From NCBI GenBank assembly GCA_034780895.1, contig JAUZTB010000083.1, positions 3,932,019-3,996,018 on the forward strand: a DNA stretch of 64,000 nt. The letters are read 5' to 3'. Positions 1 to 64,000 of this stretch are shown piece by piece. This stretch comes from Rhynchobatus australiae. Its lineage: Eukaryota. Numbering within the stretch: position 1 is the first letter of the stretch; the number at the start of each line of letters is the position of its first letter. Below the pieces are notes generated by a model. That model was not told the origin of the DNA. It ran no database searches and worked only from the letters and a program-made list of their open reading frames with translations. The position numbers were made by a program, and so were the translations under genes.

Positions 1-450
1 AGACCTGTATACAAATTTCCAGATGTGCTCTCACCAGGATCCCATATAATTGTAGTAAGAGATTTTTTACATCAGTACTGAAATACAATAAAGGCCAATG
101 TACCATTTGCTTAATTGCTTGCTGCATGTTAACTTTTGGTAATTCATGTGCTTGCATATGCAGGGCTCTCCTCCTGAACTAACAACTTTCAATCATTTTC
201 ATACTTGGCCTTTCAATTTTTCTACCAACGTGAATGATTATTTTATTGCACCATTTATATTCCTTCTGCATCGCCTGTTTGCTTAACCTGTGTTCACTTG
301 AAAGCTCTCTGCATCCTCCTAAGAACCTACATTGCCATTGTTTTGTATCACAAGCAAGCTTCAGTGTTGTACACTTGATCCCTCCTTTATGTCATTTAAT
401 ATAGAATGTGAACATTGGTACCCCAGCACCAATCCTTGTGAGATTCCATC
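1..450 (-). mobile_element. Degenerate CR1 LINE ORF2 fragment
   Basis: Reverse strand resembles the CR1 RT / post-RT region seen in better copies in this window. Confidence 0.55.
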
Positions 451-1939
451 ATCACACTACATGTTATGCACTAATTTTACAGCAGATCATCACTTTGTTT
501 TTCTTCTGTTGTGCTTTTCCATTATTTTTGTCTTTTCTTGCTGTCTGCTTGTTTGCTCACTGACCGCTTTCATTGGTATATGCTTGCTCAATCTCCTTCC
601 CTTCCACTTTGCCCTCTCTACTCTTTTGCTATCCATTCCTGCTGATAAACTTCAAGTAGAAAAATTAGTATGAGAAATGCAGTTTGATTGTGGAAAAGGC
701 TTGCCAGCAAATAACAGGAAAGAACTCATTAATGCAAATGTAATCTCTAGTTTTGTGGGTCTTGGATCTTTTTTATCTCCAAATATGAAATTCAATATCT
801 CTTCTACATAATATGTGGCATTTTAAAACACACTTGCTGAGGTCAAATTGGAATTTAAATAGAATTGCCTTTGTTTAGTCAGTACATTGGAGCATTAATT
901 CTTTTCTAACTGAGCTGTCGTTCTGGTGGAATATTGATGAGTTGTTGAAGACAGCATCCTTCAGTTGAAAAACTATATTAAATTAAGATCATGTCTGCCT
1001 AAACAGGTGGGTCATTTGGATGTTGCTTTATTTCTAAGAGCCTGTAATTNNNNNNNNNNNNNCAGTGTTTTTCACTAAATGGATATTAAGATTAACTGCT
1101 GCTGCTTGGCCTGATGTTTTTTTTTTGGCTTTATTATCCCTCTAATAAAACTAAATTAAAGGTACTCCATAAATGCAAGTTGCCACTGTTGACTATGGAA
1201 TCTTACTCTGCACATAATACTGCAAATGCTTTAAGAGATTGTGTGTCAATGCATTTAAACTGAGTTTTCTGGGCTTGCAATTCAATGACAGTAGTTCATT
1301 TCTACCAAGGCAGGACTTGAACCAGAATGCATTAACTGTGATTATTCAGCCTAGCACTAAAATAATTATTCTTAAAAGCTACTGGATGGAAATCCCAACT
1401 GGTATAATAATTTCCTTCCTGTTACAGAAAGTTTCAACCTGATCCAAATTATTTGAACAACCTTATTGTATTTTATTTCATAATAGGCTTCATTTCCCAT
1501 CATTCCCATCTTTCTCACCTAAACCCTCATTAAAATATCCTAACAATGTGAATTTATGATCCTGTGCCATGCCTTGGGATGATTTTCAATATTAAAGGCC
1601 CAATTTATAAAATATTCTCCTGTAATATTGCTTGTGGATTAAAGAGAGATGAAGGTTTTCTCACGTGAATGCAGAATTTTCTCATGTTTCTATTGGAAAT
1701 GCAAACCACTGTCTAAGCTATATTGTTCAGTCTCCATGATTTTATTATTTGCTACCATCACAGAAACATGCACCATGACCTTGTTCATTTGTTGTGTATC
1801 CTCATGAATCGTATTGCATTTTACCAGCTTCACTTTAATAACTGGAGCACTCAGTTCTATAAAACTCAATTTTATCTCCAATCACTTAGTGGAATGCCTG
1901 GTGGATTGAGGTGTTCTTTTTGGAAGCAATTAGTAATTT

Positions 1940-2830
1940 AAAAGCAGAAAATGCTGAAAATACTCGGGTTAGGTAGCATCTCTAAAGAGAAGGAGCAGAG
2001 TTAATGTTTCAGGTCAATGGCTTCTCATCAGAACTAGGTAGAAATCAATCATGCTTTAAGTTGCAAAGAAGTGGCCAGAACAAAGATGGTGTCTATGAAG
2101 TGGTAGAAATCAAGGTGCTCTTGTTGGCTGTAAGAAGGCTGGTTAATTGTATTAGATCTTCCTGCAAGAGGTGTAAGTAAATCGAGGTGATAGAGAGCAG
2201 AGGAGAGAGAAAGCAAAAGTACAATGTTGACACCGAGCAATACAAAACTGTAATTACTAGAAATCTGAAATAAATGGGATTGCTGGAAATGTTAGCAAGT
2301 AAAACAACATTTCTGGAGAGGAAAAGACTTAACGTTACAAGTGATTGACATTTTATTGGAATAACTCCAAATGGAAAGCTTGATTATCTGAAATTGTTGA
2401 ATTCATTGTTGTTCTGAGGACATTAATGTGCCTAGTCAGGCAGAGAGACGATGTGAGGTGCTTTTCCTCAAGATTGCTTTATAAGAACAATGCAAGAGGC
2501 AAGAGTCTGGTTATAGTGGTATGAAGAACTAGTGAATGGCAAATGGGAGCTCAGGGTTAACCTTGAGGACTGGGCAGAAGTGTTCTGCAAAATCGATAGC
2601 GAGAAGGGAAGAGCTTTAAGGAGCAGTCTCATTTGAATGCTGAAGGTGAGGGAAGTAGAAAATGTGTCCGGTGATAACATTAAATTATTAATGGCAAAAA
2701 TTTTGGAGGATGATCCATTACATGTAGAACCCAGTGGGGTGGTAAGTGAGGGAAACTGGATTCTTTTCTGTAAGATACAAAAGGATAAGGTCAGGAGTGT
2801 GTGGAGGACACCAGTAATGGGGGTTTGTAT
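1940..2830 (-). mobile_element. Old Penelope-like element 3' region with terminal repeats
   Basis: Terminal-repeat motifs at ~1940-2036 and ~2255-2360; reverse of ~2385-2475 gives a decayed LEEKHL..RLGTL..NEFNNFR* ORF end. Confidence 0.6.
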
Positions 2831-3632
2831 AGATGGTAAATGTATATTAAATGTTAATTACCAATCCAACAACAATTTAAAATATGCTTGTAGTCAAATC
2901 GTTCTGGGGCTATGCTCCTTTCTATCTCATTACTATCTCAAACATAATAATCCTCAGAATGCTACTTCCTCTAGTTTTGGCCTCGTGCGCCTACAACATC
3001 ACTCCATCAATGGCTTTGCCTTCAAATCTATGGGTCTTTGTCTGTGAAGGCTGTGAACCACCAAACAAATGGGTATCCGATTTGGTTGCAAATCTTGTCT
3101 GATAACACTTGTGAATCACACAGTTACACTTTACTATGCTAATACAGTGCCAAAATGAGCACACAAATATATTGTATCAAACTTCAATGTTCTTTTAGTA
3201 TCTGTGTCATCTAGAAGACTAGACTTGTCCCATGAAAACTCAACTTGATTGCTGATTAAATGTCAAGTGTTCTACTGTGTGCAAAGCCTTTGTTAGGGGA
3301 ATGGAACTTCGAGGAAGGACAGTGTTCAGAGACCTTTTTGATTTATTCACTTTTTGAGGTTTCAACGTTGAGAGCAAGGCCATTGTTTATTGCCTATATG
3401 TTACTTTTGAGAAAGCCGCACTTCATAAACCACTGCAGTCCTTCCTCATTTGAACTTGTATCCATCAAGGCAAATGGAGAATATTCCATGACACTCCTAA
3501 CTTGGGCCTTGTAGATGGTGAAAAACCATTTGGGTGTCAAGATACCCAATATCTGACCTGTTGTATGTAGCCAGATATCTATGTGAATTTCTGGTCATAG
3601 ATGACCTCTAGGATGTTGAGGTGGGGGAGGTG

Positions 3633-4305
3633 ATAGAACCATAGAACAATACAGGCCCTTCGGCCCACCATGTTGTGCCGTCCATCAAACCACNNNNNNN
3701 NNNNNNNNNNNNNNNNNNNNNNNNNNNNNNNNNNNNNNNNNNNNNNNNNNNNNNNNNNNNNNNNNNNNNNNNNNNNNNNNNNNNNNNNNNNNNACCTCCC
3801 TCTGACATCTCCCCTGAACTTCCCACCCATAACCTTAAAGCCATGCCCTCTTGTCTTGAGCATTGGTGCCGTGGGAAAGAGGCGCTGGCTGTCTACACTA
3901 TCTAATCCTCTCAACATTTTATACACCTCTATCATGTCTCCCCTCATCCTCCACCTCTCCAGTGAGTAAACCCCTAGCACCTTAAGCCTCTCCTCATATT
4001 CCATACCCTCTAATCCAGGCAGCATCCTGGTAAATCTCCATTTTTGGATTGAACTCCATCTGCCACTTGTCTGCCCAGCTCTGCATCCTATCACTATCCC
4101 TCTGTAAGCTCCGACAGCCCTCCACACTAATCACAACACCGCCGATCTTAGTGTCATCTGCAGACTTACTAACCCAGCCTTCCACCCCCTCATCTGAGTC
4201 ATCTATAAATATAACAAAAAGTAGAGGTCCCAGAACCAATCCCTGCAGATACCACTAGTCACAGCCCTCCAATCTGAGGGCACTCCCTCCACCACAACCC
4301 TCTGG
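3633..4305 (-). mobile_element. Young CR1 LINE 3' fragment, internally deleted
   Basis: ORFs [24 protein letters not shown] and [25 protein letters not shown]; tail ATAGAACCATAGAAC. Confidence 0.9.
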
Positions 4306-4759
4306 TCATACCTCTGGTCATGATGATGGTCATGCCCTTGAATGTCAAAGGTGGATAATTAGACCCTTCTGTTGAAGGGCTGTGTGGCACTTTGTGGCAT
4401 GAATATTACTTTCCACTAATCAGCCCATACCTGAATGCTTTCTAGGTCTCTCCGCATACAAGTGTCGGCCGCTTCACTTGCTGCAGAGCTCCAAGTGGGA
4501 TTGGATTTGGTGTAGAATTCTTCCATCTGTTAGGATGGATGGAAGATCATTGATGTGTGGGCCTTGGACACACCTCTGAGGAAACCTTTCTCTTGTGATG
4601 CTCTGAGATTAGTGGTTGTAGTCTGGGTTGACTGCTAATTTGAGAGAAGATTGAGACTTGTGGACTGGCATTAATGCTCTGAATTGAAAATGCATAAGGG
4701 TTTGTAGACCCTTTTATATAAACTTCCTTACTTTTTTTGCATAGGGGCATCGCTCACAA

Positions 4760-5590
4760 CCTCAATATTTATTACCTGTCCCTGTTTACTTTTGAGAAAG
4801 GGTGGTGGTGAGACATTTTTGAACACCTGCAATCCTTCTGATGAAGGCGCTTTCACAATACAATTCTGCTGGGAATTCCAGGAGTTAAACACTTGACGAC
4901 ATTAAAGGAATGATATTTTTCTCCAAGTCAGGGTGGTATGCAACTTGTATGAGAAGGTGCAGATGAAAGTGTTACTATATACATTCTGCCTTTGCTTTTG
5001 CTAATGGTAGAGTTTGCAGTTTTGGGAGGTGATGTTGCAATGACCTGGGTGAGTAACAGTTTTCATATTGTAAATGGTATATACTGCAGCCCATGGTGAA
5101 GGGGATGACTCTTTTGACTGGTAGCTGGGATGCCTATCAATTGGTTATCCCAGACATTGTCAAGCATCTCTTTGTCAAGCTGGCTGAACGCTGCAGATGA
5201 GAAGTTAAATCTCTCCAGGCAGAACCATCGCACTCTTGACTTGTGCCTTGTAAATGGTGGAAAGGATTTGGAGAGTCAATCGCTGCTTTGACCTGCTCTT
5301 ATGACCACAGCATGTGTGTGCTGAGTTGATTTTGTGTTTCTGATGAATGGTGACCTGCAGGATATTGGTGGGAGATGAGTAATGAGAGTTGATAGGTTGA
5401 CACTTTTTGGAGATGGTCATAGTCTAGATCTTTTGTAATGGAAATGCCATTTTTTACGGTTGCACAATTGCCAGAGAGTTGTATCACTCTTGTTGCATAC
5501 AATCTTGACTGCTTCATTTGCTGTGAGGCAGCGAATGGAATTGAATGTTGCACAATCTTCAGTAAACATCCTCACCTCAGACTATTAACA
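4760..5590 (-). mobile_element. Decayed copy of a second non-LTR LINE family (related pieces at ~3370-3630, 4320-4610, 13380-13810, 14300-14500, 15975-17240; + strand at ~38870-39410)
   Basis: Recurrent motifs such as CTTTTGAGAAAGGGTGGTGGTGAG and CACTCTTGACTTGTGCCTTGTA; QKLSTIYKAQVxS-like peptide. Confidence 0.6.
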
Positions 5591-6604
5591 CTTTTTCCTG
5601 GCTTTGACATGCTCTTTAAATATTTAAAAGGTGATTAGTTCACAGTCATGTGATCTTGAAATAGATTCTGCCATTGATTCAAGGTAAATGTTACACATTC
5701 CAAGCATGGAGTTGGAGGTCATCAAATCACTTCTAACTTTCAATAGTTTATTGTGCAGTACTGTATAAAGGAGTTAAAATAATCCAAATCTCAAGTTTGG
5801 TTTGGGAAGCCACAGTGATTTCTGGATTTTCTGCAGTTTCGAAGGGGTTGCAGTTCAACCTCTTGGCAAGTGTTAACATCAACTTCTTCACAGGCCTGCT
5901 TTGCATTTACTAGAAGATAGATTTATCCTCTTGACTTTGCTTGCATCTCAGAGCTAGTTTGGAAGTTAATCAGGTGGTGTAATGGAAATTGGTAAATAGC
6001 ATTGTTGACCTAAATAATGGCTAACCAATGCACTACTCAACTTTGGAGACTTTAATATAAGCAGGGGAAATGTCCTGAAGTTACGACTGCTCCGTTAATG
6101 TACTTAATTTATAGCACTTACTTTTGAAGATGGGAATAATTTAGTACAGAATGTTCTTATCACAAGACAGTGATGCTAAATGAAATGCCAATTGNNNNNN
6201 NNNNNGAGACTGGGTTGTAAAATATTTCTTGCTACCTCATATTAGTTTGAGCTTCTTAAGTTAACTTTGTGTTCATAACTCAAAATGGTTCTTCTTTGAG
6301 AGAAAATAAGCCACTTTTTTAAAAAAAAGCTACAAACCCCTACATTGAAGTATTCTTGTGGTTCAGTAGATTATGTAGGTCAGATATGGTTGCATTGCAG
6401 CAGAAATAAGGTAGAGAGAAGAGCACTGATTTCTGGAATGTGACTTTCAGAGAATGTCAGCCCCTTGACCAACAATGAAGACATAATATTTATTGTCTAT
6501 ATGTTATTTTCTCCATGTGTACATTTATTTATGTTTTTTTAAATATTAGGAAGAAGGAAGATATTCCCAAAAAACTATGCTGGCACTTCATTGTAGTCCT
6601 GATA

Positions 6605-8560
6605 GAATGTGACACTGTCACAGGTGCTGATCTTTGGATGAGAAGGCTGCAGGTGGATACAAATAGGTTTATGCAAGACATGATCCAGCTAATGGAGTTT
6701 AATATGGGGAAAAATGTAAGATAGTTCATTTCAGTTGAAAAAATGTGAAAGAACCTTCACATCTAAATGGTAACAGATTAATACCAAGGATCTGGGTGTC
6801 CTGGTGCATGGAATATAACAAGTGATTCGGAAAGCCAGCAATGTTTATTGCTAGGGGAATTGAATACACAAGTAAGAGGTTGTGCTTTAGTTATGTTGGG
6901 CATTGGTGAGACCACAACTGGAGTTCTTTATAAAGTATTAGTTTCCTTGAGGAAGGATGTAACTGCATTAGTTGCAGTTCAAAAGATTTACTTGACTAAA
7001 CTAGAATGGGTAACTTATCTTGTAAGGTTGGAATGGCTAGGCTTGTATGTGCTGGAGTTTAAAAGAGTGGAATTTGATTGAAGTACAAGACTGAGGTTTC
7101 CTCTCGTGGCATGTTTTGTATCTCTTGTGGTTGTCGCTGTTTATTAGCGTTGCCCATTTAAGATAAGGTTCCTTCAGGGTCATGAATCTTTCTAATTCTG
7201 CTGCCATCACTCTTGGAGGAAGAGAATTTTTGAATATTTTTGAGGTATATGTAGATAGTTTCTGAAGCGAGAGGTTACAATGGGTAGACAGAGAAATTAA
7301 AGATCCTGGCAGTTACAGACTAGTCAGTAACTTCAGAGTTGGGAAAATTAATGAAAGCCCTATAAAAGGAGAGAATAGTCAAGCATCTGGGGTGAAATGC
7401 ATAATGATGAATAATAAGCATGCATTTAAAAAGAGAGAATCTTGACTAACATTATTTTTTGAGGAAGTAACAGAAACGATGCAGTAAATACAAATTAGAT
7501 TTTTAAAGTATCTTCTTTAAGGAACCTGTAATGGACTAAGTAATTAGGTCAGAGTATAAAATCAACACAAAAAAAAGGATTGCTAGCTGGCTTCTGGACA
7601 AAGCAGCAAATGAGAGTGAAGGATAGCTATTTCTAGCTGAAAAAGGTGGGTAGTAGTGATTCACAAGGTGCTGGACCATGGCCGTTTACAACTTTATGGA
7701 TTAGATTTAGAAATTACAATTTCTAAATTCGCAGATGATATCAAATTGGGAGGGCTAGTTGCTACTGAGGAGGACTGCAACAAATTATAGGAGGACATTA
7801 TGAATGGGCAACAAATTGGAAAATTTGATATGTTTTAGTAGGAGCAAGAGAGGTTACAATGATTTATGTCTAGGTGTGATGGGGAAATAAGGAGATCTTA
7901 AAGTTACAAATACACCTATCACTAAAAGTTGTACCAAAGGTTAGCAAGGCCATAAAAAAACAAACCAGGCATTAAGTTTTATTTCTAAAGGGGTAGAATT
8001 GAAAAGTGGGGAAGTTGTGTAAACATGTTGAACCTTGCATATTTTCCTAGTTATTCATGAAAAGATTGAGTCCATTGAAGAGGCTGCAGAGAAGGTTTGC
8101 AAGGATGATACCAGAATTATGAGGGAATGCATGTCAGGAAAATGCTGAGGGATGTGTAATATTTTGAAATATTGAATTTCAGTAGAATGAATTCAGAGAA
8201 AATGCTCTCCCTTGTGAGGAAGAGCATAATTAGAGGCCGAGAAGGAATTTGGAAGATGCTATTTTACCCAAAGAATGTGGAACTTGGAACCAAGAGCATA
8301 ACAAGTACTCGGATAGGAAAGGTTTCGAAGAATATGGGTCGAACGTAGGCAAACAGTACTAGCTTAGATGGCCATCTTGGTCGGCATAGATGAGTTGTTG
8401 ACAAAAGTAGAATAGGTGCATTTTAATGGGAGATTGGAAAATCCTACAAGGAAGGGGGTGGAAGATTATCCAGGTGTACTTGGATGAGGAAAGGTGGGAG
8501 GAGTCTTGAGAGGAACAAAAACTGGCATGGACTGGTTCGACTGAATGGCCAGTTTCTGGG
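6605..8560 (+). mobile_element. Two or more adjacent decayed CR1 LINE fragments
   Basis: SKFADDIKLGG-like RT motif near 7720; RKDV.AL..VQK and CR1 3' tail remnants. Confidence 0.75.
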
Positions 8561-10280
8561 CCACTAATCCTATTATACTTCCCAGATTACTTAATTGTCC
8601 TCATTTTTTTTCCATCCTAGCTCAGGTCTTTGCCCTTATTTTCCTTAATCCAAGTGAATTGGAATTTCACTTTATTGGGCTCACATATTTGAGTTACGCC
8701 AGCACTTTACATTGCCTGTGGTTCTGTGGGGCACATCAGATTCCAAAGTTTGAAGCTCCATAGACTGGTTTTGCCAAAGCCATCCCAATGCGCACTGATG
8801 GTGTTTGTATATTAGAGTAGTAAGGAGAAGTTCTTTACCCTCAATTCTGAAGGTGTTTGAGGCATAAAATCTGCAGGAATTTTCAACAAAATTTTTGTTG
8901 TAATATGGACACTATTTTGGCTGTTCCACATAATTATATGGAATTAATTTGGCTCTTCTGCCCCAAATTGGGTTATATTTAATTCTTCTAATTGTTCCCC
9001 AGCAGTCAGTTTATAAAGTGTGTTTTGTGAATATATTTAAATGATACTGTAATGAGTCCTTTGTTTTGATAACAGCCTGGTATTAAGATTTGGTAACTCT
9101 CCAATCATCCTCAGAACAAGTATTACCTTCCTAATTGATGCTCAGTATGTTAGCAGTATTTTTAGTTTAACCCACTCTGAAATGTACCATGACCTAATTT
9201 AGAAATAATCTTCCACTTATAACCGATATATTTACACCAGGTTGTACAGAGACTGATGGAATGGAATTCTTCCAGAGAGTGAGGTGAAAGAAAGTGTAGT
9301 CAAGTTAGCTAGGAGCCATTGGCCTTGTGGAGGTTTTGGTCATTGAAAGGAATAGTATCAGATTTAGTAAAGTGCTTTTTTTCTATTTGTGGCGTAATTG
9401 CTATTTTAATATAGGAAATGCAAGAGACATATACAGCAAGATCCCACAAATAGCAACATTAATACAACCAGATAATCTATTAAAGAACAGTTCACCATGA
9501 TGAGCCTACCAGGTCGATCCTATTTATGAATTTTGGGAGAGGTGAAATGCAGGCTATGTGGGATTGACTAAACAGAGGTTGTGAGGGCATTAAGAACTTC
9601 AGAGGAGATGAGATTGCTGATATTCTGCTAAAATTTGGCTTACTGTTTGGCCATGGAGACAGAACTACTGTTCGACCTTCATTCACTAAGGATAATTCAC
9701 CCAACAAAAGCAGCACCTTTGGTATGTTTAGTCATAGGATGTATGTTCAGGAGGAAGTAGGTTAAGGTGAGGAAGTGAATTAAATGTTGCTTTGGTAGTT
9801 CCTAATGAAAAGATCTAGAGAGCATAAGAAGCCAAATGGGGGATCTAGATGAACTAAAATTTTTGAAAACAGGTTTGTGGTGTAAGAGATTTCTTTCCCA
9901 AAGAAATGGAAGAGGANNNNNNNNNNNNNNNNNNNNNNNNNNNNNNNNNNNNNNNNNNNNNNNNNNNNNNNNNNNNNNNNNNNNNNNNNNNNNNNNNNNN
10001 NNNNNNNNNNNNNNNNNNNNNNNNNNNNNNNNNNNNNNNNNNNNNNNNNNNNNNNNNNNNNNNNNNNNNNNNNNNNNNNNNNNNNNNNNNNNNNNNNNNN
10101 NNNNNNNNNNNNNNNNNNNNNNNNNNNNNNNNNNNNNNNNNNNNNNNNNNNNNNNNNNNNNNNNNNNNNNNNNNNNNNNNNNNNNNNNNNNNNNNNNNNN
10201 NNNNNNNNNNNNNNNNNNNNNNNNNNNNNNNNNNNNNNNNNNNNNNNNNNNNNNNNNNNNNNNNNNNNNNNNNNNNNNNN

Positions 10281-10870
10281 GTACACATATGCATGGGTGC
10301 AATGAAAAACTTACAGCAGCATCACATGCACAAAGTATCATGTAAGCAGAATTCACAAAAAATACATATATTAAACATGAATTATACACTATTTTTACAA
10401 AAGAGAATAGTTGGAACAAAAGCAACCAAGTCCATTTTAGTGCAAAGTGATCAAAGTGGTCATTGTGTTACTAAACTGTAGTGATTAAGGTTGAATGGTT
10501 GAAGGGAAGTAGCTGTTCTTGAATCTGGTGGTGTTGGACTTCGGGCTTCTGTGCGTCCTGGCCAATGGTAGCTGCGAGAAATGACATGGCGCAGATAGTG
10601 GGGATCTTTGGATGTTGCTTGCTTGAGGCAGTGCCTCCTGTAGATACTCTCGACAGCGGTACCCTCTGCAGCTGCTTGTGTTCCTGCATATTCGAATTGC
10701 CATACCAGACCATGATGCAACCGCCAGGATACTTTCAACAGTGCGTCTGAAGAAGTTTGTTAGCGTGTTCGGTGACAAGCTGAACCTCCTTAATCCTAAG
10801 AAAGTAAAGACGCTGGTGCACCTACCTTGTGATTGTGTGTACATACTGGGCCCAGGACAGGCCATCTGTT
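10281..10870 (-). mobile_element. Rex1/Babar LINE 3' fragment
   Basis: LRRFSLSPNTLTNFFRRTVESIL, VWYGN..QEHKQLQRV, TTRFKNSYFP. Confidence 0.85.
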
Positions 10871-12327
10871 TTGGTAGAAGCATGTAAAGGAAAATAGCAT
10901 GATGCTGAATAAGGTAAAATAAATTGTATCAAAGGAGAACTTCAAAATAGGATTTGCTGAAAGAGCTGTGTGAGTTGAATCAGAAATACCAAATACTGGA
11001 AATCAGAAATAAAAACAGAAAATACTAGNNNNNNNNNNNNNNNNNNNNNNNNNNNNNNNNNNNNNNNNNNNNNNNNNNNNNNNNNNNNNNNNNNNNNNNN
11101 NNNNNNNNNNNNNNNNNNNNNNNNNNNNAGATACTGGAAATCAGAAATAAAAACAGAAAATACTAGGAACGTTCAACTTGAGCATCACCTGTGGTGAAAG
11201 AAGCAGAGGTAATGTTTTGGGAGAATTACGTTTAATTATGAATGCTAAAAGATTGCAGATGTAACAGAGTTTAAGCAAATATAGAGGCAGGAGAGGAAAA
11301 CAAAATGATCTTTTGACTGGTGAGGTTAATGAAAATAGGCTTGGTATCACACTGAGAAAAAGGGTGTCTGTGGAATGATAAACAAAAGGTCCAGCGCTGT
11401 AAATGGGAATAGCAGCATTGGTAGCAACTGCTGACATTATAAAAGGAAAATTTTATTTTAATGTTTGCAACAAGGACAGAGCAGTTTTTAATATTTTTTA
11501 GATTGGAATGTTAGCTTACACAAGGCCCCCTTTCTTTTGTTCTCTTTTGTGCTTCCTATGCTCACAGCTACCAGGGAACTGTCTCCCCCCACCCCCAATT
11601 CCTGTTTACTTCTTGTGACTAGGGCTCCTTTGTACGGCATTCAATTGAATTCTGGCTTGAGTAATCGCTCTCGCTTGCCCTCTGGAATTCAGTTGTTTGA
11701 TTCATAAACCAAAAAGAGCTGCAATCAAAAGTGGCCAACAGTGTCAAAAACGTTTTAAAGTGGCCATCATCATGTGTTAAATGGAGGAGTAGGTTAATGG
11801 CCTTTTCATATAGAAATACTGGTTTAGATCCATACCCATATTAGTACCACAATGCTCTTGTTTAAAACGTGAAAACTCTGTTTTAAGAACTGAGATATTT
11901 GATTTCACTGCTCTTTCCTTCCACTATCATGACCTGCATCCTAGTGTTTTACCACTTAATGGTTTCTCTGGACTGTGTTTGAAGATTGAAACTTCAGGTT
12001 GAAGGCCATCGAGCTGAAACATTAAGTCTGTTTTACTCTCCACAGTGGTTTGCTGCCTGACCTGAGTATATCCTGGACTCCCTACCAGTAACTGAAAAAT
12101 TCAAAATGTATTTCTTGTGGTTTTTTTACTCCTTGAATGTTGGTGTTGAAAAGCACAGCATTGGTGGTGATGTTCTAAATCAGAATAATGTGCCTCTTGG
12201 AAGGGAACCTGAAGGTGGTGGTCTAGTGTTGGCTTTGAACTTCTTGGTGACATTTGGAAGGTGCTTAGTAGTCTAGGTGAGTAACTGCAGCACATTTGGT
12301 AGATGGCATGGTGTAACATTGGTAAAA

Positions 12328-13315
12328 TCATAGAACCATACAGTGTGGAAAAGGGCCAATTGGCCCAACTTGTTCACATTGACCAGGTATGTAGCCCTCC
12401 ATGCTAAAATGAGACAGTAGGCATTTAACTCCTGTCAGCAACCCAGCTTCAACCAGTGCATTCCAGGTACTCGCCACTCTCTGGGTGAAGAATGTCCCTC
12501 TCTTTCCCCCATGCCCTAAACCTATGCTCTCCAATTTTATTTACCTCTAATATGGAAAAATACTTGCTGTGTACCCTTCATAACTTTATATACCTTAATC
12601 ACTTCCCCTCTTGCCTCCTTTGTGCCAGGAAGAACATATCAAGCTTCTGCAGTCTCTTGATAACTGAAGTCCTCTATTCCAGGCAATTTCCTTGTGAATC
12701 TCCTCTGCATCCTCTCCAGTACTGTCCCATTCTTCCTATACCTTGGTAACCAGAACTGCATGCAGCACTCCAGCTGAGGTCTGACCAAGGTTTTATAAAG
12801 TTGCAGCACAACCTCTCTACTTCTGTATTGGATGACCCAATTAATGAAGGCCAGTATCCCCTGTGCTGCCTTATCCTCTTTGTCTACATGCATTGCCACC
12901 TTCAAGGAAGTACAGCTTGTACTCAGAGGTCCCTCTTGTACCTTAATAATCCTAACACCCTCCCATTCATGGTGTATGTCCCACCCCATTTGTGCTCCCA
13001 AATGCATCACCTCACCATTGTCTGGATTAGGTTCGATCTGCCATTTTTTTAGCCCATTTCACCAAAACATGGATATTTCTCTGCAGTCTGAGACTACCTG
13101 CCAGTCTTTGTGTCAACTGTAACCTTACTGATTATGCCTCCCACATCCGCGTCCAAGTCATTCATGTATATTACAAACAGCAAGGGTCCCAGCACCGATC
13201 CTTGTGGGATACCACTAGTTACAGGCATCCAATTGCAAAAACTACCCACTACCATCACCTTTTGCCTCCCTATTGTCAAGCCAATTATGGATCCAGTTTG
13301 CCAACTTGGCCATGA
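12328..13315 (-). mobile_element. CR1 LINE 3' fragment
   Basis: [24 protein letters not shown]; LYKTLVRPQLECCMQFWLP; ATCATAGAACCATAC tail. Confidence 0.9.
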
Positions 13316-13819
13316 CCGCTTGAACCAGTCTCCCAGGCGGGACCTTGTCAAAGACAATATACATCGCATCTTCTGCCCTGGTGGAGACATTGAATGGTTA
13401 GGGTGGTGAACAGTCTGCCAATTAAGGGGACTGCTTTGACCTAGGTGGTATTGGGCTTCAGTGTCATTGAAAGTTGTGCAGGTAAACATACAGCTTCTGT
13501 ATAAAAAAGGCTTTGTTTTGGTGTCAGGAGGTAAGTCATTCACCACAGGATTCTCAGGTTGTGATCTGCTCTTGTATACACAGTATTTATGTGGCTAGTC
13601 CAGTTGTGGTCAATGATGATTCCCAGGATGTTGAAGAACTTGGTAATGCTAGTGCTGTTAGACTGTCTTGTTGGAACTGGTTATCACGTAGTATTTTTGT
13701 AACAGCATTGCTGCTTATCAGCCATGTCTGAGTTTTGTTTAGGGATTGTTTCATTTGCTGAGGACTTGTGTAAGAAATTGAACATTATGCAATCATAGCA
13801 TTCTGAAATGGCATTAGAT

Positions 13820-14290
13820 AAGATATCTTTATTAGCCACATGCACATTGAAACACCCGGTGAAATGCATCTTTTTTTGCATAGTGTTCTGGGGACAGCCC
13901 ACAAGTGTCGCCATGCTTCCAACGCCAACAGAGCATGCCCACAACTTCCTAACCCGTACATCTTTGGAATGTGGGAGAAAACTAGAGCACCGGGNNNNNN
14001 NNNNNNNNNNNNNNNNNNNNNNNNNNNNNNNNNNNNNNNNNNNNNNNNNNNNNNNNNNNNNNNNNNNNNNNNNNNNNNNNNNNNNNNNNNNNNNGACAGC
14101 CCACAAGTGTCGCCATGCTTCCAACGCCAACATAGCATGCCCACAACTTCCTAACCCGTACATCTTTGGAATGTGGGAGAAAACTAGAGCACCGGGAGGA
14201 AACCCACACAGACATGGGGACAGCATACAAACTCCTTACAGACAGTGGCCAGAATTGAACCTGGGTCCTACAGCTGGAGCTGAACAACCC
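13820..14290 (-). mobile_element. tRNA-derived V-SINE / HE1-type SINE
   Basis: Reverse strand carries V-domain core GTGGGTTTCCTCCCGGTGCTCTAGTTTTCTCCCACATTCCAAAGA; partly duplicated across a 100-N gap. Confidence 0.8.
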
Positions 14291-14539
14291 AGCCCTGAGA
14301 AACTCCTGTGCTGATATCCTGTGGCTGAGATGATTGACCTCTGACAACCACAGTCATTTCCTTTCAGCAAGATATCACTCTAGCCACAGCAATCTTTTCC
14401 CCTTGATGCACTTTGACTTCAATTTTACCAGAGCAACTGGATGCCCACTTGGTCAAATATTGCATTAATCATTACAGGGAGTCACTCTCTCATCAGCTCT
14501 GATTCATATTTGATCCAAAGCTGCAATAAGGTGCAAAGG

Positions 14540-15385
14540 TGGCTTGTTATTGTCACATTATTGAAAAGCTTTTATTTGCATGCCATCCAGACAGATCATT
14601 CCATACGTAACTACAATGAGGTTGTCAAAAGGAAGAACAGAATGCAGACTATAGTGTTGCAGTTACAGAAAGTGCAGTGCAGCAGACAGTGCAAGGGCCG
14701 CGANNNNNNNNNNNNNNNNNNNNNNNNNNNNNNNNNNNNNNNNNNNNNNNNNNNNNNNNNNNNNNNNNNNNNNNNNNNNNNNNNNNNNNNNNNNNNNNNN
14801 NNNTGCAGAATATAGTGTTGCAGTTACAGAAAGTGCAGTGCAGCAGACAGTGCAAGGGCCGCGATGAGATAGATTAGGAGATCAAGAATTCATCTTTTAG
14901 CATATGAGAGGTCCATTCAAGAGTCTGATAACAGTGGGATAGAAGCTGTCCTTAAGCCTGGTGGTACATGCTAAGGTCCATTCAAGAGTCTGATAACAGT
15001 GGGATAGAAGCTGTCCTTAAGCCTGGTGGTACATGCTGTCAAGCTTTTGTAACTTTTGCCCAATGGGAAACGGGAAAAAAAAGAGAATGACTGGGTGGGA
15101 GGGGTCCTTGATTATGTTGGCTGCTTTCCCGAGAGAAGTGTAAATGGAGGTTATGTGATGAACTGGGCTGCGTTCACAAATCACAACTCTGCAGTTTCTT
15201 GCTCTCTTGGGCAGAGCAGTTGCCATACCAAGCTGTGATGCATCTGGATAAGGATGCTTTCTATGGTGCATCTGTAAAAATAGTTCAGAATTAGAAGTAT
15301 TGGTGTGTTTTCTTGGCCGCAGTGTCCACGTGGACAAATTGGCGATATTTACACCTAGGAACTTGAAGCTCTCAAGCATCCACCT
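14540..15385 (-). mobile_element. Rex1/Babar LINE 3' fragment with 3' UTR
   Basis: ESFKFLGVNI, KAANIIKDPSHP; UTR shared with 23435-23760, 52942-53100 (-) and 56520-56740 (+). Confidence 0.8.
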
Positions 15386-15980
15386 TGGCACTATTGCACA
15401 ACAACCAACCAGAATGTAAAAAGCTGCAGAGAGTAGTGGACTCTGCCCAATACATCATGGGTACATCCCTCCCCACCATCGGTAGTATCTACAGGAGGCA
15501 CNNNNNNNNNNNNNNNNNNNNNNNNNNNNNNNNNNNNNNNNNNNNNNNNNNNNNNNNNNNNNNNNNNNNNNNNNNNNNNNNNNNNNNNNNNNNNNNNNNN
15601 NACTCTGCCCAATACATCATGGGTACATCCCTCCCCACCATCGGTAGTATCTACAGGAGGCACTGCCTCTAGAAGGTAACATCCATCATCAAAGATCCCC
15701 ACCATCTGGGTCATGCCATCTTCTCGCATCAGGCAGGATGTACAGAAGTCCACCAGGTTCAAGAAACCAGGTCCCTTCAACCATTTGTTTCTTGAATCAG
15801 CAAAATACCATGACTATTTTAATCACTTTGCACTAAAGTGGACTGTTTTTGTTTTGTAAATAGTGTATAATTTACGTTTAATTTATGTTTACCTTGTGAA
15901 TGCTGCTCATGTGCTATGTGCCTGTGATGCTGCTTCAAGTAAATTTTTCATTGCACCTGTGCATATGACAGTGCACTCGA
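15386..15980 (+). mobile_element. Rex1/Babar LINE 3' fragment (other subfamily)
   Basis: ECKKLQRVVDSAQYIMGTSLPTIGSIYRRHCL; UTR similar to the 10281-10480 copy. Confidence 0.85.
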
Positions 15981-18900
15981 CTCTGACAATTTTCCACATT
16001 GTCCGATAGATACCAGTGGCAGTGTTGCTGTGCTGAATAAATTTGGTTGGAACTGCAGCTAATTTTGGAGAGCAGACCTTCCCTTGGATGTTGTCAGGTC
16101 CCATAACCTTTGTCTTGTCCAGTGCTCTCAGCTGTTTTGTGCTGTCACATGAAGGGAATCAAAGACTGGATTTTCTGATTGCTGGAATCTCATGACAGGG
16201 CTGAGTTGCATCTATCCAGCACTTATGGCTGAGCACAATTGTGGTTACTCAGTCTTTGTCTTCGGCGCTTGCATGCTGAGCCCTGACAAAATTTAGGATG
16301 AGTCTTTTCCACCCACCGAGTGTTTAATTATCAGCCACCATTCACAACTAGATATACAAAGCTTTGACCTGTTGGAAGTGGGATTATTTACCTTTGCATG
16401 CTGTTCTTGGTTAGCACACATGTAGTCCTATGCTAGAACTTTACTGGGTTGGCAGCTCACATCTGCTGCCTCGTTCCATATGCCTTCTGCATTCATTCAA
16501 TCGGGATTCAATCCTTAGCTTGTTTGTAAGGGTAGAGTGAGAGATACCACCCCAGGAGGTTGCAAATTATGATAGTCCACAGTGTTTTATGGATGTCTAG
16601 CTTTCAGCTGGCTAATCTGATAAAAGTATTTCCTAATGTGAAGACCAGGCGTTGCCTGCACAGGATCTGTATGCGATCAATACACACATGATTGCACTGG
16701 CATTCTGCCACACGTAGAATGGTGAGACAAAGTCCATCAGTTTTATTCTTTTGTTCTCTCATTACCTGCGATAGACTCAGTCTGGCAGCTGTGGCACATT
16801 TAGTCTATGGGGGTGCTACCAAACCACTAGGTGATGGAGAGAGAATTGCATACTTTCGGTCCTGCTTCAAGTGCTGTTGAATATGTAGGAGCATTGAATC
16901 ATCAGCTGAGGAAGAATTGTAGATGTTAATTGGGGGAAGTCTCTGACCATGTCGAACCCAATGCCATGTGACTTCAGGAGGTCAAAATTCAGTGTTGTAG
17001 ACTCCCAATTCTACTGCCTCCTGCCTGTATACCACTGTACCACCACTCCTGCAAATGGAAGACTATGACCCAGAGATTGTGGTGCGGTTATATGGCACAT
17101 TGTTCCAGCTATGTCTGTTTATTGATTGAATAGTCTGCAAGACTGCTCTCCCAATTAGGACACACATCCCTAAATATTTGTGAGCAGTTCATTGCAAGAT
17201 TTACTGGGAAACAGCCTTTGCCTTGTCTGAATCTGGTCAATGCCTGGTTTTATCCTTTTTCATTTTAATGTAGCAATGATGATGCAACTGAATGGCTTGC
17301 GAGGTAACTAACTGCTGTAGGTCCAGAGTTGCATGTCGGATAAGAACAGCAGATTTATCCCTTTTGAAGGACATAAGTGAGAAAATTGATTTTGTTTTTA
17401 AGTTTAAATTCATTTGGATTTCTGATCTGTTAGTCCAGGTCTGTTGGCTATTCATCTGGTAACTTACACACCAAACATTTTTTAAATGAAATGCCAGTGA
17501 CCATATTACTTAACTGTGTCCTTAAATGCAATGCTTTAATGTTATTGTAGTGACAGTAGCTTTACTTTTGGTGTTATTACTGGCCATTGCTCTTCTGTGT
17601 GTCCCTGGCAATTTCTAAAAATCTAAAACATCCATGTTTTTTCTCTTTTCTGCATCTGCTGAGTTGAAACCGTTGTACAGATTGCCTGCCTTAATAGCTA
17701 ACTGGATCTTCTCCCTACTTCCACCCCTTCCTACTGTAATCTTCAAGCTTTTGAAAGCCAAGATTGATGTTTAATGATGGCTTCCCTTCTAACCACTGTA
17801 CATATCTGTATTGCGTTTTGGCTTATCAGAAGGGAGGAAAAATGGCTATGATCCAGTGAAACATGGGTCCAATCCAGCAATGTAGGTTCTACAAATAAGT
17901 CTACTGTTGAGGTTTGTTGACTCTGGTTAGGAGGAAGAGGGAAAGGAAGAGAGAATTCTTTCTTCATGCATTCAGAATTTTTTTTACAGAGATCAGACTT
18001 GTTTTTTGTGCCATTTAGCTTGTTTTGAGGGGAAAATATCAAAAATCAGTAGAAATATCATGTGCAACAAATCTCACACTGTTCCACGTGGACAACTAAA
18101 AGAGACCACTTCCTGAAACTATATCATACTCCTGTAAAAGATGGACTTCCATGTCCTTGATCTGTTACTATAGCTGAAAAGCTATATTCCAAATGGAAAA
18201 TGAATTTTCTACTGAGTTTTATTGAAGTAATTTGCCAGAATTGTTATTTTGAAATAGTAAAACTGCTTTTAACAAAATTGGTTAACTTACCAATTTTACA
18301 CATCTCTGTTTAAAAGAATTTTGTCAATATGTCTGTTTCCATATGCATGTGTATGCTCCCATTTGTGCTCAAAATAGAAGGCAATTATTTTCCACTTGCA
18401 TATATTGACATTGCTATTCATGGCATGAGTGGTGATAATTGGGTAATACCCCAGGAGAGTTTATAACCGAAAATCATTGTGATAAATTTTAAACAGAATT
18501 TATGTAATGATAACGATAATTTATAGGCAAAATCAGCCTGTTTGTATTTAAATTTAGTGTGGTTTTTTGTTTCCTNNNNNNNNNNNNNNNNNNNNNNNNN
18601 NNNNNNNNNNNNNNNNNNNNNNNNNNNNNNNNNNNNNNNNNNNNNNNNNNNNNNNNNNNNNNNNNNNNNNNNNNNATTTATTGTGGTTTGTTGTTTCCTC
18701 TGGTTATGGACTGGACTGCAGATGGTTTCCCCTATAATAGGCTGTTAGCTGAAAGTCATGTGCAAGTCCTACCCCATCTTCAACTCATTGGCTGTCATGG
18801 TGCTTTTGTAGTCATAATTATTTTCCACCATGTCTGTGCTCTGGTTCCCATTGGGTGAAGTTTTCTTCTGTGCATTTATAAGGTTGCTTTGTATAGTTTG

Positions 18901-19061
18901 GTGTAATTAGTGTCTTTAGACCATTACCATGTTGCAAATAGATCTAAGGGTGGAAAAATTGCTCCTTTTTACCACTTAGTATAATGCACAACTTGGTCAT
19001 TCTAAGCTGGCAATTCCATTAACAGAAATGCTGATATTTTTTTTTCTTCTCCTTCATCCAG

Positions 19062-19118
19062 GGTCGCCATGTCAAAACAGGACAGCTTGCAGCCATCAAA
19101 GTTATGGATGTCACAGAG
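19062..19118 (+). CDS. MINK1: MINK1-like kinase exon 3 (GRHVKTGQLAAIKVMDVTE)
   Basis: Pyrimidine tract + CAG acceptor, GAG|GTATGG donor, 57 nt; contains kinase subdomain II AAIK lysine. Confidence 0.95.
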
Positions 19119-20229
19119 GTATGGAAATCTTTTGATTTATTGTAGTTACAATGAACTACCTGTCATTGCTGAACAATATTCCTGAAAGTTAGAGCATGAT
19201 GAAAACTTTCTGCTTAAATTTCTATTAAACTTTTAATATAGTTTATTTAGAACATTTTAAAATATTATCTAGAAGCATGGAAATTATTAAAAGAAAAAAG
19301 ACCAAGATCTATCTAGTTTGAATTTCTGAGTGGGGCAATGCAAAGACTTGGATAACTGGCAGTTCCATTCATAACTGTCAACATTTGCCACTTAACCAGG
19401 TGGAAGCTTGAAAATCCAAAGACAGAAACCAAAAGCCCTGCTTTCAACCAACCCCCCACCGTCACTCCTTCAGGAAGAGTTCCAACAACATGCCCTTCAA
19501 GTGCTTTGGCTCTCTTAAATTGCCTTAGTTTTAAATGGTGATCACTAGTTCTAAAGTCTCCCACAAGAAGAAGCATGTTTTCCGAACCCAGCAGGATCTT
19601 GTACCTTTCAATAAAGTACCCTCTCAAACTTGAGTGGATGGCCTGTCCAATCTTGGATCTGTCTAGTAAACCTTTCCTGAACTACTACTCCTGCATTATC
19701 ATCTATCCTGTTTAAGAAGAAAAATATTGTATGTAATACCCCAAATGTGTTCTCACCAAAACTTGGGTTGACACAGTTGTAAATACAGCTGTATGAGATC
19801 TGAGAAAATACACACTTATTTTGCAGGTGTATTTTTCAAAGATAAGAATTAGAGTTCCATTAGTGCAGAGGCATTTTATTTCAGTTAAGTCCAACACCTC
19901 CAGGACTAAGCTTCTTCCATGAAACACTGCTTCTTTCATGATAAAACCCACTTTCCTCAGCCTCTGAATTCTAAATGCTTAACACCCATATCTAGATGGC
20001 TATTTGTACATCTGTAGCTCTCACTCCTAGTTGCAGCTGTTCATTTCTAATCACCAGTTTATCTGCAGCTGCAGTTTTTTTTCTGTTTTATAAGCATCAA
20101 GACAGTGGTGAGTGCTCTTCTGAGCACTTAATGCAAAAGTGTAGGTTTACAATACAGCATGTTTCCTCATCTTGTGCCACGTGTACTGTTAAAATTAAAG
20201 CATAGCAAAGTGTATTGCTCTTTTTCTTC

Positions 20230-20480
20230 CATAGTCATAGAGCACAGAAACAGGCCCTTCCAACACCCATCTGCACGAATCCCATTTTACTCTCCCCACA
20301 TTGCCATCAAGTCTCCCCCCACCCACAATTTACAGTGGCCCATTAACCTACCAACCAGCATGTGGGAGGAAACTCAAGCACTTGAGTGAAAGCTCAAACA
20401 CAAAAATGTACCAAAGTCGGGATTGAACCAAGGTCGCTAGAGTTGTGAGGCAACAGCTGTACCCACTGTACCACCCCACC
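20230..20480 (-). mobile_element. V-SINE-like SINE, decayed
   Basis: TTTACAGTGGCCCATTAACCTAC and GGGATTGAACC (B-box reverse) motifs. Confidence 0.65.
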
Positions 20481-21019
20481 ACAGCTCCACAAAACTTTGA
20501 AATTTCTTCCCTCAACAATCACCCCTAGCAATTCTGCTGAACTTTTCTAAAATTAAACCTATTGACACCTAATTCTCCTTCCTGATGTTTCAAGTCTTTC
20601 TCTATCACTGTTATCAAACTTGGTTCTGTGTGATAGGCTCTGACAGTTTCTCAAAAGAAAAGATTCTGTACCAGGGTTACTTGAGGATACCAAGCACAAA
20701 TGAGAAAACAATGGCATTTGTCACATTCAACATACAAATCTCTACCTAACCCCATTATATAAAAAAGCCTATCATCTGCATACCATTCTGATGCTAATAT
20801 ACATACCCTAAGATGCATCATTCTACATTTGAAATAGAATTTGCATTCAGTCAGACTGTACCTTAATGTTAGAGATAATTGGTTTCTGTTTATTTTGTGT
20901 GATAATTGCAAATGTACCAAATGACGGTAATCTTATTTACTGGTGAATACACATCCTTGTTCACCCCTCCCACCCAACATTTGTCCTTAGGGCATTTATT
21001 CCTGTACTTCTAACTGATA

Positions 21020-21332
21020 TCACAGTCAGTGATTCAGGAATGGTACTGCTGCCTCAATTCCAGTGACCCAGGTTCAGTCCTTCTTCCTTGTGTGTGGAGT
21101 TTGCAAGTTCTCCCTGTGGCCACATGGTTTCCTCTGGGTGTTACATTTTCCTCCCATGCCCCGAATGTGCAGGTTGATGGATTAATTGGCCACTGTAAAT
21201 TGCCCCTCATCTGTAAATGAGTGCTAGAATTTGTGGGTGCAGGAATACGGGGAAAATGGTATTAGTGCAAATGGTGGTTGGTATGGACTCTGTGTGCCAA
21301 AGGGCCTGTTTCCATGCTGTATGACTCTATGA
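21020..21332 (+). mobile_element. HE1-type V-SINE with CR1-derived 3' tail
   Basis: tRNA-like head (GACCCAGGTTCAGTCC), V domain GTGTGGAGTTTGCAAGTTCTCCC, tail AAGGGCCTGTTTCCATGCTGTATGACTCTATGAC. Confidence 0.85.
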
Positions 21333-22103
21333 CAAAGCATATTCCCTGATTTGGAAGGCCAATTTGCCAGAGGTCCTTAATTTTGGCAGTCTGCAACAGA
21401 TAATGCTGGCCAATATCTTTAATTAAACATGGAATTCTCTTGAAAGTGAAGTTGACCTTTTTGTGGATTGACAGTTATGTTTGCTTTTTCTAATAAAAAG
21501 CAAACAAAAATTCTGCTCTCTGATTAACACCCACATCTTGGTGTGGGTGTTCATCAGTGAGCCATTGTGCATGCTTGCCATTTGCAGAGTACAATTGCAG
21601 CTCCTCAAAGGGTGTGTAAATGGCTGTATGAGAGATTTTAAAATAAAAAGCCACTCACTGCTAAATGGTGTGAAAATTTCCACCAGAGCCAAAAATGTAT
21701 CTGAAAAATGTTTTCTGCAATGAATTTGAGACCGAAAAGAGATTCTTCAACCCTTATTTGCAGGCCTTCAATTACCTGTTGCCAATTATAACAAAAAAAA
21801 GTGCTCAGAAAATCCCCTTGTAGCCATTACTTGGCCATAAAAAATCTGCATCTTGAATAGAGGCATTTAGTACTTGATGATTTGGTCTGGTATTTTCCTT
21901 TCTTAAAAAAATAACCTATGCTTTCATGTGACTTCTTTAGTCATTAGTTTTCAGTTTTCATCGACTGAGATTTGAGTTCACATACGATAATGCTGAAGGA
22001 ATCAAAGCATTTTATGTGTATATCTGGTGTTAACCTTCTAACTTTCTGTTTTCCCCAACAACCCATAGTGTGCTGCAGACAGGTTTACTCATTTGATCTC
22101 TTT

Positions 22104-23040
22104 CATAGTTATACAGAATTGAAACCTATCATACCAACCAACGTGCCTACATAAACTAATCCCATTTGCCTGCATGTGGCCTATATCCCTCTAAACCTTT
22201 CCTATCCATATACCTGTCCAAGTGTGTTTTTTTTTAAACACTGCAGTTGTAGCTGCCTCAATCACTTCCTCTGACAGCTCGTTCCACATACAGACCACCC
22301 TCTTTGTGGGAAACTTGCCCCTCGGATCCCCTTTAAATCTTTCCCCTTTTAAACCTGAGCCCTCCAGGTTTAGACTGCCCTACCCTGCGGAAAAATATTC
22401 CGACTATTTACCCTTATGATTTTATAAACCTTTAAGGTCACTGCTTGGCCACCTTCAATCCAGGGAAAACAGTCCCAGTCTATCCAGTCTTTATTTATTA
22501 CTCAAGCCCTCCAGTCCTGGTAACATCCTTGTGAATCTTTTCTGCACCCTCTCTATCTTACTCACATTCTTCCTGTAGCATGATGACCAGAACTGCACAC
22601 AATATTCCAAGTGTGGTGCATTAACGTTTTGTTGAGCAGATATTGAGTAGAAAGACCAGTAATCATTGAAGTTTAGATCAGAGGTAATACACATACCCTG
22701 TTGACCCTTCTGGAGGTGCATGCCCAGAATTATATGCAGTACTCCAAAATAGGTCTAACGAGAGCTCTATAGGACTACCAAAACTTGTAGTCCTTCGGTT
22801 TGGCCCCTGTGAGATAGAAACTAGCATTTGATGGACCTTAGTTTGCACCCAAGAACTAGCTTTTAGTAATTTATGTGCATGGATTTTTGCATCTCTTTGC
22901 TCTAGCACAACTTCTACATTCCTTGCTTCGGAAAATACCAATCCTCTAATGGATCCAAGGTGGATGACTTGCATTACCCCACATTGAGTTCCTATCTATG
23001 ACAGTTTTGCTTGCTCAGTCTCTCAATGTCAAATTGCAAT
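22104..23040 (-). mobile_element. CR1 LINE fragments (two pieces)
   Basis: [33 protein letters not shown]. Confidence 0.8.
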
Positions 23041-24439
23041 TTTCATTTTCTGTCCTATGTTAACTTAACTTGGTATCATTGCCATGAAGATGTATAGGAG
23101 TCTCTTCCTTCATCTGATTTGCTTAAATGAAGTAGAAAGCTGAAGCCCCAGTAAAAGTCCTTTGGGGTTATTTCTTCCAAAATAATTCCCTGCCAAATCG
23201 TATAATATCGGCAGTTTTGTGTGTTCACCATTGTGCATTTCTTGTATGGAATCTTTTTGGATGTCTTCAGGAAATCTATTGGAATTCTCTTATCTACAGT
23301 GTTGCCATTTTTAAAGGCAGATAAAACAGTCTGTTCATTTTTTTCCCACAAATTTGTGTGGGCTCTTGCTGGTTTTTAACCATTCAACTGCTGTTTTTTA
23401 ATCTGGTTCTAGAGGTCCCAACAACAAAGATTAAGTATTGGTTTATTATTGTCACCTGTACTGAGATGCAGTGAAAAACTTTCGTTTGTATGCCATCCAG
23501 ACAGATCATTCCATACATATGTACACCAAAGTAGTAAAAAAGGAAAATGCAGAATTTAATGCTACAGTTGCAGAGAAAGTTCAGTGCAGGTAGACAAAGT
23601 GCAAGGGCCATGACAAGGTAGATCGGGAGATCAGGAGTTCATTTTTCAGCGTATACAAGGTCCGTTCAAGAGTCTGACAGCAGCAGGATAGAAGCTGTCC
23701 TTAAGCCTGGTGGAACATGTTTTCAAACATTTGTATCTTCTGTCTGACAGGAGAGGGAGAAAGCCTACAATTTCCGAGTGTATCCTTTCTACCTTTCTTC
23801 CCCAATACACGGGCAGAATCAAGTCTCGGGCTTAACTTTGTTCGCCCTGATAGACCTCACTTCTTATCCCAGTGGCCTGTCATCCTTCTGTGAGCTTGGG
23901 TATTGTGACTGCCTGTTTTTGCCCTTCAAGTTGCACATCTACTTCCATTCACCCACCAATGGGACATGTGTTGTTGATGACAGATGATGTTTGGCCTAAA
24001 TGGCAGCTCACGTTCCGAGGGCCTTTGATGTTGCTTCCATAGTTGGGTGCCTCTGAGCCTTCAAAACTTAAATAATATTTGTACAATTTTTTTAAACTGC
24101 TTAGTGCCGGTTTGAATTTTGACCTGCAAACAACTGTTCATGCTGCTGCCTTAATGGTGAATGGATTCTTTATTATAATGCCAGAATTATCATATAAGCA
24201 TTGTAGAAATAGATTTTAAACTGTTTTTATCCTCTAAAAATATAAACTTAGCAACCTGAATTTTTAATTAAAGAAAATCCTGGTAAGAAGTTTAAAGAAA
24301 GTTTTAAGAGATTTAGCAAATGTAGAGAATACACAAGCTCAGGGCTACATGGTACCTCATTACTGTGGGCATCTAAATCTGTCAATCACTTTATGTGCAG
24401 TCACCATTGCTTTGGAAGCAAACTTGGTATAGTTGTGGC

Positions 24440-25250
24440 TAGTTCAGAATGGCAGGATATAGATCAGCTGGAAATTTGGGCAGAGAAATGGCAGAGCATG
24501 AGGTGTTGCATTTTAGGAGATCAAATGCAAGAGGGAAGGTACAGTAAATGGCAGGACCCTTAGGAGCATGGCCTACAGACGGATCTTGGGATGCAAGTCC
24601 ACAGCTCCCTGAAAGTGGCAACACAAGCGGATAGGGTGGCAAAGAAGGTATACAGTGTACTTGCCTTCATCGATTGGGGCATTGAGTCTAAAAGTTGGGA
24701 AGTCATGTTGCAGTTGTATAACACATTAGTTAGGCCATGTTTGGAGTATTGTGTGCAGTTCTGATTGGTACACTACAGAAAGGATGTGGAGGCCTTGCAG
24801 AGGGTGCAGAAGTTGTTCACCAGGATGTTGTCTGGATTGAACTTAATGAGCTCTAAGTAGAGGGTGGACAAACTTTCAGATGGAGTATTGGAGGCTGAGG
24901 GGTGACCTGATAGTATATAAAATTATGAGAAGCATAGATAGAGTAGACATTCTTTTTTCAAAGGATGGGTATGTCAAATGCTGCAGGGCATAGATTTCTG
25001 AGAGGGCGAAAGTTTAAAGGAGAAGTGCGAGGCAAGCTTTTTTTAATGCCAAGAGTGATAGATGCCTCAAGTGCATTGCTGGGGGAGGTGGTGGAAGCGG
25101 ATACGATAAATACATTTAAGAGATATTTAGACAGGTACGTGAACAGGCAGATACAGACTGTGTGCAGCCAGATAGTTAGATTGGCGTGATGGTTGGCACA
25201 GACATGGTGGGGCCAAAGGGCCTGTTCCTATGCTGTACTCTTCTATGTTA
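24440..25250 (+). mobile_element. CR1 LINE 3' fragment
   Basis: Post-RT region through AAAGGGCCTGTTCCTATGCTGTACTCTTCTATG tail. Confidence 0.88.
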
Positions 25251-25469
25251 ATTGATTTGCACACAGCAGGATCCCAGAAATAGCAATGGATGATTGGCCA
25301 GGTGGTGGTGGTTAAGAGTGAATGTTGAATGAAGATATTGAATGAAATGCCAGCTCCATTTCTAAAGGTGCCAGGGGGTATTATACAACCTGAACAGGTG
25401 ACTTAGCCTGGGTTGTTTTAAAATCTTATGTACAGGAGTGCAAATGAAAAATGCTGATTTGATTTTTTA

Positions 25470-26500
25470 CTTCATTAAAAGCACACAGAATCCAAACGAG
25501 AGTGGAAAATTGGATCCACAAATTGGCTTTGTGACAGGAAGCAAAGGCAATGTTTGACTTGTTTGAATAACCAAATGACTGTTACCACTGTGGTCCTGAA
25601 GTTCTGTCTCTTGTGCACGAGGCATGCTTAAAACAAAAATTTGCAGATGACACAAATATTGGGCATGTGATAGACACGGAATGGAAGACTATAGATTGCA
25701 GGAAGCTATAGATGAACTGGTCTGTTGGACAGAATAAGGGCAAATGGAAGATTATCCACAGAAAAATGAAGTAATGCATTTGGAGAACTCCTACATTGAA
25801 AGGGAAAATACAATAAATGGAGGGATAGCAAATGATGTGGAGCAACAGAGGGGTCTTGGACTCTATGGCACCAATTCTTAGAGGTAGCATGGCAGGTCAG
25901 TAAGGTGGTTAAGAAGATCTAAGGGTTGCTTTCCTTTGTTAGCTAAGGCATAGAATAGAAGAACTAGGAGGTTGTATAAGAACTGTTAACAACACTGATC
26001 AGGCCACGGCTTTGGCACAGCACTCGTACTAGGAAAGAAATGATTATACTGGTGAGGGTGTAGAGGAGATTTCCACAGACGTTTTCATGACTGGAGAATT
26101 GTAGTTGCAGGAAAACACTGGATATGTCCTCTTTGGAATAGAGGAGGATGTGAAGGGACTTATTTGATGCATAAAATTGAAGCACATTAAATAGCAAAAA
26201 CAAAAGAAAATGCATGTGCTGGAAATAAAATAAAAACAGAAAATACAGGAAATACTCAGCAGGTCAGACTGGATCCGTGGGAAGGCAAACAGTTAACCTT
26301 TCAGATCGAAGGCACTGCATGAGAACTGTTTCTCTTCCCACAGATGCAGTCTGACTTGTTGAGCATTTCCAACATTTCCTGTAAGAATAAATGGGAAAGT
26401 CCTATTTCCTTTAACAGAAGGGTCAAAATCTAGGGAACATAGGTTTAAAACAAGTTGAGAATTGGAATGGAAATGAGGAAATACCTTTTCAGCCAGGTAG
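25470..26500 (+). mobile_element. Decayed CR1 LINE interrupted by a Penelope-derived hairpin
   Basis: KFADDTNIG motif at ~25640; CR1 resumes after 26385. Confidence 0.75.
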
Positions 26501-26804
26501 GGTTCAGAAACCTGCTGCCTAAAGCAGCTCTGAGTTTGAGGAAGCTACTGATTCCATCCTGGACCCCAACAAGCCACTTTACAGAGCAACTTAATGTGGC
26601 TTTACAAAAGATCAGAGAGCATGTCCACACAATTCTTGAAACCCAAGCAACTTGCAGGNNNNNNNNNNNNNNNNNNNNNNNNNNNNNNNNNNNNNNNNNN
26701 NNNNNNNNNNNNNNNNNNNNNNNNNNNNNNNNNNNNNNNNNNNNNNNNNNNNNNNNNNGCCCTGCTGACTGGACCTGGAGAATTTTGCAGAGATAACATT
26801 GGTG

Positions 26805-27338
26805 ACAACATACAAACGGCTGGAGGAACTCAGCAGGTTGAGCAGCATGTGTGGGAGGAAAGAAACTGTTGATATTTCGGGTCGAAACCCTGCATCAGGA
26901 TTCTCCTCGTACCTCAACTCCATCCTGTCTCCCCTTGTCCAGTTTCCTCCCACCCATATCCGGGACACCTTGCATGGCCTCCTCCATTTGGACAACTTCC
27001 AATTCCCCGGCCCCCACTGCCTCGCCTTCACTATGGACGTCCAGTCTTTATACACCTCTATCCTCCATCAGGAAGGTCTTAAAGCCCTCTGCTTCTTTCT
27101 GCAACAAAGATCCAACCAGTTGTCCTCCACCAACACACTCATCTGCCTGGCTGAACTTGTTCTTCCCCTGAACAACTTCTCTTTTGACTCCTCTCGTTTC
27201 TTTAATGAGTCCCAATGCAGGGTTTCCACCCGAAAGGTCGACAATTTCTTTCCCCCCACAGATGCTGCTTGACCTGCTGAGTNNNNNNNNNNGATTGTTT
27301 GTTGCTCCAGGTCCCAGCATCTGCAGTCTCTTGTGTCT
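26805..27338 (+). mobile_element. Internally deleted Penelope-like element: inverted terminal repeat, RT fragment, terminal repeat
   Basis: SSYLNSILSPLVQ..HIRDT..FTMDVQSLYTSI..EGLKAL..LAELVLPLNNFSFD is a PLE RT segment; flanks are reverse complements. Confidence 0.85.
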
Positions 27339-27339
27339 A

Positions 27340-28310
27340 ACATTGATGGCGCATCTCCAGAACTTTGAGGTGCATGCTGCTCATCAGGACAACAAGGATC
27401 ACTGCTGCCTGGAAGTTTTGTGCTGAAGCCCTGATCTTCAAACACCCTATTCTTGAGACATCCAAAGGCACACTGAAGGCTAGGGTGAATTTCAGCATCA
27501 ACATCTGTCGGCTCCTGAGATATGGGAAGTGATCCAAATTTTTCATGATCTCCTTGTGGCAGGCACCTAAGATATAGGAACAGAATATGGCCATTCGGCC
27601 TATCGAGTCTACTTTGCCATTCAATCATGGCTGATCATTTCTTCAACCGCATTCTCCCACCTTCTCCCTGTGGTCTTTTACTAATCAAGGACCTATCAAC
27701 CTCTGCCTTAAATGCACCCAATGACTTGCCCTCTACTGTGGCAACAAATTCCACATATTCATCACCTCCCTGGCTGAAGAAATTCCTCCTCAACTCAGTT
27801 TTATAGGGATATCTTTTTATTCTGAGGCTGTGCCCTCAGATCCTAGACTCTCTTACTAATTGAAGCATCTTCTCTACGTCCATTCTATCCAGGCCTTTCA
27901 GTATTTGGTAGGTTTCAATGAGGCCTTCCTCTCCTGTTGTGCAGGAGAGTCAGATTGGTAGTGGACCCTTGGCTTGCAGATATTGAGAAAAAGGCCCATC
28001 TTCTCATCTGCTTCACTGAGTCAGCTGAACATGACATAGAGCTCTGGCTCCAAGCACATTACGGGCAAGGGTCATCTACTGAGGTTGGGCGCCCTTAATT
28101 CCGGGAAGGAATCAAGGTAGGTTGAAGAGTTTCCCATTATCCCTGTAGATTAGTTCCATGGCTGCATGAAGCTTGTTGGAAGTGAGATGCAATATTGTGG
28201 GAAACCTTGGGATGGTGATTCAGCAATGCTTGACACCAGTCTGCACCGAGATTATCTCTGTTGTGGACCTGTTGGTTAGGGTCAGGGCTTTACTCATTGG
28301 AGAGAAAGAG
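27340..28310 (-). mobile_element. RTE-clade LINE fragment interrupted by a CR1 tail (27570-27925)
   Basis: TNRSTTEIISVQTGVKH, ELIYRDNGKLFNL, LDHFPYL..DVDAEI..AFGCLKNRVFEDQ. Confidence 0.8.
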
Positions 28311-28311
28311 G

Positions 28312-28693
28312 ATGAGAGGAGACATGATAAAGGTATACAAAATATTAAAGAGGAATAGATAGAGTGGACAGCCAGCGCCTCTTTCCCAGGGCACCAATGC
28401 TCAATACAAGAGGACATGGCTTTAAAGTAATGGGTGAGAAGTTCAAGGAAGATATCCAAGGAAGGTTTTTTACCCAGAGAGTAGTTAGGGCATGGAATGC
28501 GCTGCCTGGGGTGGTGGTGGTGGAGGCAGGTACGTTGGTCAAATTCAAGAGATCGCTAGATTAGCATATGGAGGAATTTAAAATAGAGGAATATGTGGGA
28601 GGAAGGGGTTAGATAGTCTTAGGCAAGGTTTAAAGGTTAGCACAACATTGTGGACTGAAGGGCCTGTATTGTGCTGTACTGTTCTATGTTCTA
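28312..28693 (+). mobile_element. Young CR1 LINE 3' end
   Basis: DSQRLFPRAPMLNTRGHGFKV..FFTQRVVRAWNALP; GTTCTATGTTCT tail; same subfamily as 3633-4040 and 52728-52841. Confidence 0.9.
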
Positions 28694-29459
28694 AGGGATT
28701 GCATGGGGCAGGAAAAACACCACATTTTAAAGGACATGCATTATCCTTGAAGAGCTGAGACCTGCTGATCTACAGACTTAGTGCTGGAAGGTGGGATATG
28801 GTTGATTATCCTTCTTTTCACCAGCATGTTCATGAGCTTGAGGGGAATTAAAAACATTTATATCTTAGATATATCTGTAACTTTTTTTTGCTTTTCGTAT
28901 TTAATGTGCTTCAATTTTATGCATCAATTAAGTCTCTTCACATTCTCTATTCCAAAGAAAACATATCCAGCTTAACCAGCATTTTCCCTGCAACAATTTT
29001 CCAGTCATAACAATGTCTGTGTAAATCTCCTCTGCACCCTCACCAGTATTGTCATTTGTCCCCAGTTGCCATGATGGATTTTAAGCTGTCTTCAGGTCTG
29101 TGGATTGTTAATCCAGCAAAAGTCACTTGAGCATTACGCTAAAGATATTAATTGATAATTATTCTTTTGGGGTTATAACCCTTGATCAGTGGTGGAACCA
29201 AGAACAGATCTTGCCTAAAATTTATTTGAAACCCAATATACGCCAGATGATTCCAAGGTTGACTTGGTTTTCATCGGTCCAACATGGATGTGCTAAAGGC
29301 TCTCTAGATATGTCAGCACTTGCAAGGGAGTTCTTGATGTAGAAAACTTGGAAAAAATCATTTTTTGAAAATGGTTAGAGTGATGCTTCACAGATGAATC
29401 CTAAACTCTGGGCTTTAATAAAGTGAATTGTTGTCTCCAAGGTACAGAAATGCCACTGA

Positions 29460-29696
<237 letters not shown>

Positions 29697-30199
29697 TAGT
29701 TGTTAGAGCTATGTAGTGTTATAAGTAGTATTCATAGTAAACCCTAAAGTAATCTATGATGTAATTCTGCAAATGCTTATGCTACAGATAAATCAAACTA
29801 GTCACCTAACTGCCGGTATGTTTCATGCAAAGTTAGCACCCTTGTGGATGTGTATTCCTCCCACTTCACTGGCAGGGTGAAGGGATGGTCAATAGGTTCT
29901 CATTGACACATGGAAGGGTTACTCCCTGTAAAGGGATTCAGTCTTTCCATGTTTAGATATAGTCAGATCTGCTGTATATTTCTGGCAGTTTTGATTTCCT
30001 ATTTCAGATTTCCATTTTATTTTATCCATAGAATTGGCATGCATCTGATATTTTAGAATCGCATTGTAACGGGAATAACCATCAGGCAAAGGCAGATGGG
30101 CTTCAGTTTTTTCCTCAAGGAGGCTGCGTGATGAAATAGAAGCCTTCAAAATTTTGAACACACTTGGGGAGGTTATTTTCCCAACAGGAAACAAGGATA

Positions 30200-31870
30200 A
30201 ATGGGTTATTTTCATGTTTGTAAGCTATAACTAATGGAGGCTATCAGGATGGGTGCTAGAGTCTCTACAATTTCTACTAATGATATAAGAATTAAGTGCG
30301 CTGTATCCAGGGTTGGCAATACCTGTGCATCCAATACACAGTGTAAAGTGTTAGCAAAGAGTATGTTNNNNNNNNNNNNNNNNNNNNNNNNNNNNNNNNN
30401 NNNNNNNNNNNNNNNNNNNNNNNNNNNNNNNNNNNNNNNNNNNNNNNNNNNNNNNNNNNNNNNNNNNTGTAAAGTGTTAGCAAAGAGTATGTTAAGACTT
30501 CATGAGAGCCAACTGATTACCCTTTCATATAAGGGTACCAATTTTGCATGAGCTGTACCTGCTGTTAAGTGGCAGATGGAGAATAATGTAGAGATTGTAA
30601 GGTTATCTCTCTGGTAGGAAGAATATGAAAGCAGAATGCTATTTAGGTGGTGTGAGGATAATGAATTCTGGTGTCGAGAGATATGGGTCTCCTTATGCTA
30701 CAAACAAAGGGTGCAGATGCAGCAAGTGATTAGGAAGGCAAATAGCATGTTGGCCTTTATTACAGGAGGAAGAAATGCAAAAGTTGTGAAGTCTTACAGG
30801 GATAAGTCCACACCTAGAATAATGTACAATTTTAGCCTCATTTAAGGAAGGTTATATTTTGCTTTAGAGTTCATTAGATTCATTCCTTTTTTTATTCCAA
30901 AATAAAATTTATTCCTCAAAAAAACAAACTATATACAACAATAAAACAGAGCCAACCTTTACATTCGTGTATGGATCCATCATTAGTGTAACCTTTTTAT
31001 ATAAAAAAACACAGCACCGATGCCTCTCGTGTAGCTCCCTGGGATGCTACCCGAACCCCATATTTACAATATTTAAGGGGCTTTCTCGTCTGACCCCACT
31101 CCTCCCTCTCCAGTGGCAGAAGAATCCTAAACTGTAGTCCTTCCCCACTCTGCCCTTGTGTCGGCTGCACCCAGCTTCAGTGCATCCCTCAGCACGTACT
31201 CCTGCAGCCTGGAATATGCCAGTCGGCAGCATTCCCCTATGGACATCTCACAGTGCTGGGAGACCAACAAGTTTCGGGCAGACCAAAGGGCGTCTTTCAT
31301 CGAGTTGATGACCTTCCAGCAACAGTTGATATCTGTCTCTATATGTGTCTCCGGGAACAGCCTGTAGCTCACAGAATCCTCTGTCACACAGCTGCTGGGG
31401 ATGAAACGGGACAAGGACCCTTGCATCTTTCTCCACACCCTCCTCGCAAACCCGCAGCCTGCAAAGAGGTGGCGAATAGATGGAGTAGATTAGGCTAATA
31501 CTCTGAAATTTAGAAGAAAGTCGATCTTCCTAAAGGATATAAGATTCACATTAAGCTACAGTGATGGTTCCCTTTCACAGGGCTGTAACTCTTCAGAATT
31601 TTCTACCCTTGAGACCTATGGATGCCCAATTATTATGTTCAAGACTGTGATTCTTAGACTAGANNNNNNNNNNNNNNNNNNNNNNNNNNNNNNNNNNNNN
31701 NNNNNNNNNNNNNNNNNNNNNNNNNNNNNNNNNNNNNNNNNNNNNNNNNNNNNNNNNNNNNNNCCCCCCCCCCCCCCCCCCCCCGTCAGAGGAAAGTGGA
31801 AATAGGCTGGTGATCAGATCTGCCATGATTTTATTGAATGACAGTGTAGGCTTGAGTGACCAAGTGGCTT
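30200..31870 (+). mobile_element. Decayed CR1 LINE split by a Tx1 insertion
   Basis: QVIRKANSMLAFI before 30885; CR1 resumes at ~31481. Confidence 0.7.
30886..31480 (-). mobile_element. Tx1-clade (L1 group) LINE 3' end, 5'-truncated
   Basis: HLFAGCGFARRVWRK zf-RVT tail, KDALWSARNLLV, stop at 31127, 3' UTR, AATAAA and poly(A) (T-run at ~30887). Confidence 0.8.
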
Positions 31871-32539
31871 ATAAGGCATATATAATAATCACTGTATCCA
31901 GTGGCGAGTTCAGGTAAATCTACTTTATCCAGAGGGTGGTGAGGATATGGGAATCTATCACATGGCAATTGAATGAATGGAATAGACATATTTAACAAGA
32001 TAAGTACCCAAGGTAGAAAGTCCAACAGGATGAGTACCCAAGGTAGAAAAAGAAGATTATATCAATAGGTTGAGATGAGATGTCCATGAATTATTAACAT
32101 CTGGCATAAATCAATTGGTTTGTTTCAACGCTGCCAAATTCTATGTATGTAATTCTGTACTTTAACCAGGCTTGGTGTGACAGAAGCAATGTGGGATCTT
32201 CTGGTATCTTGACATTGCTACAGTCTAATTTATAGTCAATACATTGCAGAAATAAATTTGCAGGTATTTTCTTTTTGCCAGAATAAAATTTTACAGCTGA
32301 AACAGGGTACCATTTGGTAAAGTAAAGTGCTAGTGACCTACTAGGTATTGCCTAATAGTCAGTAGCATAGCACAATGTTACTGATTTCTGCTGCTCTGAA
32401 ATTAGACTAGGTGCCATTTAACTCTCTGAAATTCCAGAGGCATAGCTTGCTTCAAGGATCAGAACCTCTTTTATCTCTTAAATTTTTTTCGTGTGTGGGT
32501 GTGCATTTATTTACATTGCTGTCATGTTCTATTTCCTAG

Positions 32540-32680
<141 letters not shown>

Positions 32681-34299
32681 TAGTTTTTTTTACACCAAAA
32701 TTCTTTGCAGTACCCTTCAAACAAAAGATAATTATGAACATTTCAAAATAACGCAAGGACTCGAGCTGAGTTGGCATTGGAGGCTTAAAGTCTTAAAATG
32801 TTGATTCTAAGAAGTTTGAAGTGGGCTGCATGATTGTATGAGCTGATTGTTGGTGTGTGTACTTGACAGTTCATCCCATCCAATGTGGCTTCTGACTGCC
32901 ATGTCAATACTTAACTAATTAAAACTGAATGCCTGTACGTAAAACCAAATAGACCCTGAAGATGCCCAACCTCCTGATTTCACTCATTTGGAATAAGGTC
33001 ACCTGGAGTTTATCAATAATAATGTTCAAAAAATTAAGTAAAATGGAATGTTCTATGCTTAATTCTTATTTGATGTCATTGTTTCTCCTGTAATGCTTGT
33101 CTGACTGTTGTTACATTGATGTAAGTGTGTTCCCTATTATTTTTAATGGAAGGAAAATGGGGCAAGAGGGAGGGTTCTGTCAGTTAAAATAACATCTCTA
33201 AGGCAGAGGGAGAGAAACCCACCCAGTTCATTTTCAATATGATCCTAACTTTTAACAGTTGAATTTCATAGCTTATCACTGTTGATTCTGCCTTGATATC
33301 TGTACTGTGGGAGTTTTTGCTTTTGGCTACATGTCAGATTTCAACTGCGATGATTTCCAAATGTATTTCAAGGTATTGATGCGTCATTAAGAATTTTGCA
33401 TCCATGACCCCTCGTATTTAGATTTGTCTATCAATATCAATCACAGCAGCAATTGTCTTTTTTAAAAAGGTCCCAGCTTTATTTAACTATCCAAGGAAGC
33501 TGAGGGAAAATGGAAGGTCAACAAATGTGCTTTTGGCTGTGTACCAGAATGCAGAAATTTGTTTGAAATACTGTGGCAGCGTTTCACAATGTCTGCTGAG
33601 TTCCAGCTGTAGATAAGAACCAGACTGATCAGGCGTTGTCACTGAAAGTTATATTCACTTTTTATTGTAAATTTATGATTATATTGCACACAAATTCCAA
33701 AAGGGCATTGTTCATAAGGTGTTGAATATAACAGTTATCAGTGAAACTTGCAGACAAAAAAGAAACCATTGTGCCTATGTCAGTGCTCCCAGCGATTGTC
33801 CAATTAGTCCTAATCCTCTAGCGTTTTCCCCATAACTCTTAAAAGGCAACATTTTTTGTAAGAGATCCAGTCCCTTTCAGAATGGTACTATTGAATCTGC
33901 TTCCATGCCCTTTTAGGGCAGTGCATTCCAGCACAGACACTCCTCGCCTCTTCCCTGGCTTTTTTCCCCAATGACCTTAAATCTGTGTCCTCTGGATACT
34001 GAATCTCCTCCCTGTAGGAAACAGTTTCTTTCCGTTTGCTCCTTCAGAACCCTTTATAATTTTGAACATGTCTCTACCCTCAATCACCTTTGCTGTAATA
34101 GGGGAAATGGTCCATACTTTACTGTCTCTCCACATGTGGCTCAAGTCTCTGATCCCTGGTAATATTCTTGTAAACCTGCTATTTGTTTTTCTAACGCCTG
34201 GTCCTTTCTGTAGTGTGGCATTTAAGTCTGTGTTCGGTGATCCAGCTGAAACCTATCCATCACCCACGCTGTCCTCCCACTGGTTCCCTGCCCCCACTA

Positions 34300-34655
34300 G
34301 TTCCATCTGCCCTCCCCATCTCCCTCCCTTTATTCCATGCTCCATCTTCCTCTCCCATCATCTTTAGCCCTCTGTAGCCTCCACATCACCTCCCAGCTGC
34401 TGGCACTATTTTCTCTCTCTCCCCCTCCCCATTTATCACCCTTCTCACCTGGATTCATCTATTGCATGCTACCTCTTGCTCCACCCCTTCCTTCCACCTT
34501 TTTATACTGGCTATCTATCTTTCAGTCCAGATGAAGGGTCTCGACCCGAAACGTCGACTGTCCATTTCCCTTCATAGATGTTCCCTGACCCATTGTTCTT
34601 CCAGCTTTTTGTGTGTTGCTCCAGATACCAGCATCTGCAGTCTGTTGTGTCTCAA
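34300..34655 (+). mobile_element. Penelope terminal repeat with hammerhead-like motif (second copy 34951-35312)
   Basis: Pyrimidine-rich leader, then GATGAAGGGTCTCGACCCGAAACGTCGACTG ... CAGCATCTGCAGT. Confidence 0.8.
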
Positions 34656-35518
34656 ATCAATGTTTAAAACATTCATCAAAACTTGTTTTCTTCTGCACAA
34701 GATCAAAATGCTGTGATATATAAAAATTCTCATGCAGCATCTGTGAAGAGAGAAAGTGTTATCTCATTATCTCGTTCCTTCCCTCTGTTTATAAAGCCTC
34801 TGTTTTAAAAGATGTCTAGTTCTGTCACCATCAAAAGGCTATCTGAACCTTGCTCCCCTCCCCAGGTCTGTGTCCGTAAGTTCCCTTTAAAATTGTGCTC
34901 TCTCTCCACATGTAGCTCAAGTCTCTGATCCCTGGTAATATTCTTGTAAACTCCCAGCTACTGGCACTATTTTCCCTCTCTCCCCTCCCCATTTATCACC
35001 CCTCTCACCTGGNNNNNNNNNNNNNNNNNNNNNNNNNNNNNNNNNNNNNNNNNNNNNNNNNNNNNNNNNNNNNNNNNNNNNNNNNNNNNNNNNNNNNNNN
35101 NNNNNNNNNNNNCCATTTATCACCCCTCTCACCTGGATCCATCCTATCACATGCTACCTTTTGCTCCTCCCCTTCCTTCCACCTTTTTATACTGGCTATC
35201 TCCCCTCTATCTTTCAGTCCAGGTGAAGGGTCTTAACCCGAAACATCGACTGTCCATTTCCCATCATTGATGTTGCCTGACTCATTGAGTTCCTCCAGCT
35301 TTTTGTGTGCTGCTCGTTTCTAAAGCCTGATGTCCTTTCTATAATGTGGCACCTAAGTCTGTGTTCGGTGATCCAGCTGAAACCTATCCATCATCCACAC
35401 TCTCCTCCCACTGGTTCCCTGCCCCCACTAGTCCCAGTTTATACTGCTCTTCATTTTTCCTTCCAATTCATGGGGAGAATGAAGGACAAAGAAGAGTGAA
35501 ATATCAAGTTCTTGTTAA

Positions 35519-35830
<312 letters not shown>

Positions 35831-37869
35831 TGAAAGTAGCCCTCCTTTTTGAAGGTTAAAAAGAGGTGCTGATTTCTCCATTAGAAGCATTACTGGTTCT
35901 GGCTGTAAAATTCTCCTACAGTGCTCCTTCATTCTGCCATATAAAGATTAAATTACAATGTACTCATATGTTCTAATAAAAGTAGATTTGAATGTGGGGA
36001 CAATGATACAAACATGAGATTAATGGAGGATTCATGTAAATGGATGTTTGGTCAGTACAGACTCTGTGGGCCGAAGGGCCTGGTTCTGTGCTGTTTCTAT
36101 TTAGGATTCTGTCCTTGGAAAGAAGTGGTGCATTTTGTGCTTCAGGGTGGATATGAAATAAACAGATTGGTCTGTGAAATTCAGACTAAACCATGAGTTG
36201 AGACTGATGTATTTCTTGGGTATGTGTGTATGTTTACAGTAATTCTCTCTCAGCAGTTGTCATAGTAATATTAACCTGAGTGCAGCAAGGTCAAATTTCT
36301 TTAAAAGCAGCATCTGCTTATTTCAGAGTAAGAGCAAGGGAAAAGAGCTAGTCAGTTAGAAATAACACTGATAAGTGTGTAAAAGCTGTATGAAGGTAAA
36401 GGTAGCAAGTAGAGTGGAAAACCAGCAGATTTAGTAATGGGATTTTTTTTTGAGCAATTGGTAGCACAGTGGACAAGTAGTAATCCTGAGACATGAGTTG
36501 GTGTTTGGGAGATACCAGGTCAAATTGCACTGTTGCATTACATTCAGTTATATAAGCAGTCTGAAATAAAACAAAAGCTGTTATCAGCAGTGTGACCAGG
36601 TTGTCATAAGAACTCTTTTCATTCAAGACAAAGGAAGCCTTCCTTGCTGCTCTGCCCTACATGACCTTGACTTGACTGCCCTCTGTGAAAAGGCCCAGCA
36701 TGCTGGTCATCTGTTGCCAAAACAGATTGATGAAGCCATAACAACCCAAAATCCACTTGTACACTAGATTTGGGCACAACTAAAGTGCACCCAATTCCAT
36801 TGACCCTGACCTAAATCAGGAGAGCAAGTCCACATTCCAGTCAGTTGGCAAACATTCTCACCTTTACATAAACTCTGTATAACCTGTCCAATCGGCAGGA
36901 TAGACTCGCCAGAGGTTGTTGTGCAGCGATACACATCTGAAATGAACTGGCTGAGTGAATTCTTAACATTGGCTCATGTGAACTCTCATGGAATTCATCA
37001 AACACAGGCAAAGAAACCCAACCTATCTCCCTCGGTTGATGAATCAGTACTTGGTTGGACACCAAGTTCCCCACCCTGAATGTAGAATGGAACTTAATGT
37101 CCAATACCATGGGAGGCTCTATTTTTGATAGAGACAGCCAAATCCTGAAGATTAGGCCCTTGGCAGCCAATAAGAAAACCAACATTTGACCCCTGATTTG
37201 GAGTGACCAAAGGTCTTTGGAAATAAAGACCTGTCTTTGCACAGGACTCCTGCCATCTCATTGTACGGCAGCATCACTTCGGGATCGATGTCAAAAAAAA
37301 ATCTGGAAGTTCAAAACTCACCACATGCATGAGGTGCTCTGGAGCACCAGCCGATGTATTCCATCACAGTCTACAATGTCATCTGGTTGATGGCTCACTG
37401 TACCATGACTGTCAAGCCAAGGGAGCAATTCTGGTTCAATAAGAACTATAGCAGGATAAACACCAGGTATACCTGAAAATGAGGTGCCTTCCTTATGGAA
37501 CTGTAACACAATCACATGCATATTAAGCATGTTTACAGCCATGCAATCCCACAACCAACAAATGAGATCCAAGCTTAGCAATCCTACCACACCCGGTTAC
37601 AAAAGTTGGTGGGCAGTTAAATAACTAATGGGAAGGAGAAGCTTCATGTAAATTCCCATCCTATAATTGTAAATCACGATACGTAAGAGGAAAAGATAAG
37701 TTCGGGTTTGCCACTAGTGTCCACCTAACTATCTGGAAGATTGCCCACACGCATCTTTTCCACAAAAAGCAAGACAAATCTAACCTGGTCAATTAATTCT
37801 GTCAATCAATGTTTAAACATCAGCCAAGTTGTGAAAGGGGTCATCATCAGTGCTGTTCACGATATCCCA

Positions 37870-38240
37870 TTCCCTGTAGTACATTGATTGATATTGGGCT
37901 TATCGAGACTGAGACTGATGATACAGCAATGCCTTTAAATCCCACCATGGCAGCTGATGTGCATTTAAATTTAATTAAATTTACTCAAAGGGGAAAGCTT
38001 ATTAATGGTGCCCAAGATGCTTGAAAAATTACCATAAAGTTTCATCTGTTGCATTAATGACATCTTAGGATAGAATTGCCTCCTTATGTGGCCTAGATGT
38101 GACTTCAAACCCACAGTATGTGATTGATACTTACTGCCCTCTGAAATGGTTTGGTAAGCAACTACCTTGAAGAGAAATTAAGGGTAGTCAATAAATGCTA
38201 GACATCAGCAACATCCATATCCCATGAAAGAATAAATAGA
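37870..38240 (+). mobile_element. SINE whose 3' tail resembles that of the second LINE family (related copies ~36450-36700, 47570-47840, 55460-55690)
   Basis: AAATCCCACCATGGCAG head; TGCCCTCTGAAATGG; CAATAAATGCT...CCCATGAAAGAATAAA tail. Confidence 0.6.
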
Positions 38241-39414
38241 AAAAAGTTTTCAGGATAGATATTCCTATATAGGTTGGTAGAAAGTTCAGTGACTTTAATA
38301 CAGCGGTGAAAAATGACGTGTATTTCCAGGTCAAGATGCTGTCCAACGTAGAATTGGTACTTATGTCCTAGTTCTTCTAGGTGAAAGAACTTGCATAGTT
38401 TGGGAAGTGTCAGAGAAGACTTTGCATGATTCTGCAGTACATCTTGAAAATGGTGTTTGCTGCAACCTCAGTGACAATAATGGAATGAATGAATGTTTAA
38501 CATGGNNNNNNNNNNNNNNNNNNNNNNNNNNNNNNNNNNNNNNNNNNNNNNNNNNNNNNNNNNNNNNNNNNNNNNNNNNNNNNNNNNNNNNNNNNNNNNN
38601 NNNNNATGTTTAACATGGTGGATGGGAGGCTGTGTAATAGTTATTGCCTCGGCTCTTCAAGTAGACTCTTTCCTGAGCAAAGTGAGTTTTGCTCTATGAT
38701 AGACCCTCTGCTGTGAGTGACATGCCCCACCCCACCGTCAATTCATTGGCTGATGCATGGTGTCAATAAAGACACATTGTAAAAATAGAAGCCTAAATGA
38801 ACATCCCATATTAGCTGTGTTATATTTGCAACATCACATTGAAGGGAAAACACTTCAATGACTGGAGATGTACTGATTCTGTCAGTGACCTACCTGTCGT
38901 CATAAGTTCAGAAGTGGGGATGTGCAATCATCAGCAAACAATGTTCCATTTCCATTCTCAAAAGAAGGGGGTATACATGTATCCAACAATACCTAGTCAA
39001 CAATCAGTCATGTGCTGATGAGCAGCAAGTTACAATTAAGCTGCAAAAGTGCTAGATATTCCAACAAAAGAGAATCCAACAATCTACCCACGACATTCAA
39101 TGGCATTACCCTTGCCAATTCCCTCACCATCAATATTTGGGACTTGACATTGACCAAAAATACAACACCAGCCAAATCTTGTGGCTATAAGAGCAGGTTA
39201 GAGACTACGTATCCTGTGGCATGTCACCATCTGACACTGCGAAGCCTTTCCAATGTTTCCAAAGCACAATGCAGGATAATGAAATGCTATCCACATGTGA
39301 ATGGATGTTGCTCTGACAATTCTCAAAGCTCAACACCACCCTAAAAAAAAGCAGTTGCCTTGATTGGTACCCTATTCACCAATTAAACATTCATTCCTTC
39401 CACTGCAAGAGCAC

Positions 39415-40015
39415 AAGCAAGTAGTAGGCCACCTGGTTATTCCCTGCCATGCAATATCATGGCTGATTTGCCCCAGGCCAGTTCCACCTAGCCATCAATT
39501 CAAAAATCTTTCAAAAATCTATCTTCCTCTTTAAATACCTTCAGTAGTATACCCTCCACTATACCCTAAGGAAGAAAACTTCAAAGATTCACAATTGCAA
39601 GAAGATTTTAAATTTAAATATGAAAAAGATATATGCACCTAAATTTTAAATGATTTATTCCATTATCTTGAAATTATGTCCCCTCATTCAAGCCTTTCCT
39701 ATATAATTGCCCTCTGGAAAGGCCTGGCATGCCAATCACATTGGAAACAACTCAATATCTACCCGGTCATGCCCTCTTAGGATCTTATACATTCTTCTAA
39801 ACTCCAAAGAATAAAGATCTAACTTTGTTAGCTATTCATGATAGGACAATCTTCTCATTCCCAGGAATTAACCTAGTGAGCCTTTCTGTCTAGACTGCCT
39901 TCGATGCTAGTACATCTTCCTTAAATAAGGAAACCAAAGCTGATGCATTACTCTCAGTGCCATCTTGCCCATTTGTAACAATACTACTCTATTTCTATAC
40001 TCTGACCCCCCTTGC
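39415..40015 (-). mobile_element. Decayed CR1 3' fragment
   Basis: Reverse-strand similarity to the CR1 post-RT/UTR copies in this window. Confidence 0.6.
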
Positions 40016-40849
40016 AATCACTGCAGTGTGTACTATCTACTACGTGCACTGCAGTTACTTCAACAGCATCTCTCAAACCTGTGACTTTTTCCACCAAGGA
40101 TCAGCACTGCTGATAGTCATTGCCATTTTGAATACAAATTGACAAAGCAGACAACAGCCAGAAGATTCCACCCACCTGCAACTTTGTAGATTCTCTGTGG
40201 CACAGTGACTAACAGAATAGTCTAATAGTCATGCCACCCACGGCAGACGGTGAAGCAAAATAAGATGCATTTGTCTTTCTAATTTGTTCTCTTGGATTCA
40301 GAATTTCCTTGCATCCATTGCCTTGATATTCCCTGTGGATTCTCCATAAGCTGCTTGGTGTGCAGAAGAATGAAACACCATGAAATGTTGCCTTTTTCCC
40401 ATTAGAATGCATATTACAGAGTAATAGTAATAGAAATTATTCAGATGAGGAAACAATGGGTCTGCATAAATGGAAGCGATGGTTTAAATGATGTACTACA
40501 ATTGGTAGCATATGCATGATAAAGATGAAATGCTGCTAAGCATTTGGCAATCCAAGCACAATCTGTTTTAACAGAAATGGTTGATATTTTGAAGATACAG
40601 AGCAACTATTTTTAAGACCTTACAGAGCTAAGGAAAAAGTGTGGGTGGGGATTAACTGTAAGAGGAGAGAAGAGTGAAGTTCTGTGATCAGGACAGGCAG
40701 AGCAATTAGATAATAAAATAAAAGTGGGTTTGGCACAAGTAAATAAAATGTGGGTCCAAAGGAGGTGCAAGCCATGTCAGCAGAATAGTGGTCAGAGGGA
40801 ACAGATGTGTGGGTGGTATGAGTAGGAAAGTAAAAAAAAATTGACAAGG

Positions 40850-41430
40850 ATTCTGTGGTGTTAACCACCTCACTGGGCTTGTCATTTGAGGAACCTCATC
40901 CCAGCACCAGCCACATTTCTGCTCTGGCACAGAAATCCTCCGCAGGCACCACCTTCGCTCACATTCTCTCAGCTCCAACAGATGTTGCCAGACAGCCCTA
41001 TCCTGAGCATGTTGCCATACTGATCACAGTCATAGACTGGAAATTGTGAGGGCACCCTCAACCATGCGGGTTCACATCAACCATGTTTGCTCCTGATGTC
41101 AGCTCCAACCTTGTGATACATCTTTGAGTAAGACGAAGGTATGGTCAGCTGAGGTGTCCACCTGTGCATTGTGTTCAAAAGTGAAATGTCTGGACCTTGG
41201 CCACTTTTTCACTCGTCGGATCTCTCCGTTGGTAATATGCTTGAAGTGGCAGTCGAAGGTCTGTCACTAGCACCAGTGGTCGAGTACATCTGTTTCCTGT
41301 ACAACCACAGTCAGCAGCCATCTCAGAACACCACAGATGGGTTACGGTGGTGTATCTTTGTTGCCATTCTAATGCTGGACAGCTATATCCGTTGCGCTGT
41401 CTCAAGCACACTAGCATGGTTGAGATTAGT
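40850..41430 (-). mobile_element. Ancient frameshifted Tx1-like fragment
   Basis: Broken ELT..KH.DV..MVEGAL...ATC..GC...HLL pattern across frames. Confidence 0.35.
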
Positions 41431-42030
41431 TTTTAAATTTTACTCTGTACAGGGGAAAAAATAAATATATGCAACAAGGCAAGAACTCAAGTGACCCAAT
41501 CCAAGTTACCTACTCCAGCATATCTAGCCTAGCCAAAGATTTGGGTGCATTGCAACTTCTTGCAGACAGTAATGAATCTCTGGAGTTTTCTACCCCAAAG
41601 TGTTCCAGGGGACTAGATCCCAGTTGCTGAGCCAGCTTCTGTTCTCTATGGTGGTGGGAATGATGACATAGAAGCAGACTGTTTCAGACATTGAGGACTC
41701 AGGTACTGGACTGTATGCAAAAGATTTAGCATAGAAGATGAGAAAATTCAAGCAAGTTCACTTCCAACAATGGTGCTTGATGCACAAGCTATGTTGGTGG
41801 TTATGCCTGGGTGTGTAGGAATCGGGTGAATAATATCAGTAGGCTCAAATGGCAGCATTAATACACAAGGCTGAGTACATATTGTTTCTATTTATTATGT
41901 ATTTACATTTTAATAATTCAGAAATTAAATAAAAGATTTATATATGTAACTGAAAGGGCTCTGAGTATTGGTTTAAATACATTTAATTTGCTTTTATAAA
42001 CTGTTTCTGGTCTTCATCCAAGATCTCTGA

Positions 42031-42363
<333 letters not shown>

Positions 42364-44909
42364 TGACTGCACTTCAGTTCTTAACAGCATTTCTTTACAT
42401 CAACCTTCTCCAGCGAGGATAGACAGTATTATCAAAGTTACCTTTTTTTTTAAATGCATTAACACTAAGTGATGAAGAATCCATTGAGGAATGTAAAAGG
42501 AAAAAAAAGTACTAACAGTTTTTAATTGAAGACAACTTGAACATCAAATTCCTAGCGGGATTATAGAATGATCTGATTCTGCAGAAGGCTTGATGGGCCC
42601 ATTGTATCTCTGCATAATGTAGTGATCATTCCAAGAGGGATTTCCTGCATTCCAAAAAGTTACTTGTGTAATTTTTTTTGTCTTTGAGCACTTAAGAGAA
42701 ATTGCACTTTATTTCCTCAAATTGTGTGTTCACTTGTAAATATGACTGTGGGTGTCAGTGTGCTTCAGGTTCCCAGGCAATATGCCCACATTTGGGTTGT
42801 ATGCTGTGCCTTTACACACAATTCTAATTTTTCAAGGCTCTGGACTTTGCTGCCAATCTGGTTTCTTGGTTAGACAACAACAAAACATCAGTTAGGTTTT
42901 GTTGCCACAATCTTAAGTGTATAAGAACAGCCATCTGCTGTAATCTAAAAACCTTGCTCTTAGCCAGTTCTTAATTTTTGAATTGGTATACATTATTGAG
43001 TTACGTCATTTATTAAGTAACACTCAATAACGCCACATTATGTTGTATTTAACCACAAAACACTTGTCTTTGTTTCCTCCCCCACCTTTTCAGACTGTTC
43101 CAATTTCATTTCTCCCAAATTCTGTTCCTCTGATCGAGGAATTGGCTGCTGGGTTGTAATCTATCCGCAGATTTCTCAGGAAAGCTCAAAAATATTGTAC
43201 ATTTTTTGTCTAGGAGAAATAAAAACCTGAGGCCGACAAATCCATTTCCAATTCCTCCACCACTCCCCCACCCCCCCCCACCAAAAACCTCCAATCCCCC
43301 ACTACTCCAAGTATAAGACAAGAGTAAACTGAGACCTGTGGCAAATTTTGGAAAATCATACCAAAAAGTATTCTGATTCGTCTTGGGTGGTCGGATTATC
43401 GACATAAAGAAAAGTATTTACTTGTAAAATACCTTTTCTGACCCGTGCATACCAAAACTTCACAAACAATGAAGTGCTTTGTTTTATGTACAGCCACTTT
43501 TATATATAACAAAAATGCAGTGGCGAAGCAGCAAAGTGATAATGAACAGTCATTACAAGAGCTATAAATATTAACCAGGTCAGCAGGGAGAACTCCTATG
43601 CTCTTTATAGATCGATAGGATGTTTTCCATTTAATTGAGAGATCAGACAGAACAGCGGTGTAATATTTTCTTCGAAAGATGCTACTTCCCAAAGCATTCT
43701 ATCAGTACTGCACTAGAGTGAACAATCAAGACTGCATGTGAATTGAACACACAACCTTCTACTTTGGTAATATGAGTGCTCCTAAATGAGCCATACTGGG
43801 TACAGAAGCATTTGCTTAAGTTACAGGCTGTCCCTGGGTAAAGAACGCCCAAATTATAGAACACACCTGCACAGGAAGGAGCTCCCATAATATTATTAAA
43901 TTCAAAAGTCCAGCGTATGTACACGCATCCGTTTCTACAAATGGCAGAAACTAGATTCCTCTCTTGCTCCACTTTTAGTAATTGTTCTTCTTTAATGGTC
44001 TTGTGTGCTTTAGGTGCCATTCATTATAATATTGTGGAGGTAAGGTTACCATATCAAGGGATTTTCATGTATTTTCTGACTTATGGACAAAATCAACTTT
44101 GGACATCTGCAAAGACAGAACCCATTCATGACCCACGAAAGATCTGTACTAGAGTAGTATCGAATGGTCTGAATCATTGATGCAGAGAGATCCATTTGAA
44201 TCACACAATGCCATGCACAGTAGTAAAGTTTACCATGAAATTGGTGTACTTTGTGAAAACTTATCTATTTCATTAAATTTTCTACAGGGTATCTTCCTGC
44301 TTAGCCTAGATGTGACCCCAGGCTCACCAATCTGTTATCAGTTGTGGCTGGTTAATAAGTGCCGTCAAGGTTGTATCCTGTGAATGAATGCATAACACAA
44401 TAGTTACCACACTGCAAAAGTGCTTGAGTGGACTTGAAGTACTTTGAAACATTTTGAGGTTGTGATAAAAGCTGTTTCAAGGCGATTGTATTTGCTTTGT
44501 TTCTGTACATTGTATCTTTGTTGGCTCAAATATATCAAGTTCAAGATTGTTGTTATAGGCGTACATACACAGGGTATAAATGCTGTGAAAATTAGCTTTT
44601 TGCAAAAGCAGCCCATACATTACAAGACAAGGATAAACACACATTAACAAAAATCTCACATGCACGTATGCAAAATAAACAACAAAATAAACATAACGAC
44701 ACCAGTGAAAATATTGAATAAATATGACTGTAGTACGTTATTCAGGTTTTTCTTTTAAACACAAATATTGGTTTAAATGTTTTATTTTTTAATGATTTAA
44801 CAATTGTATCAAAATACAGGATGTAGTTGGAGAAGCAATGTTCTGTTGATAACATGAACAACCAGTTTTTTTCCCCTTCCCTAACTCTATTCATTTGATT
44901 TCACTGCAG

Positions 44910-44964
44910 AGTGACATTTGGTCTTTGGGAATTACTGCAATTGAAATGGCAGAAGGCGCTCCAC
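44910..44964 (+). CDS. MINK1: Exon 8 (SDIWSLGITAIEMAEGAP+1 nt)
   Basis: CTGCAG acceptor, CAC|GTAAGT donor, 55 nt; DYR-SDIWSLG is MINK1-type. Confidence 0.96.
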
Positions 44965-46499
44965 GTAAGTTTCTTTCTTTAATCGGGGTTAGGAAAGGAA
45001 AAGGTCGCTATCTGAACTATCAGAAAAGCTAAAAGCTGTAAACTTGAAGTAAAAGCAGGAGATAATAGATCATCAGTTCAGGCAGCACAGCTTTCAGGCT
45101 CTGATGGAAGGTTATTGTCCTGAACTATCAACTGTGCTTCAGATACTAGCTGGCTTGCTAAGTATTTCCAGTAATTTCTGCTTTTATATGTTTGCATATT
45201 TTGCCAATATGACTACCTTTTTTGTTAATGGTTCTTTTAATTACTGAATTAATGATAAGAATAATCCTTGTGATCAATTTGAATTACTGACTTGAGGTTT
45301 GCAGTAGGAACCAGAGGAAAAAGCTGGCTGGATCTTTAGTGGTTAAACCAAGTTTAGTTTGGAGTTGCCCAGCTGAATGAAGCACTTGGCCTATCCAATC
45401 AATTCGATCCTTCAGCACATGGGTTGTGACCACTCAGTTGATGTGTCTTAACTTTTCATGTGCCAGCGTGTTGGACAGTCCTAGAATGACTGTTGCCCTC
45501 CAGAGCCAGAGTTTTATTTGCCTTCTCTTAGACTGAGACCAACAATAACCGTCAGCAATAGAAGCAGCTAAATATCATGCCCAGTTTAACACTAATAAAG
45601 ATAAATAGAACAAGAACTGGAACTGAAAGTAAAGAAAGAAAAAAGCTGGTAGCTTCACTTCTCCTGTTCCGGTGTAACACAGTTTCATGGTGTCTTGACT
45701 CATGTGCATTTTCCTTCAAATATGCAATTTTCCCCNNNNNNNNNNNNNNNNNNNNNNNNNNNNNNNNNNNNNNNNNNNNNNNNNNNNNNNNNNNNNNNNN
45801 NNNNNNNNNNNNNNNNNNNNNNNNNNNNNNNNNNNATTTTCCCCTCCAAATGTCAATATTCCTAAACTGTTCTCCCTTTTACTATCTTCTGGTTTCCCCC
45901 AGTCATCCTGTGTGGTAAAAATAATTTTGTGAAATATTAGAGGAGGCAACAAGGTTAAGCAGCTGGCTTTAGAGATTGCTTTTATCCACATATGAGAACA
46001 TAGTATTAGTAGTAAACATCAAAGCCTTCAGCTAATTCTGCCATTCATGGATGTTCTGTTCTCTAACTTTATTCACTTTTCTTGCTTTTGTATCTCTTGG
46101 TACCCCAGCCATGCATTAAATTTTCATTTGATTCCTACTGTCAACAGATCCTGGGGGAGAGATTTGTGTGAAGAAGCCCCCAAATACTCACATATCAAGG
46201 TTATGCCCCCGCGTTCTGGGATTTCTGCCAGAGGAATGGTTTCCGTCTACCCTATCAACCTCTTTCAAACATCTTTAACATTTCAATTAAGTCACTCTTT
46301 TGCTTAAGTAAATACAAGCCTTGACTGTGCAACCTGTCATCACAATTAACTGATTATGTTCTGATAACTCTCTACTGCATCCATCATGGGGACCACCATG
46401 TCTATTCTGGGATACTGTCTTCTCCAAGTCAGGTCTTGCCTCAGTTATAACAGTAGTGTGACTTCCATCACTTTGTGAATAAGCTCCCAACAATCGTCT

Positions 46500-46888
46500 A
46501 GCAAATTTACATTTGTCACCTGCCAGCTCTTTCTCCACCCCTTCCCTCCACCTTTGTATACTGGCTATCTCCCCTCTTTCAGTTCAGATGAAGAGTCTCG
46601 ACCCGAGACATCAACTGTCCATTGCCCTCCATTGATGCTGCCTGACCTGCTGAGTTACCCCAGCATTTGTGTATTGCTCTGGATTCCAGTATCTGCAGTC
46701 CCTTGTGTCTCTCTTTATATTTGTTCATGTCAAGCCAGAAAAGACCTTATCAGCGTCCTGATGAAGGGTCTCAACCTGAAATGTCAACTGTCCATTTCCC
46801 TCCATAGATGCTGCCTGACCCGCTGAGTTCCTCCAACATTTTCTGTGTTGCTCCAGGTTTCCAGCATCTGCACTATCTTGTGTTTCCA
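46500..46888 (+). mobile_element. Tandem pair of Penelope terminal repeats
   Basis: Two direct copies (46580-46712, 46755-46888) of hammerhead-like motif + GATGCTGCCTGACC.GCTGAGTT + CATCTGCA. Confidence 0.85.
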
Positions 46889-48494
46889 TGTTACCAATCT
46901 GTGTCACTCGAATAGGCAAATGAAATGTTAATATAACTATCATGCTTATTCATCAAATTGCAACTATAAAAAGTAAATGATTATTGGTATTCCTGAGGGA
47001 TTTATTATAAAATGTAAAATAGTTTCTGTGTGGAGGACGTTGTGTTTCATGTTCAGCAGAAGTTGGCCTTGCATACTTCTTATTTAAATCCTGAGAGTGC
47101 ATGAAAGCTCAACAATGAAATTCTGGCAATGTTCACCATTGGGGTGAATAACAATGGATATTGGAGAATGCCGTCTGGGTGCCCAGCCCTTTCATTGGGA
47201 CCAGGGTGCAAAGTCCCAGCTTGTCACCAAGTTCTTGCTTCTTCAGCACCTAAGCAATTGCTGGCTCAGTTGAGGACATATTGAGGAAGAGAAATACCAA
47301 TCCTGTAATAATATCAGCAGTGAAATACATAAATATTATGGTTGTGCTGATTTCATAGCAGGACTAAGGGATGCAGTGGATTAAACCACTGTCCTTTATC
47401 AAACAGATTACACTTTCAAGTATCTATATATTCCCAAGGGAAGTGTTTGGGCAATCTCAAACCAGTGGCTGCAAGAAGCTAGTCTGATGCCCAATCTGAC
47501 AACTGTTTGGTACACCTTTTAACCAGATGGTGTTGACTAGTGTATCCCATAGAAATTTCAAGGTAGATTTGTGACACAGTAGTTCTGTTAATAGACTAAC
47601 CATCAAGAGCAGTTCAAATGCTACTGCAGCTACTTGTGTCACAAAATTTAAAAAAACGATGGCAAAAGAGTGACCATGGAAGCTGTCAGACTGATGAAAA
47701 GGCTCAGTTGGCTTACGAGTTTATGAAACCCTCCATGGTCACCACATCTGATCAATATATGATTGTATCATCATGCTCTGGGCTGCCTCGATTTGTCTCA
47801 TAGCTTGGGTAGTAAATATCAGCTTTTCGGGAGTGAATTTGTCAAATCCTAGTTTCCTACGAGTATGCAGAGTGCAGTATTTTACCTAATACCCTGATCT
47901 TAAGTGATGTGATCTCCTTTTTAATGGAAGTAAAAGCCCATTTCCTTTAAAGTAATTCATGTATGAATTTCAGCTGGATATTCTATTTTCGAGTGGATTG
48001 CCTCTGATATGACACAACTGGCATTAGGAAATGGGCACCTTGCCCAGCTTTTATTAATGGTCAGATACTTTTTTTGGAGCTGAAGTGGCGTGGGTGGGGG
48101 TAAGGAGGAAGTTGCTGCTTGTTGTGACATGAAAACTCTATGCCTTTCACTCAAGTCTGTCATTCTTCCTCCTCTGATAATGCTTCAAGCCATGTTAGTT
48201 GGGTGGAAAATACACCAGTGCATTTACTGCTAAACTTTGTGATGATAACATGACAAAAGTACCTTGGGTATGCAATCTTCAGACCCTGCCTTTGGCCAAC
48301 CAGTGTCTGCATTTGCTGGGCTCAGCTAACTGGTATTGGTATTGGTTTATTATGGGTGTGCCCGACTGGGGTAAGACAGGCAAACATGCAGAAAATAAAT
48401 GGATTCTTATAATAGCTTTGAAACGTCTACACATGCGTGATCAGAACAAAACGTACATGATTCCAAGATGATGGATTTTCAATAACTGGTTTAA

Positions 48495-48668
<174 letters not shown>

Positions 48669-51600
48669 TAAGTGATTACGTGGTGTGGTGGTTGGGAATG
48701 AAACATCCTGTGTGCTTATCAGTTTGAAAATATGCTAGTCTTCCTACATTTGAGAAATGGAGGTACATTAGTGTGTTTAGCAAGATGCTGCTAAGCCAAA
48801 AACGTATAGAACAGAACATGAATTGAATCAAACAGTAGTAGCAAGGTATTTCTTGTGTCTCCATTAGCAGCTAGATGATGGACACTGCAGTATCCAGAGC
48901 ATGTAGATTGTTGGAAGAAAGGCAGACAGAGGGAAGACAAATGGCTATCAAAGCTCCAGCAAAGTTAGAAGTAAAGCAGCTAAAAGAAAGGAAAAGTTTG
49001 AATGAAAAGTTTAAAAAGTTGAGGGAATACAGTCAAAATTTGAGAAAGATTATAAGAGTAGGCAATTTCAACAACAACTTTGTTCAGCTCTGGCTAATGA
49101 GCATCCATATAGGTGTTTAGGATGTTCCGAGTAAAGATGGCATACTTAAAGAGATGTCCCACCCAAACACAGTGCTTAAGGTTTGCATATTGTAGAGAGT
49201 AACTAGTTTTGCAATGTACTTATTAAACAAACTTGCTCTGAAATGATTAAAAGATAACTTTAAAAAAAATTTAAACTGATGACCTGAAATGGTTGAATGA
49301 TAATCTGATGATACTTAGATGATTAAATAACGTAAATGATGAATAAAGGAAGTCCTTATGACACTAGTTACCACAAGACACAACTGAGGTAAAGAGGATA
49401 GATATACTTAAGGGAAAGTTAGAGCAAGGAATAGAAAAATATGTTGATGAGGGTTATAAGAGGACAAGGAGGAGCATTGTAGGCAGCATTAAGACTAGTT
49501 TGGACCTGATGGGCTAAATGAGCAAAATTGCAATAAAATAGTCCGACTATGATAACTAAATTGGGAAGATGGGGGTAGTAACAGGGAACGGAAACTAGAT
49601 GATGTGGTTTGTGGAGCTAGCCTTTGGTAGCTTATAACTGTTCACGTAAGTGTAATAGTTTGCAATCTGGAGCAGAAGACTGTCCATGCCCTTTGTTGTG
49701 CTGAAATAAAGTTANNNNNATATCAAAATATCTTGAAAGAGACGTTGTTTTTTCATTCTTTATTATTATCTTAAGTGATGGAAGATCTGGGTTATTACAT
49801 TGATTTTACAGTGTACTGCAGCACAATAAACTTTCTGTATTTATTCTTCATTCTTAAAGAATGCATTAGATCCAGAAGCTTGAAAATACCATGTAATATT
49901 TGATATTCTGATTATTCCTGGGAAAATGAGATTACCTTTAGACTTGATTTCCAGTAAGGTGGAAAGATGTAATAATGCCCAAGGTTGATTAAATGAGGCC
50001 ACATTTCAGCATCTGATCTGGATATCAGCATCAAGAGAGCTTGTTTGATTGGGGAACCTGGACAACAACAAGGGTTTTTTTTGCCGTAAAGTTTGAAAAG
50101 TTGAGTGCCCTTGGGCGTCGTCTTGGGGCTGATCTTTGAATTGAATGATTCAAGTAGGATCCAAGTTTCCAAACTTTGCATAAATCTGAATTTATACAAA
50201 ATATTATCTGAAGTTCATACATTTATCTGAATATGTTTATCTGAATATATAAACAATATATTTATCTGAAGTTCATAAATACCGTAAACAAATAATCCAA
50301 GTTTATAGTAAATGACNNNNNNNNNNNNNNNNNNNNNNNNNNNNNNNNNNNNNNNNNNNNNNNNNNNNNNNNNNNNNNNNNNNNNNNNNNNNNNNNNNNN
50401 NNNNNNNNNNNNNNNNNNNNNNNNNNNNNNNNNNNNNNNNNNNNNNNNNNNNNNNNNNNNNNNNNNNNNNNNNNNNNNNNNNNNNNNNNNNNNNNNNNNN
50501 NNNNNNNNNNNNNNNNNNNNNNNNNNNNNNNNNNNNNNNNNNNNNNNNNNNNGTGCACTGTACACTTAGCAAGAATGCACTGCCAGCTGCTGCTCGAAAG
50601 ACTGACTGTGGAGAGGTGGTGTGATTTTGAACCACCACCTTTCAATGAGAGCCTGTCACTAGAGGTGGGAGGTGGCCTTGCCTGGAAAATGTCAAGAAGT
50701 GATTTAGAACATAAATGATTTCAGTTACAGTGTGCAGGCCTGACTGCGGTTCACAAGCACCAAGCTCACCCTGTCCGCTCGCTGTAGGTACAACATTTAG
50801 ACGCACCCTCTTTATCACCAGAATTCTTCTGCTGAATTTAAAAGTTATATGCCTTAAAAAGGCCTGGTTATTTTAAACATTAAATGTAAATTGGACCTTG
50901 TGCTAATTTAGCAATTAGTTCAAATTTGAACAGTATGAACTAACTTAGTAACGAAGCAGATTTATTTGCAATTATTTATTGCCTGCTCTCGTCTAGCCAC
51001 CTGTTGACCAGCGCTGTTGTGTGACCAGAGTATGCTCCCATTTGGCAGGCTCTGGGCATCTGCAAGAGATTGCAATCCTTTTGCTCAATCCCTTGCCTTA
51101 TCCAGGAGTACGAATGGCCTGGAATTGTTGACTGGGTTGCTAATCTTTAGCTGAGGGAAGCAAGGACTGATCACCCTGGTACTTTGAAACATAGCATCAC
51201 TGGGAAGCCTCGGAGTTGTTGAAGGATCCTCATCCCCTCTGTCCTGGAGGATGGAGTGTAATCATGGTGTACAAATCAGATGTTGGTGGGAACTTGTTAT
51301 GCTGGATCTCTAGGGCATCCTTGTCAACTAGTTGACTTTAACCAAATGTACATGTATGGAATGACCTCTGTAGAGGTTGCAAAATAGTTATGTATCTGCA
51401 ATAATCCATAAACTTATTCTGGTNNNNNNNNNNNNNNNNNNNNNNNNNNNNNNNNNNNNNNNNNNNNNNNNNNNNNNNNNNNNNNNNNNNNNNNNNNNNN
51501 NNNNNNNNNNNNNNNNNNNNNNNNNNNNNNNNNNNNNNNNNNNNNNNNNNNNNNNNNNNNNNNNNNNNNNNNNNNNNNNNNNNNNNNNNNNNNNNNNNNN

Positions 51601-51720
51601 NNNNNNNNNNNNNNNNNNNNNNNNNNNNNNNNNNNNNNNNNNNNNNNNNNNNNNNNNNNNNNNNNNNNNNNNNNNNNNNNNNNNNNNNNNNNNNNNNNNN
51701 NNNNNNNNNNNNNNNNNNNN

Positions 51721-51731
51721 TGGTGAGAAAG
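51721..51731 (+). CDS. MINK1: Visible 3' end of exon 10 (..GEK+1 nt); remainder in gap 51424-51720
   Basis: T GGT GAG AAA G|GTGAGG directly after the N-run matches the family KKRGEK exon end; phase 1 fits exon 11. Confidence 0.85.
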
Positions 51732-51844
51732 GTGAGGAGGAGCCAATCAATCAGCTACTACTGCCCATTCAATGAATGCAATGCAAGTGACTGTTGGTTC
51801 AAGTATAATTGCAAAGAAATAATGACATGTCATGTCTTAAACAG

Positions 51845-51914
51845 AGGAGACCGAGTATGAGTACAGCGGCAGTGAAGAGGAAGAGGACAATGTTGGTGAA
51901 GAAGGTGAACCCAG
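51845..51914 (+). CDS. MINK1: Exon 11 (EETEYEYSGSEEEEDNVGEEGEPS)
   Basis: AAACAG acceptor, CAG|GTGAGT donor, 70 nt; conserved TEYEYSGSEEE motif. Confidence 0.95.
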
Positions 51915-53164
51915 GTGAGTTGTTCACCTGACTTTTCTGAATATAAACCATGTGCAGAATGTACCCTTGGCACTTGGTTTTCTTTTGCTCAGACTACTTA
52001 TTCCTACATCCATTACCTTAACATAGTTCCCACTTAATTTTGCTCTGGTTGTGGGTTGTTGGAAGGGAGATTGAATCTGTGAACTTCATGCTTGGTGCAG
52101 AGTGATTTTGATCCTGAACAATAGCATGTACAACGTTAACAAAAGCAGTCATGCTTAAGGTGTAGCACAATTGAGTGTGAAGTAAATATTTCTGCTCTGA
52201 GGAGAATCCCCTACCTCAACAGTACCCTTGAGTGAGATTATTTTGATGCCTACTTCCATGTTGTATGACTATGTGAAAGGTGGAAGTTATGCTTGTTAGG
52301 AAATGGAACATCACAATTTCTTCCTGCATCTTGGAAAACTAGTTGTTGCTTTTCCCAACCTCTCGTACAAATTCCACACCCTCATGATTAATTCCACTCG
52401 CTCTCCCTTGCTACCCACATAGATCCAAACTGTTTACACTACAGAGCTTTGATACAAAGTGGAGCTTCTAATTCATTATTGTCTCCACTACAAAGACCAC
52501 CAATCCACATTTTGCTTGATTCTTTAGCTCAAAACAAACATGGAGGCGATCTCTTCTGATGAATTGCTTGATAAATACCAGAATAATTTTAATGCATTCA
52601 TTTTTACTGACTCGTTGAAAACCACAGTTGCTGAAATACATGTATCAAAAATGTGATTTTGAAGAGAAATGTCTCTGCTCAATGCATTTATCTTCGTTGT
52701 TTCTTATGTGGTCCTTCTGGCATTAGAGTGGAGGCATTGGAGGGGTGCAGAGGAGATTTACCAAGATGCTGCCTGGATTAGAGCATATGGAATATGAGGA
52801 GAGGCTTAAGGTGCTAGGGCTTTACTCACTGGAGAGGAGGANNNNNNNNNNNNNNNNNNNNNNNNNNNNNNNNNNNNNNNNNNNNNNNNNNNNNNNNNNN
52901 NNNNNNNNNNNNNNNNNNNNNNNNNNNNNNNNNNNNNNNNNAGTTACAGAGAAAGTGCAGTGCAGGCAGACAATAAGGTGCAAGGTCATAACGAGGTAGA
53001 TTGTGAGGTCAAGAGTCCGTCATCGTACTAGGGAACCGTTCAATAGTCTTATAACAGCGGGATAGAAGCTGTCCTTGTGCCTGGCGGTACGTGCTTTCGG
53101 GACCTTTGAACTGAAATGAGGCAGCGCAGCCTTACTGAAGTGGAAAAGCTGAGTACGAAGGGCG

Positions 53165-53345
53165 AAGCAAGAGATTCTGCAGTTGCTGGAACCTGGAGCA
53201 ACACACACAAAATGCTGGAGGAACTCAGCAGATCAGGCAGCATCTGTGGAGGGAAATGAACAGTCGGCGTCTCGGGTCGAGGCCCTTCATCAGGACCGGA
53301 AAGGAAGAGGGCAGAAGCCAGACTAAAGAGGTCCGGGGAGGGGTC
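53165..53345 (-). mobile_element. Penelope terminal repeat
   Basis: Reverse complement of the 34300-34655 family. Confidence 0.85.
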
Positions 53346-54459
53346 TGTGAAAGTATTGCTGTTAGGGGAAATAGATAGCAACATGAATGATATTAGTGTC
53401 ATTCATTAGTAGAAAAGTTAATGCGAGAAGGTAAAAAAGGGGTATTGTTAAGCAGGGTGTCCAAGGAAGTAATGTGAGAGTAATTGGTATAATCTTGTTT
53501 GCCCTGGTGAGATCATTGAACTTCAAACACACCACTGCATTCTGCATTCATGCAGGTAGTGCTGGTTGTCAATGCTACTCCTCCTTATTTGGCCAATCTC
53601 CTGCCACATATCACTGGCATCCTGCCTTCTTGAGGTCTGCTAAGGTGAGAAAAGTTTGTGGAGTGAACGTGTGAAATTATGACATCTTAAGAAAAACACG
53701 AAACTCACGACGATCAGAGGGGGAAGCTGGTGAATATTGTATTGCAGCCACTTTCTAAATGGGTCAGAAGAAATAATACCAAGATGATATTTAATTGACT
53801 CACCAATCCATTGATTTAAAAGGACCACATTGAAGTTGATTAAAAATAATCTCATATCAGTTTCTGTTTACGGTTTGAAAGAAGATTGCAGAGAATAAGG
53901 CTTTCATGTCTGTGACAGGATTGTATGGCATATTTGAGGGATATATTGACCCCAAGTTGACCAACATCAAAAAATAACGAGCTTGAGTTTCCAAAGTAAT
54001 GTGCACGACAGTATGAAATCTCAACCCTGGGGAACATTTCCGAACAATACTTACTGGGCAGACTTTGCATCTCACCCAGCAAGTTTGTTGTTGAGTTGTT
54101 CACCTTAAACTTTTGCTGCCCTCAAAATTCATTGTGCGTCTGAATGGAGGACTTGCTTCCGCATTTCTTGTTTTTATCTCTCTCCACTGATACCAGAGGC
54201 TTAATACATTGCTATTGTAGAAAGAATAGAGGGCTGGAAGACTGACTAGTTGGGTGTCACTGGTACTTTATATGTGAGGGATCAGGTTTTAAGGACATTG
54301 TTGGACCAATGCTTTTTACAGAGATAATTAGAACACTTACAAAAGGCACCGAAGAAATCCAAGCTGGTCTTATTTCCTTTGCACACGCATTTCCCTCCTC
54401 ATCTCCCTTGAACTGTGTGAACTGCTCCTTTTGGGAATTAGCATTGCAGTGAACTAGCC

Positions 54460-55110
54460 CACCATCTTTTCATGGGACGACTGTAGTTTAGAATAACACT
54501 CTTGTCTCTGATTCAGAAGGTTGTGCCCCACAAAAATCCAGGCACACTCTCCAATTACAATGTTGAGGGAATGCTCCACTGTCTGAGGTCCCACCTGTCA
54601 GGTGACAGGTTTAACCCATACCTTATCTACTCTCACTAATTGATGCAAAAGGTCCGTGGCCATTAGGACATACATTGAACGTAGAGCACAGGAACAGGCC
54701 CTTTGGCCCATGATGTTGTGCTGAACTAATTAAGCTAATGATGCCGAATTAAACTAATCCTTTCTGCCTGCACGTGGCCCACATCCCATATCCCTCCATT
54801 CTCTGCACATTCATCTGCCTATCTAAGAGCCTTTTAAACCCCTCTATTGTATCTGCCCACCACCACCACCCCTGGCAGCATGTTCCAGGCACCCACCACT
54901 ATGTGTAAGAAAAAGCTTGCCCCGCACATCTCCTTTGAACTTTCCTCCCTCTCACCTTAAATATATGCCCTCTGGTATTCAACAATAGATTAGTATTATT
55001 TCAAAGGGAGGGTAGACTTTGCCAATTTTTATTCCTTAATGAATGGCATGAACAAAAATGCTCTGGTAATTATGATATTGTTATCTATAGGAGCTTGCTG
55101 TGCGCAGCAC
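54460..55110 (+). mobile_element. Deu-domain SINE (SacSINE1-like) interrupted by a CR1 tail (54665-54985, -); other copies ~880-1250 (+), 9420-9760 (-), 35770-35970 (-), 43540-43780 (-), 59800-60110 (+)
   Basis: CACTCTTGTCTCTGATTCAGAAGGTTGTG head; GGAGCTTGCTGTGCGCA motif; GAAGAAGAGCAG..GAGTT in the 59.9 kb copy. Confidence 0.65.
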
Positions 55111-56179
55111 ATTGTAAGAAACAAGGACAGGCCATTCAGCCACTCCAACCTACTTCACCGTTCAGTGAATTAATGCCTGCTCTGATCAAGGCCTTAGCTC
55201 CAGTAACGTGCCCGTTCCCCATACTCCTCCACTACCCTGTAGCCCAAAGACCTGTCTATCTGAAATAAAAGCAGAAAATGTTTGAAACACCTAGCAAATC
55301 TGTCACTTGAAATAGTAACTCTATTTCCCTTTCCACAGATGCTGCCTGACCTGCTGAGAGTTTCCAGCATTTTCTGTTTTTATTTCTAGCAGGTTTTGTT
55401 TAATATTTAGGAGTGGGGACAACATTATCCTGATTGTAGTCCTAGATTAACAATGTCTTGTCATCAGATAGGACTTTGTGGTAAACTGTGATAGGGCCGC
55501 AGTCCCAGAGATGATTTCAGATCTCTCTGTGGGCTGGCACCAAGAAAGCTACAGGATTGTTGTAAAAACCTGGCACTCTCACAGGTGTCCTTTGGGCTTG
55601 TGTATATCTCCAGTCCTCCAGTCTCTGTTTGATTCTCAGAGTTGCCGTGGTAACTGGGAATTAGCATTAAATGGTGCGTCACATTCATTCAAAGAACAAA
55701 TGAGAAGAATTGTGAGCACAGGCAGAGGTTATTCAAGTTGGACCAACTCCACTGCTACACTTTGTCTCCTTCCTGTTGTAGTTGTCTGTCTCTGTCGCTT
55801 GCCTTTACCCTGTGCTGTGAGAAATCAGGGCCACTCTGCTTCTCAGCATCGGCCAGAAGGTTAGGCAGACAGCAGTGTTTATAGGGCTCTAATCCGTCCA
55901 GAATTGTACAAGTTATTTATGCAAAGCTGTTTGACAACCTCCCATCCTGTATATTTTAAAATATTATTGCCTATTCCCATCTTGTTTTGGGAAATTCAGC
56001 TTGTCATCATTCTCATTACTCAAGCCTTTTCCCGCATAGACAACCCTGTCTTTGAGGTGCTGCTACACTCTGACCCTCTCTGTAAATAAATAATCAGTTC
56101 AGTGAACTTGGTCGGGATAGGGAGAGCAGGGAGAAACTTCTCCACGTGAGCCCATCAGCACAGAAGATAAGGAGAGTTC

Positions 56180-57060
56180 CAAATAACACTGCAGATGCTG
56201 GACATCTGAATTAAAGCAAAAAATGCTGGAAATACTCAGCAGGTCAGGCAGCATCTGTGAAGGGACAATCAGTCAACAATTTGGTTGTTAACTATCCATC
56301 AGAAATGATGAGAGTAATAGAGTAATACAGCATGGAAACAAGCCCTTCAGCCCAACTTGTTAATGCCGACCAAGATGTCCCTAAGCCAGTCGTATTTGCC
56401 TACATTTGACCCATATTCCTCTAAACCTTTCCTATCCATGTACCTGTCCAAGTGTCTTTTAAATGTTGTTAATGTACCTGCCTCAACCACTTGGGCAACT
56501 CGTTCCATATAGCCCCCAGCCTAGTACGATAAGGTGAACTCTAGACCTCACAATCTACCTCGTTGTGACCTTGCACCTTATTGTCTGCCTGCACTGCACT
56601 TTCTCTGTAATTGTAGCACTTTATTCTGCATTGCGTTATTAGTTTCCCTTGTACAATCTCAATGCACTGTTGTAATAAAATTATCTGTATGAACGGTATG
56701 CAAGACAAGCTTTTCACTGTGACAATAATAAACCAATGTACCAATTTCTGCTAATTTGTGAATTACAATGCATTCATGTTGGGTCAAACAAGTTTGTTTC
56801 CATGTGATGAGGCAAAAATCTGAAATAAAAAACAGAAAATGCTGGAGATATATTTAGCAGATCAAGTAGATTCTATGTAAAGAGAAAGAGAATTAACATT
56901 TCAGTTTGATAACCTTTCATCAGAACTGGAAAAGTGGGCAAATAAGCATGTTTTAAATTGCAAAGTGGGGACGTGTTGGAGACAACAAAGGGATTGTTAG
57001 TGATAGGGAGCAGACAAGATTGTCCCGGTGACACAAATGCTCTTGTTACCACCTAAGGGA
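56180..57060. mobile_element. TE cluster: PLE repeat (-), CR1 tail (-), Rex-Babar UTR (+), PLE repeat (-)
   Basis: Each block matches a family defined elsewhere in the window. Confidence 0.75.
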
Positions 57061-57223
57061 GGATGATGAATGTCAATAACAGCTGATCTATCTAGAGGAA
57101 TGTAAACGGAGGGAAATGAATGAGAGGGTGGGGGAGAAGAGCAATCAAAAAGAGCTGATTAGCTGTCTCCTGTGTTGTTCCGTCATGGTCTGCCTCTTCT
57201 TCCCCTCTCGCCCTGTCCGGCAG

Positions 57224-57440
57224 CTCCATTGTGAATTTGCCAGGTGAGTCCACGCTCCGGCGAGACTTCCTCCGCCTGCAGCAGGAGAATAAGGAGCGCT
57301 CGGAGGCCGTGAAGCGGCAGCAGCAGCAGCAGCAGATTGCGCTGCCTCGCCGGGACCTGGAGGAACGCAGGCGGCAGCTCATCTCCGAGCGGCAGAAACG
57401 CATCGAAGAGCAGAAGGAGCAGCGGCGTCGGTTGGAAGAG
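57224..57440 (+). CDS. MINK1: Exon 12, start of coiled-coil region ([37 protein letters not shown]...EQRRRLEE)
   Basis: C-rich tract + CAG, GAG|GTAAAA donor, 217 nt; [13 protein letters not shown] motif. Confidence 0.95.
57318..57335 (+). repeat. Coding (CAG)6 polyglutamine tract
   Basis: Six uninterrupted CAG codons in exon 12. Confidence 0.95.
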
Positions 57441-60362
57441 GTAAAAAGAAACGTTCTCGGGAACATTTCTGTTCGGTTTTACTGCAGTAGAGGTCATAAG
57501 TGATGTCGGCAGATTCTGGAGTAATGCTATGGCATCTCAGTGGAATGTTTGCTCTTTGTGAAGAAGTATTCCTGTCCATTGTTAACCTCAGGGTTACTTA
57601 GTGCATTTCACTCCAAGAACACACAATAACATGGGAAGTCACTTTCACTTTTGTCTGGCCTGGTCCTTTGTGCAGAATTTGGCCTTTATTAGGTGGACTG
57701 CCTCACGTGCATAATGAAATCTGGATTGATTTACCATACAGTTCACTGAATAAACCTTATTTCTGGTTGCTGTTGGCTGTCTCATGTGCACACCATCCTT
57801 TCAAATCTGTCACCCAAGATAAAGTCGTTGACTCCCGCAAGCATATTCTGTTCACCCTCTTCACCGCTCTCTGAGCCTGCACAGATCGGTCTCTCTTTTT
57901 CATCCCCACCCTACCTCAGACATTCCCTTCGTTCTCTCCACTCTCTTAAAAGCTTGATTTCTAACTTCCAGTTCTGATGAAAGATCGTCAACCTGTAAGT
58001 TAACTCTGTTTCTGTCTCCGCAGATGCTGAGCCTTTCCAGAAGTTTTTGTTTTTAACCTCAGATTTAAAATTCTGCAGCTTTTTTTTTGCTTTTTGATCT
58101 CCATTTGCTTCCTAAATAGGCACAATTCCTAATAATGTCGACACAAATCTAAATTGGTGGCCATGCCATGGCTATAAGAATGTTCTGAAAAAGTGAGGTG
58201 GAAATGTTGTAGTGGCACAGTTACTGCTTTTGAGGTTACAGGGCAGAACGTTTTGCTTCAGTGAAGCTATGAGGAGCTTTTGAACTGGAAGTGCTGGCAA
58301 CTAATGCTGACTGCCAGAAATAGAGAAGTGATCCATTCTCCACAATTAAGAATTCACTGAAATGTTAACTGGCATTAATTCTGCATCACTCAGGATTCAT
58401 CAAACCTGCAAAAGCAGCAGAGACACTGGCTTTTTTTTAATTAAGGTCACAGTCTGACACTGCATTTCAAATTGTCTTTCAGTCACAATTTGTCAACCAG
58501 ATCCTCATAATTAACGCATACTGTGCAGTATTTCATAAAAGACTTCATGTGTCTGATAGTGAACCTGGATGCTAAGGTCTAAATCTCTGTTTGACGCATT
58601 TATTACCTGTTGCCTTTTTTTTAAAACCAGCACTTAAGCATTTGCTGCTCAATATTTATGAAAGTGGACAACATAAAAGTGATTTATTTTTGATGTGTCC
58701 AAAGCACGGTTGTAAATATTGGAGAAATATTGTTCTCTCACGTGCTTTTGTGGTCACCACACACAAGATGAGCAATTGAGTGTAGTGTAGTTTGCATGAG
58801 GATCTTAAAACACTCCATGTAGCTGAGTTGTTAACTGCTCACTGCTTTACTTTCTGCTTGGGTGATTTTTAATTAGTTTTCAGATTCATTTTTATGATGA
58901 GAGGTTCAACTCCATAATAACCGCATCTGCTTGGCCTCGCACAAAATCGGTCACATTAATGGGGCTATTTCATCAATCTTAATTCACCCATTCAGAAAGA
59001 TCCTGCAGTCTCCCAACCTCAGATTCCAGTTGTTTTTCATAAAATGCTAGTTAGTGTTTGCCATCTCTGGAAGTCTGTTCCATACCATGTCCAGTCCTAG
59101 ATTTTGTTGTTTTGTTGGTCTGAGTTTTTGGTTCCATGTTCTACTTGCAAAGAATTGCATTGAATTTGCAGCATGGATGTAAACACGAGCCTTCCTCCCA
59201 CCTCTCTCGATCTATTAGAAATAGTTTTTCTTATCTCTTAACTCTCCTTTACATCTCTAAGCGCGTGCCTTTGTCATCCTTTCAGACTGAAAAGCCCAAG
59301 CTTTTTATTTCATAAAACTAATCTCTGACCAGGAATCAAGTTCGTGGCTCTACGCTGCTTAGACCATTTGAACTGTATTGCACCAGCAACCAGACCTAGG
59401 CGAAAAGCATCAAAGTACAGACAGTCAGAGAAAGCCACGTTGAAAGCCACTTTGGTATCCCTGGATGACAAAAGTATCCTTCAATGTGACATTCTCTAAT
59501 CGGATGCTCTATTCCCTTTTCCCTTTTAAAGTATTTGTTAAAACCCACTTTTTCGACCAAACTAATGTTTTTAAAATGACTCCTGTACGATGTCCTTGGA
59601 CGATGCATCATGTTTAAGCTGCTGTATAAATATGTTATTGTCGCTAATCTGGCTCTGTAACTCGGTAGTTGCTGCAAGTAAGCAACCACAATGGGAAGAT
59701 CACTTGGTTCAATTGCCATAATCGGCCAAAATTCAGGCAACATCCATTGCTTAGTTGGAAACATGTTCCTCCTTTCCAATGATGGGGTCAGTTTCCACTC
59801 AAGATCTTGGAGCCCATTATCCATACTCCCGTTGCCGTACTGGTGGAGTCCTAAACTGTAGAAGGTGGTGTTTGATGAGACCTAAAATGAGCCACATCTG
59901 TCCTCTTGTGTGAAGATAGAAGATACCATTGAAGAAGAGCAGAGGAGTTAGCTCTACTCCTGGCCTATTTTTTCCCTTCATTTTTTAAAAAAAGAAATAG
60001 GCTAACTATTATTAGTGCAGAAGCTACACTGCAACTATGACTGCAGGTCAAAAGTCATTGGTTGTAAAGTATTAATGGAGGTTCTTGGTTTACAAAAGAT
60101 ATTTTGTAGAACTCAGTCTATGTTACATAGAGGCAAGTGCATGCGGGCTGCCTTCATAGGAAGCCATGCTGAAGAGTTCCCACCATTGCTGCCCAGTCCT
60201 GCTAAAGCATAAGAAAGTTAGGAAGGAAAATAGCCTAACTAGCGTTTGGTTTGACTGAAGTGGTTGTGGCATTAAGTAAGAACCTGAGGCGCAGGTACAG
60301 TCCTTTAATTTGGTATGCACGTTGTGTGCTAAAGAAAATTAAACCACCACTTTAACTTTCAG

Positions 60363-60479
60363 CAACAGCGCAGAGAACGAGAGCTTCGGAAGCAGCAGGA
60401 AAAAGAGCATCAGCGGCAGTTAGATGAGATGCAGCAGCTTCGCAGGGAAGAGGAGAGGAGACAAGCTGAGAGAGAGCAG
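60363..60479 (+). CDS. MINK1: Exon 13 (QQRRERELRKQQEKEHQRQLDEMQQLRREEERRQAEREQ)
   Basis: TTTCAG acceptor, CAG|GTATAA donor, 117 nt; LRREEERRQAEREQ is MINK1-type. Confidence 0.93.
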
Positions 60480-61988
60480 GTATAAACCCTACCTGCAGCA
60501 ACATAATTAATCTTTCACCAATTGCAGTTGGGAAAGAGGTATTATGTGGCGCTTGCAGTTGGACTTTTATCTTCTTCAAAATACTTTTGCTCTGAAGGTC
60601 CATATTCAGTTTCTAGCCTTTTCTGANNNNNNNNNNNNNNNNNNNNNNNNNNNNNNNNNNNNNNNNNNNNNNNNNNNNNNNNNNNNNNNNNNNNNNNNNN
60701 NNNNNNNNNNNNNNNNNNNNNNNNNNCTAAGGCAATATCAAAGCACCTATGATGTCCCTGGATGACAAAGGTAGCAATTCAACCAGAGCCTGCCAACTCT
60801 CCTACTTGTTTTTAGTTTTTCATTCTAAAATGCATTTGTGAGAGTGTCAGGTGGTTCAGACCCTGCAGAGGCTTTCCTTCATACAGTAGGCTGCTTTTAC
60901 TCACTGGCTTGTCTTGTACAGGAAGAAGGATGCTGATTCCCATAGGACTGTGCTGTGGTAGGAACTGATGCCATCGGGGAGAGCAGAAGGGAGAGAAATC
61001 TAACCGCATGTCCCTCGTATGATCGCGCACGCACCCTCATTTGCAACATTTGTTGAAGGTCCCCCAACACAAACTGTTCTTCACTCACCCATTCATTTAG
61101 TTTGCCTTTATGGTTATTACAGGATTGTTGGTGCATTCTGACAGTCAAACATAGTTCTCCACATGTTATAAGGATTCTTATTTAATGAATGTTTTTCAGT
61201 CCTTTAAAGTGTCGGCTTGCAAGCTTAAAGGATCCAAAAACAGCAGATTTTTGTGTTGGACATAGTTTGACCCAAAAGAAAAGGGAAATTTTTTTTGACA
61301 ACGTATGTGAAGACCCATTTTTACTACTGTAGTTATCAAACTCTTGTTTGAATCAGTCTATATACCATCTAATCTTATGAACTACCATTTCAAGTTGCAT
61401 TATACTCACTGAGACTGTAATGAGCAAATGTAAATCAATTGTAAAACCAATTAACAGACAATTTTTTAACCTACAAAGTAAAATCTTTTATGTGAAATTA
61501 TCTGCCTTTTTTTTTGAAGGTGGATAAGGCAGGTTGGAGAATGGCTCCTTTACTGTACATTCACTTGTCTTTTAGGCAGCTTTTTGTAATATCCCTTATT
61601 TTGATGTAGAATCAAGTTTACCCTGCTAGCTTCAAGGACCTGCTTCAATCCCAGCCTCAGAATCCCATATTTGAAGCTTTCACAGTTTGTCTTCATTCCG
61701 TTTGCGCGTATCTTTGTCCCAGATCTTATTTCCATCAGTCAAGTCTTTCAGTAACCATATTCATTTTGGTATTCTCTGTATCAAATGCTTCAAGTTTTCA
61801 GTGGGATATGACTGTACTGATTTCCCTTCAATCAGTTGAAAAACTCGAAATGCAGAGTGCTAATTTTTCCCCCCAAAGTTTTACTTAAAGAAGTTTAATT
61901 TGTATCAATGGACAAGGGTATTTTTTTTTTCTGATTGTTACCTTTCTTTTTCTGCTTCCGTGAATCATTTTGCATTCTCTGTTCCTAG

Positions 61989-62075
61989 GAGTACATAAGG
62001 CACCAATTAGAGGAGGAGCAGAGGCAGTTAGAGATTCTTCAGCAGCAGCTACTGCAAGAACAGGCTCTGCTTCTG
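61989..62075 (+). CDS. MINK1: Exon 14 (EYIRHQLEEEQRQLEILQQQLLQEQALLL)
   Basis: Long pyrimidine tract + TAG, CTG|GTAAAT donor, 87 nt, symmetric phase 0. Confidence 0.94.
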
Positions 62076-62200
62076 GTAAATGGTGCAGGATGCAAATCCT
62101 CATCCCTTTCATATCATCCCAAGGTGTCTGCTCCTATCCCTTATAGGGGTCATGCAACATTTTCACAGGAGTAACCAGGGTGTTTTCCTTTCTGACTCCT

Positions 62201-62225
62201 CCTCTCTCTCTCTCTCTCTCTCTCT
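62201..62225. repeat. (CT)n microsatellite
   Basis: Direct reading. Confidence 0.9.
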
Positions 62226-62862
62226 TTACTCCCCAAGAGCACCCCCTTTCCCGTGCCCCCAACCCCTCAAGAAAAGTGCAGTTCCAGTTATTTAAAGTAT
62301 ATTTTCCAGAATCTGAGGTGAGTGTAGGATCTTTAGCTGTTGTGATAATATTTTAAATGTCCAAATGAAATATGCGTCTTTGGATACATATCAGCATAAG
62401 ATTTAAGCAACAGATTTATCTAAGTCTTTATGTTAAAATTCTTAGGGGAGAAAGCACGACACTGGAAAGTTGTTACCAATAGCCACTTTGGCTTAGGTGG
62501 GATAGTGCATAGAGACAGAGATGCCATGAGTCCAGTGGTGAATACTTGCCTTCTAGTGCCCCCATAATAGCTTGATCCCTAATGTGATCTCTGCAACAAA
62601 AATTGATATCTGTGGGATCGTTATGTCCTCTTTTGCGTGTGTGTGTAAGAATGATTTTTTTTTATTTTTTTATTGTTAGGTCCTTATGTCGACATGCTAA
62701 CTGGCAAGGTACACAGGTTTGGACATTGTTTCCCCCCATCCCTTCCCATTTCTGCTCTGCCCACCCCAGGATTACTCTACGTACTCTTGTAAAACAAATA
62801 TTGAATGACCCCTTCAATCCATTTCCATCTCACTACAAGACCAATCCTTCAATGTCTTATCC

Positions 62863-62893
<31 letters not shown>

Positions 62894-62939
62894 GCGTGTG
62901 TGTGTGTGCGTGTGCGTGCGCGCGCGTGTGTATGTGTGT
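62863..62939. repeat. Compound (TG)n/(CG)n microsatellite
   Basis: About 77 nt of alternating purine-pyrimidine sequence. Confidence 0.95.
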
Positions 62940-64000
62940 ATCCTTTTGCAGATTGTCCTAGTAACCAGTGCTATTAAACCCTTTTTTTTTGGTTCAGTTT
63001 AAATCCCAATCAGCAACCAATTTGCATTAAGGCATGGAGTGCAAATAGGATCTTAATTTGGAGTGAATCTGAAGTCAACATTTGGCCCCTTAGTGGCAGC
63101 AATGGAGTTAGCAGATTTAGTGTGCCAATGTCCTTCTGGGCAATCAACTTTTCTGGATGCGTGCTTCCACCACAAACTTGAGCTTTGAATTGTTCATAGG
63201 ATGCAAAGGAGTTGTTTGAATGAAGGGAGGGAATAAATCTGGACATTGACAGAGATCTGTGAGCAGATTGCTTGCTGGACATCTTCAATCAATGTAAGAG
63301 ATGGGTGGCAAATGCAGTCCAAGAGAAGGGGAAGAATTATCTGCAAATGGATCATTTAAGATGAGAAAAAAAAGCTGCCCCAAAGGGGAATTGGATTCAC
63401 TCTAACTCCAGACTGAATTTAGATCAAGCATGTGCCAGCTTTTTGATCTGTACTCATTCTGGAGTTCTACTAGTGCATGCGGTTTTGTAATGAACATGAT
63501 TTTTTTTCCTGAAACTTTGAGCATTGCAGACTTCGGAATGCTTTATCTGAGGATATTTTGTGTGCTGACCGTGGTAACTTTGTCTAAATTAGATGACTGC
63601 ACCCAGCTATACTAAGTCTGTTCAAAAATCCGCGATGATGAACTAAAAGATTTTGGAATTAATACCTTGGGTGTGCAGAAAAATCCTGGTTTAAAATTCC
63701 AGCAAAGAGCCCTGACAGTGACTCCCGCCAATTAAGCCTCATCCTATACTTGTTGGCAAGTTCAGGGACTTTTGCTGAGTGGGAAGGTGGTTCTGTTCCT
63801 TAATTATAGGTGCACCAGACAATTCTGGACCACAAAAATGGAATGCACTAGAGGGCCAGAATATTGTACTAATCCTCTGCCCCAATCCAATACTCCTCTC
63901 TTGTTATTTACCCTCTCTCTATGTACGAGATTGACTCAGCCTTTTAACCACATCCTGGTGAAGCTGAATCAAAGTGATTGGTGTTAACCAGACTGGATAA

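Follow-up and report, generated by a model that had tools for sequence, protein, structure and literature searches.

This locus raises the question of what brought hammerhead ribozyme motifs of several kinds into 64,000 nucleotides of the Rhynchobatus australiae genome (the window), and whether selection has shaped the differences between them. Minimal hammerheads have been known in the pseudo-LTRs (pLTRs) of metazoan Penelope-like elements (PLEs) since 2014 (Cervera and de la Pena, 2014; PMC4209133). Our analysis makes it very probable that the motifs in the window are minimal type I hammerheads in short repeats, and that these repeats are likely 5′-truncated, dead pLTR insertions of PLEs, likely of the Neptune type, which arose in at least two transposition waves and have likely decayed neutrally in introns.

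Hammerhead copies and their architecture

The initial annotation of "about 10 copies" gave 11 coordinates, and the motif is present at all of them, on the strand given. A profile made from these copies recovered all 11 and further copies from the window, with 17 matches at E ≤ 1e-4 and a best match of E 0.55 in the reversed-window control. The hammerhead region is spanned by 16 copies, the next match lying at E 0.22; a model trained on the same 16 copies matches them by construction. The listed motifs are thus real, but 16 copies carry the motif, and independent copies are fewer, as the two subfamily C copies belong to one insertion and those listed at 34523 and 35215 likely reflect a local duplication. 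The features are given below, "new" marking copies absent from the initial annotation.

1935..2068, minus: subfamily B copy; intact core (2031), damage in helix II
2233..2365, minus: heavily decayed subfamily B copy, profile match (new)
2658..2795, minus: weak PLE ORF remnant (RT thumb/linker), tblastn E 6e-4 and 0.003
11129..11245, minus: heavily decayed subfamily B copy, profile match (new)
11989..12098, plus: heavily decayed subfamily B copy, profile match (new)
19071..57440, plus: span of identified exons of a MAP4K4/MINK1/TNIK-family kinase, E 1e-23 to MAP4K4 and MINK1
26201..26382: B-like copy with tail, core 26324 on minus, C at position 9 (new)
26805..27337: one PLE insertion made of an inverted pLTR arm without tail, an RT fragment, and a direct pLTR arm with tail
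26805..26900, minus: subfamily C copy; hammerhead core from 26898, C at position 9
26901..27203, plus: Penelope-like reverse-transcriptase (RT) fragment, 101 codons, open, with MDVQSLY motif
27204..27337, plus: tailed subfamily C copy; core 27213 with three lesions
34429..34653, plus: tailed subfamily A copy that keeps 99 nt or more of upstream pLTR; core 34528, U4A, helices otherwise perfect
35113..35315, plus: tailless subfamily A copy; core 35220; likely the 34528 copy duplicated locally
45033..45190, plus: subfamily B copy; core at 45100, weak inverted piece before it (E 3.1)
46517..46713, plus: tailed subfamily A copy; core 46585; flanked by an 11-bp target-site duplication of its own
46755..46886, plus: tailed subfamily A copy; intact core (46758), with a CpG-type change that breaks helix I at 2.1-1.1
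53165..53343, minus: tailed subfamily A copy; core 53293; A14G, U16.1C
55249..55390, plus: 5′-truncated copy with only the 3′ half of the hammerhead, weak inverted piece in front (E 8) (new)
56175..56308, minus: decayed copy with tail; core at 56302 (new)
56820..56965, minus: subfamily B copy; core 56923 intact, one helix II mismatch, best-preserved hammerhead
57966..58060, plus: subfamily B copy; core at 57974, A13U, deletion at 15.2

At every core column, the majority state of the 16 copies is that of a hammerhead with CUGANGA and GAAA boxes, an NUH cleavage triplet, and type I order. The form is minimal: CUGAUGA and one extra base, unpaired between positions 9 and 10.1, a helix II of 4 bp, no helix III or helix III loop, and a palindromic ACGU at 15.2–16.2 (position 15.2 is C in 53% and T in 41% of the depth of genome run X1). 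No copy has the canonical type I form, in which helix III and its loop are present. All stem, loop, core, and triplet variants that had been noted are present among the copies, and the statement that every copy has a lesion holds, since none of the 16 passes a strict minimal-hammerhead descriptor; all 11 invariant core bases are kept in three copies, and these three have helix mismatches. When copies were folded singly, helices I and II formed in the 34528 copy only, and none of five hammerhead-region folding z-scores was significant. No hammerhead family was among 11 Rfam matches at E ≤ 10, and an exact degenerate hammerhead motif had no match in metagenome and viral contigs. A loose core pattern was barely above chance (8 matches, mean 3.8 in shuffles, 8 reached in 4 of 100), and it is unfit as a test because it misses the subfamily A spacing.

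The carrier of the motifs

The motifs at 26865 (minus) and 27208 (plus) are the two arms of one insertion enclosing a PLE reverse-transcriptase fragment. These arms are sisters in the tree (support 99/97), and the insertion is flanked by an 11-bp target-site duplication (26794–26804 and 27338–27348; 10 of 11 positions match; chance 7/3000). A second duplication surrounds the 46585 copy (46506–46516 and 46714–46724; 10 of 11), and these two insertions, covering 3 of the 17 copies, are the only ones with clear duplications; for most copies, what the automatic search returned was at chance level or internal, and a match was accepted only where both ends were repeat boundaries.

The RT fragment matches P0002 (E 1e-33, 62%) and has 1377 relatives at E ≤ 0.001, the closest named protein being from the stingray Hypanus sabinus; by itself it matched neither Pfam nor PDB entries. 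Both RVT_1 and, at the C terminus, GIY-YIG were matched in 8 of 10 long relatives picked from 150, several of the GIY-YIG matches lying below Pfam's curated cut-off. We also looked for a CX2-5CXXC linker and a CCHH finger, which were seen in P0003, P0004, P0032, P0045, and P0046, the linker being of the CX3-4CXXC type; the window encodes neither. As PMC8557442 (Craig et al., 2021) assigns this linker type to Neptune/Nematis and not to Penelope/Poseidon, a Neptune-type PLE is the likely source, with the clade set through relatives of the RT fragment.

PLE coding sequence in the window consists of the 101-codon RT piece and two weak remnants, and neither a full-length element nor a GIY-YIG sequence was found within the 64 kb. 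The remnant at 2658..2795 lies upstream of the 2360 and 2031 copies and has the same orientation as they do; the tblastn control on the reversed window was empty at E 0.01. Because the RT fragment adjoins the hammerhead without the rest of the ORF, the 26805..27337 insertion is rearranged, and its RT–hammerhead junction was crossed by none of the joints (15 of 932) or pieces (32) listed from the genome runs. Subfamilies A and B are likely tied to the PLE ORF, judging from sequence shared with C, one weak remnant, and distant relatives. The latter were sampled as 80 metagenome loci encoding related ORFs, in which the strict descriptor found 12 minimal hammerheads (0–1 in shuffles, which kept non-overlapping dinucleotides only); 6 of 30 eligible loci had one in sense 96–282 nt past the matched ORF end. 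With the window-copy model, 9 of 26 related PLE loci had a sense match, 50–276 nt past the end of the ORF, with 0.35 expected within 300 nt, and 17 of the 26 eligible loci had no match behind the ORF. A PLE protein search of viral contigs found no relative.

A tail of about 30 nt forms the 3′ end of 7 of the 17 copies, and in the inverted unit it is present on one arm only; such optional tails are typical of PLEs (PMC3846280; PMC11167929). The B-like copy at 26201..26382 has a head-to-head joint to a short inverted plus-strand copy (26325–26382), and many such joints occur in the genome runs. Sequencing runs of four organisms contained 23,000–42,000 contigs matching the element per run, and in these four runs summed depth falls from 757,000 for the tail to 45,000–52,000 for the hammerhead and 700–7,200 for the RT. 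Flank depth is 0–11 (run X1), and the 3′ end is sharp, at 27338. Together with the Hypanus sabinus relative, these contig numbers bear out the proposal of an abundant retroelement-borne hammerhead in cartilaginous fish.

Subfamilies, decay, and the host gene

At least three subfamilies had been proposed, and three groups, A, B, and C, are visible; A and C form a clade (support 100/97), and the B copies, which are older, do not separate in the tree. Both C copies come from a single insertion, as its arms. The two subfamily C copies have a CTGATGCA core and a TTCG loop, and the C-type helix I letter at 26866 makes up about 70% of depth in all four organisms. Between subfamilies, two pairs change on both sides: 2.1-1.1 is C-G or U-A, and 10.1-11.1 is G-C in A and C but A-U in B (over the 16 copies, G-C in 6, A-U in 6, and G-U in 2). 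U17-A1.1, U2.1, and A10.1 are each present in 7 of 8 B copies. Helix cells are paired in 72% of cases versus 15–38% in slid controls. The apparent covariation that had been noted is visible in these two pairs but is not significant on 16 copies: 13 cells covary versus 9.2 ± 2.8 in shuffled alignments, a value reached in 52/500 shuffles, and the score was reached in 74/500. The compensatory change of the two pairs looks real, as one lineage contrast. Inside subfamilies, variation is CpG-rich decay, in line with the CpG decay that had been noted: CpG columns differ in 13/50 cases in A and 11/26 in B (a partly circular measure, as the CpG class was defined from the same copies), and each CpG is lost in about half of genome-run depth. 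The core is no better kept than the flanks (6/50 vs 34/373 differences in A, p 0.45; 5/55 vs 66/369 in B, p 0.12).

The copies had been placed inside one gene. This is correct for 19–57 kb, where kinase exons lie on the plus strand near 19071, 29526, 32540, 35558, 42058, 44910, and 57200, but no exon was found before 19 kb; the copies to the left are probably in an upstream intron of the kinase gene. Eight copies are in sense and eight antisense to the gene. A search for RNA records of 41000–47700 listed none, a result that does not bear on expression.

Discussion

Our data suggest that the hammerheads of this window are remnants of PLE insertions, and the likeness to the minimal hammerheads described in PMC4209133 is close: type I, an added base between 9 and 10.1, helix III absent, a palindrome at 15.2–16.2, a 5′ flank rich in U, compensatory changes among the several families of a genome, and mostly lone motifs of truncated elements, with opposite-strand pairs 100–700 bp apart. 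The Acropora Neptune motif (Fig. S3 of that paper) agrees with the window copies in its 4-bp helix II, its 4-nt loop, and its CG-UC end. However, cartilaginous fish are not among the entries examined in its Fig. S3 and Table S1, A10.1-U11.1 replaces the conserved G-C in subfamily B, and window copies repeatedly show C at position 9 or A at position 4. With the endonuclease-bearing (EN+) Neptune and Nematis elements, the relatives of the window sequence share an RT with C-terminal GIY-YIG and cysteine linker, and the copies share 5′ truncation, an inverted 5′ copy, an optional tail (30–40 nt there), and a target-site duplication of about 8–11 bp, features found in the descriptions in PMC8557442 and PMC3846280 (Arkhipova et al., 2013); the window itself holds the RT piece and weak remnants only, and the clade assignment comes via relatives, not from a tree with named references. 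The Anolis Poseidon element PAc (Frangieh et al., 2024; PMC11167929) is described with two alternative 3′ ends about 30–35 nt apart, lying about 100–125 nt past the hammerhead, and an AT-rich target, as here, although it belongs to another PLE clade.

The initial annotation had favored a retrozyme-like origin. Non-LTR retrozymes, as presented by Cervera and de la Pena (2020; PMC7229834) and by Li et al. (2026; 10.64898/2026.07.22.740005), likewise have a type I hammerhead, short non-coding copies, and a PLE connection, but theirs are head-to-tail units of 150–450 bp, typically with canonical hammerheads, and circular RNA, whereas the window has scattered, truncated copies of the minimal form, one of which encloses RT sequence. 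We therefore rejected a retrozyme array as carrier, as none of the three tandem arrays in the window consists of head-to-tail units each with a complete hammerhead, the ribozyme is minimal, and PLE insertion signatures are present: the carrier is likely the pLTR of PLEs, probably with an RT/GIY-YIG ORF. A related possibility is that some subfamilies (A or B) derive from PLEs as non-autonomous elements of retrozyme or SINE type, with short masters of their own, mobilized by PLE proteins in trans, possibly via circular RNA. Hammerhead depth about 7–70 times RT depth, several copies beginning within 8 nt of helix I, and the preprint's account of retrozymes in one chondrichthyan genome and of animal retrozymes derived from pLTRs would fit this. 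We nevertheless consider it unlikely, as arrays bearing the hammerhead are lacking, the close pair 46585/46758 is 82% identical and its first member has its own target-site duplication, 5′ ends scatter from about −107 to +18 as truncation predicts, and the ribozyme differs from the canonical type I described for retrozymes in PMC7229834. An excess of 3′ ends is normal for 5′-truncating elements. The 34528 and 35220 copies, likely a local duplication, are 87% identical over 203 nt, and adjacent blocks are duplicated too (91–96%).

If the pLTR copies are PLE remnants, their differences might still come entirely from CpG decay in each copy, which would make the apparent covariation an artefact. 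The 3′ partners of both changing pairs do lie in CpG in subfamily A, the covariation measures did not beat the shuffles, and about half of the genome-run depth is without each CpG. This explanation is nonetheless improbable, since the 5′ partners (C2.1 to U, G10.1 to A) lie outside CpG, and U17-A1.1 in most B copies takes two changes, which is more than one CpG decay event would yield. As U17-A1.1, U2.1, and A10.1 are each found in 7 of 8 B copies, the B parent itself had the U-A and A-U pairs, and the compensatory changes likely arose in active parent lineages, not in the window copies. It had further been suggested that sense copies in introns may be selected to lose activity; in this reading the host acts against working hammerheads able to cut the kinase pre-mRNA. 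None of the sense copies is intact, and the preprint reports retrozymes depleted in Xenopus introns (10.64898/2026.07.22.740005), but no antisense copy is intact either, the orientation is even, and intact cores (1/8 sense vs 2/8 antisense) and lesions (Mann-Whitney p 0.59, at low power) show no strand bias. The sole close sense pair (46585/46758, 173 nt apart) is broken in both members, with no dimer hammerhead fold predicted. A monomeric minimal hammerhead failed to cleave in PMC4209133, and the Anolis hammerhead depended on the element's protein in PMC11167929, so that a lone copy should cost the host little. Host selection is thus very unlikely.

For neutrally decaying PLE copies, the following course can be proposed. 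An intact element elsewhere in the genome would be transcribed, and its RT/GIY-YIG protein would nick AT-rich DNA, as the Anolis work suggests (PMC11167929). Reverse transcription would begin either about 95 nt or about 125 nt downstream of the core, and these two start sites may give the two observed end classes, without and with tail. Early abort of synthesis would leave mostly tail and hammerhead, as most copies show, often with an inverted 5′ partner. By analogy with the literature, the hammerhead of the parent RNA would cut only as a dimer via the palindromic ACGU or with the element's protein, and inserted copies would then gather the CpG-rich lesions seen here.

The non-consensus cores deserve attention. 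C9 occurs in the two arms of a single insertion and again in a copy unrelated to it, and A4 in at least two independent insertions. A tentative, on balance doubtful, reading is that high-copy elasmobranch PLE subfamilies spread with a broken ribozyme, the C parent having had C9 with a helix I of only 3 bp, and one branch of A having had A4. In this case, either cleavage may be dispensable for Penelope transposition in vivo, with the motif kept as a structure or protein-binding site, or C9 and A4 may be new working core variants. Catalytic mutants of the Anolis element still inserted in vitro according to PMC11167929, and an "A9C" variant of the hammerhead catalytic core was not found in the papers searched. 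Protein searches with repeat translations, aimed at core-variant counts in other genomes, gave no matches.

In summary, the feature is ordinary in kind, fossil Penelope ends with a hammerhead of a sort described since 2014. No published report of shark or ray PLE hammerheads was found, though Lunse 2017 or the supplement of the 2026 preprint may cover them, and the list of PLE-hammerhead hosts is extended to sharks and rays. The family is highly abundant, with subfamilies of several ages, and is thus a good natural data set that bears on the question of whether PLE hammerheads must cut for transposition.

Minimal hammerhead motifs in the window

All 11 hammerhead-motif sites named in the initial annotation carry the motif on the strand assigned to them, and a profile built from these sites with 140 nt downstream of each gave 17 window matches at E <= 1e-4 (best E 0.55 in the reversed-window control), with 16 copies covering the hammerhead region. 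The repeat is about 100–230 nt long; its hammerhead is followed by 60–95 nt and, in some copies, preceded by a pyrimidine-rich stretch. The hammerhead is ordered as helix I strand, CUGAUGA, one extra base, a 4-bp helix II, GAAA, CG, UC or UU, and the second helix I strand, with a palindromic ACGU and no helix III loop. This layout agrees with the consensus of the minimal type I hammerhead ribozyme (min-HHR) in the sections of Cervera and de la Pena (2014; PMC4209133) that we draw on, where motifs are mostly single and derived from truncated elements, opposite-strand pairs are spaced by 100–700 bp, and monomers show no cleavage and dimers low cleavage. The strict min-HHR descriptor was passed by none of the 16 copies, and an Rfam scan of the window gave no hammerhead match. 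All 11 invariant core bases are retained in three of the 16 (cores starting at 46758, 2031, and 56923), each of which has a helix mismatch despite its complete core, so that the early impression of a lesion in every copy was borne out. A 2017 study by Lunse et al. is reportedly on dimeric hammerheads of Penelope-like elements (PLEs).

The hammerhead observation is thus confirmed, and its kind is already known from PLE pseudo-LTRs (pLTRs). No literature was found that treats hammerheads in the PLEs of sharks or rays, and the supplement of a 2026 preprint may include the family. The main text of that preprint (10.64898/2026.07.22.740005), as far as cited here, traces animal retrozymes to the pLTRs of PLEs and reports their presence in a single chondrichthyan genome. 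The retrozyme-like label first given to the copies is therefore related but not exact, as no hammerhead-bearing tandem array was found in the window and its copies are minimal, whereas the retrozyme ribozyme is canonical in the relevant part of PMC7229834.

A pyrimidine tract with a terminal CAG, resembling a splice acceptor, lies exactly at the helix I 5' strand at 34500–34526, 46560–46583, and 56929–56945(-), and loose contig ends occur at 26900. The intron end of Drosophila virilis Penelope maps to the same helix I position (PMC4209133, in part). At 34100–35450, the pLTR and adjoining repeat blocks form a local shuffled duplication (87–96% identity) that spans an assembly gap and may in part be a misassembly.

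A probable Penelope-like carrier

The copies at 26865(-) and 27208(+), the two arms of the unit 26805–27337 that represent subfamily C in the window, enclose an open 101-codon frame. This frame is 62–71% identical to predicted proteins, the one named match being from the stingray Hypanus sabinus, and has 1377 relatives at E <= 0.001. Among 10 long relatives hand-picked from 150 of these 1377 that were listed, RVT_1 was found in nine, GIY-YIG in nine, and both in eight, several below curated cut-offs. Close relatives of the reverse transcriptase (RT) fragment also contain a cysteine linker and a CCHH finger, which in the pertinent section of PMC8557442 belong to Neptune/Nematis and not to Penelope/Poseidon, a likeness seen in the relatives only.

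The unit is bordered by an 11-bp duplication, mismatched at a single position (in 3000 random trials, two 21-nt end windows shared such a match 7 times), and only its right arm has the tail, an optional 3' extension of about 30 nt. Seven of 17 copies have a tail that scores above background, and 3' ends form two clusters at about +92 to +95 and +125 to +129 from C3. Copy 46585 has a separate 11-bp duplication of its own, one clear and two weak further head-to-head pairs are present, and two weak ORF remnants lie at 2795–2658(-), upstream of and sense to two copies, and at about 9.4–9.5 kb(-). The inverted arm, optional tail, and 11-bp duplication resemble the PLE signatures described in part of PMC3846280, namely an inverted 5' copy, an optional 30–40-nt tail, and 8–10-bp duplications; for the Anolis element, a passage of PMC11167929 presents the tail as the stretch separating two RT start sites.

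Several further features accompany these repeats. A long hairpin predicted by folding behind the hammerhead (46806–46870; z -3.7 in copy 46758, -1.9 in 53293, absent in 34528) is a candidate RT start structure. A second pyrimidine tract with CAG immediately precedes an ATG about 50 nt behind the core (46803–46830 and equivalents). The predicted protein P0013 of another genome begins with the tail frame (9 of 10 residues) followed by PLE RT, which may represent a genuine start exon or an error of gene prediction, and P0008 (314 aa, predicted) contains about four tandem copies of the RT segment covered by the window fragment. A stop-free frame of 167 codons, 26769–27269(+), runs through the inverted arm and the RT fragment into the direct arm, probably by chance.

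Metagenomes and genome runs

In 80 metagenome loci encoding related ORFs, the strict descriptor found 12 min-HHRs (0–1 in shuffles); in 6 of 30 eligible loci one lies in sense, 96–282 nt beyond the point where the matched ORF ends, and one locus has a min-HHR at each end. A covariance model made from the window copies gave 25 matches at E <= 5, nine of them in sense less than 300 nt from the ORF end (9 of 26 eligible loci, 0.35 expected), and none behind the ORF in the other 17 loci.

The contigs of four whole runs, from as many organisms, were aligned to 26762–27420 at 80% likeness; each run contributed between 23,101 and 42,316. In one run (X1), summed depth, which is not copy number and of which we use the gradient alone, was 757,000 for the tail, 45,000–52,000 for the hammerheads, 700–7,200 for the RT piece, and 0–11 for the flanks, as expected from 5' truncation. 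Loose contig ends at 27338 numbered 1229, and many joints link inverted to direct arms. One joint of this run, 26898 to 27237, belongs to a head-to-head contig at depth 891, far over single-copy, in organism A only (short side 24 letters), and may represent a mini-element of inverted-repeat type that has been amplified.

Subfamilies and paired changes

In a tree of the 16 copies, A and C fall into one short-branched clade (support 100/97), and the longer-branched B is unresolved. Both C copies stem from a single insertion, and 34528/35220 have duplicated flanks in common, which leaves at most 14 independent events. Subfamily A has C2.1-G1.1, G10.1-C11.1, and GUC, and B has U2.1-A1.1, A10.1-U11.1, and GUU. 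Against covariation, the 3' partners of both changing pairs lie in CpG, and genome-wide depth indicates CpG loss of about half each (15.2 C 53%, T 41%; 16.2 G 47%; 1.1 G 48%). Since the 5' partners are outside CpG and U17-A1.1, U2.1, and A10.1 are each read in 7 of 8 B copies, we read the two compensatory changes between parent lineages, from the alignment, as real, albeit as one contrast. The covariation initially proposed is not statistically significant on the 16 copies: 13 cells change on both sides, where shuffles give 9.2 +/- 2.8 and attain 13 in 52 of 500 cases, and the covariation score was reached by 74 of 500. Multiple families per genome with compensatory changes are described in part of PMC4209133.

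Within subfamilies, the core is conserved no more strongly than the remaining non-CpG positions (6/50 vs 34/373 and 5/55 vs 66/369 differing, five copies each), and CpG columns are most variable (13/50 and 11/26). The cleavage site lies within a 6-nt palindrome at positions 16.2–1.3 (GUCGAC in A, GUUAAC in B); as it occurs in both main subfamilies, base 17 changes jointly with pair 2.1-1.1, which may reflect a second pairing, or chance.

Host gene and orientation

The placement of the copies inside one gene applies to 19.07–57.4 kb, where exons of a MAP4K4/MINK1/TNIK kinase were identified on the forward strand; those to the left of 19 kb probably also lie in an intron. The copies divide evenly, with eight in sense and eight in antisense to this gene; core lesions do not differ between the two sets (p 0.59, n=16), and cores are intact in 1/8 and 2/8, respectively, which lends no support to the suggested selection of sense intronic copies for loss of activity, although a weak bias is possible at n=16. 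In the single close sense pair (173 nt apart), both members are broken. LINE RT remnants, which by motif we take to be CR1/L2-like, are abundant in the introns: 3795–4254(-), 12642–13594(-), 22434–22754(-), 24874–25186(+), 28285–28561(+), and 52766–52840(+).

Core variants

Position 9 is C in both arms of the subfamily C unit as well as in the unrelated copy 26324, and position 4 is A in 34528/35220 and, independently, in 46585. At 26866, a letter shortening helix I to 3 bp accounts for 70–74% of depth in all four runs, and subfamily C is therefore abundant. Protein searches with repeat translations, aimed at counting C9 in other genomes, gave no match, and the core-variant section of PMC3088659 names neither C9 nor A4. 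For the Anolis element, the part of PMC11167929 on catalytic mutants reports that these still insert in vitro; a dispensable consensus core, if the variants are fixed, would agree with this. If C9 and A4 were fixed in the parents, the PLE would have spread here without need for the consensus core.

What the first reader, a model, noticed from the sequence alone, without database searches (positions are those of the whole stretch)
34523..34560. Minimal type-I hammerhead ribozyme fold in a Penelope terminal repeat
Seen: CAGTC-[CAGATGA]-A-GGGT-CTCG-ACCC-[GAAA]-CGTC-GACTG. This gives stem I CAGTC/GACTG, stem II GGGT/ACCC with a tetraloop, a GAAA box, a loopless palindromic stem III (ACGT) and a GUC site predicting cleavage after 34555. 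Known: Penelope-like elements carry minimal type-I hammerheads thought to act as dimers, and an extra A after A9 occurs in a natural viroid hammerhead. This copy has U4 to A (CAGAUGA), as do copies at 35220 and 46585. Inference: either a subfamily with an attenuated or variant core, or a dead ribozyme. It is sense to the kinase pre-mRNA.
Basis: partly seen in the sequence, partly recalled or inferred. Interest (0 to 1): 0.75.

Follow-up and report, generated by a model that had tools for sequence, protein, structure and literature searches.

The report
Penelope hammerhead subfamily with altered core
This 38-base fold is the known minimal self-cutting "hammerhead" RNA motif of Penelope-type jumping genes, but one normally invariant core letter is changed in this copy and in most related repeat sequence from four related animals, so the motif likely cannot cut and the repeat likely spread without needing it.

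Summary
The fold at 34523-34560 is real and matches the minimal type-I hammerhead of Penelope-like elements (PLEs) in every feature except U4, which is A. One detail is wrong: the 35220 copy reads CAGGUGA, and it lies in a rearranged local duplicate of this locus. U4A is a subfamily trait, not decay of one copy. In contigs of four runs from four organisms, T makes up only 29-32% of depth at 34529, and 219 unaligned contig ends also read CAGATGA. Apart from U4 and one wobble, variation in the motif is CpG decay. It hits the catalytic G12 (25-30%) as hard as loop bases, with no compensatory change. Published mutagenesis finds single CUGA mutants of low activity, and an anole PLE inserts in vitro with a dead hammerhead. 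Best reading: a crippled ribozyme in a successful PLE repeat subfamily, here an inert passenger in an intron of a TNIK/MINK1/MAP4K4-type kinase gene of a cartilaginous fish. No genome was held and no PLE ORF adjoins this copy; cleavage is untested.

The parts
34523..34560 (+). Minimal type-I hammerhead fold with U4A: stem I 34523-27/34556-60, core box 34528-34 (A at 34529), extra A 34535, stem II 34536-47, GAAA 34548-51, palindromic ACGT 34551-54, predicted scissile bond after C34555
   Evidence: Sequence; pattern scan; pair probabilities; carries the majority letter of the laid family at every listed variable site of the motif
34390..34522 (+). Pyrimidine-rich upstream arm of the repeat (pLTR-like, inferred). 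The true 5' boundary was not determined and may lie further upstream
   Evidence: Homologous to 34951-35012/35113-35214 and, from 34467, to 46521-46579; repeat depth from 34440 onward in 4 of 4 runs
34561..34653 (+). 3' tail of the repeat, shared with other hammerhead-bearing repeat families in the window; the element ends near 34653
   Evidence: Loose ends pile up behind 34653 in 4 of 4 runs (544, 521, 719 and 180 contigs); blastn
34898..35436 (+). Rearranged local duplicate of 34122-34621 spanning an N gap; holds a second hammerhead-like copy at 35215-35252 with U4A, A6G and a broken palindrome (ACAT)
   Evidence: Blocks of 87-96% identity in shuffled order; strand-swap pairing check
46516..46711 (+). 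Independent copy of the same long U4A subfamily; motif 46580-46617 with CAGATGA, GAGA box and a stem II mismatch
   Evidence: 81% identity over 192 nt
46753..46886 (+). Short sister copy with the canonical CTGATGA box; closing pair of stem I broken
53164..53345 (-). Sister copy with the canonical CTGATGA box but GAGA for GAAA (motif 53298 to 53261)
26806..27338 (.). PLE reverse-transcriptase fragment (26904-27200, + strand) between an inverted hammerhead-tail copy (26902 to 26806, - strand) and a direct one (27207-27338, + strand): the inverted-repeat layout described for PLE insertions
   Evidence: tblastn E 1.5e-34 to P0001 and 7.8e-17 to P0003; P0003 is an RT plus GIY-YIG protein from Hypanus sabinus; layout in PMC8557442
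1940..2777 (-). Older decayed PLE 3' end: ORF remnant at 2777-2658 upstream of a hammerhead-tail copy (2036 to 1940) on the same strand
   Evidence: tblastn to P0003 residues 244-283, E 0.001 over the window and 1.4e-5 over the region
32651..35557 (+). Host intron (GT..AG, 2907 nt) of a TNIK/MINK1/MAP4K4-type kinase gene, between exons 32540-32650 and 35558-35648; holds the motif in sense
   Evidence: Exon translations, splice sites, Pfam Pkinase, PDB matches to TNIK, MINK1 and MAP4K4

Best explanation
The motif is the hammerhead fold in the terminal repeat of what is likely a Penelope-like retrotransposon, and its U4A change is shared by a large repeat subfamily that likely amplified with a crippled ribozyme, leaving this copy as a likely inert passenger in a kinase intron. 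Shown: the fold; A as the majority letter at core position 4 among related repeat sequence in four organisms; CpG decay across the motif, including G12. Inferred steps: (1) a source element acquired U4A once; (2) PLE reverse transcriptase and endonuclease, in cis or in trans, copied uncut RNA into many sites, because insertion does not need ribozyme cleavage; (3) the copies then decayed neutrally; (4) this copy does not cut the kinase pre-mRNA. Reasons for step 4: a loopless stem III needs a partner, the only same-strand neighbour within the intron (692 nt downstream) has a doubly mutant core, and a private tail change favours a competing helix.
For:: T at 34529 is 31.8, 29.1, 32.5 and 29.0% of depth in 4 of 4 runs. 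With my worst-case twofold correction for k-mer weighting, the non-T share is still 0.51-0.55. In run X3, 219 contig ends that were not aligned to the reference (loose at 34516, agreement 0.64) read on through CAGATGA, which is free of reference bias. In the window, 3 of 3 copies with the long upstream arm have A; of the other 9 copies found at E<=0.02, 8 have T and 1 has C. G12-to-A is 25-30% of depth and G1.1-to-A 16-20%, against 15-21% for the loop G, all at CpG. Pairwise mutagenesis of a type III hammerhead: all single and double mutants of the CUGA turn except the C3-G8 swap showed low activity (PMC9901934, passages). U4C already lowers in vitro activity considerably (PMC3088659). All 56 representative metazoan motifs in Fig. 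S3 of PMC4209133 keep U4. Catalytic hammerhead mutants did not affect insertion by the anole PLE in vitro, and no RNA-seq ends were found at the cut site (PMC11167929). Naiad PLEs proliferate without canonical hammerheads (PMC8557442). Among the 24 loose-end rows shown, 5' ends near the motif cluster at 34523-25, and none lies at the cut site 34556. With 60-90 nt of its own tail, this copy forms stems I and II at only about 0.04 probability; the T at 34572 that strengthens the competing helix is C in 92-94% of family depth.
Against: No cleavage assay exists for this motif. The U4 data come from other hammerheads, and I saw no number for U4A itself. The anole motif cleaves only with its protein, so protein could rescue a weak core. 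Every other core letter, both stems and the palindrome are intact in the family majority. Decay of genomic copies says nothing about selection on source elements. No PLE ORF adjoins any U4A copy in the window, so PLE origin of this subfamily rests on homology of motif and tail. The four other natural copies folded with their tails also disfavour stem I (0.00-0.27), so the misfolding prediction is not special to this copy.
Confidence: 0.72

Rival explanations
1. U4A is a working, attenuated natural core variant: the subfamily's RNA cleaves slowly as a dimer or with help from the PLE protein, and the source elements kept it under selection.
For: All other listed core and stem positions are intact in the family majority. 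Natural core variants with residual activity exist, and U4C supports viroid infectivity despite low in vitro activity (PMC3088659). The anole PLE hammerhead is protein-assisted. PLE minimal hammerheads are slow even with a canonical core.
Against: CUGA-turn single mutants show low activity. No second-site change that might compensate is seen in the family. Covariation across 10 window copies does not exceed shuffles (score reached by 111 of 500). One substitution in one source element followed by amplification explains the data without selection.
Confidence: 0.14
2. The U4A subfamily is a substrate-only hammerhead: in a strand-swapped dimer it supplies the GUC site and the 3' strand of stem I, and a sister RNA with canonical CUGAUGA supplies the enzyme strand and cuts it in trans.
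For: Both alleles sit in the same motif in 4 of 4 runs, about 30% T by depth. In a double hammerhead stems I and III are formed between copies (PMC4209133 Fig. 1 legend; geometry inferred), and this copy keeps all 5 stem I and all 4 stem III pairs for a like partner.
Against: It needs two different transcripts to meet through 9 base pairs. Linkage of the T allele to identical stems was not shown. The canonical-box copies in the window all carry other defects. No positive evidence.
Confidence: 0.06
3. U4A arose by independent decay in these few copies of a family whose consensus is CUGAUGA.
For: 8 of 12 window copies have T; two of the three A copies may be duplicates of one insertion.
Against: A is the majority letter in 4 of 4 runs, and unaligned contig ends read CAGATGA. 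T-to-A is a transversion outside CpG, and the independent 46580 copy shares it together with the upstream arm.
Confidence: 0.04
4. The host has co-opted this copy as an intronic ribozyme or structure that tunes the kinase pre-mRNA.
For: Sense orientation; a second copy 692 nt downstream in the same intron; the 38-mer has kept all four CpGs.
Against: The neighbour that would act as enzyme on this copy has U4A plus A6G, and swapped stem III has a mismatch. Keeping 8 CpG letters that each vary in 11-37% of depth is not rare by chance. Flanking repeat sequence is decayed. Conservation at the orthologous site was not tested.
Confidence: 0.03

Closest known systems
Minimal hammerheads (min-HHR) in the pLTRs of metazoan Penelope-like elements (Cervera and De la Pena 2014, PMC4209133)
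   Same: Type I layout, 5-bp stem I, G10.1-C11.1 pair, extra base between 9 and 10.1, loopless palindromic stem III, NUH site; dispersed single copies; opposite-strand pairs around truncated ORFs.
   Different: A at position 4 as a majority allele, whereas all 56 motifs of Fig. S3 keep U4 (their descriptor required the core; the core variant they report is U3-A8). No cartilaginous fish in their Table S1 or Fig. S3.
Anolis carolinensis Poseidon element PAc and its hammerhead (Frangieh et al. 2024, PMC11167929)
   Same: Vertebrate PLE with a minimal hammerhead; insertion in vitro does not need cleavage.
   Different: PAc has an active, protein-assisted core and engineered dead mutants; here the core change is natural and subfamily-wide, and no intact element was recovered.
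Natural hammerhead core variants (Perreault et al. 2011, PMC3088659: U4C viroid variant, U3-A8, A6C)
   Same: A single departure from the conserved core in an otherwise complete fold.
   Different: U4A is not named in the passages and section I read (term 'U4A': 0 occurrences; Fig. 5 itself not seen); those variants are rare, this one is abundant.
Animal non-LTR retrozymes (Li, Clavereau and Pollet 2026, bioRxiv 10.64898/2026.07.22.740005)
   Same: Non-coding, PLE-pLTR-related repeat bearing a type I hammerhead.
   Different: Retrozymes are head-to-tail arrays with a complete motif in consecutive units; this is a dispersed copy with a rearranged duplicate.

Membership tests
PLE minimal hammerhead (min-HHR, Cervera 2014) | Type I layout with short stem I (4-5 bp) | tested here: met
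   5 of 5 pairs, probability 0.94-1.0 in the 38-mer
PLE minimal hammerhead (min-HHR, Cervera 2014) | Stem II opening with G10.1-C11.1 and an extra base between 9 and 10.1 | tested here: met
   GGGT/ACCC, extra A at 34535; features listed
PLE minimal hammerhead (min-HHR, Cervera 2014) | GAAA box, palindromic 15.2-16.2 without loop 3, NUH site | tested here: met
   GAAA-CG-U-C; 4 of 4 pairs between like copies
PLE minimal hammerhead (min-HHR, Cervera 2014) | CUGANGA core box | tested here: not met
   CAGAUGA here; A is the majority letter in related repeat contigs
PLE minimal hammerhead (min-HHR, Cervera 2014) | Location in the pLTR of a PLE (downstream of an RT-GIY-YIG ORF) | tested here: inconclusive
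   No ORF remnant beside the U4A copies; homologous motif-plus-tail copies adjoin PLE remnants at 26904-27200 and 2777-2658
PLE minimal hammerhead (min-HHR, Cervera 2014) | Covariation and compensatory changes in stems | tested here: inconclusive
   Within the family only CpG decay and one wobble change. Across 10 window copies the stem I closing pair is C-G in 4 and U-A in 4, but the covariation score is reached by 111 of 500 shuffles
PLE minimal hammerhead (min-HHR, Cervera 2014) | Self-cleavage as dimer or multimer | not testable with these tools
   Needs an in vitro assay
Hammerhead ribozyme, consensus core (Perreault 2011) | C3 U4 G5 A6 N7 G8 A9 G12 A13 A14 A15 U16 H17 | tested here: not met
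   12 of 13 positions match; U4 is A
Rfam hammerhead families | Covariance-model match | tested here: not met
   No hammerhead family among matches at E up to 10; no window copy scored either, including those with a canonical box, so the models do not see this minimal form
Non-LTR retrozyme | Tandem array with a complete hammerhead in at least two consecutive units | tested here: not met
   Self-comparison shows dispersed copies and one rearranged duplicate with a doubly mutant core; an N gap at 35013-35112 is unread

The most novel reading that the evidence does not exclude
A dominant Penelope-element subfamily of cartilaginous fishes uses a hammerhead with A at the 'invariant' position 4 that still gets cut in vivo, either because the element's protein rescues the core or because sister RNAs with a canonical core cleave it in trans through a strand-swapped dimer: a natural, genome-scale variant of the hammerhead core.
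Probability: 0.15. Interest if true: 0.65.

Novelty: new variant of a known kind. Interest (0 to 1): 0.3.

Why it matters
What hammerheads do for Penelope-like elements is open: proposals range from processing tandem transcripts to being mere passengers. A subfamily that became abundant with a likely crippled core, beside a sister allele with the canonical core, is a natural paired control. If U4A is dead, it supports in genomes the in vitro result that cleavage is dispensable for insertion. If it cuts, it widens the known hammerhead core. It also shows that core-strict descriptor searches would miss a large part of this repeat family. For the kinase gene itself it probably means nothing.

Tried and rejected
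No whole genome is held for this window, so no copy-by-copy census, subfamily tree or orthologue test could be made. Rfam: no hammerhead match. Exact degenerate-pattern scans for the motif found 0 loci in viral contigs, metagenome contigs and prokaryote genome contigs, as expected for an animal repeat. The look-up of sequencing runs: no RNA holder listed; this is no evidence on expression. Only 4 of the 15 listed runs were laid, all contigs, on 34440-34660 only. The window's RT fragment has no Pfam hit of its own; it was identified through homologues. tblastn found no PLE ORF remnant at E<0.2 in 33700-34530; the best chance-level hits near the other U4A copies were E 0.045 and 0.063. Folding energy as evidence of a real structure: rejected, z between -1.8 and +0.6 for 7 copies. 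Covariation across window copies: not above shuffles. Lunse et al. (RNA Biol 14:1499) is not held; only its title was seen in reference lists. No quantitative U4A value was found: the supplement list of PMC9901934 was seen, the files were not read. Earlier-scan look-ups by sequence and by place returned nothing, nor did one word search. Chance fold: rejected (and membership of a repeat family). Retrozyme: rejected (no tandem array).

Full report
1. Observation. In isolation stems I and II form with probability 0.85-1.0, but the minimum-energy fold also pairs GAUG of the core box with CGUC (0.93-0.95). A descriptor that fixes the core except position 4 hit once in the window and never in 200 Markov simulations (written after the fact). 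Folding energy alone is ordinary, and Rfam has no hammerhead match. One detail is wrong: the copy at 35220 reads CAGGTGA.

2. Setting. The motif lies in sense in a 2907-nt intron (32651-35557) of a kinase gene on the + strand. The upstream exon matches TNIK, MINK1 and MAP4K4 (E 3.5e-19 to 3.8e-17); which paralogue it is was not settled. The only named homologue of a retroelement fragment in the window is from the stingray Hypanus sabinus (71% over 55% of the query), so the animal is likely a cartilaginous fish (inference).

3. The repeat. The motif is part of a dispersed repeat. A model built from 10 window copies found these and 2 more at E<=0.02 (12 of 15 matches listed at E<=2). Position 4 is A in 3, T in 8 and C in 1. 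The three A copies (34523, 35215, 46580) share a pyrimidine-rich upstream arm. The 35215 copy sits in a rearranged duplicate of 34122-34621, so the window holds two or three independent A insertions. None of the 12 copies is free of defects, read by eye.

4. Penelope origin. At 26904-27200 a reverse-transcriptase fragment matches P0001 (E 1.5e-34) and P0003 (E 7.8e-17). P0003 carries a GIY-YIG stretch (Pfam E 8e-4, below the curated cut-off) and P0004 an RVT_1 stretch. The fragment is flanked by an inverted copy and a direct copy of the motif plus tail, the layout described for PLE insertions (PMC8557442, passages). A second, older remnant at 2777-2658 lies upstream of a copy on the same strand. 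No ORF remnant adjoins the U4A copies. Their PLE origin is therefore inferred from homology of motif and tail.

5. Is U4A a subfamily trait? No genome was held, so I laid contigs of 4 of 15 listed runs, from 4 coded organisms, on 34440-34660 at 80% likeness. Between 13,132 and 41,508 contigs were laid per run. At 34529, T made up 31.8, 29.1, 32.5 and 29.0% of depth, and no other letter was listed there. Depth is not a copy number and the query carries A. My worst-case twofold correction for k-mer weighting leaves 0.51-0.55 for non-T (a model, not a measurement). Independent of reference bias, 219 contig ends in run X3 that fall off the alignment at 34516, where this copy has a small deletion, have a consensus that runs on through CAGATGA. 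U4A is therefore carried by a major subfamily. Similar shares in four organisms suggest it amplified before they diverged (inference).

6. Variation within the motif. The other listed variable sites are the eight letters of four CpGs (11-37% of depth) and A-to-G at 34544 (13-17%, a U-A to U-G wobble). G12, the general base, is A in 25-30% of depth and G1.1 in 16-20%, against 15-21% for the loop G. No compensatory double change appears; 18 less-supported rows were not shown. Genomic copies thus decay without regard to catalysis. This copy carries the majority letter at each of these sites. Across 10 window copies the stem I closing pair is C-G in 4 and U-A in 4, but overall covariation does not exceed shuffles (111 of 500).

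7. Does U4A cut? Not testable here. In pairwise mutagenesis of a type III hammerhead all single and double mutants of the CUGA turn except the C3-G8 swap had low activity (PMC9901934, passages). Perreault et al. define U4 as core and note that U4C lowers activity considerably yet supports viroid infectivity (PMC3088659, passages and section 8). All 56 motifs in Fig. S3 of Cervera and De la Pena keep U4 (supplement file 2, parts 1-2 of 3), though their search required the core. Their min-HHR was inactive as a monomer and weak as a dimer (parts 1-2 of 4 of the text). In the anole PLE the hammerhead cleaves only with protein, and dead mutants insert normally in vitro (PMC11167929, parts 1-2 of 4). 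In one search the best-supported 5' loose ends near the motif fall at 34523-25, the start of stem I, and none of the 24 rows shown falls at the cut site. This fits copying of uncut RNA but is only a hint, since 1026 rows were hidden.

8. This copy. In a double hammerhead the neighbour's core would cut this copy (geometry inferred). The neighbour 692 nt downstream has U4A plus A6G and gives 3 of 4 stem III pairs. With its own tail this copy forms the hammerhead stems at about 0.04 probability, because the core box pairs with a tail stretch that includes a private T at 34572 (C in 92-94% of family depth). The four other copies folded also disfavour stem I in context, so this is weak evidence.

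9. Mechanism, committed. A source PLE-type element acquired U4A and likely lost most cleavage. PLE enzymes kept copying its uncut RNA, the subfamily became abundant, and its copies decayed. This one is a passenger in a kinase intron (0.72). Rivals: working attenuated variant (0.14), substrate-only motif cut in trans (0.06), copy-level decay (0.04), host co-option (0.03).

10. Membership and novelty. It is built like a PLE min-HHR but fails the defining core at U4, so I file it as a variant of that kind, not as a member shown to be a ribozyme. The PLE-hammerhead link is known (PMC4209133; review passages in PMC6765202 and PMC6155905). A 2026 preprint reports retrozymes in one chondrichthyan genome (part 1 of 5 and passages). 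The extra base after A9 is supported and by a reference title. Searches for a published U4A or CAGAUGA PLE hammerhead, or for PLE hammerheads in cartilaginous fish, found nothing relevant in the listings. The library is partial. Lunse et al., the paper most likely to hold such variants, could not be read, nor could file 1 of the Cervera supplement or the preprint's supplements. PMC11014351 (passages) was not used. Earlier scan notes report PLE hammerheads in shark and ray genomes as ordinary; they agree with my reading, which was formed before them, and are not evidence.

11. Verdict. Real, known class, with one new twist: an abundant core-altered subfamily that offers a cheap paired test of whether PLE hammerheads matter. 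Interest 0.3; novelty: new variant of a known kind.

Noticed in passing
window 34523-34525 and equivalent positions of other copies (26902, 27207, 46753): Many copies begin at the 5' edge of stem I, about 30 nt upstream of the predicted cut site: 525, 297 and 275 loose ends at 34523, 34524 and 34525 in run X1, with low consensus agreement. The cause of this preferred end is unexplained.
   Followed up: partly
window 34505-34533 (+): A pyrimidine tract ends in CAG at 34523-25, like a 3' splice site at the start of stem I; an intron end maps there in Drosophila virilis Penelope. U4A creates a second CAG five bases on, directly before an ATG. It could be an alternative acceptor in the element or a cryptic one in the host intron.
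   Followed up: no
window 34898-35436 versus 34122-34621: Local duplicate with blocks in shuffled order (34122-75, 34390-621, 34188-305) at 87-96% identity, across an N gap; 24 bases on both sides of the gap are identical, so part may be an assembly overlap.
   Followed up: partly
window 26806-27338: Compact PLE insertion: 300-nt RT fragment between an inverted and a direct hammerhead-tail copy, with the rest of the ORF absent.
   Followed up: partly
window 3846-4025, 22434-22526 (-), 28285-28350, 52766-52840 (+) and others: Several remnants match the N-terminal 60 residues of P0005, a stretch that I recall as the C-terminus of CR1-type LINE ORF2; 33880-34260 (-) looks similar by eye.
   Followed up: no
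protein P0003: A Hypanus sabinus protein named 'divergent protein kinase domain 1C isoform X2' by its source is by sequence a PLE RT plus GIY-YIG, so the name likely comes from a misannotated or exonised element.
   Followed up: no
window 19089-48700 (+): Kinase-domain exons of the TNIK/MINK1/MAP4K4-type gene were located near 19089, 29550, 32540, 35558, 42061, 44913 and 48612.
   Followed up: partly
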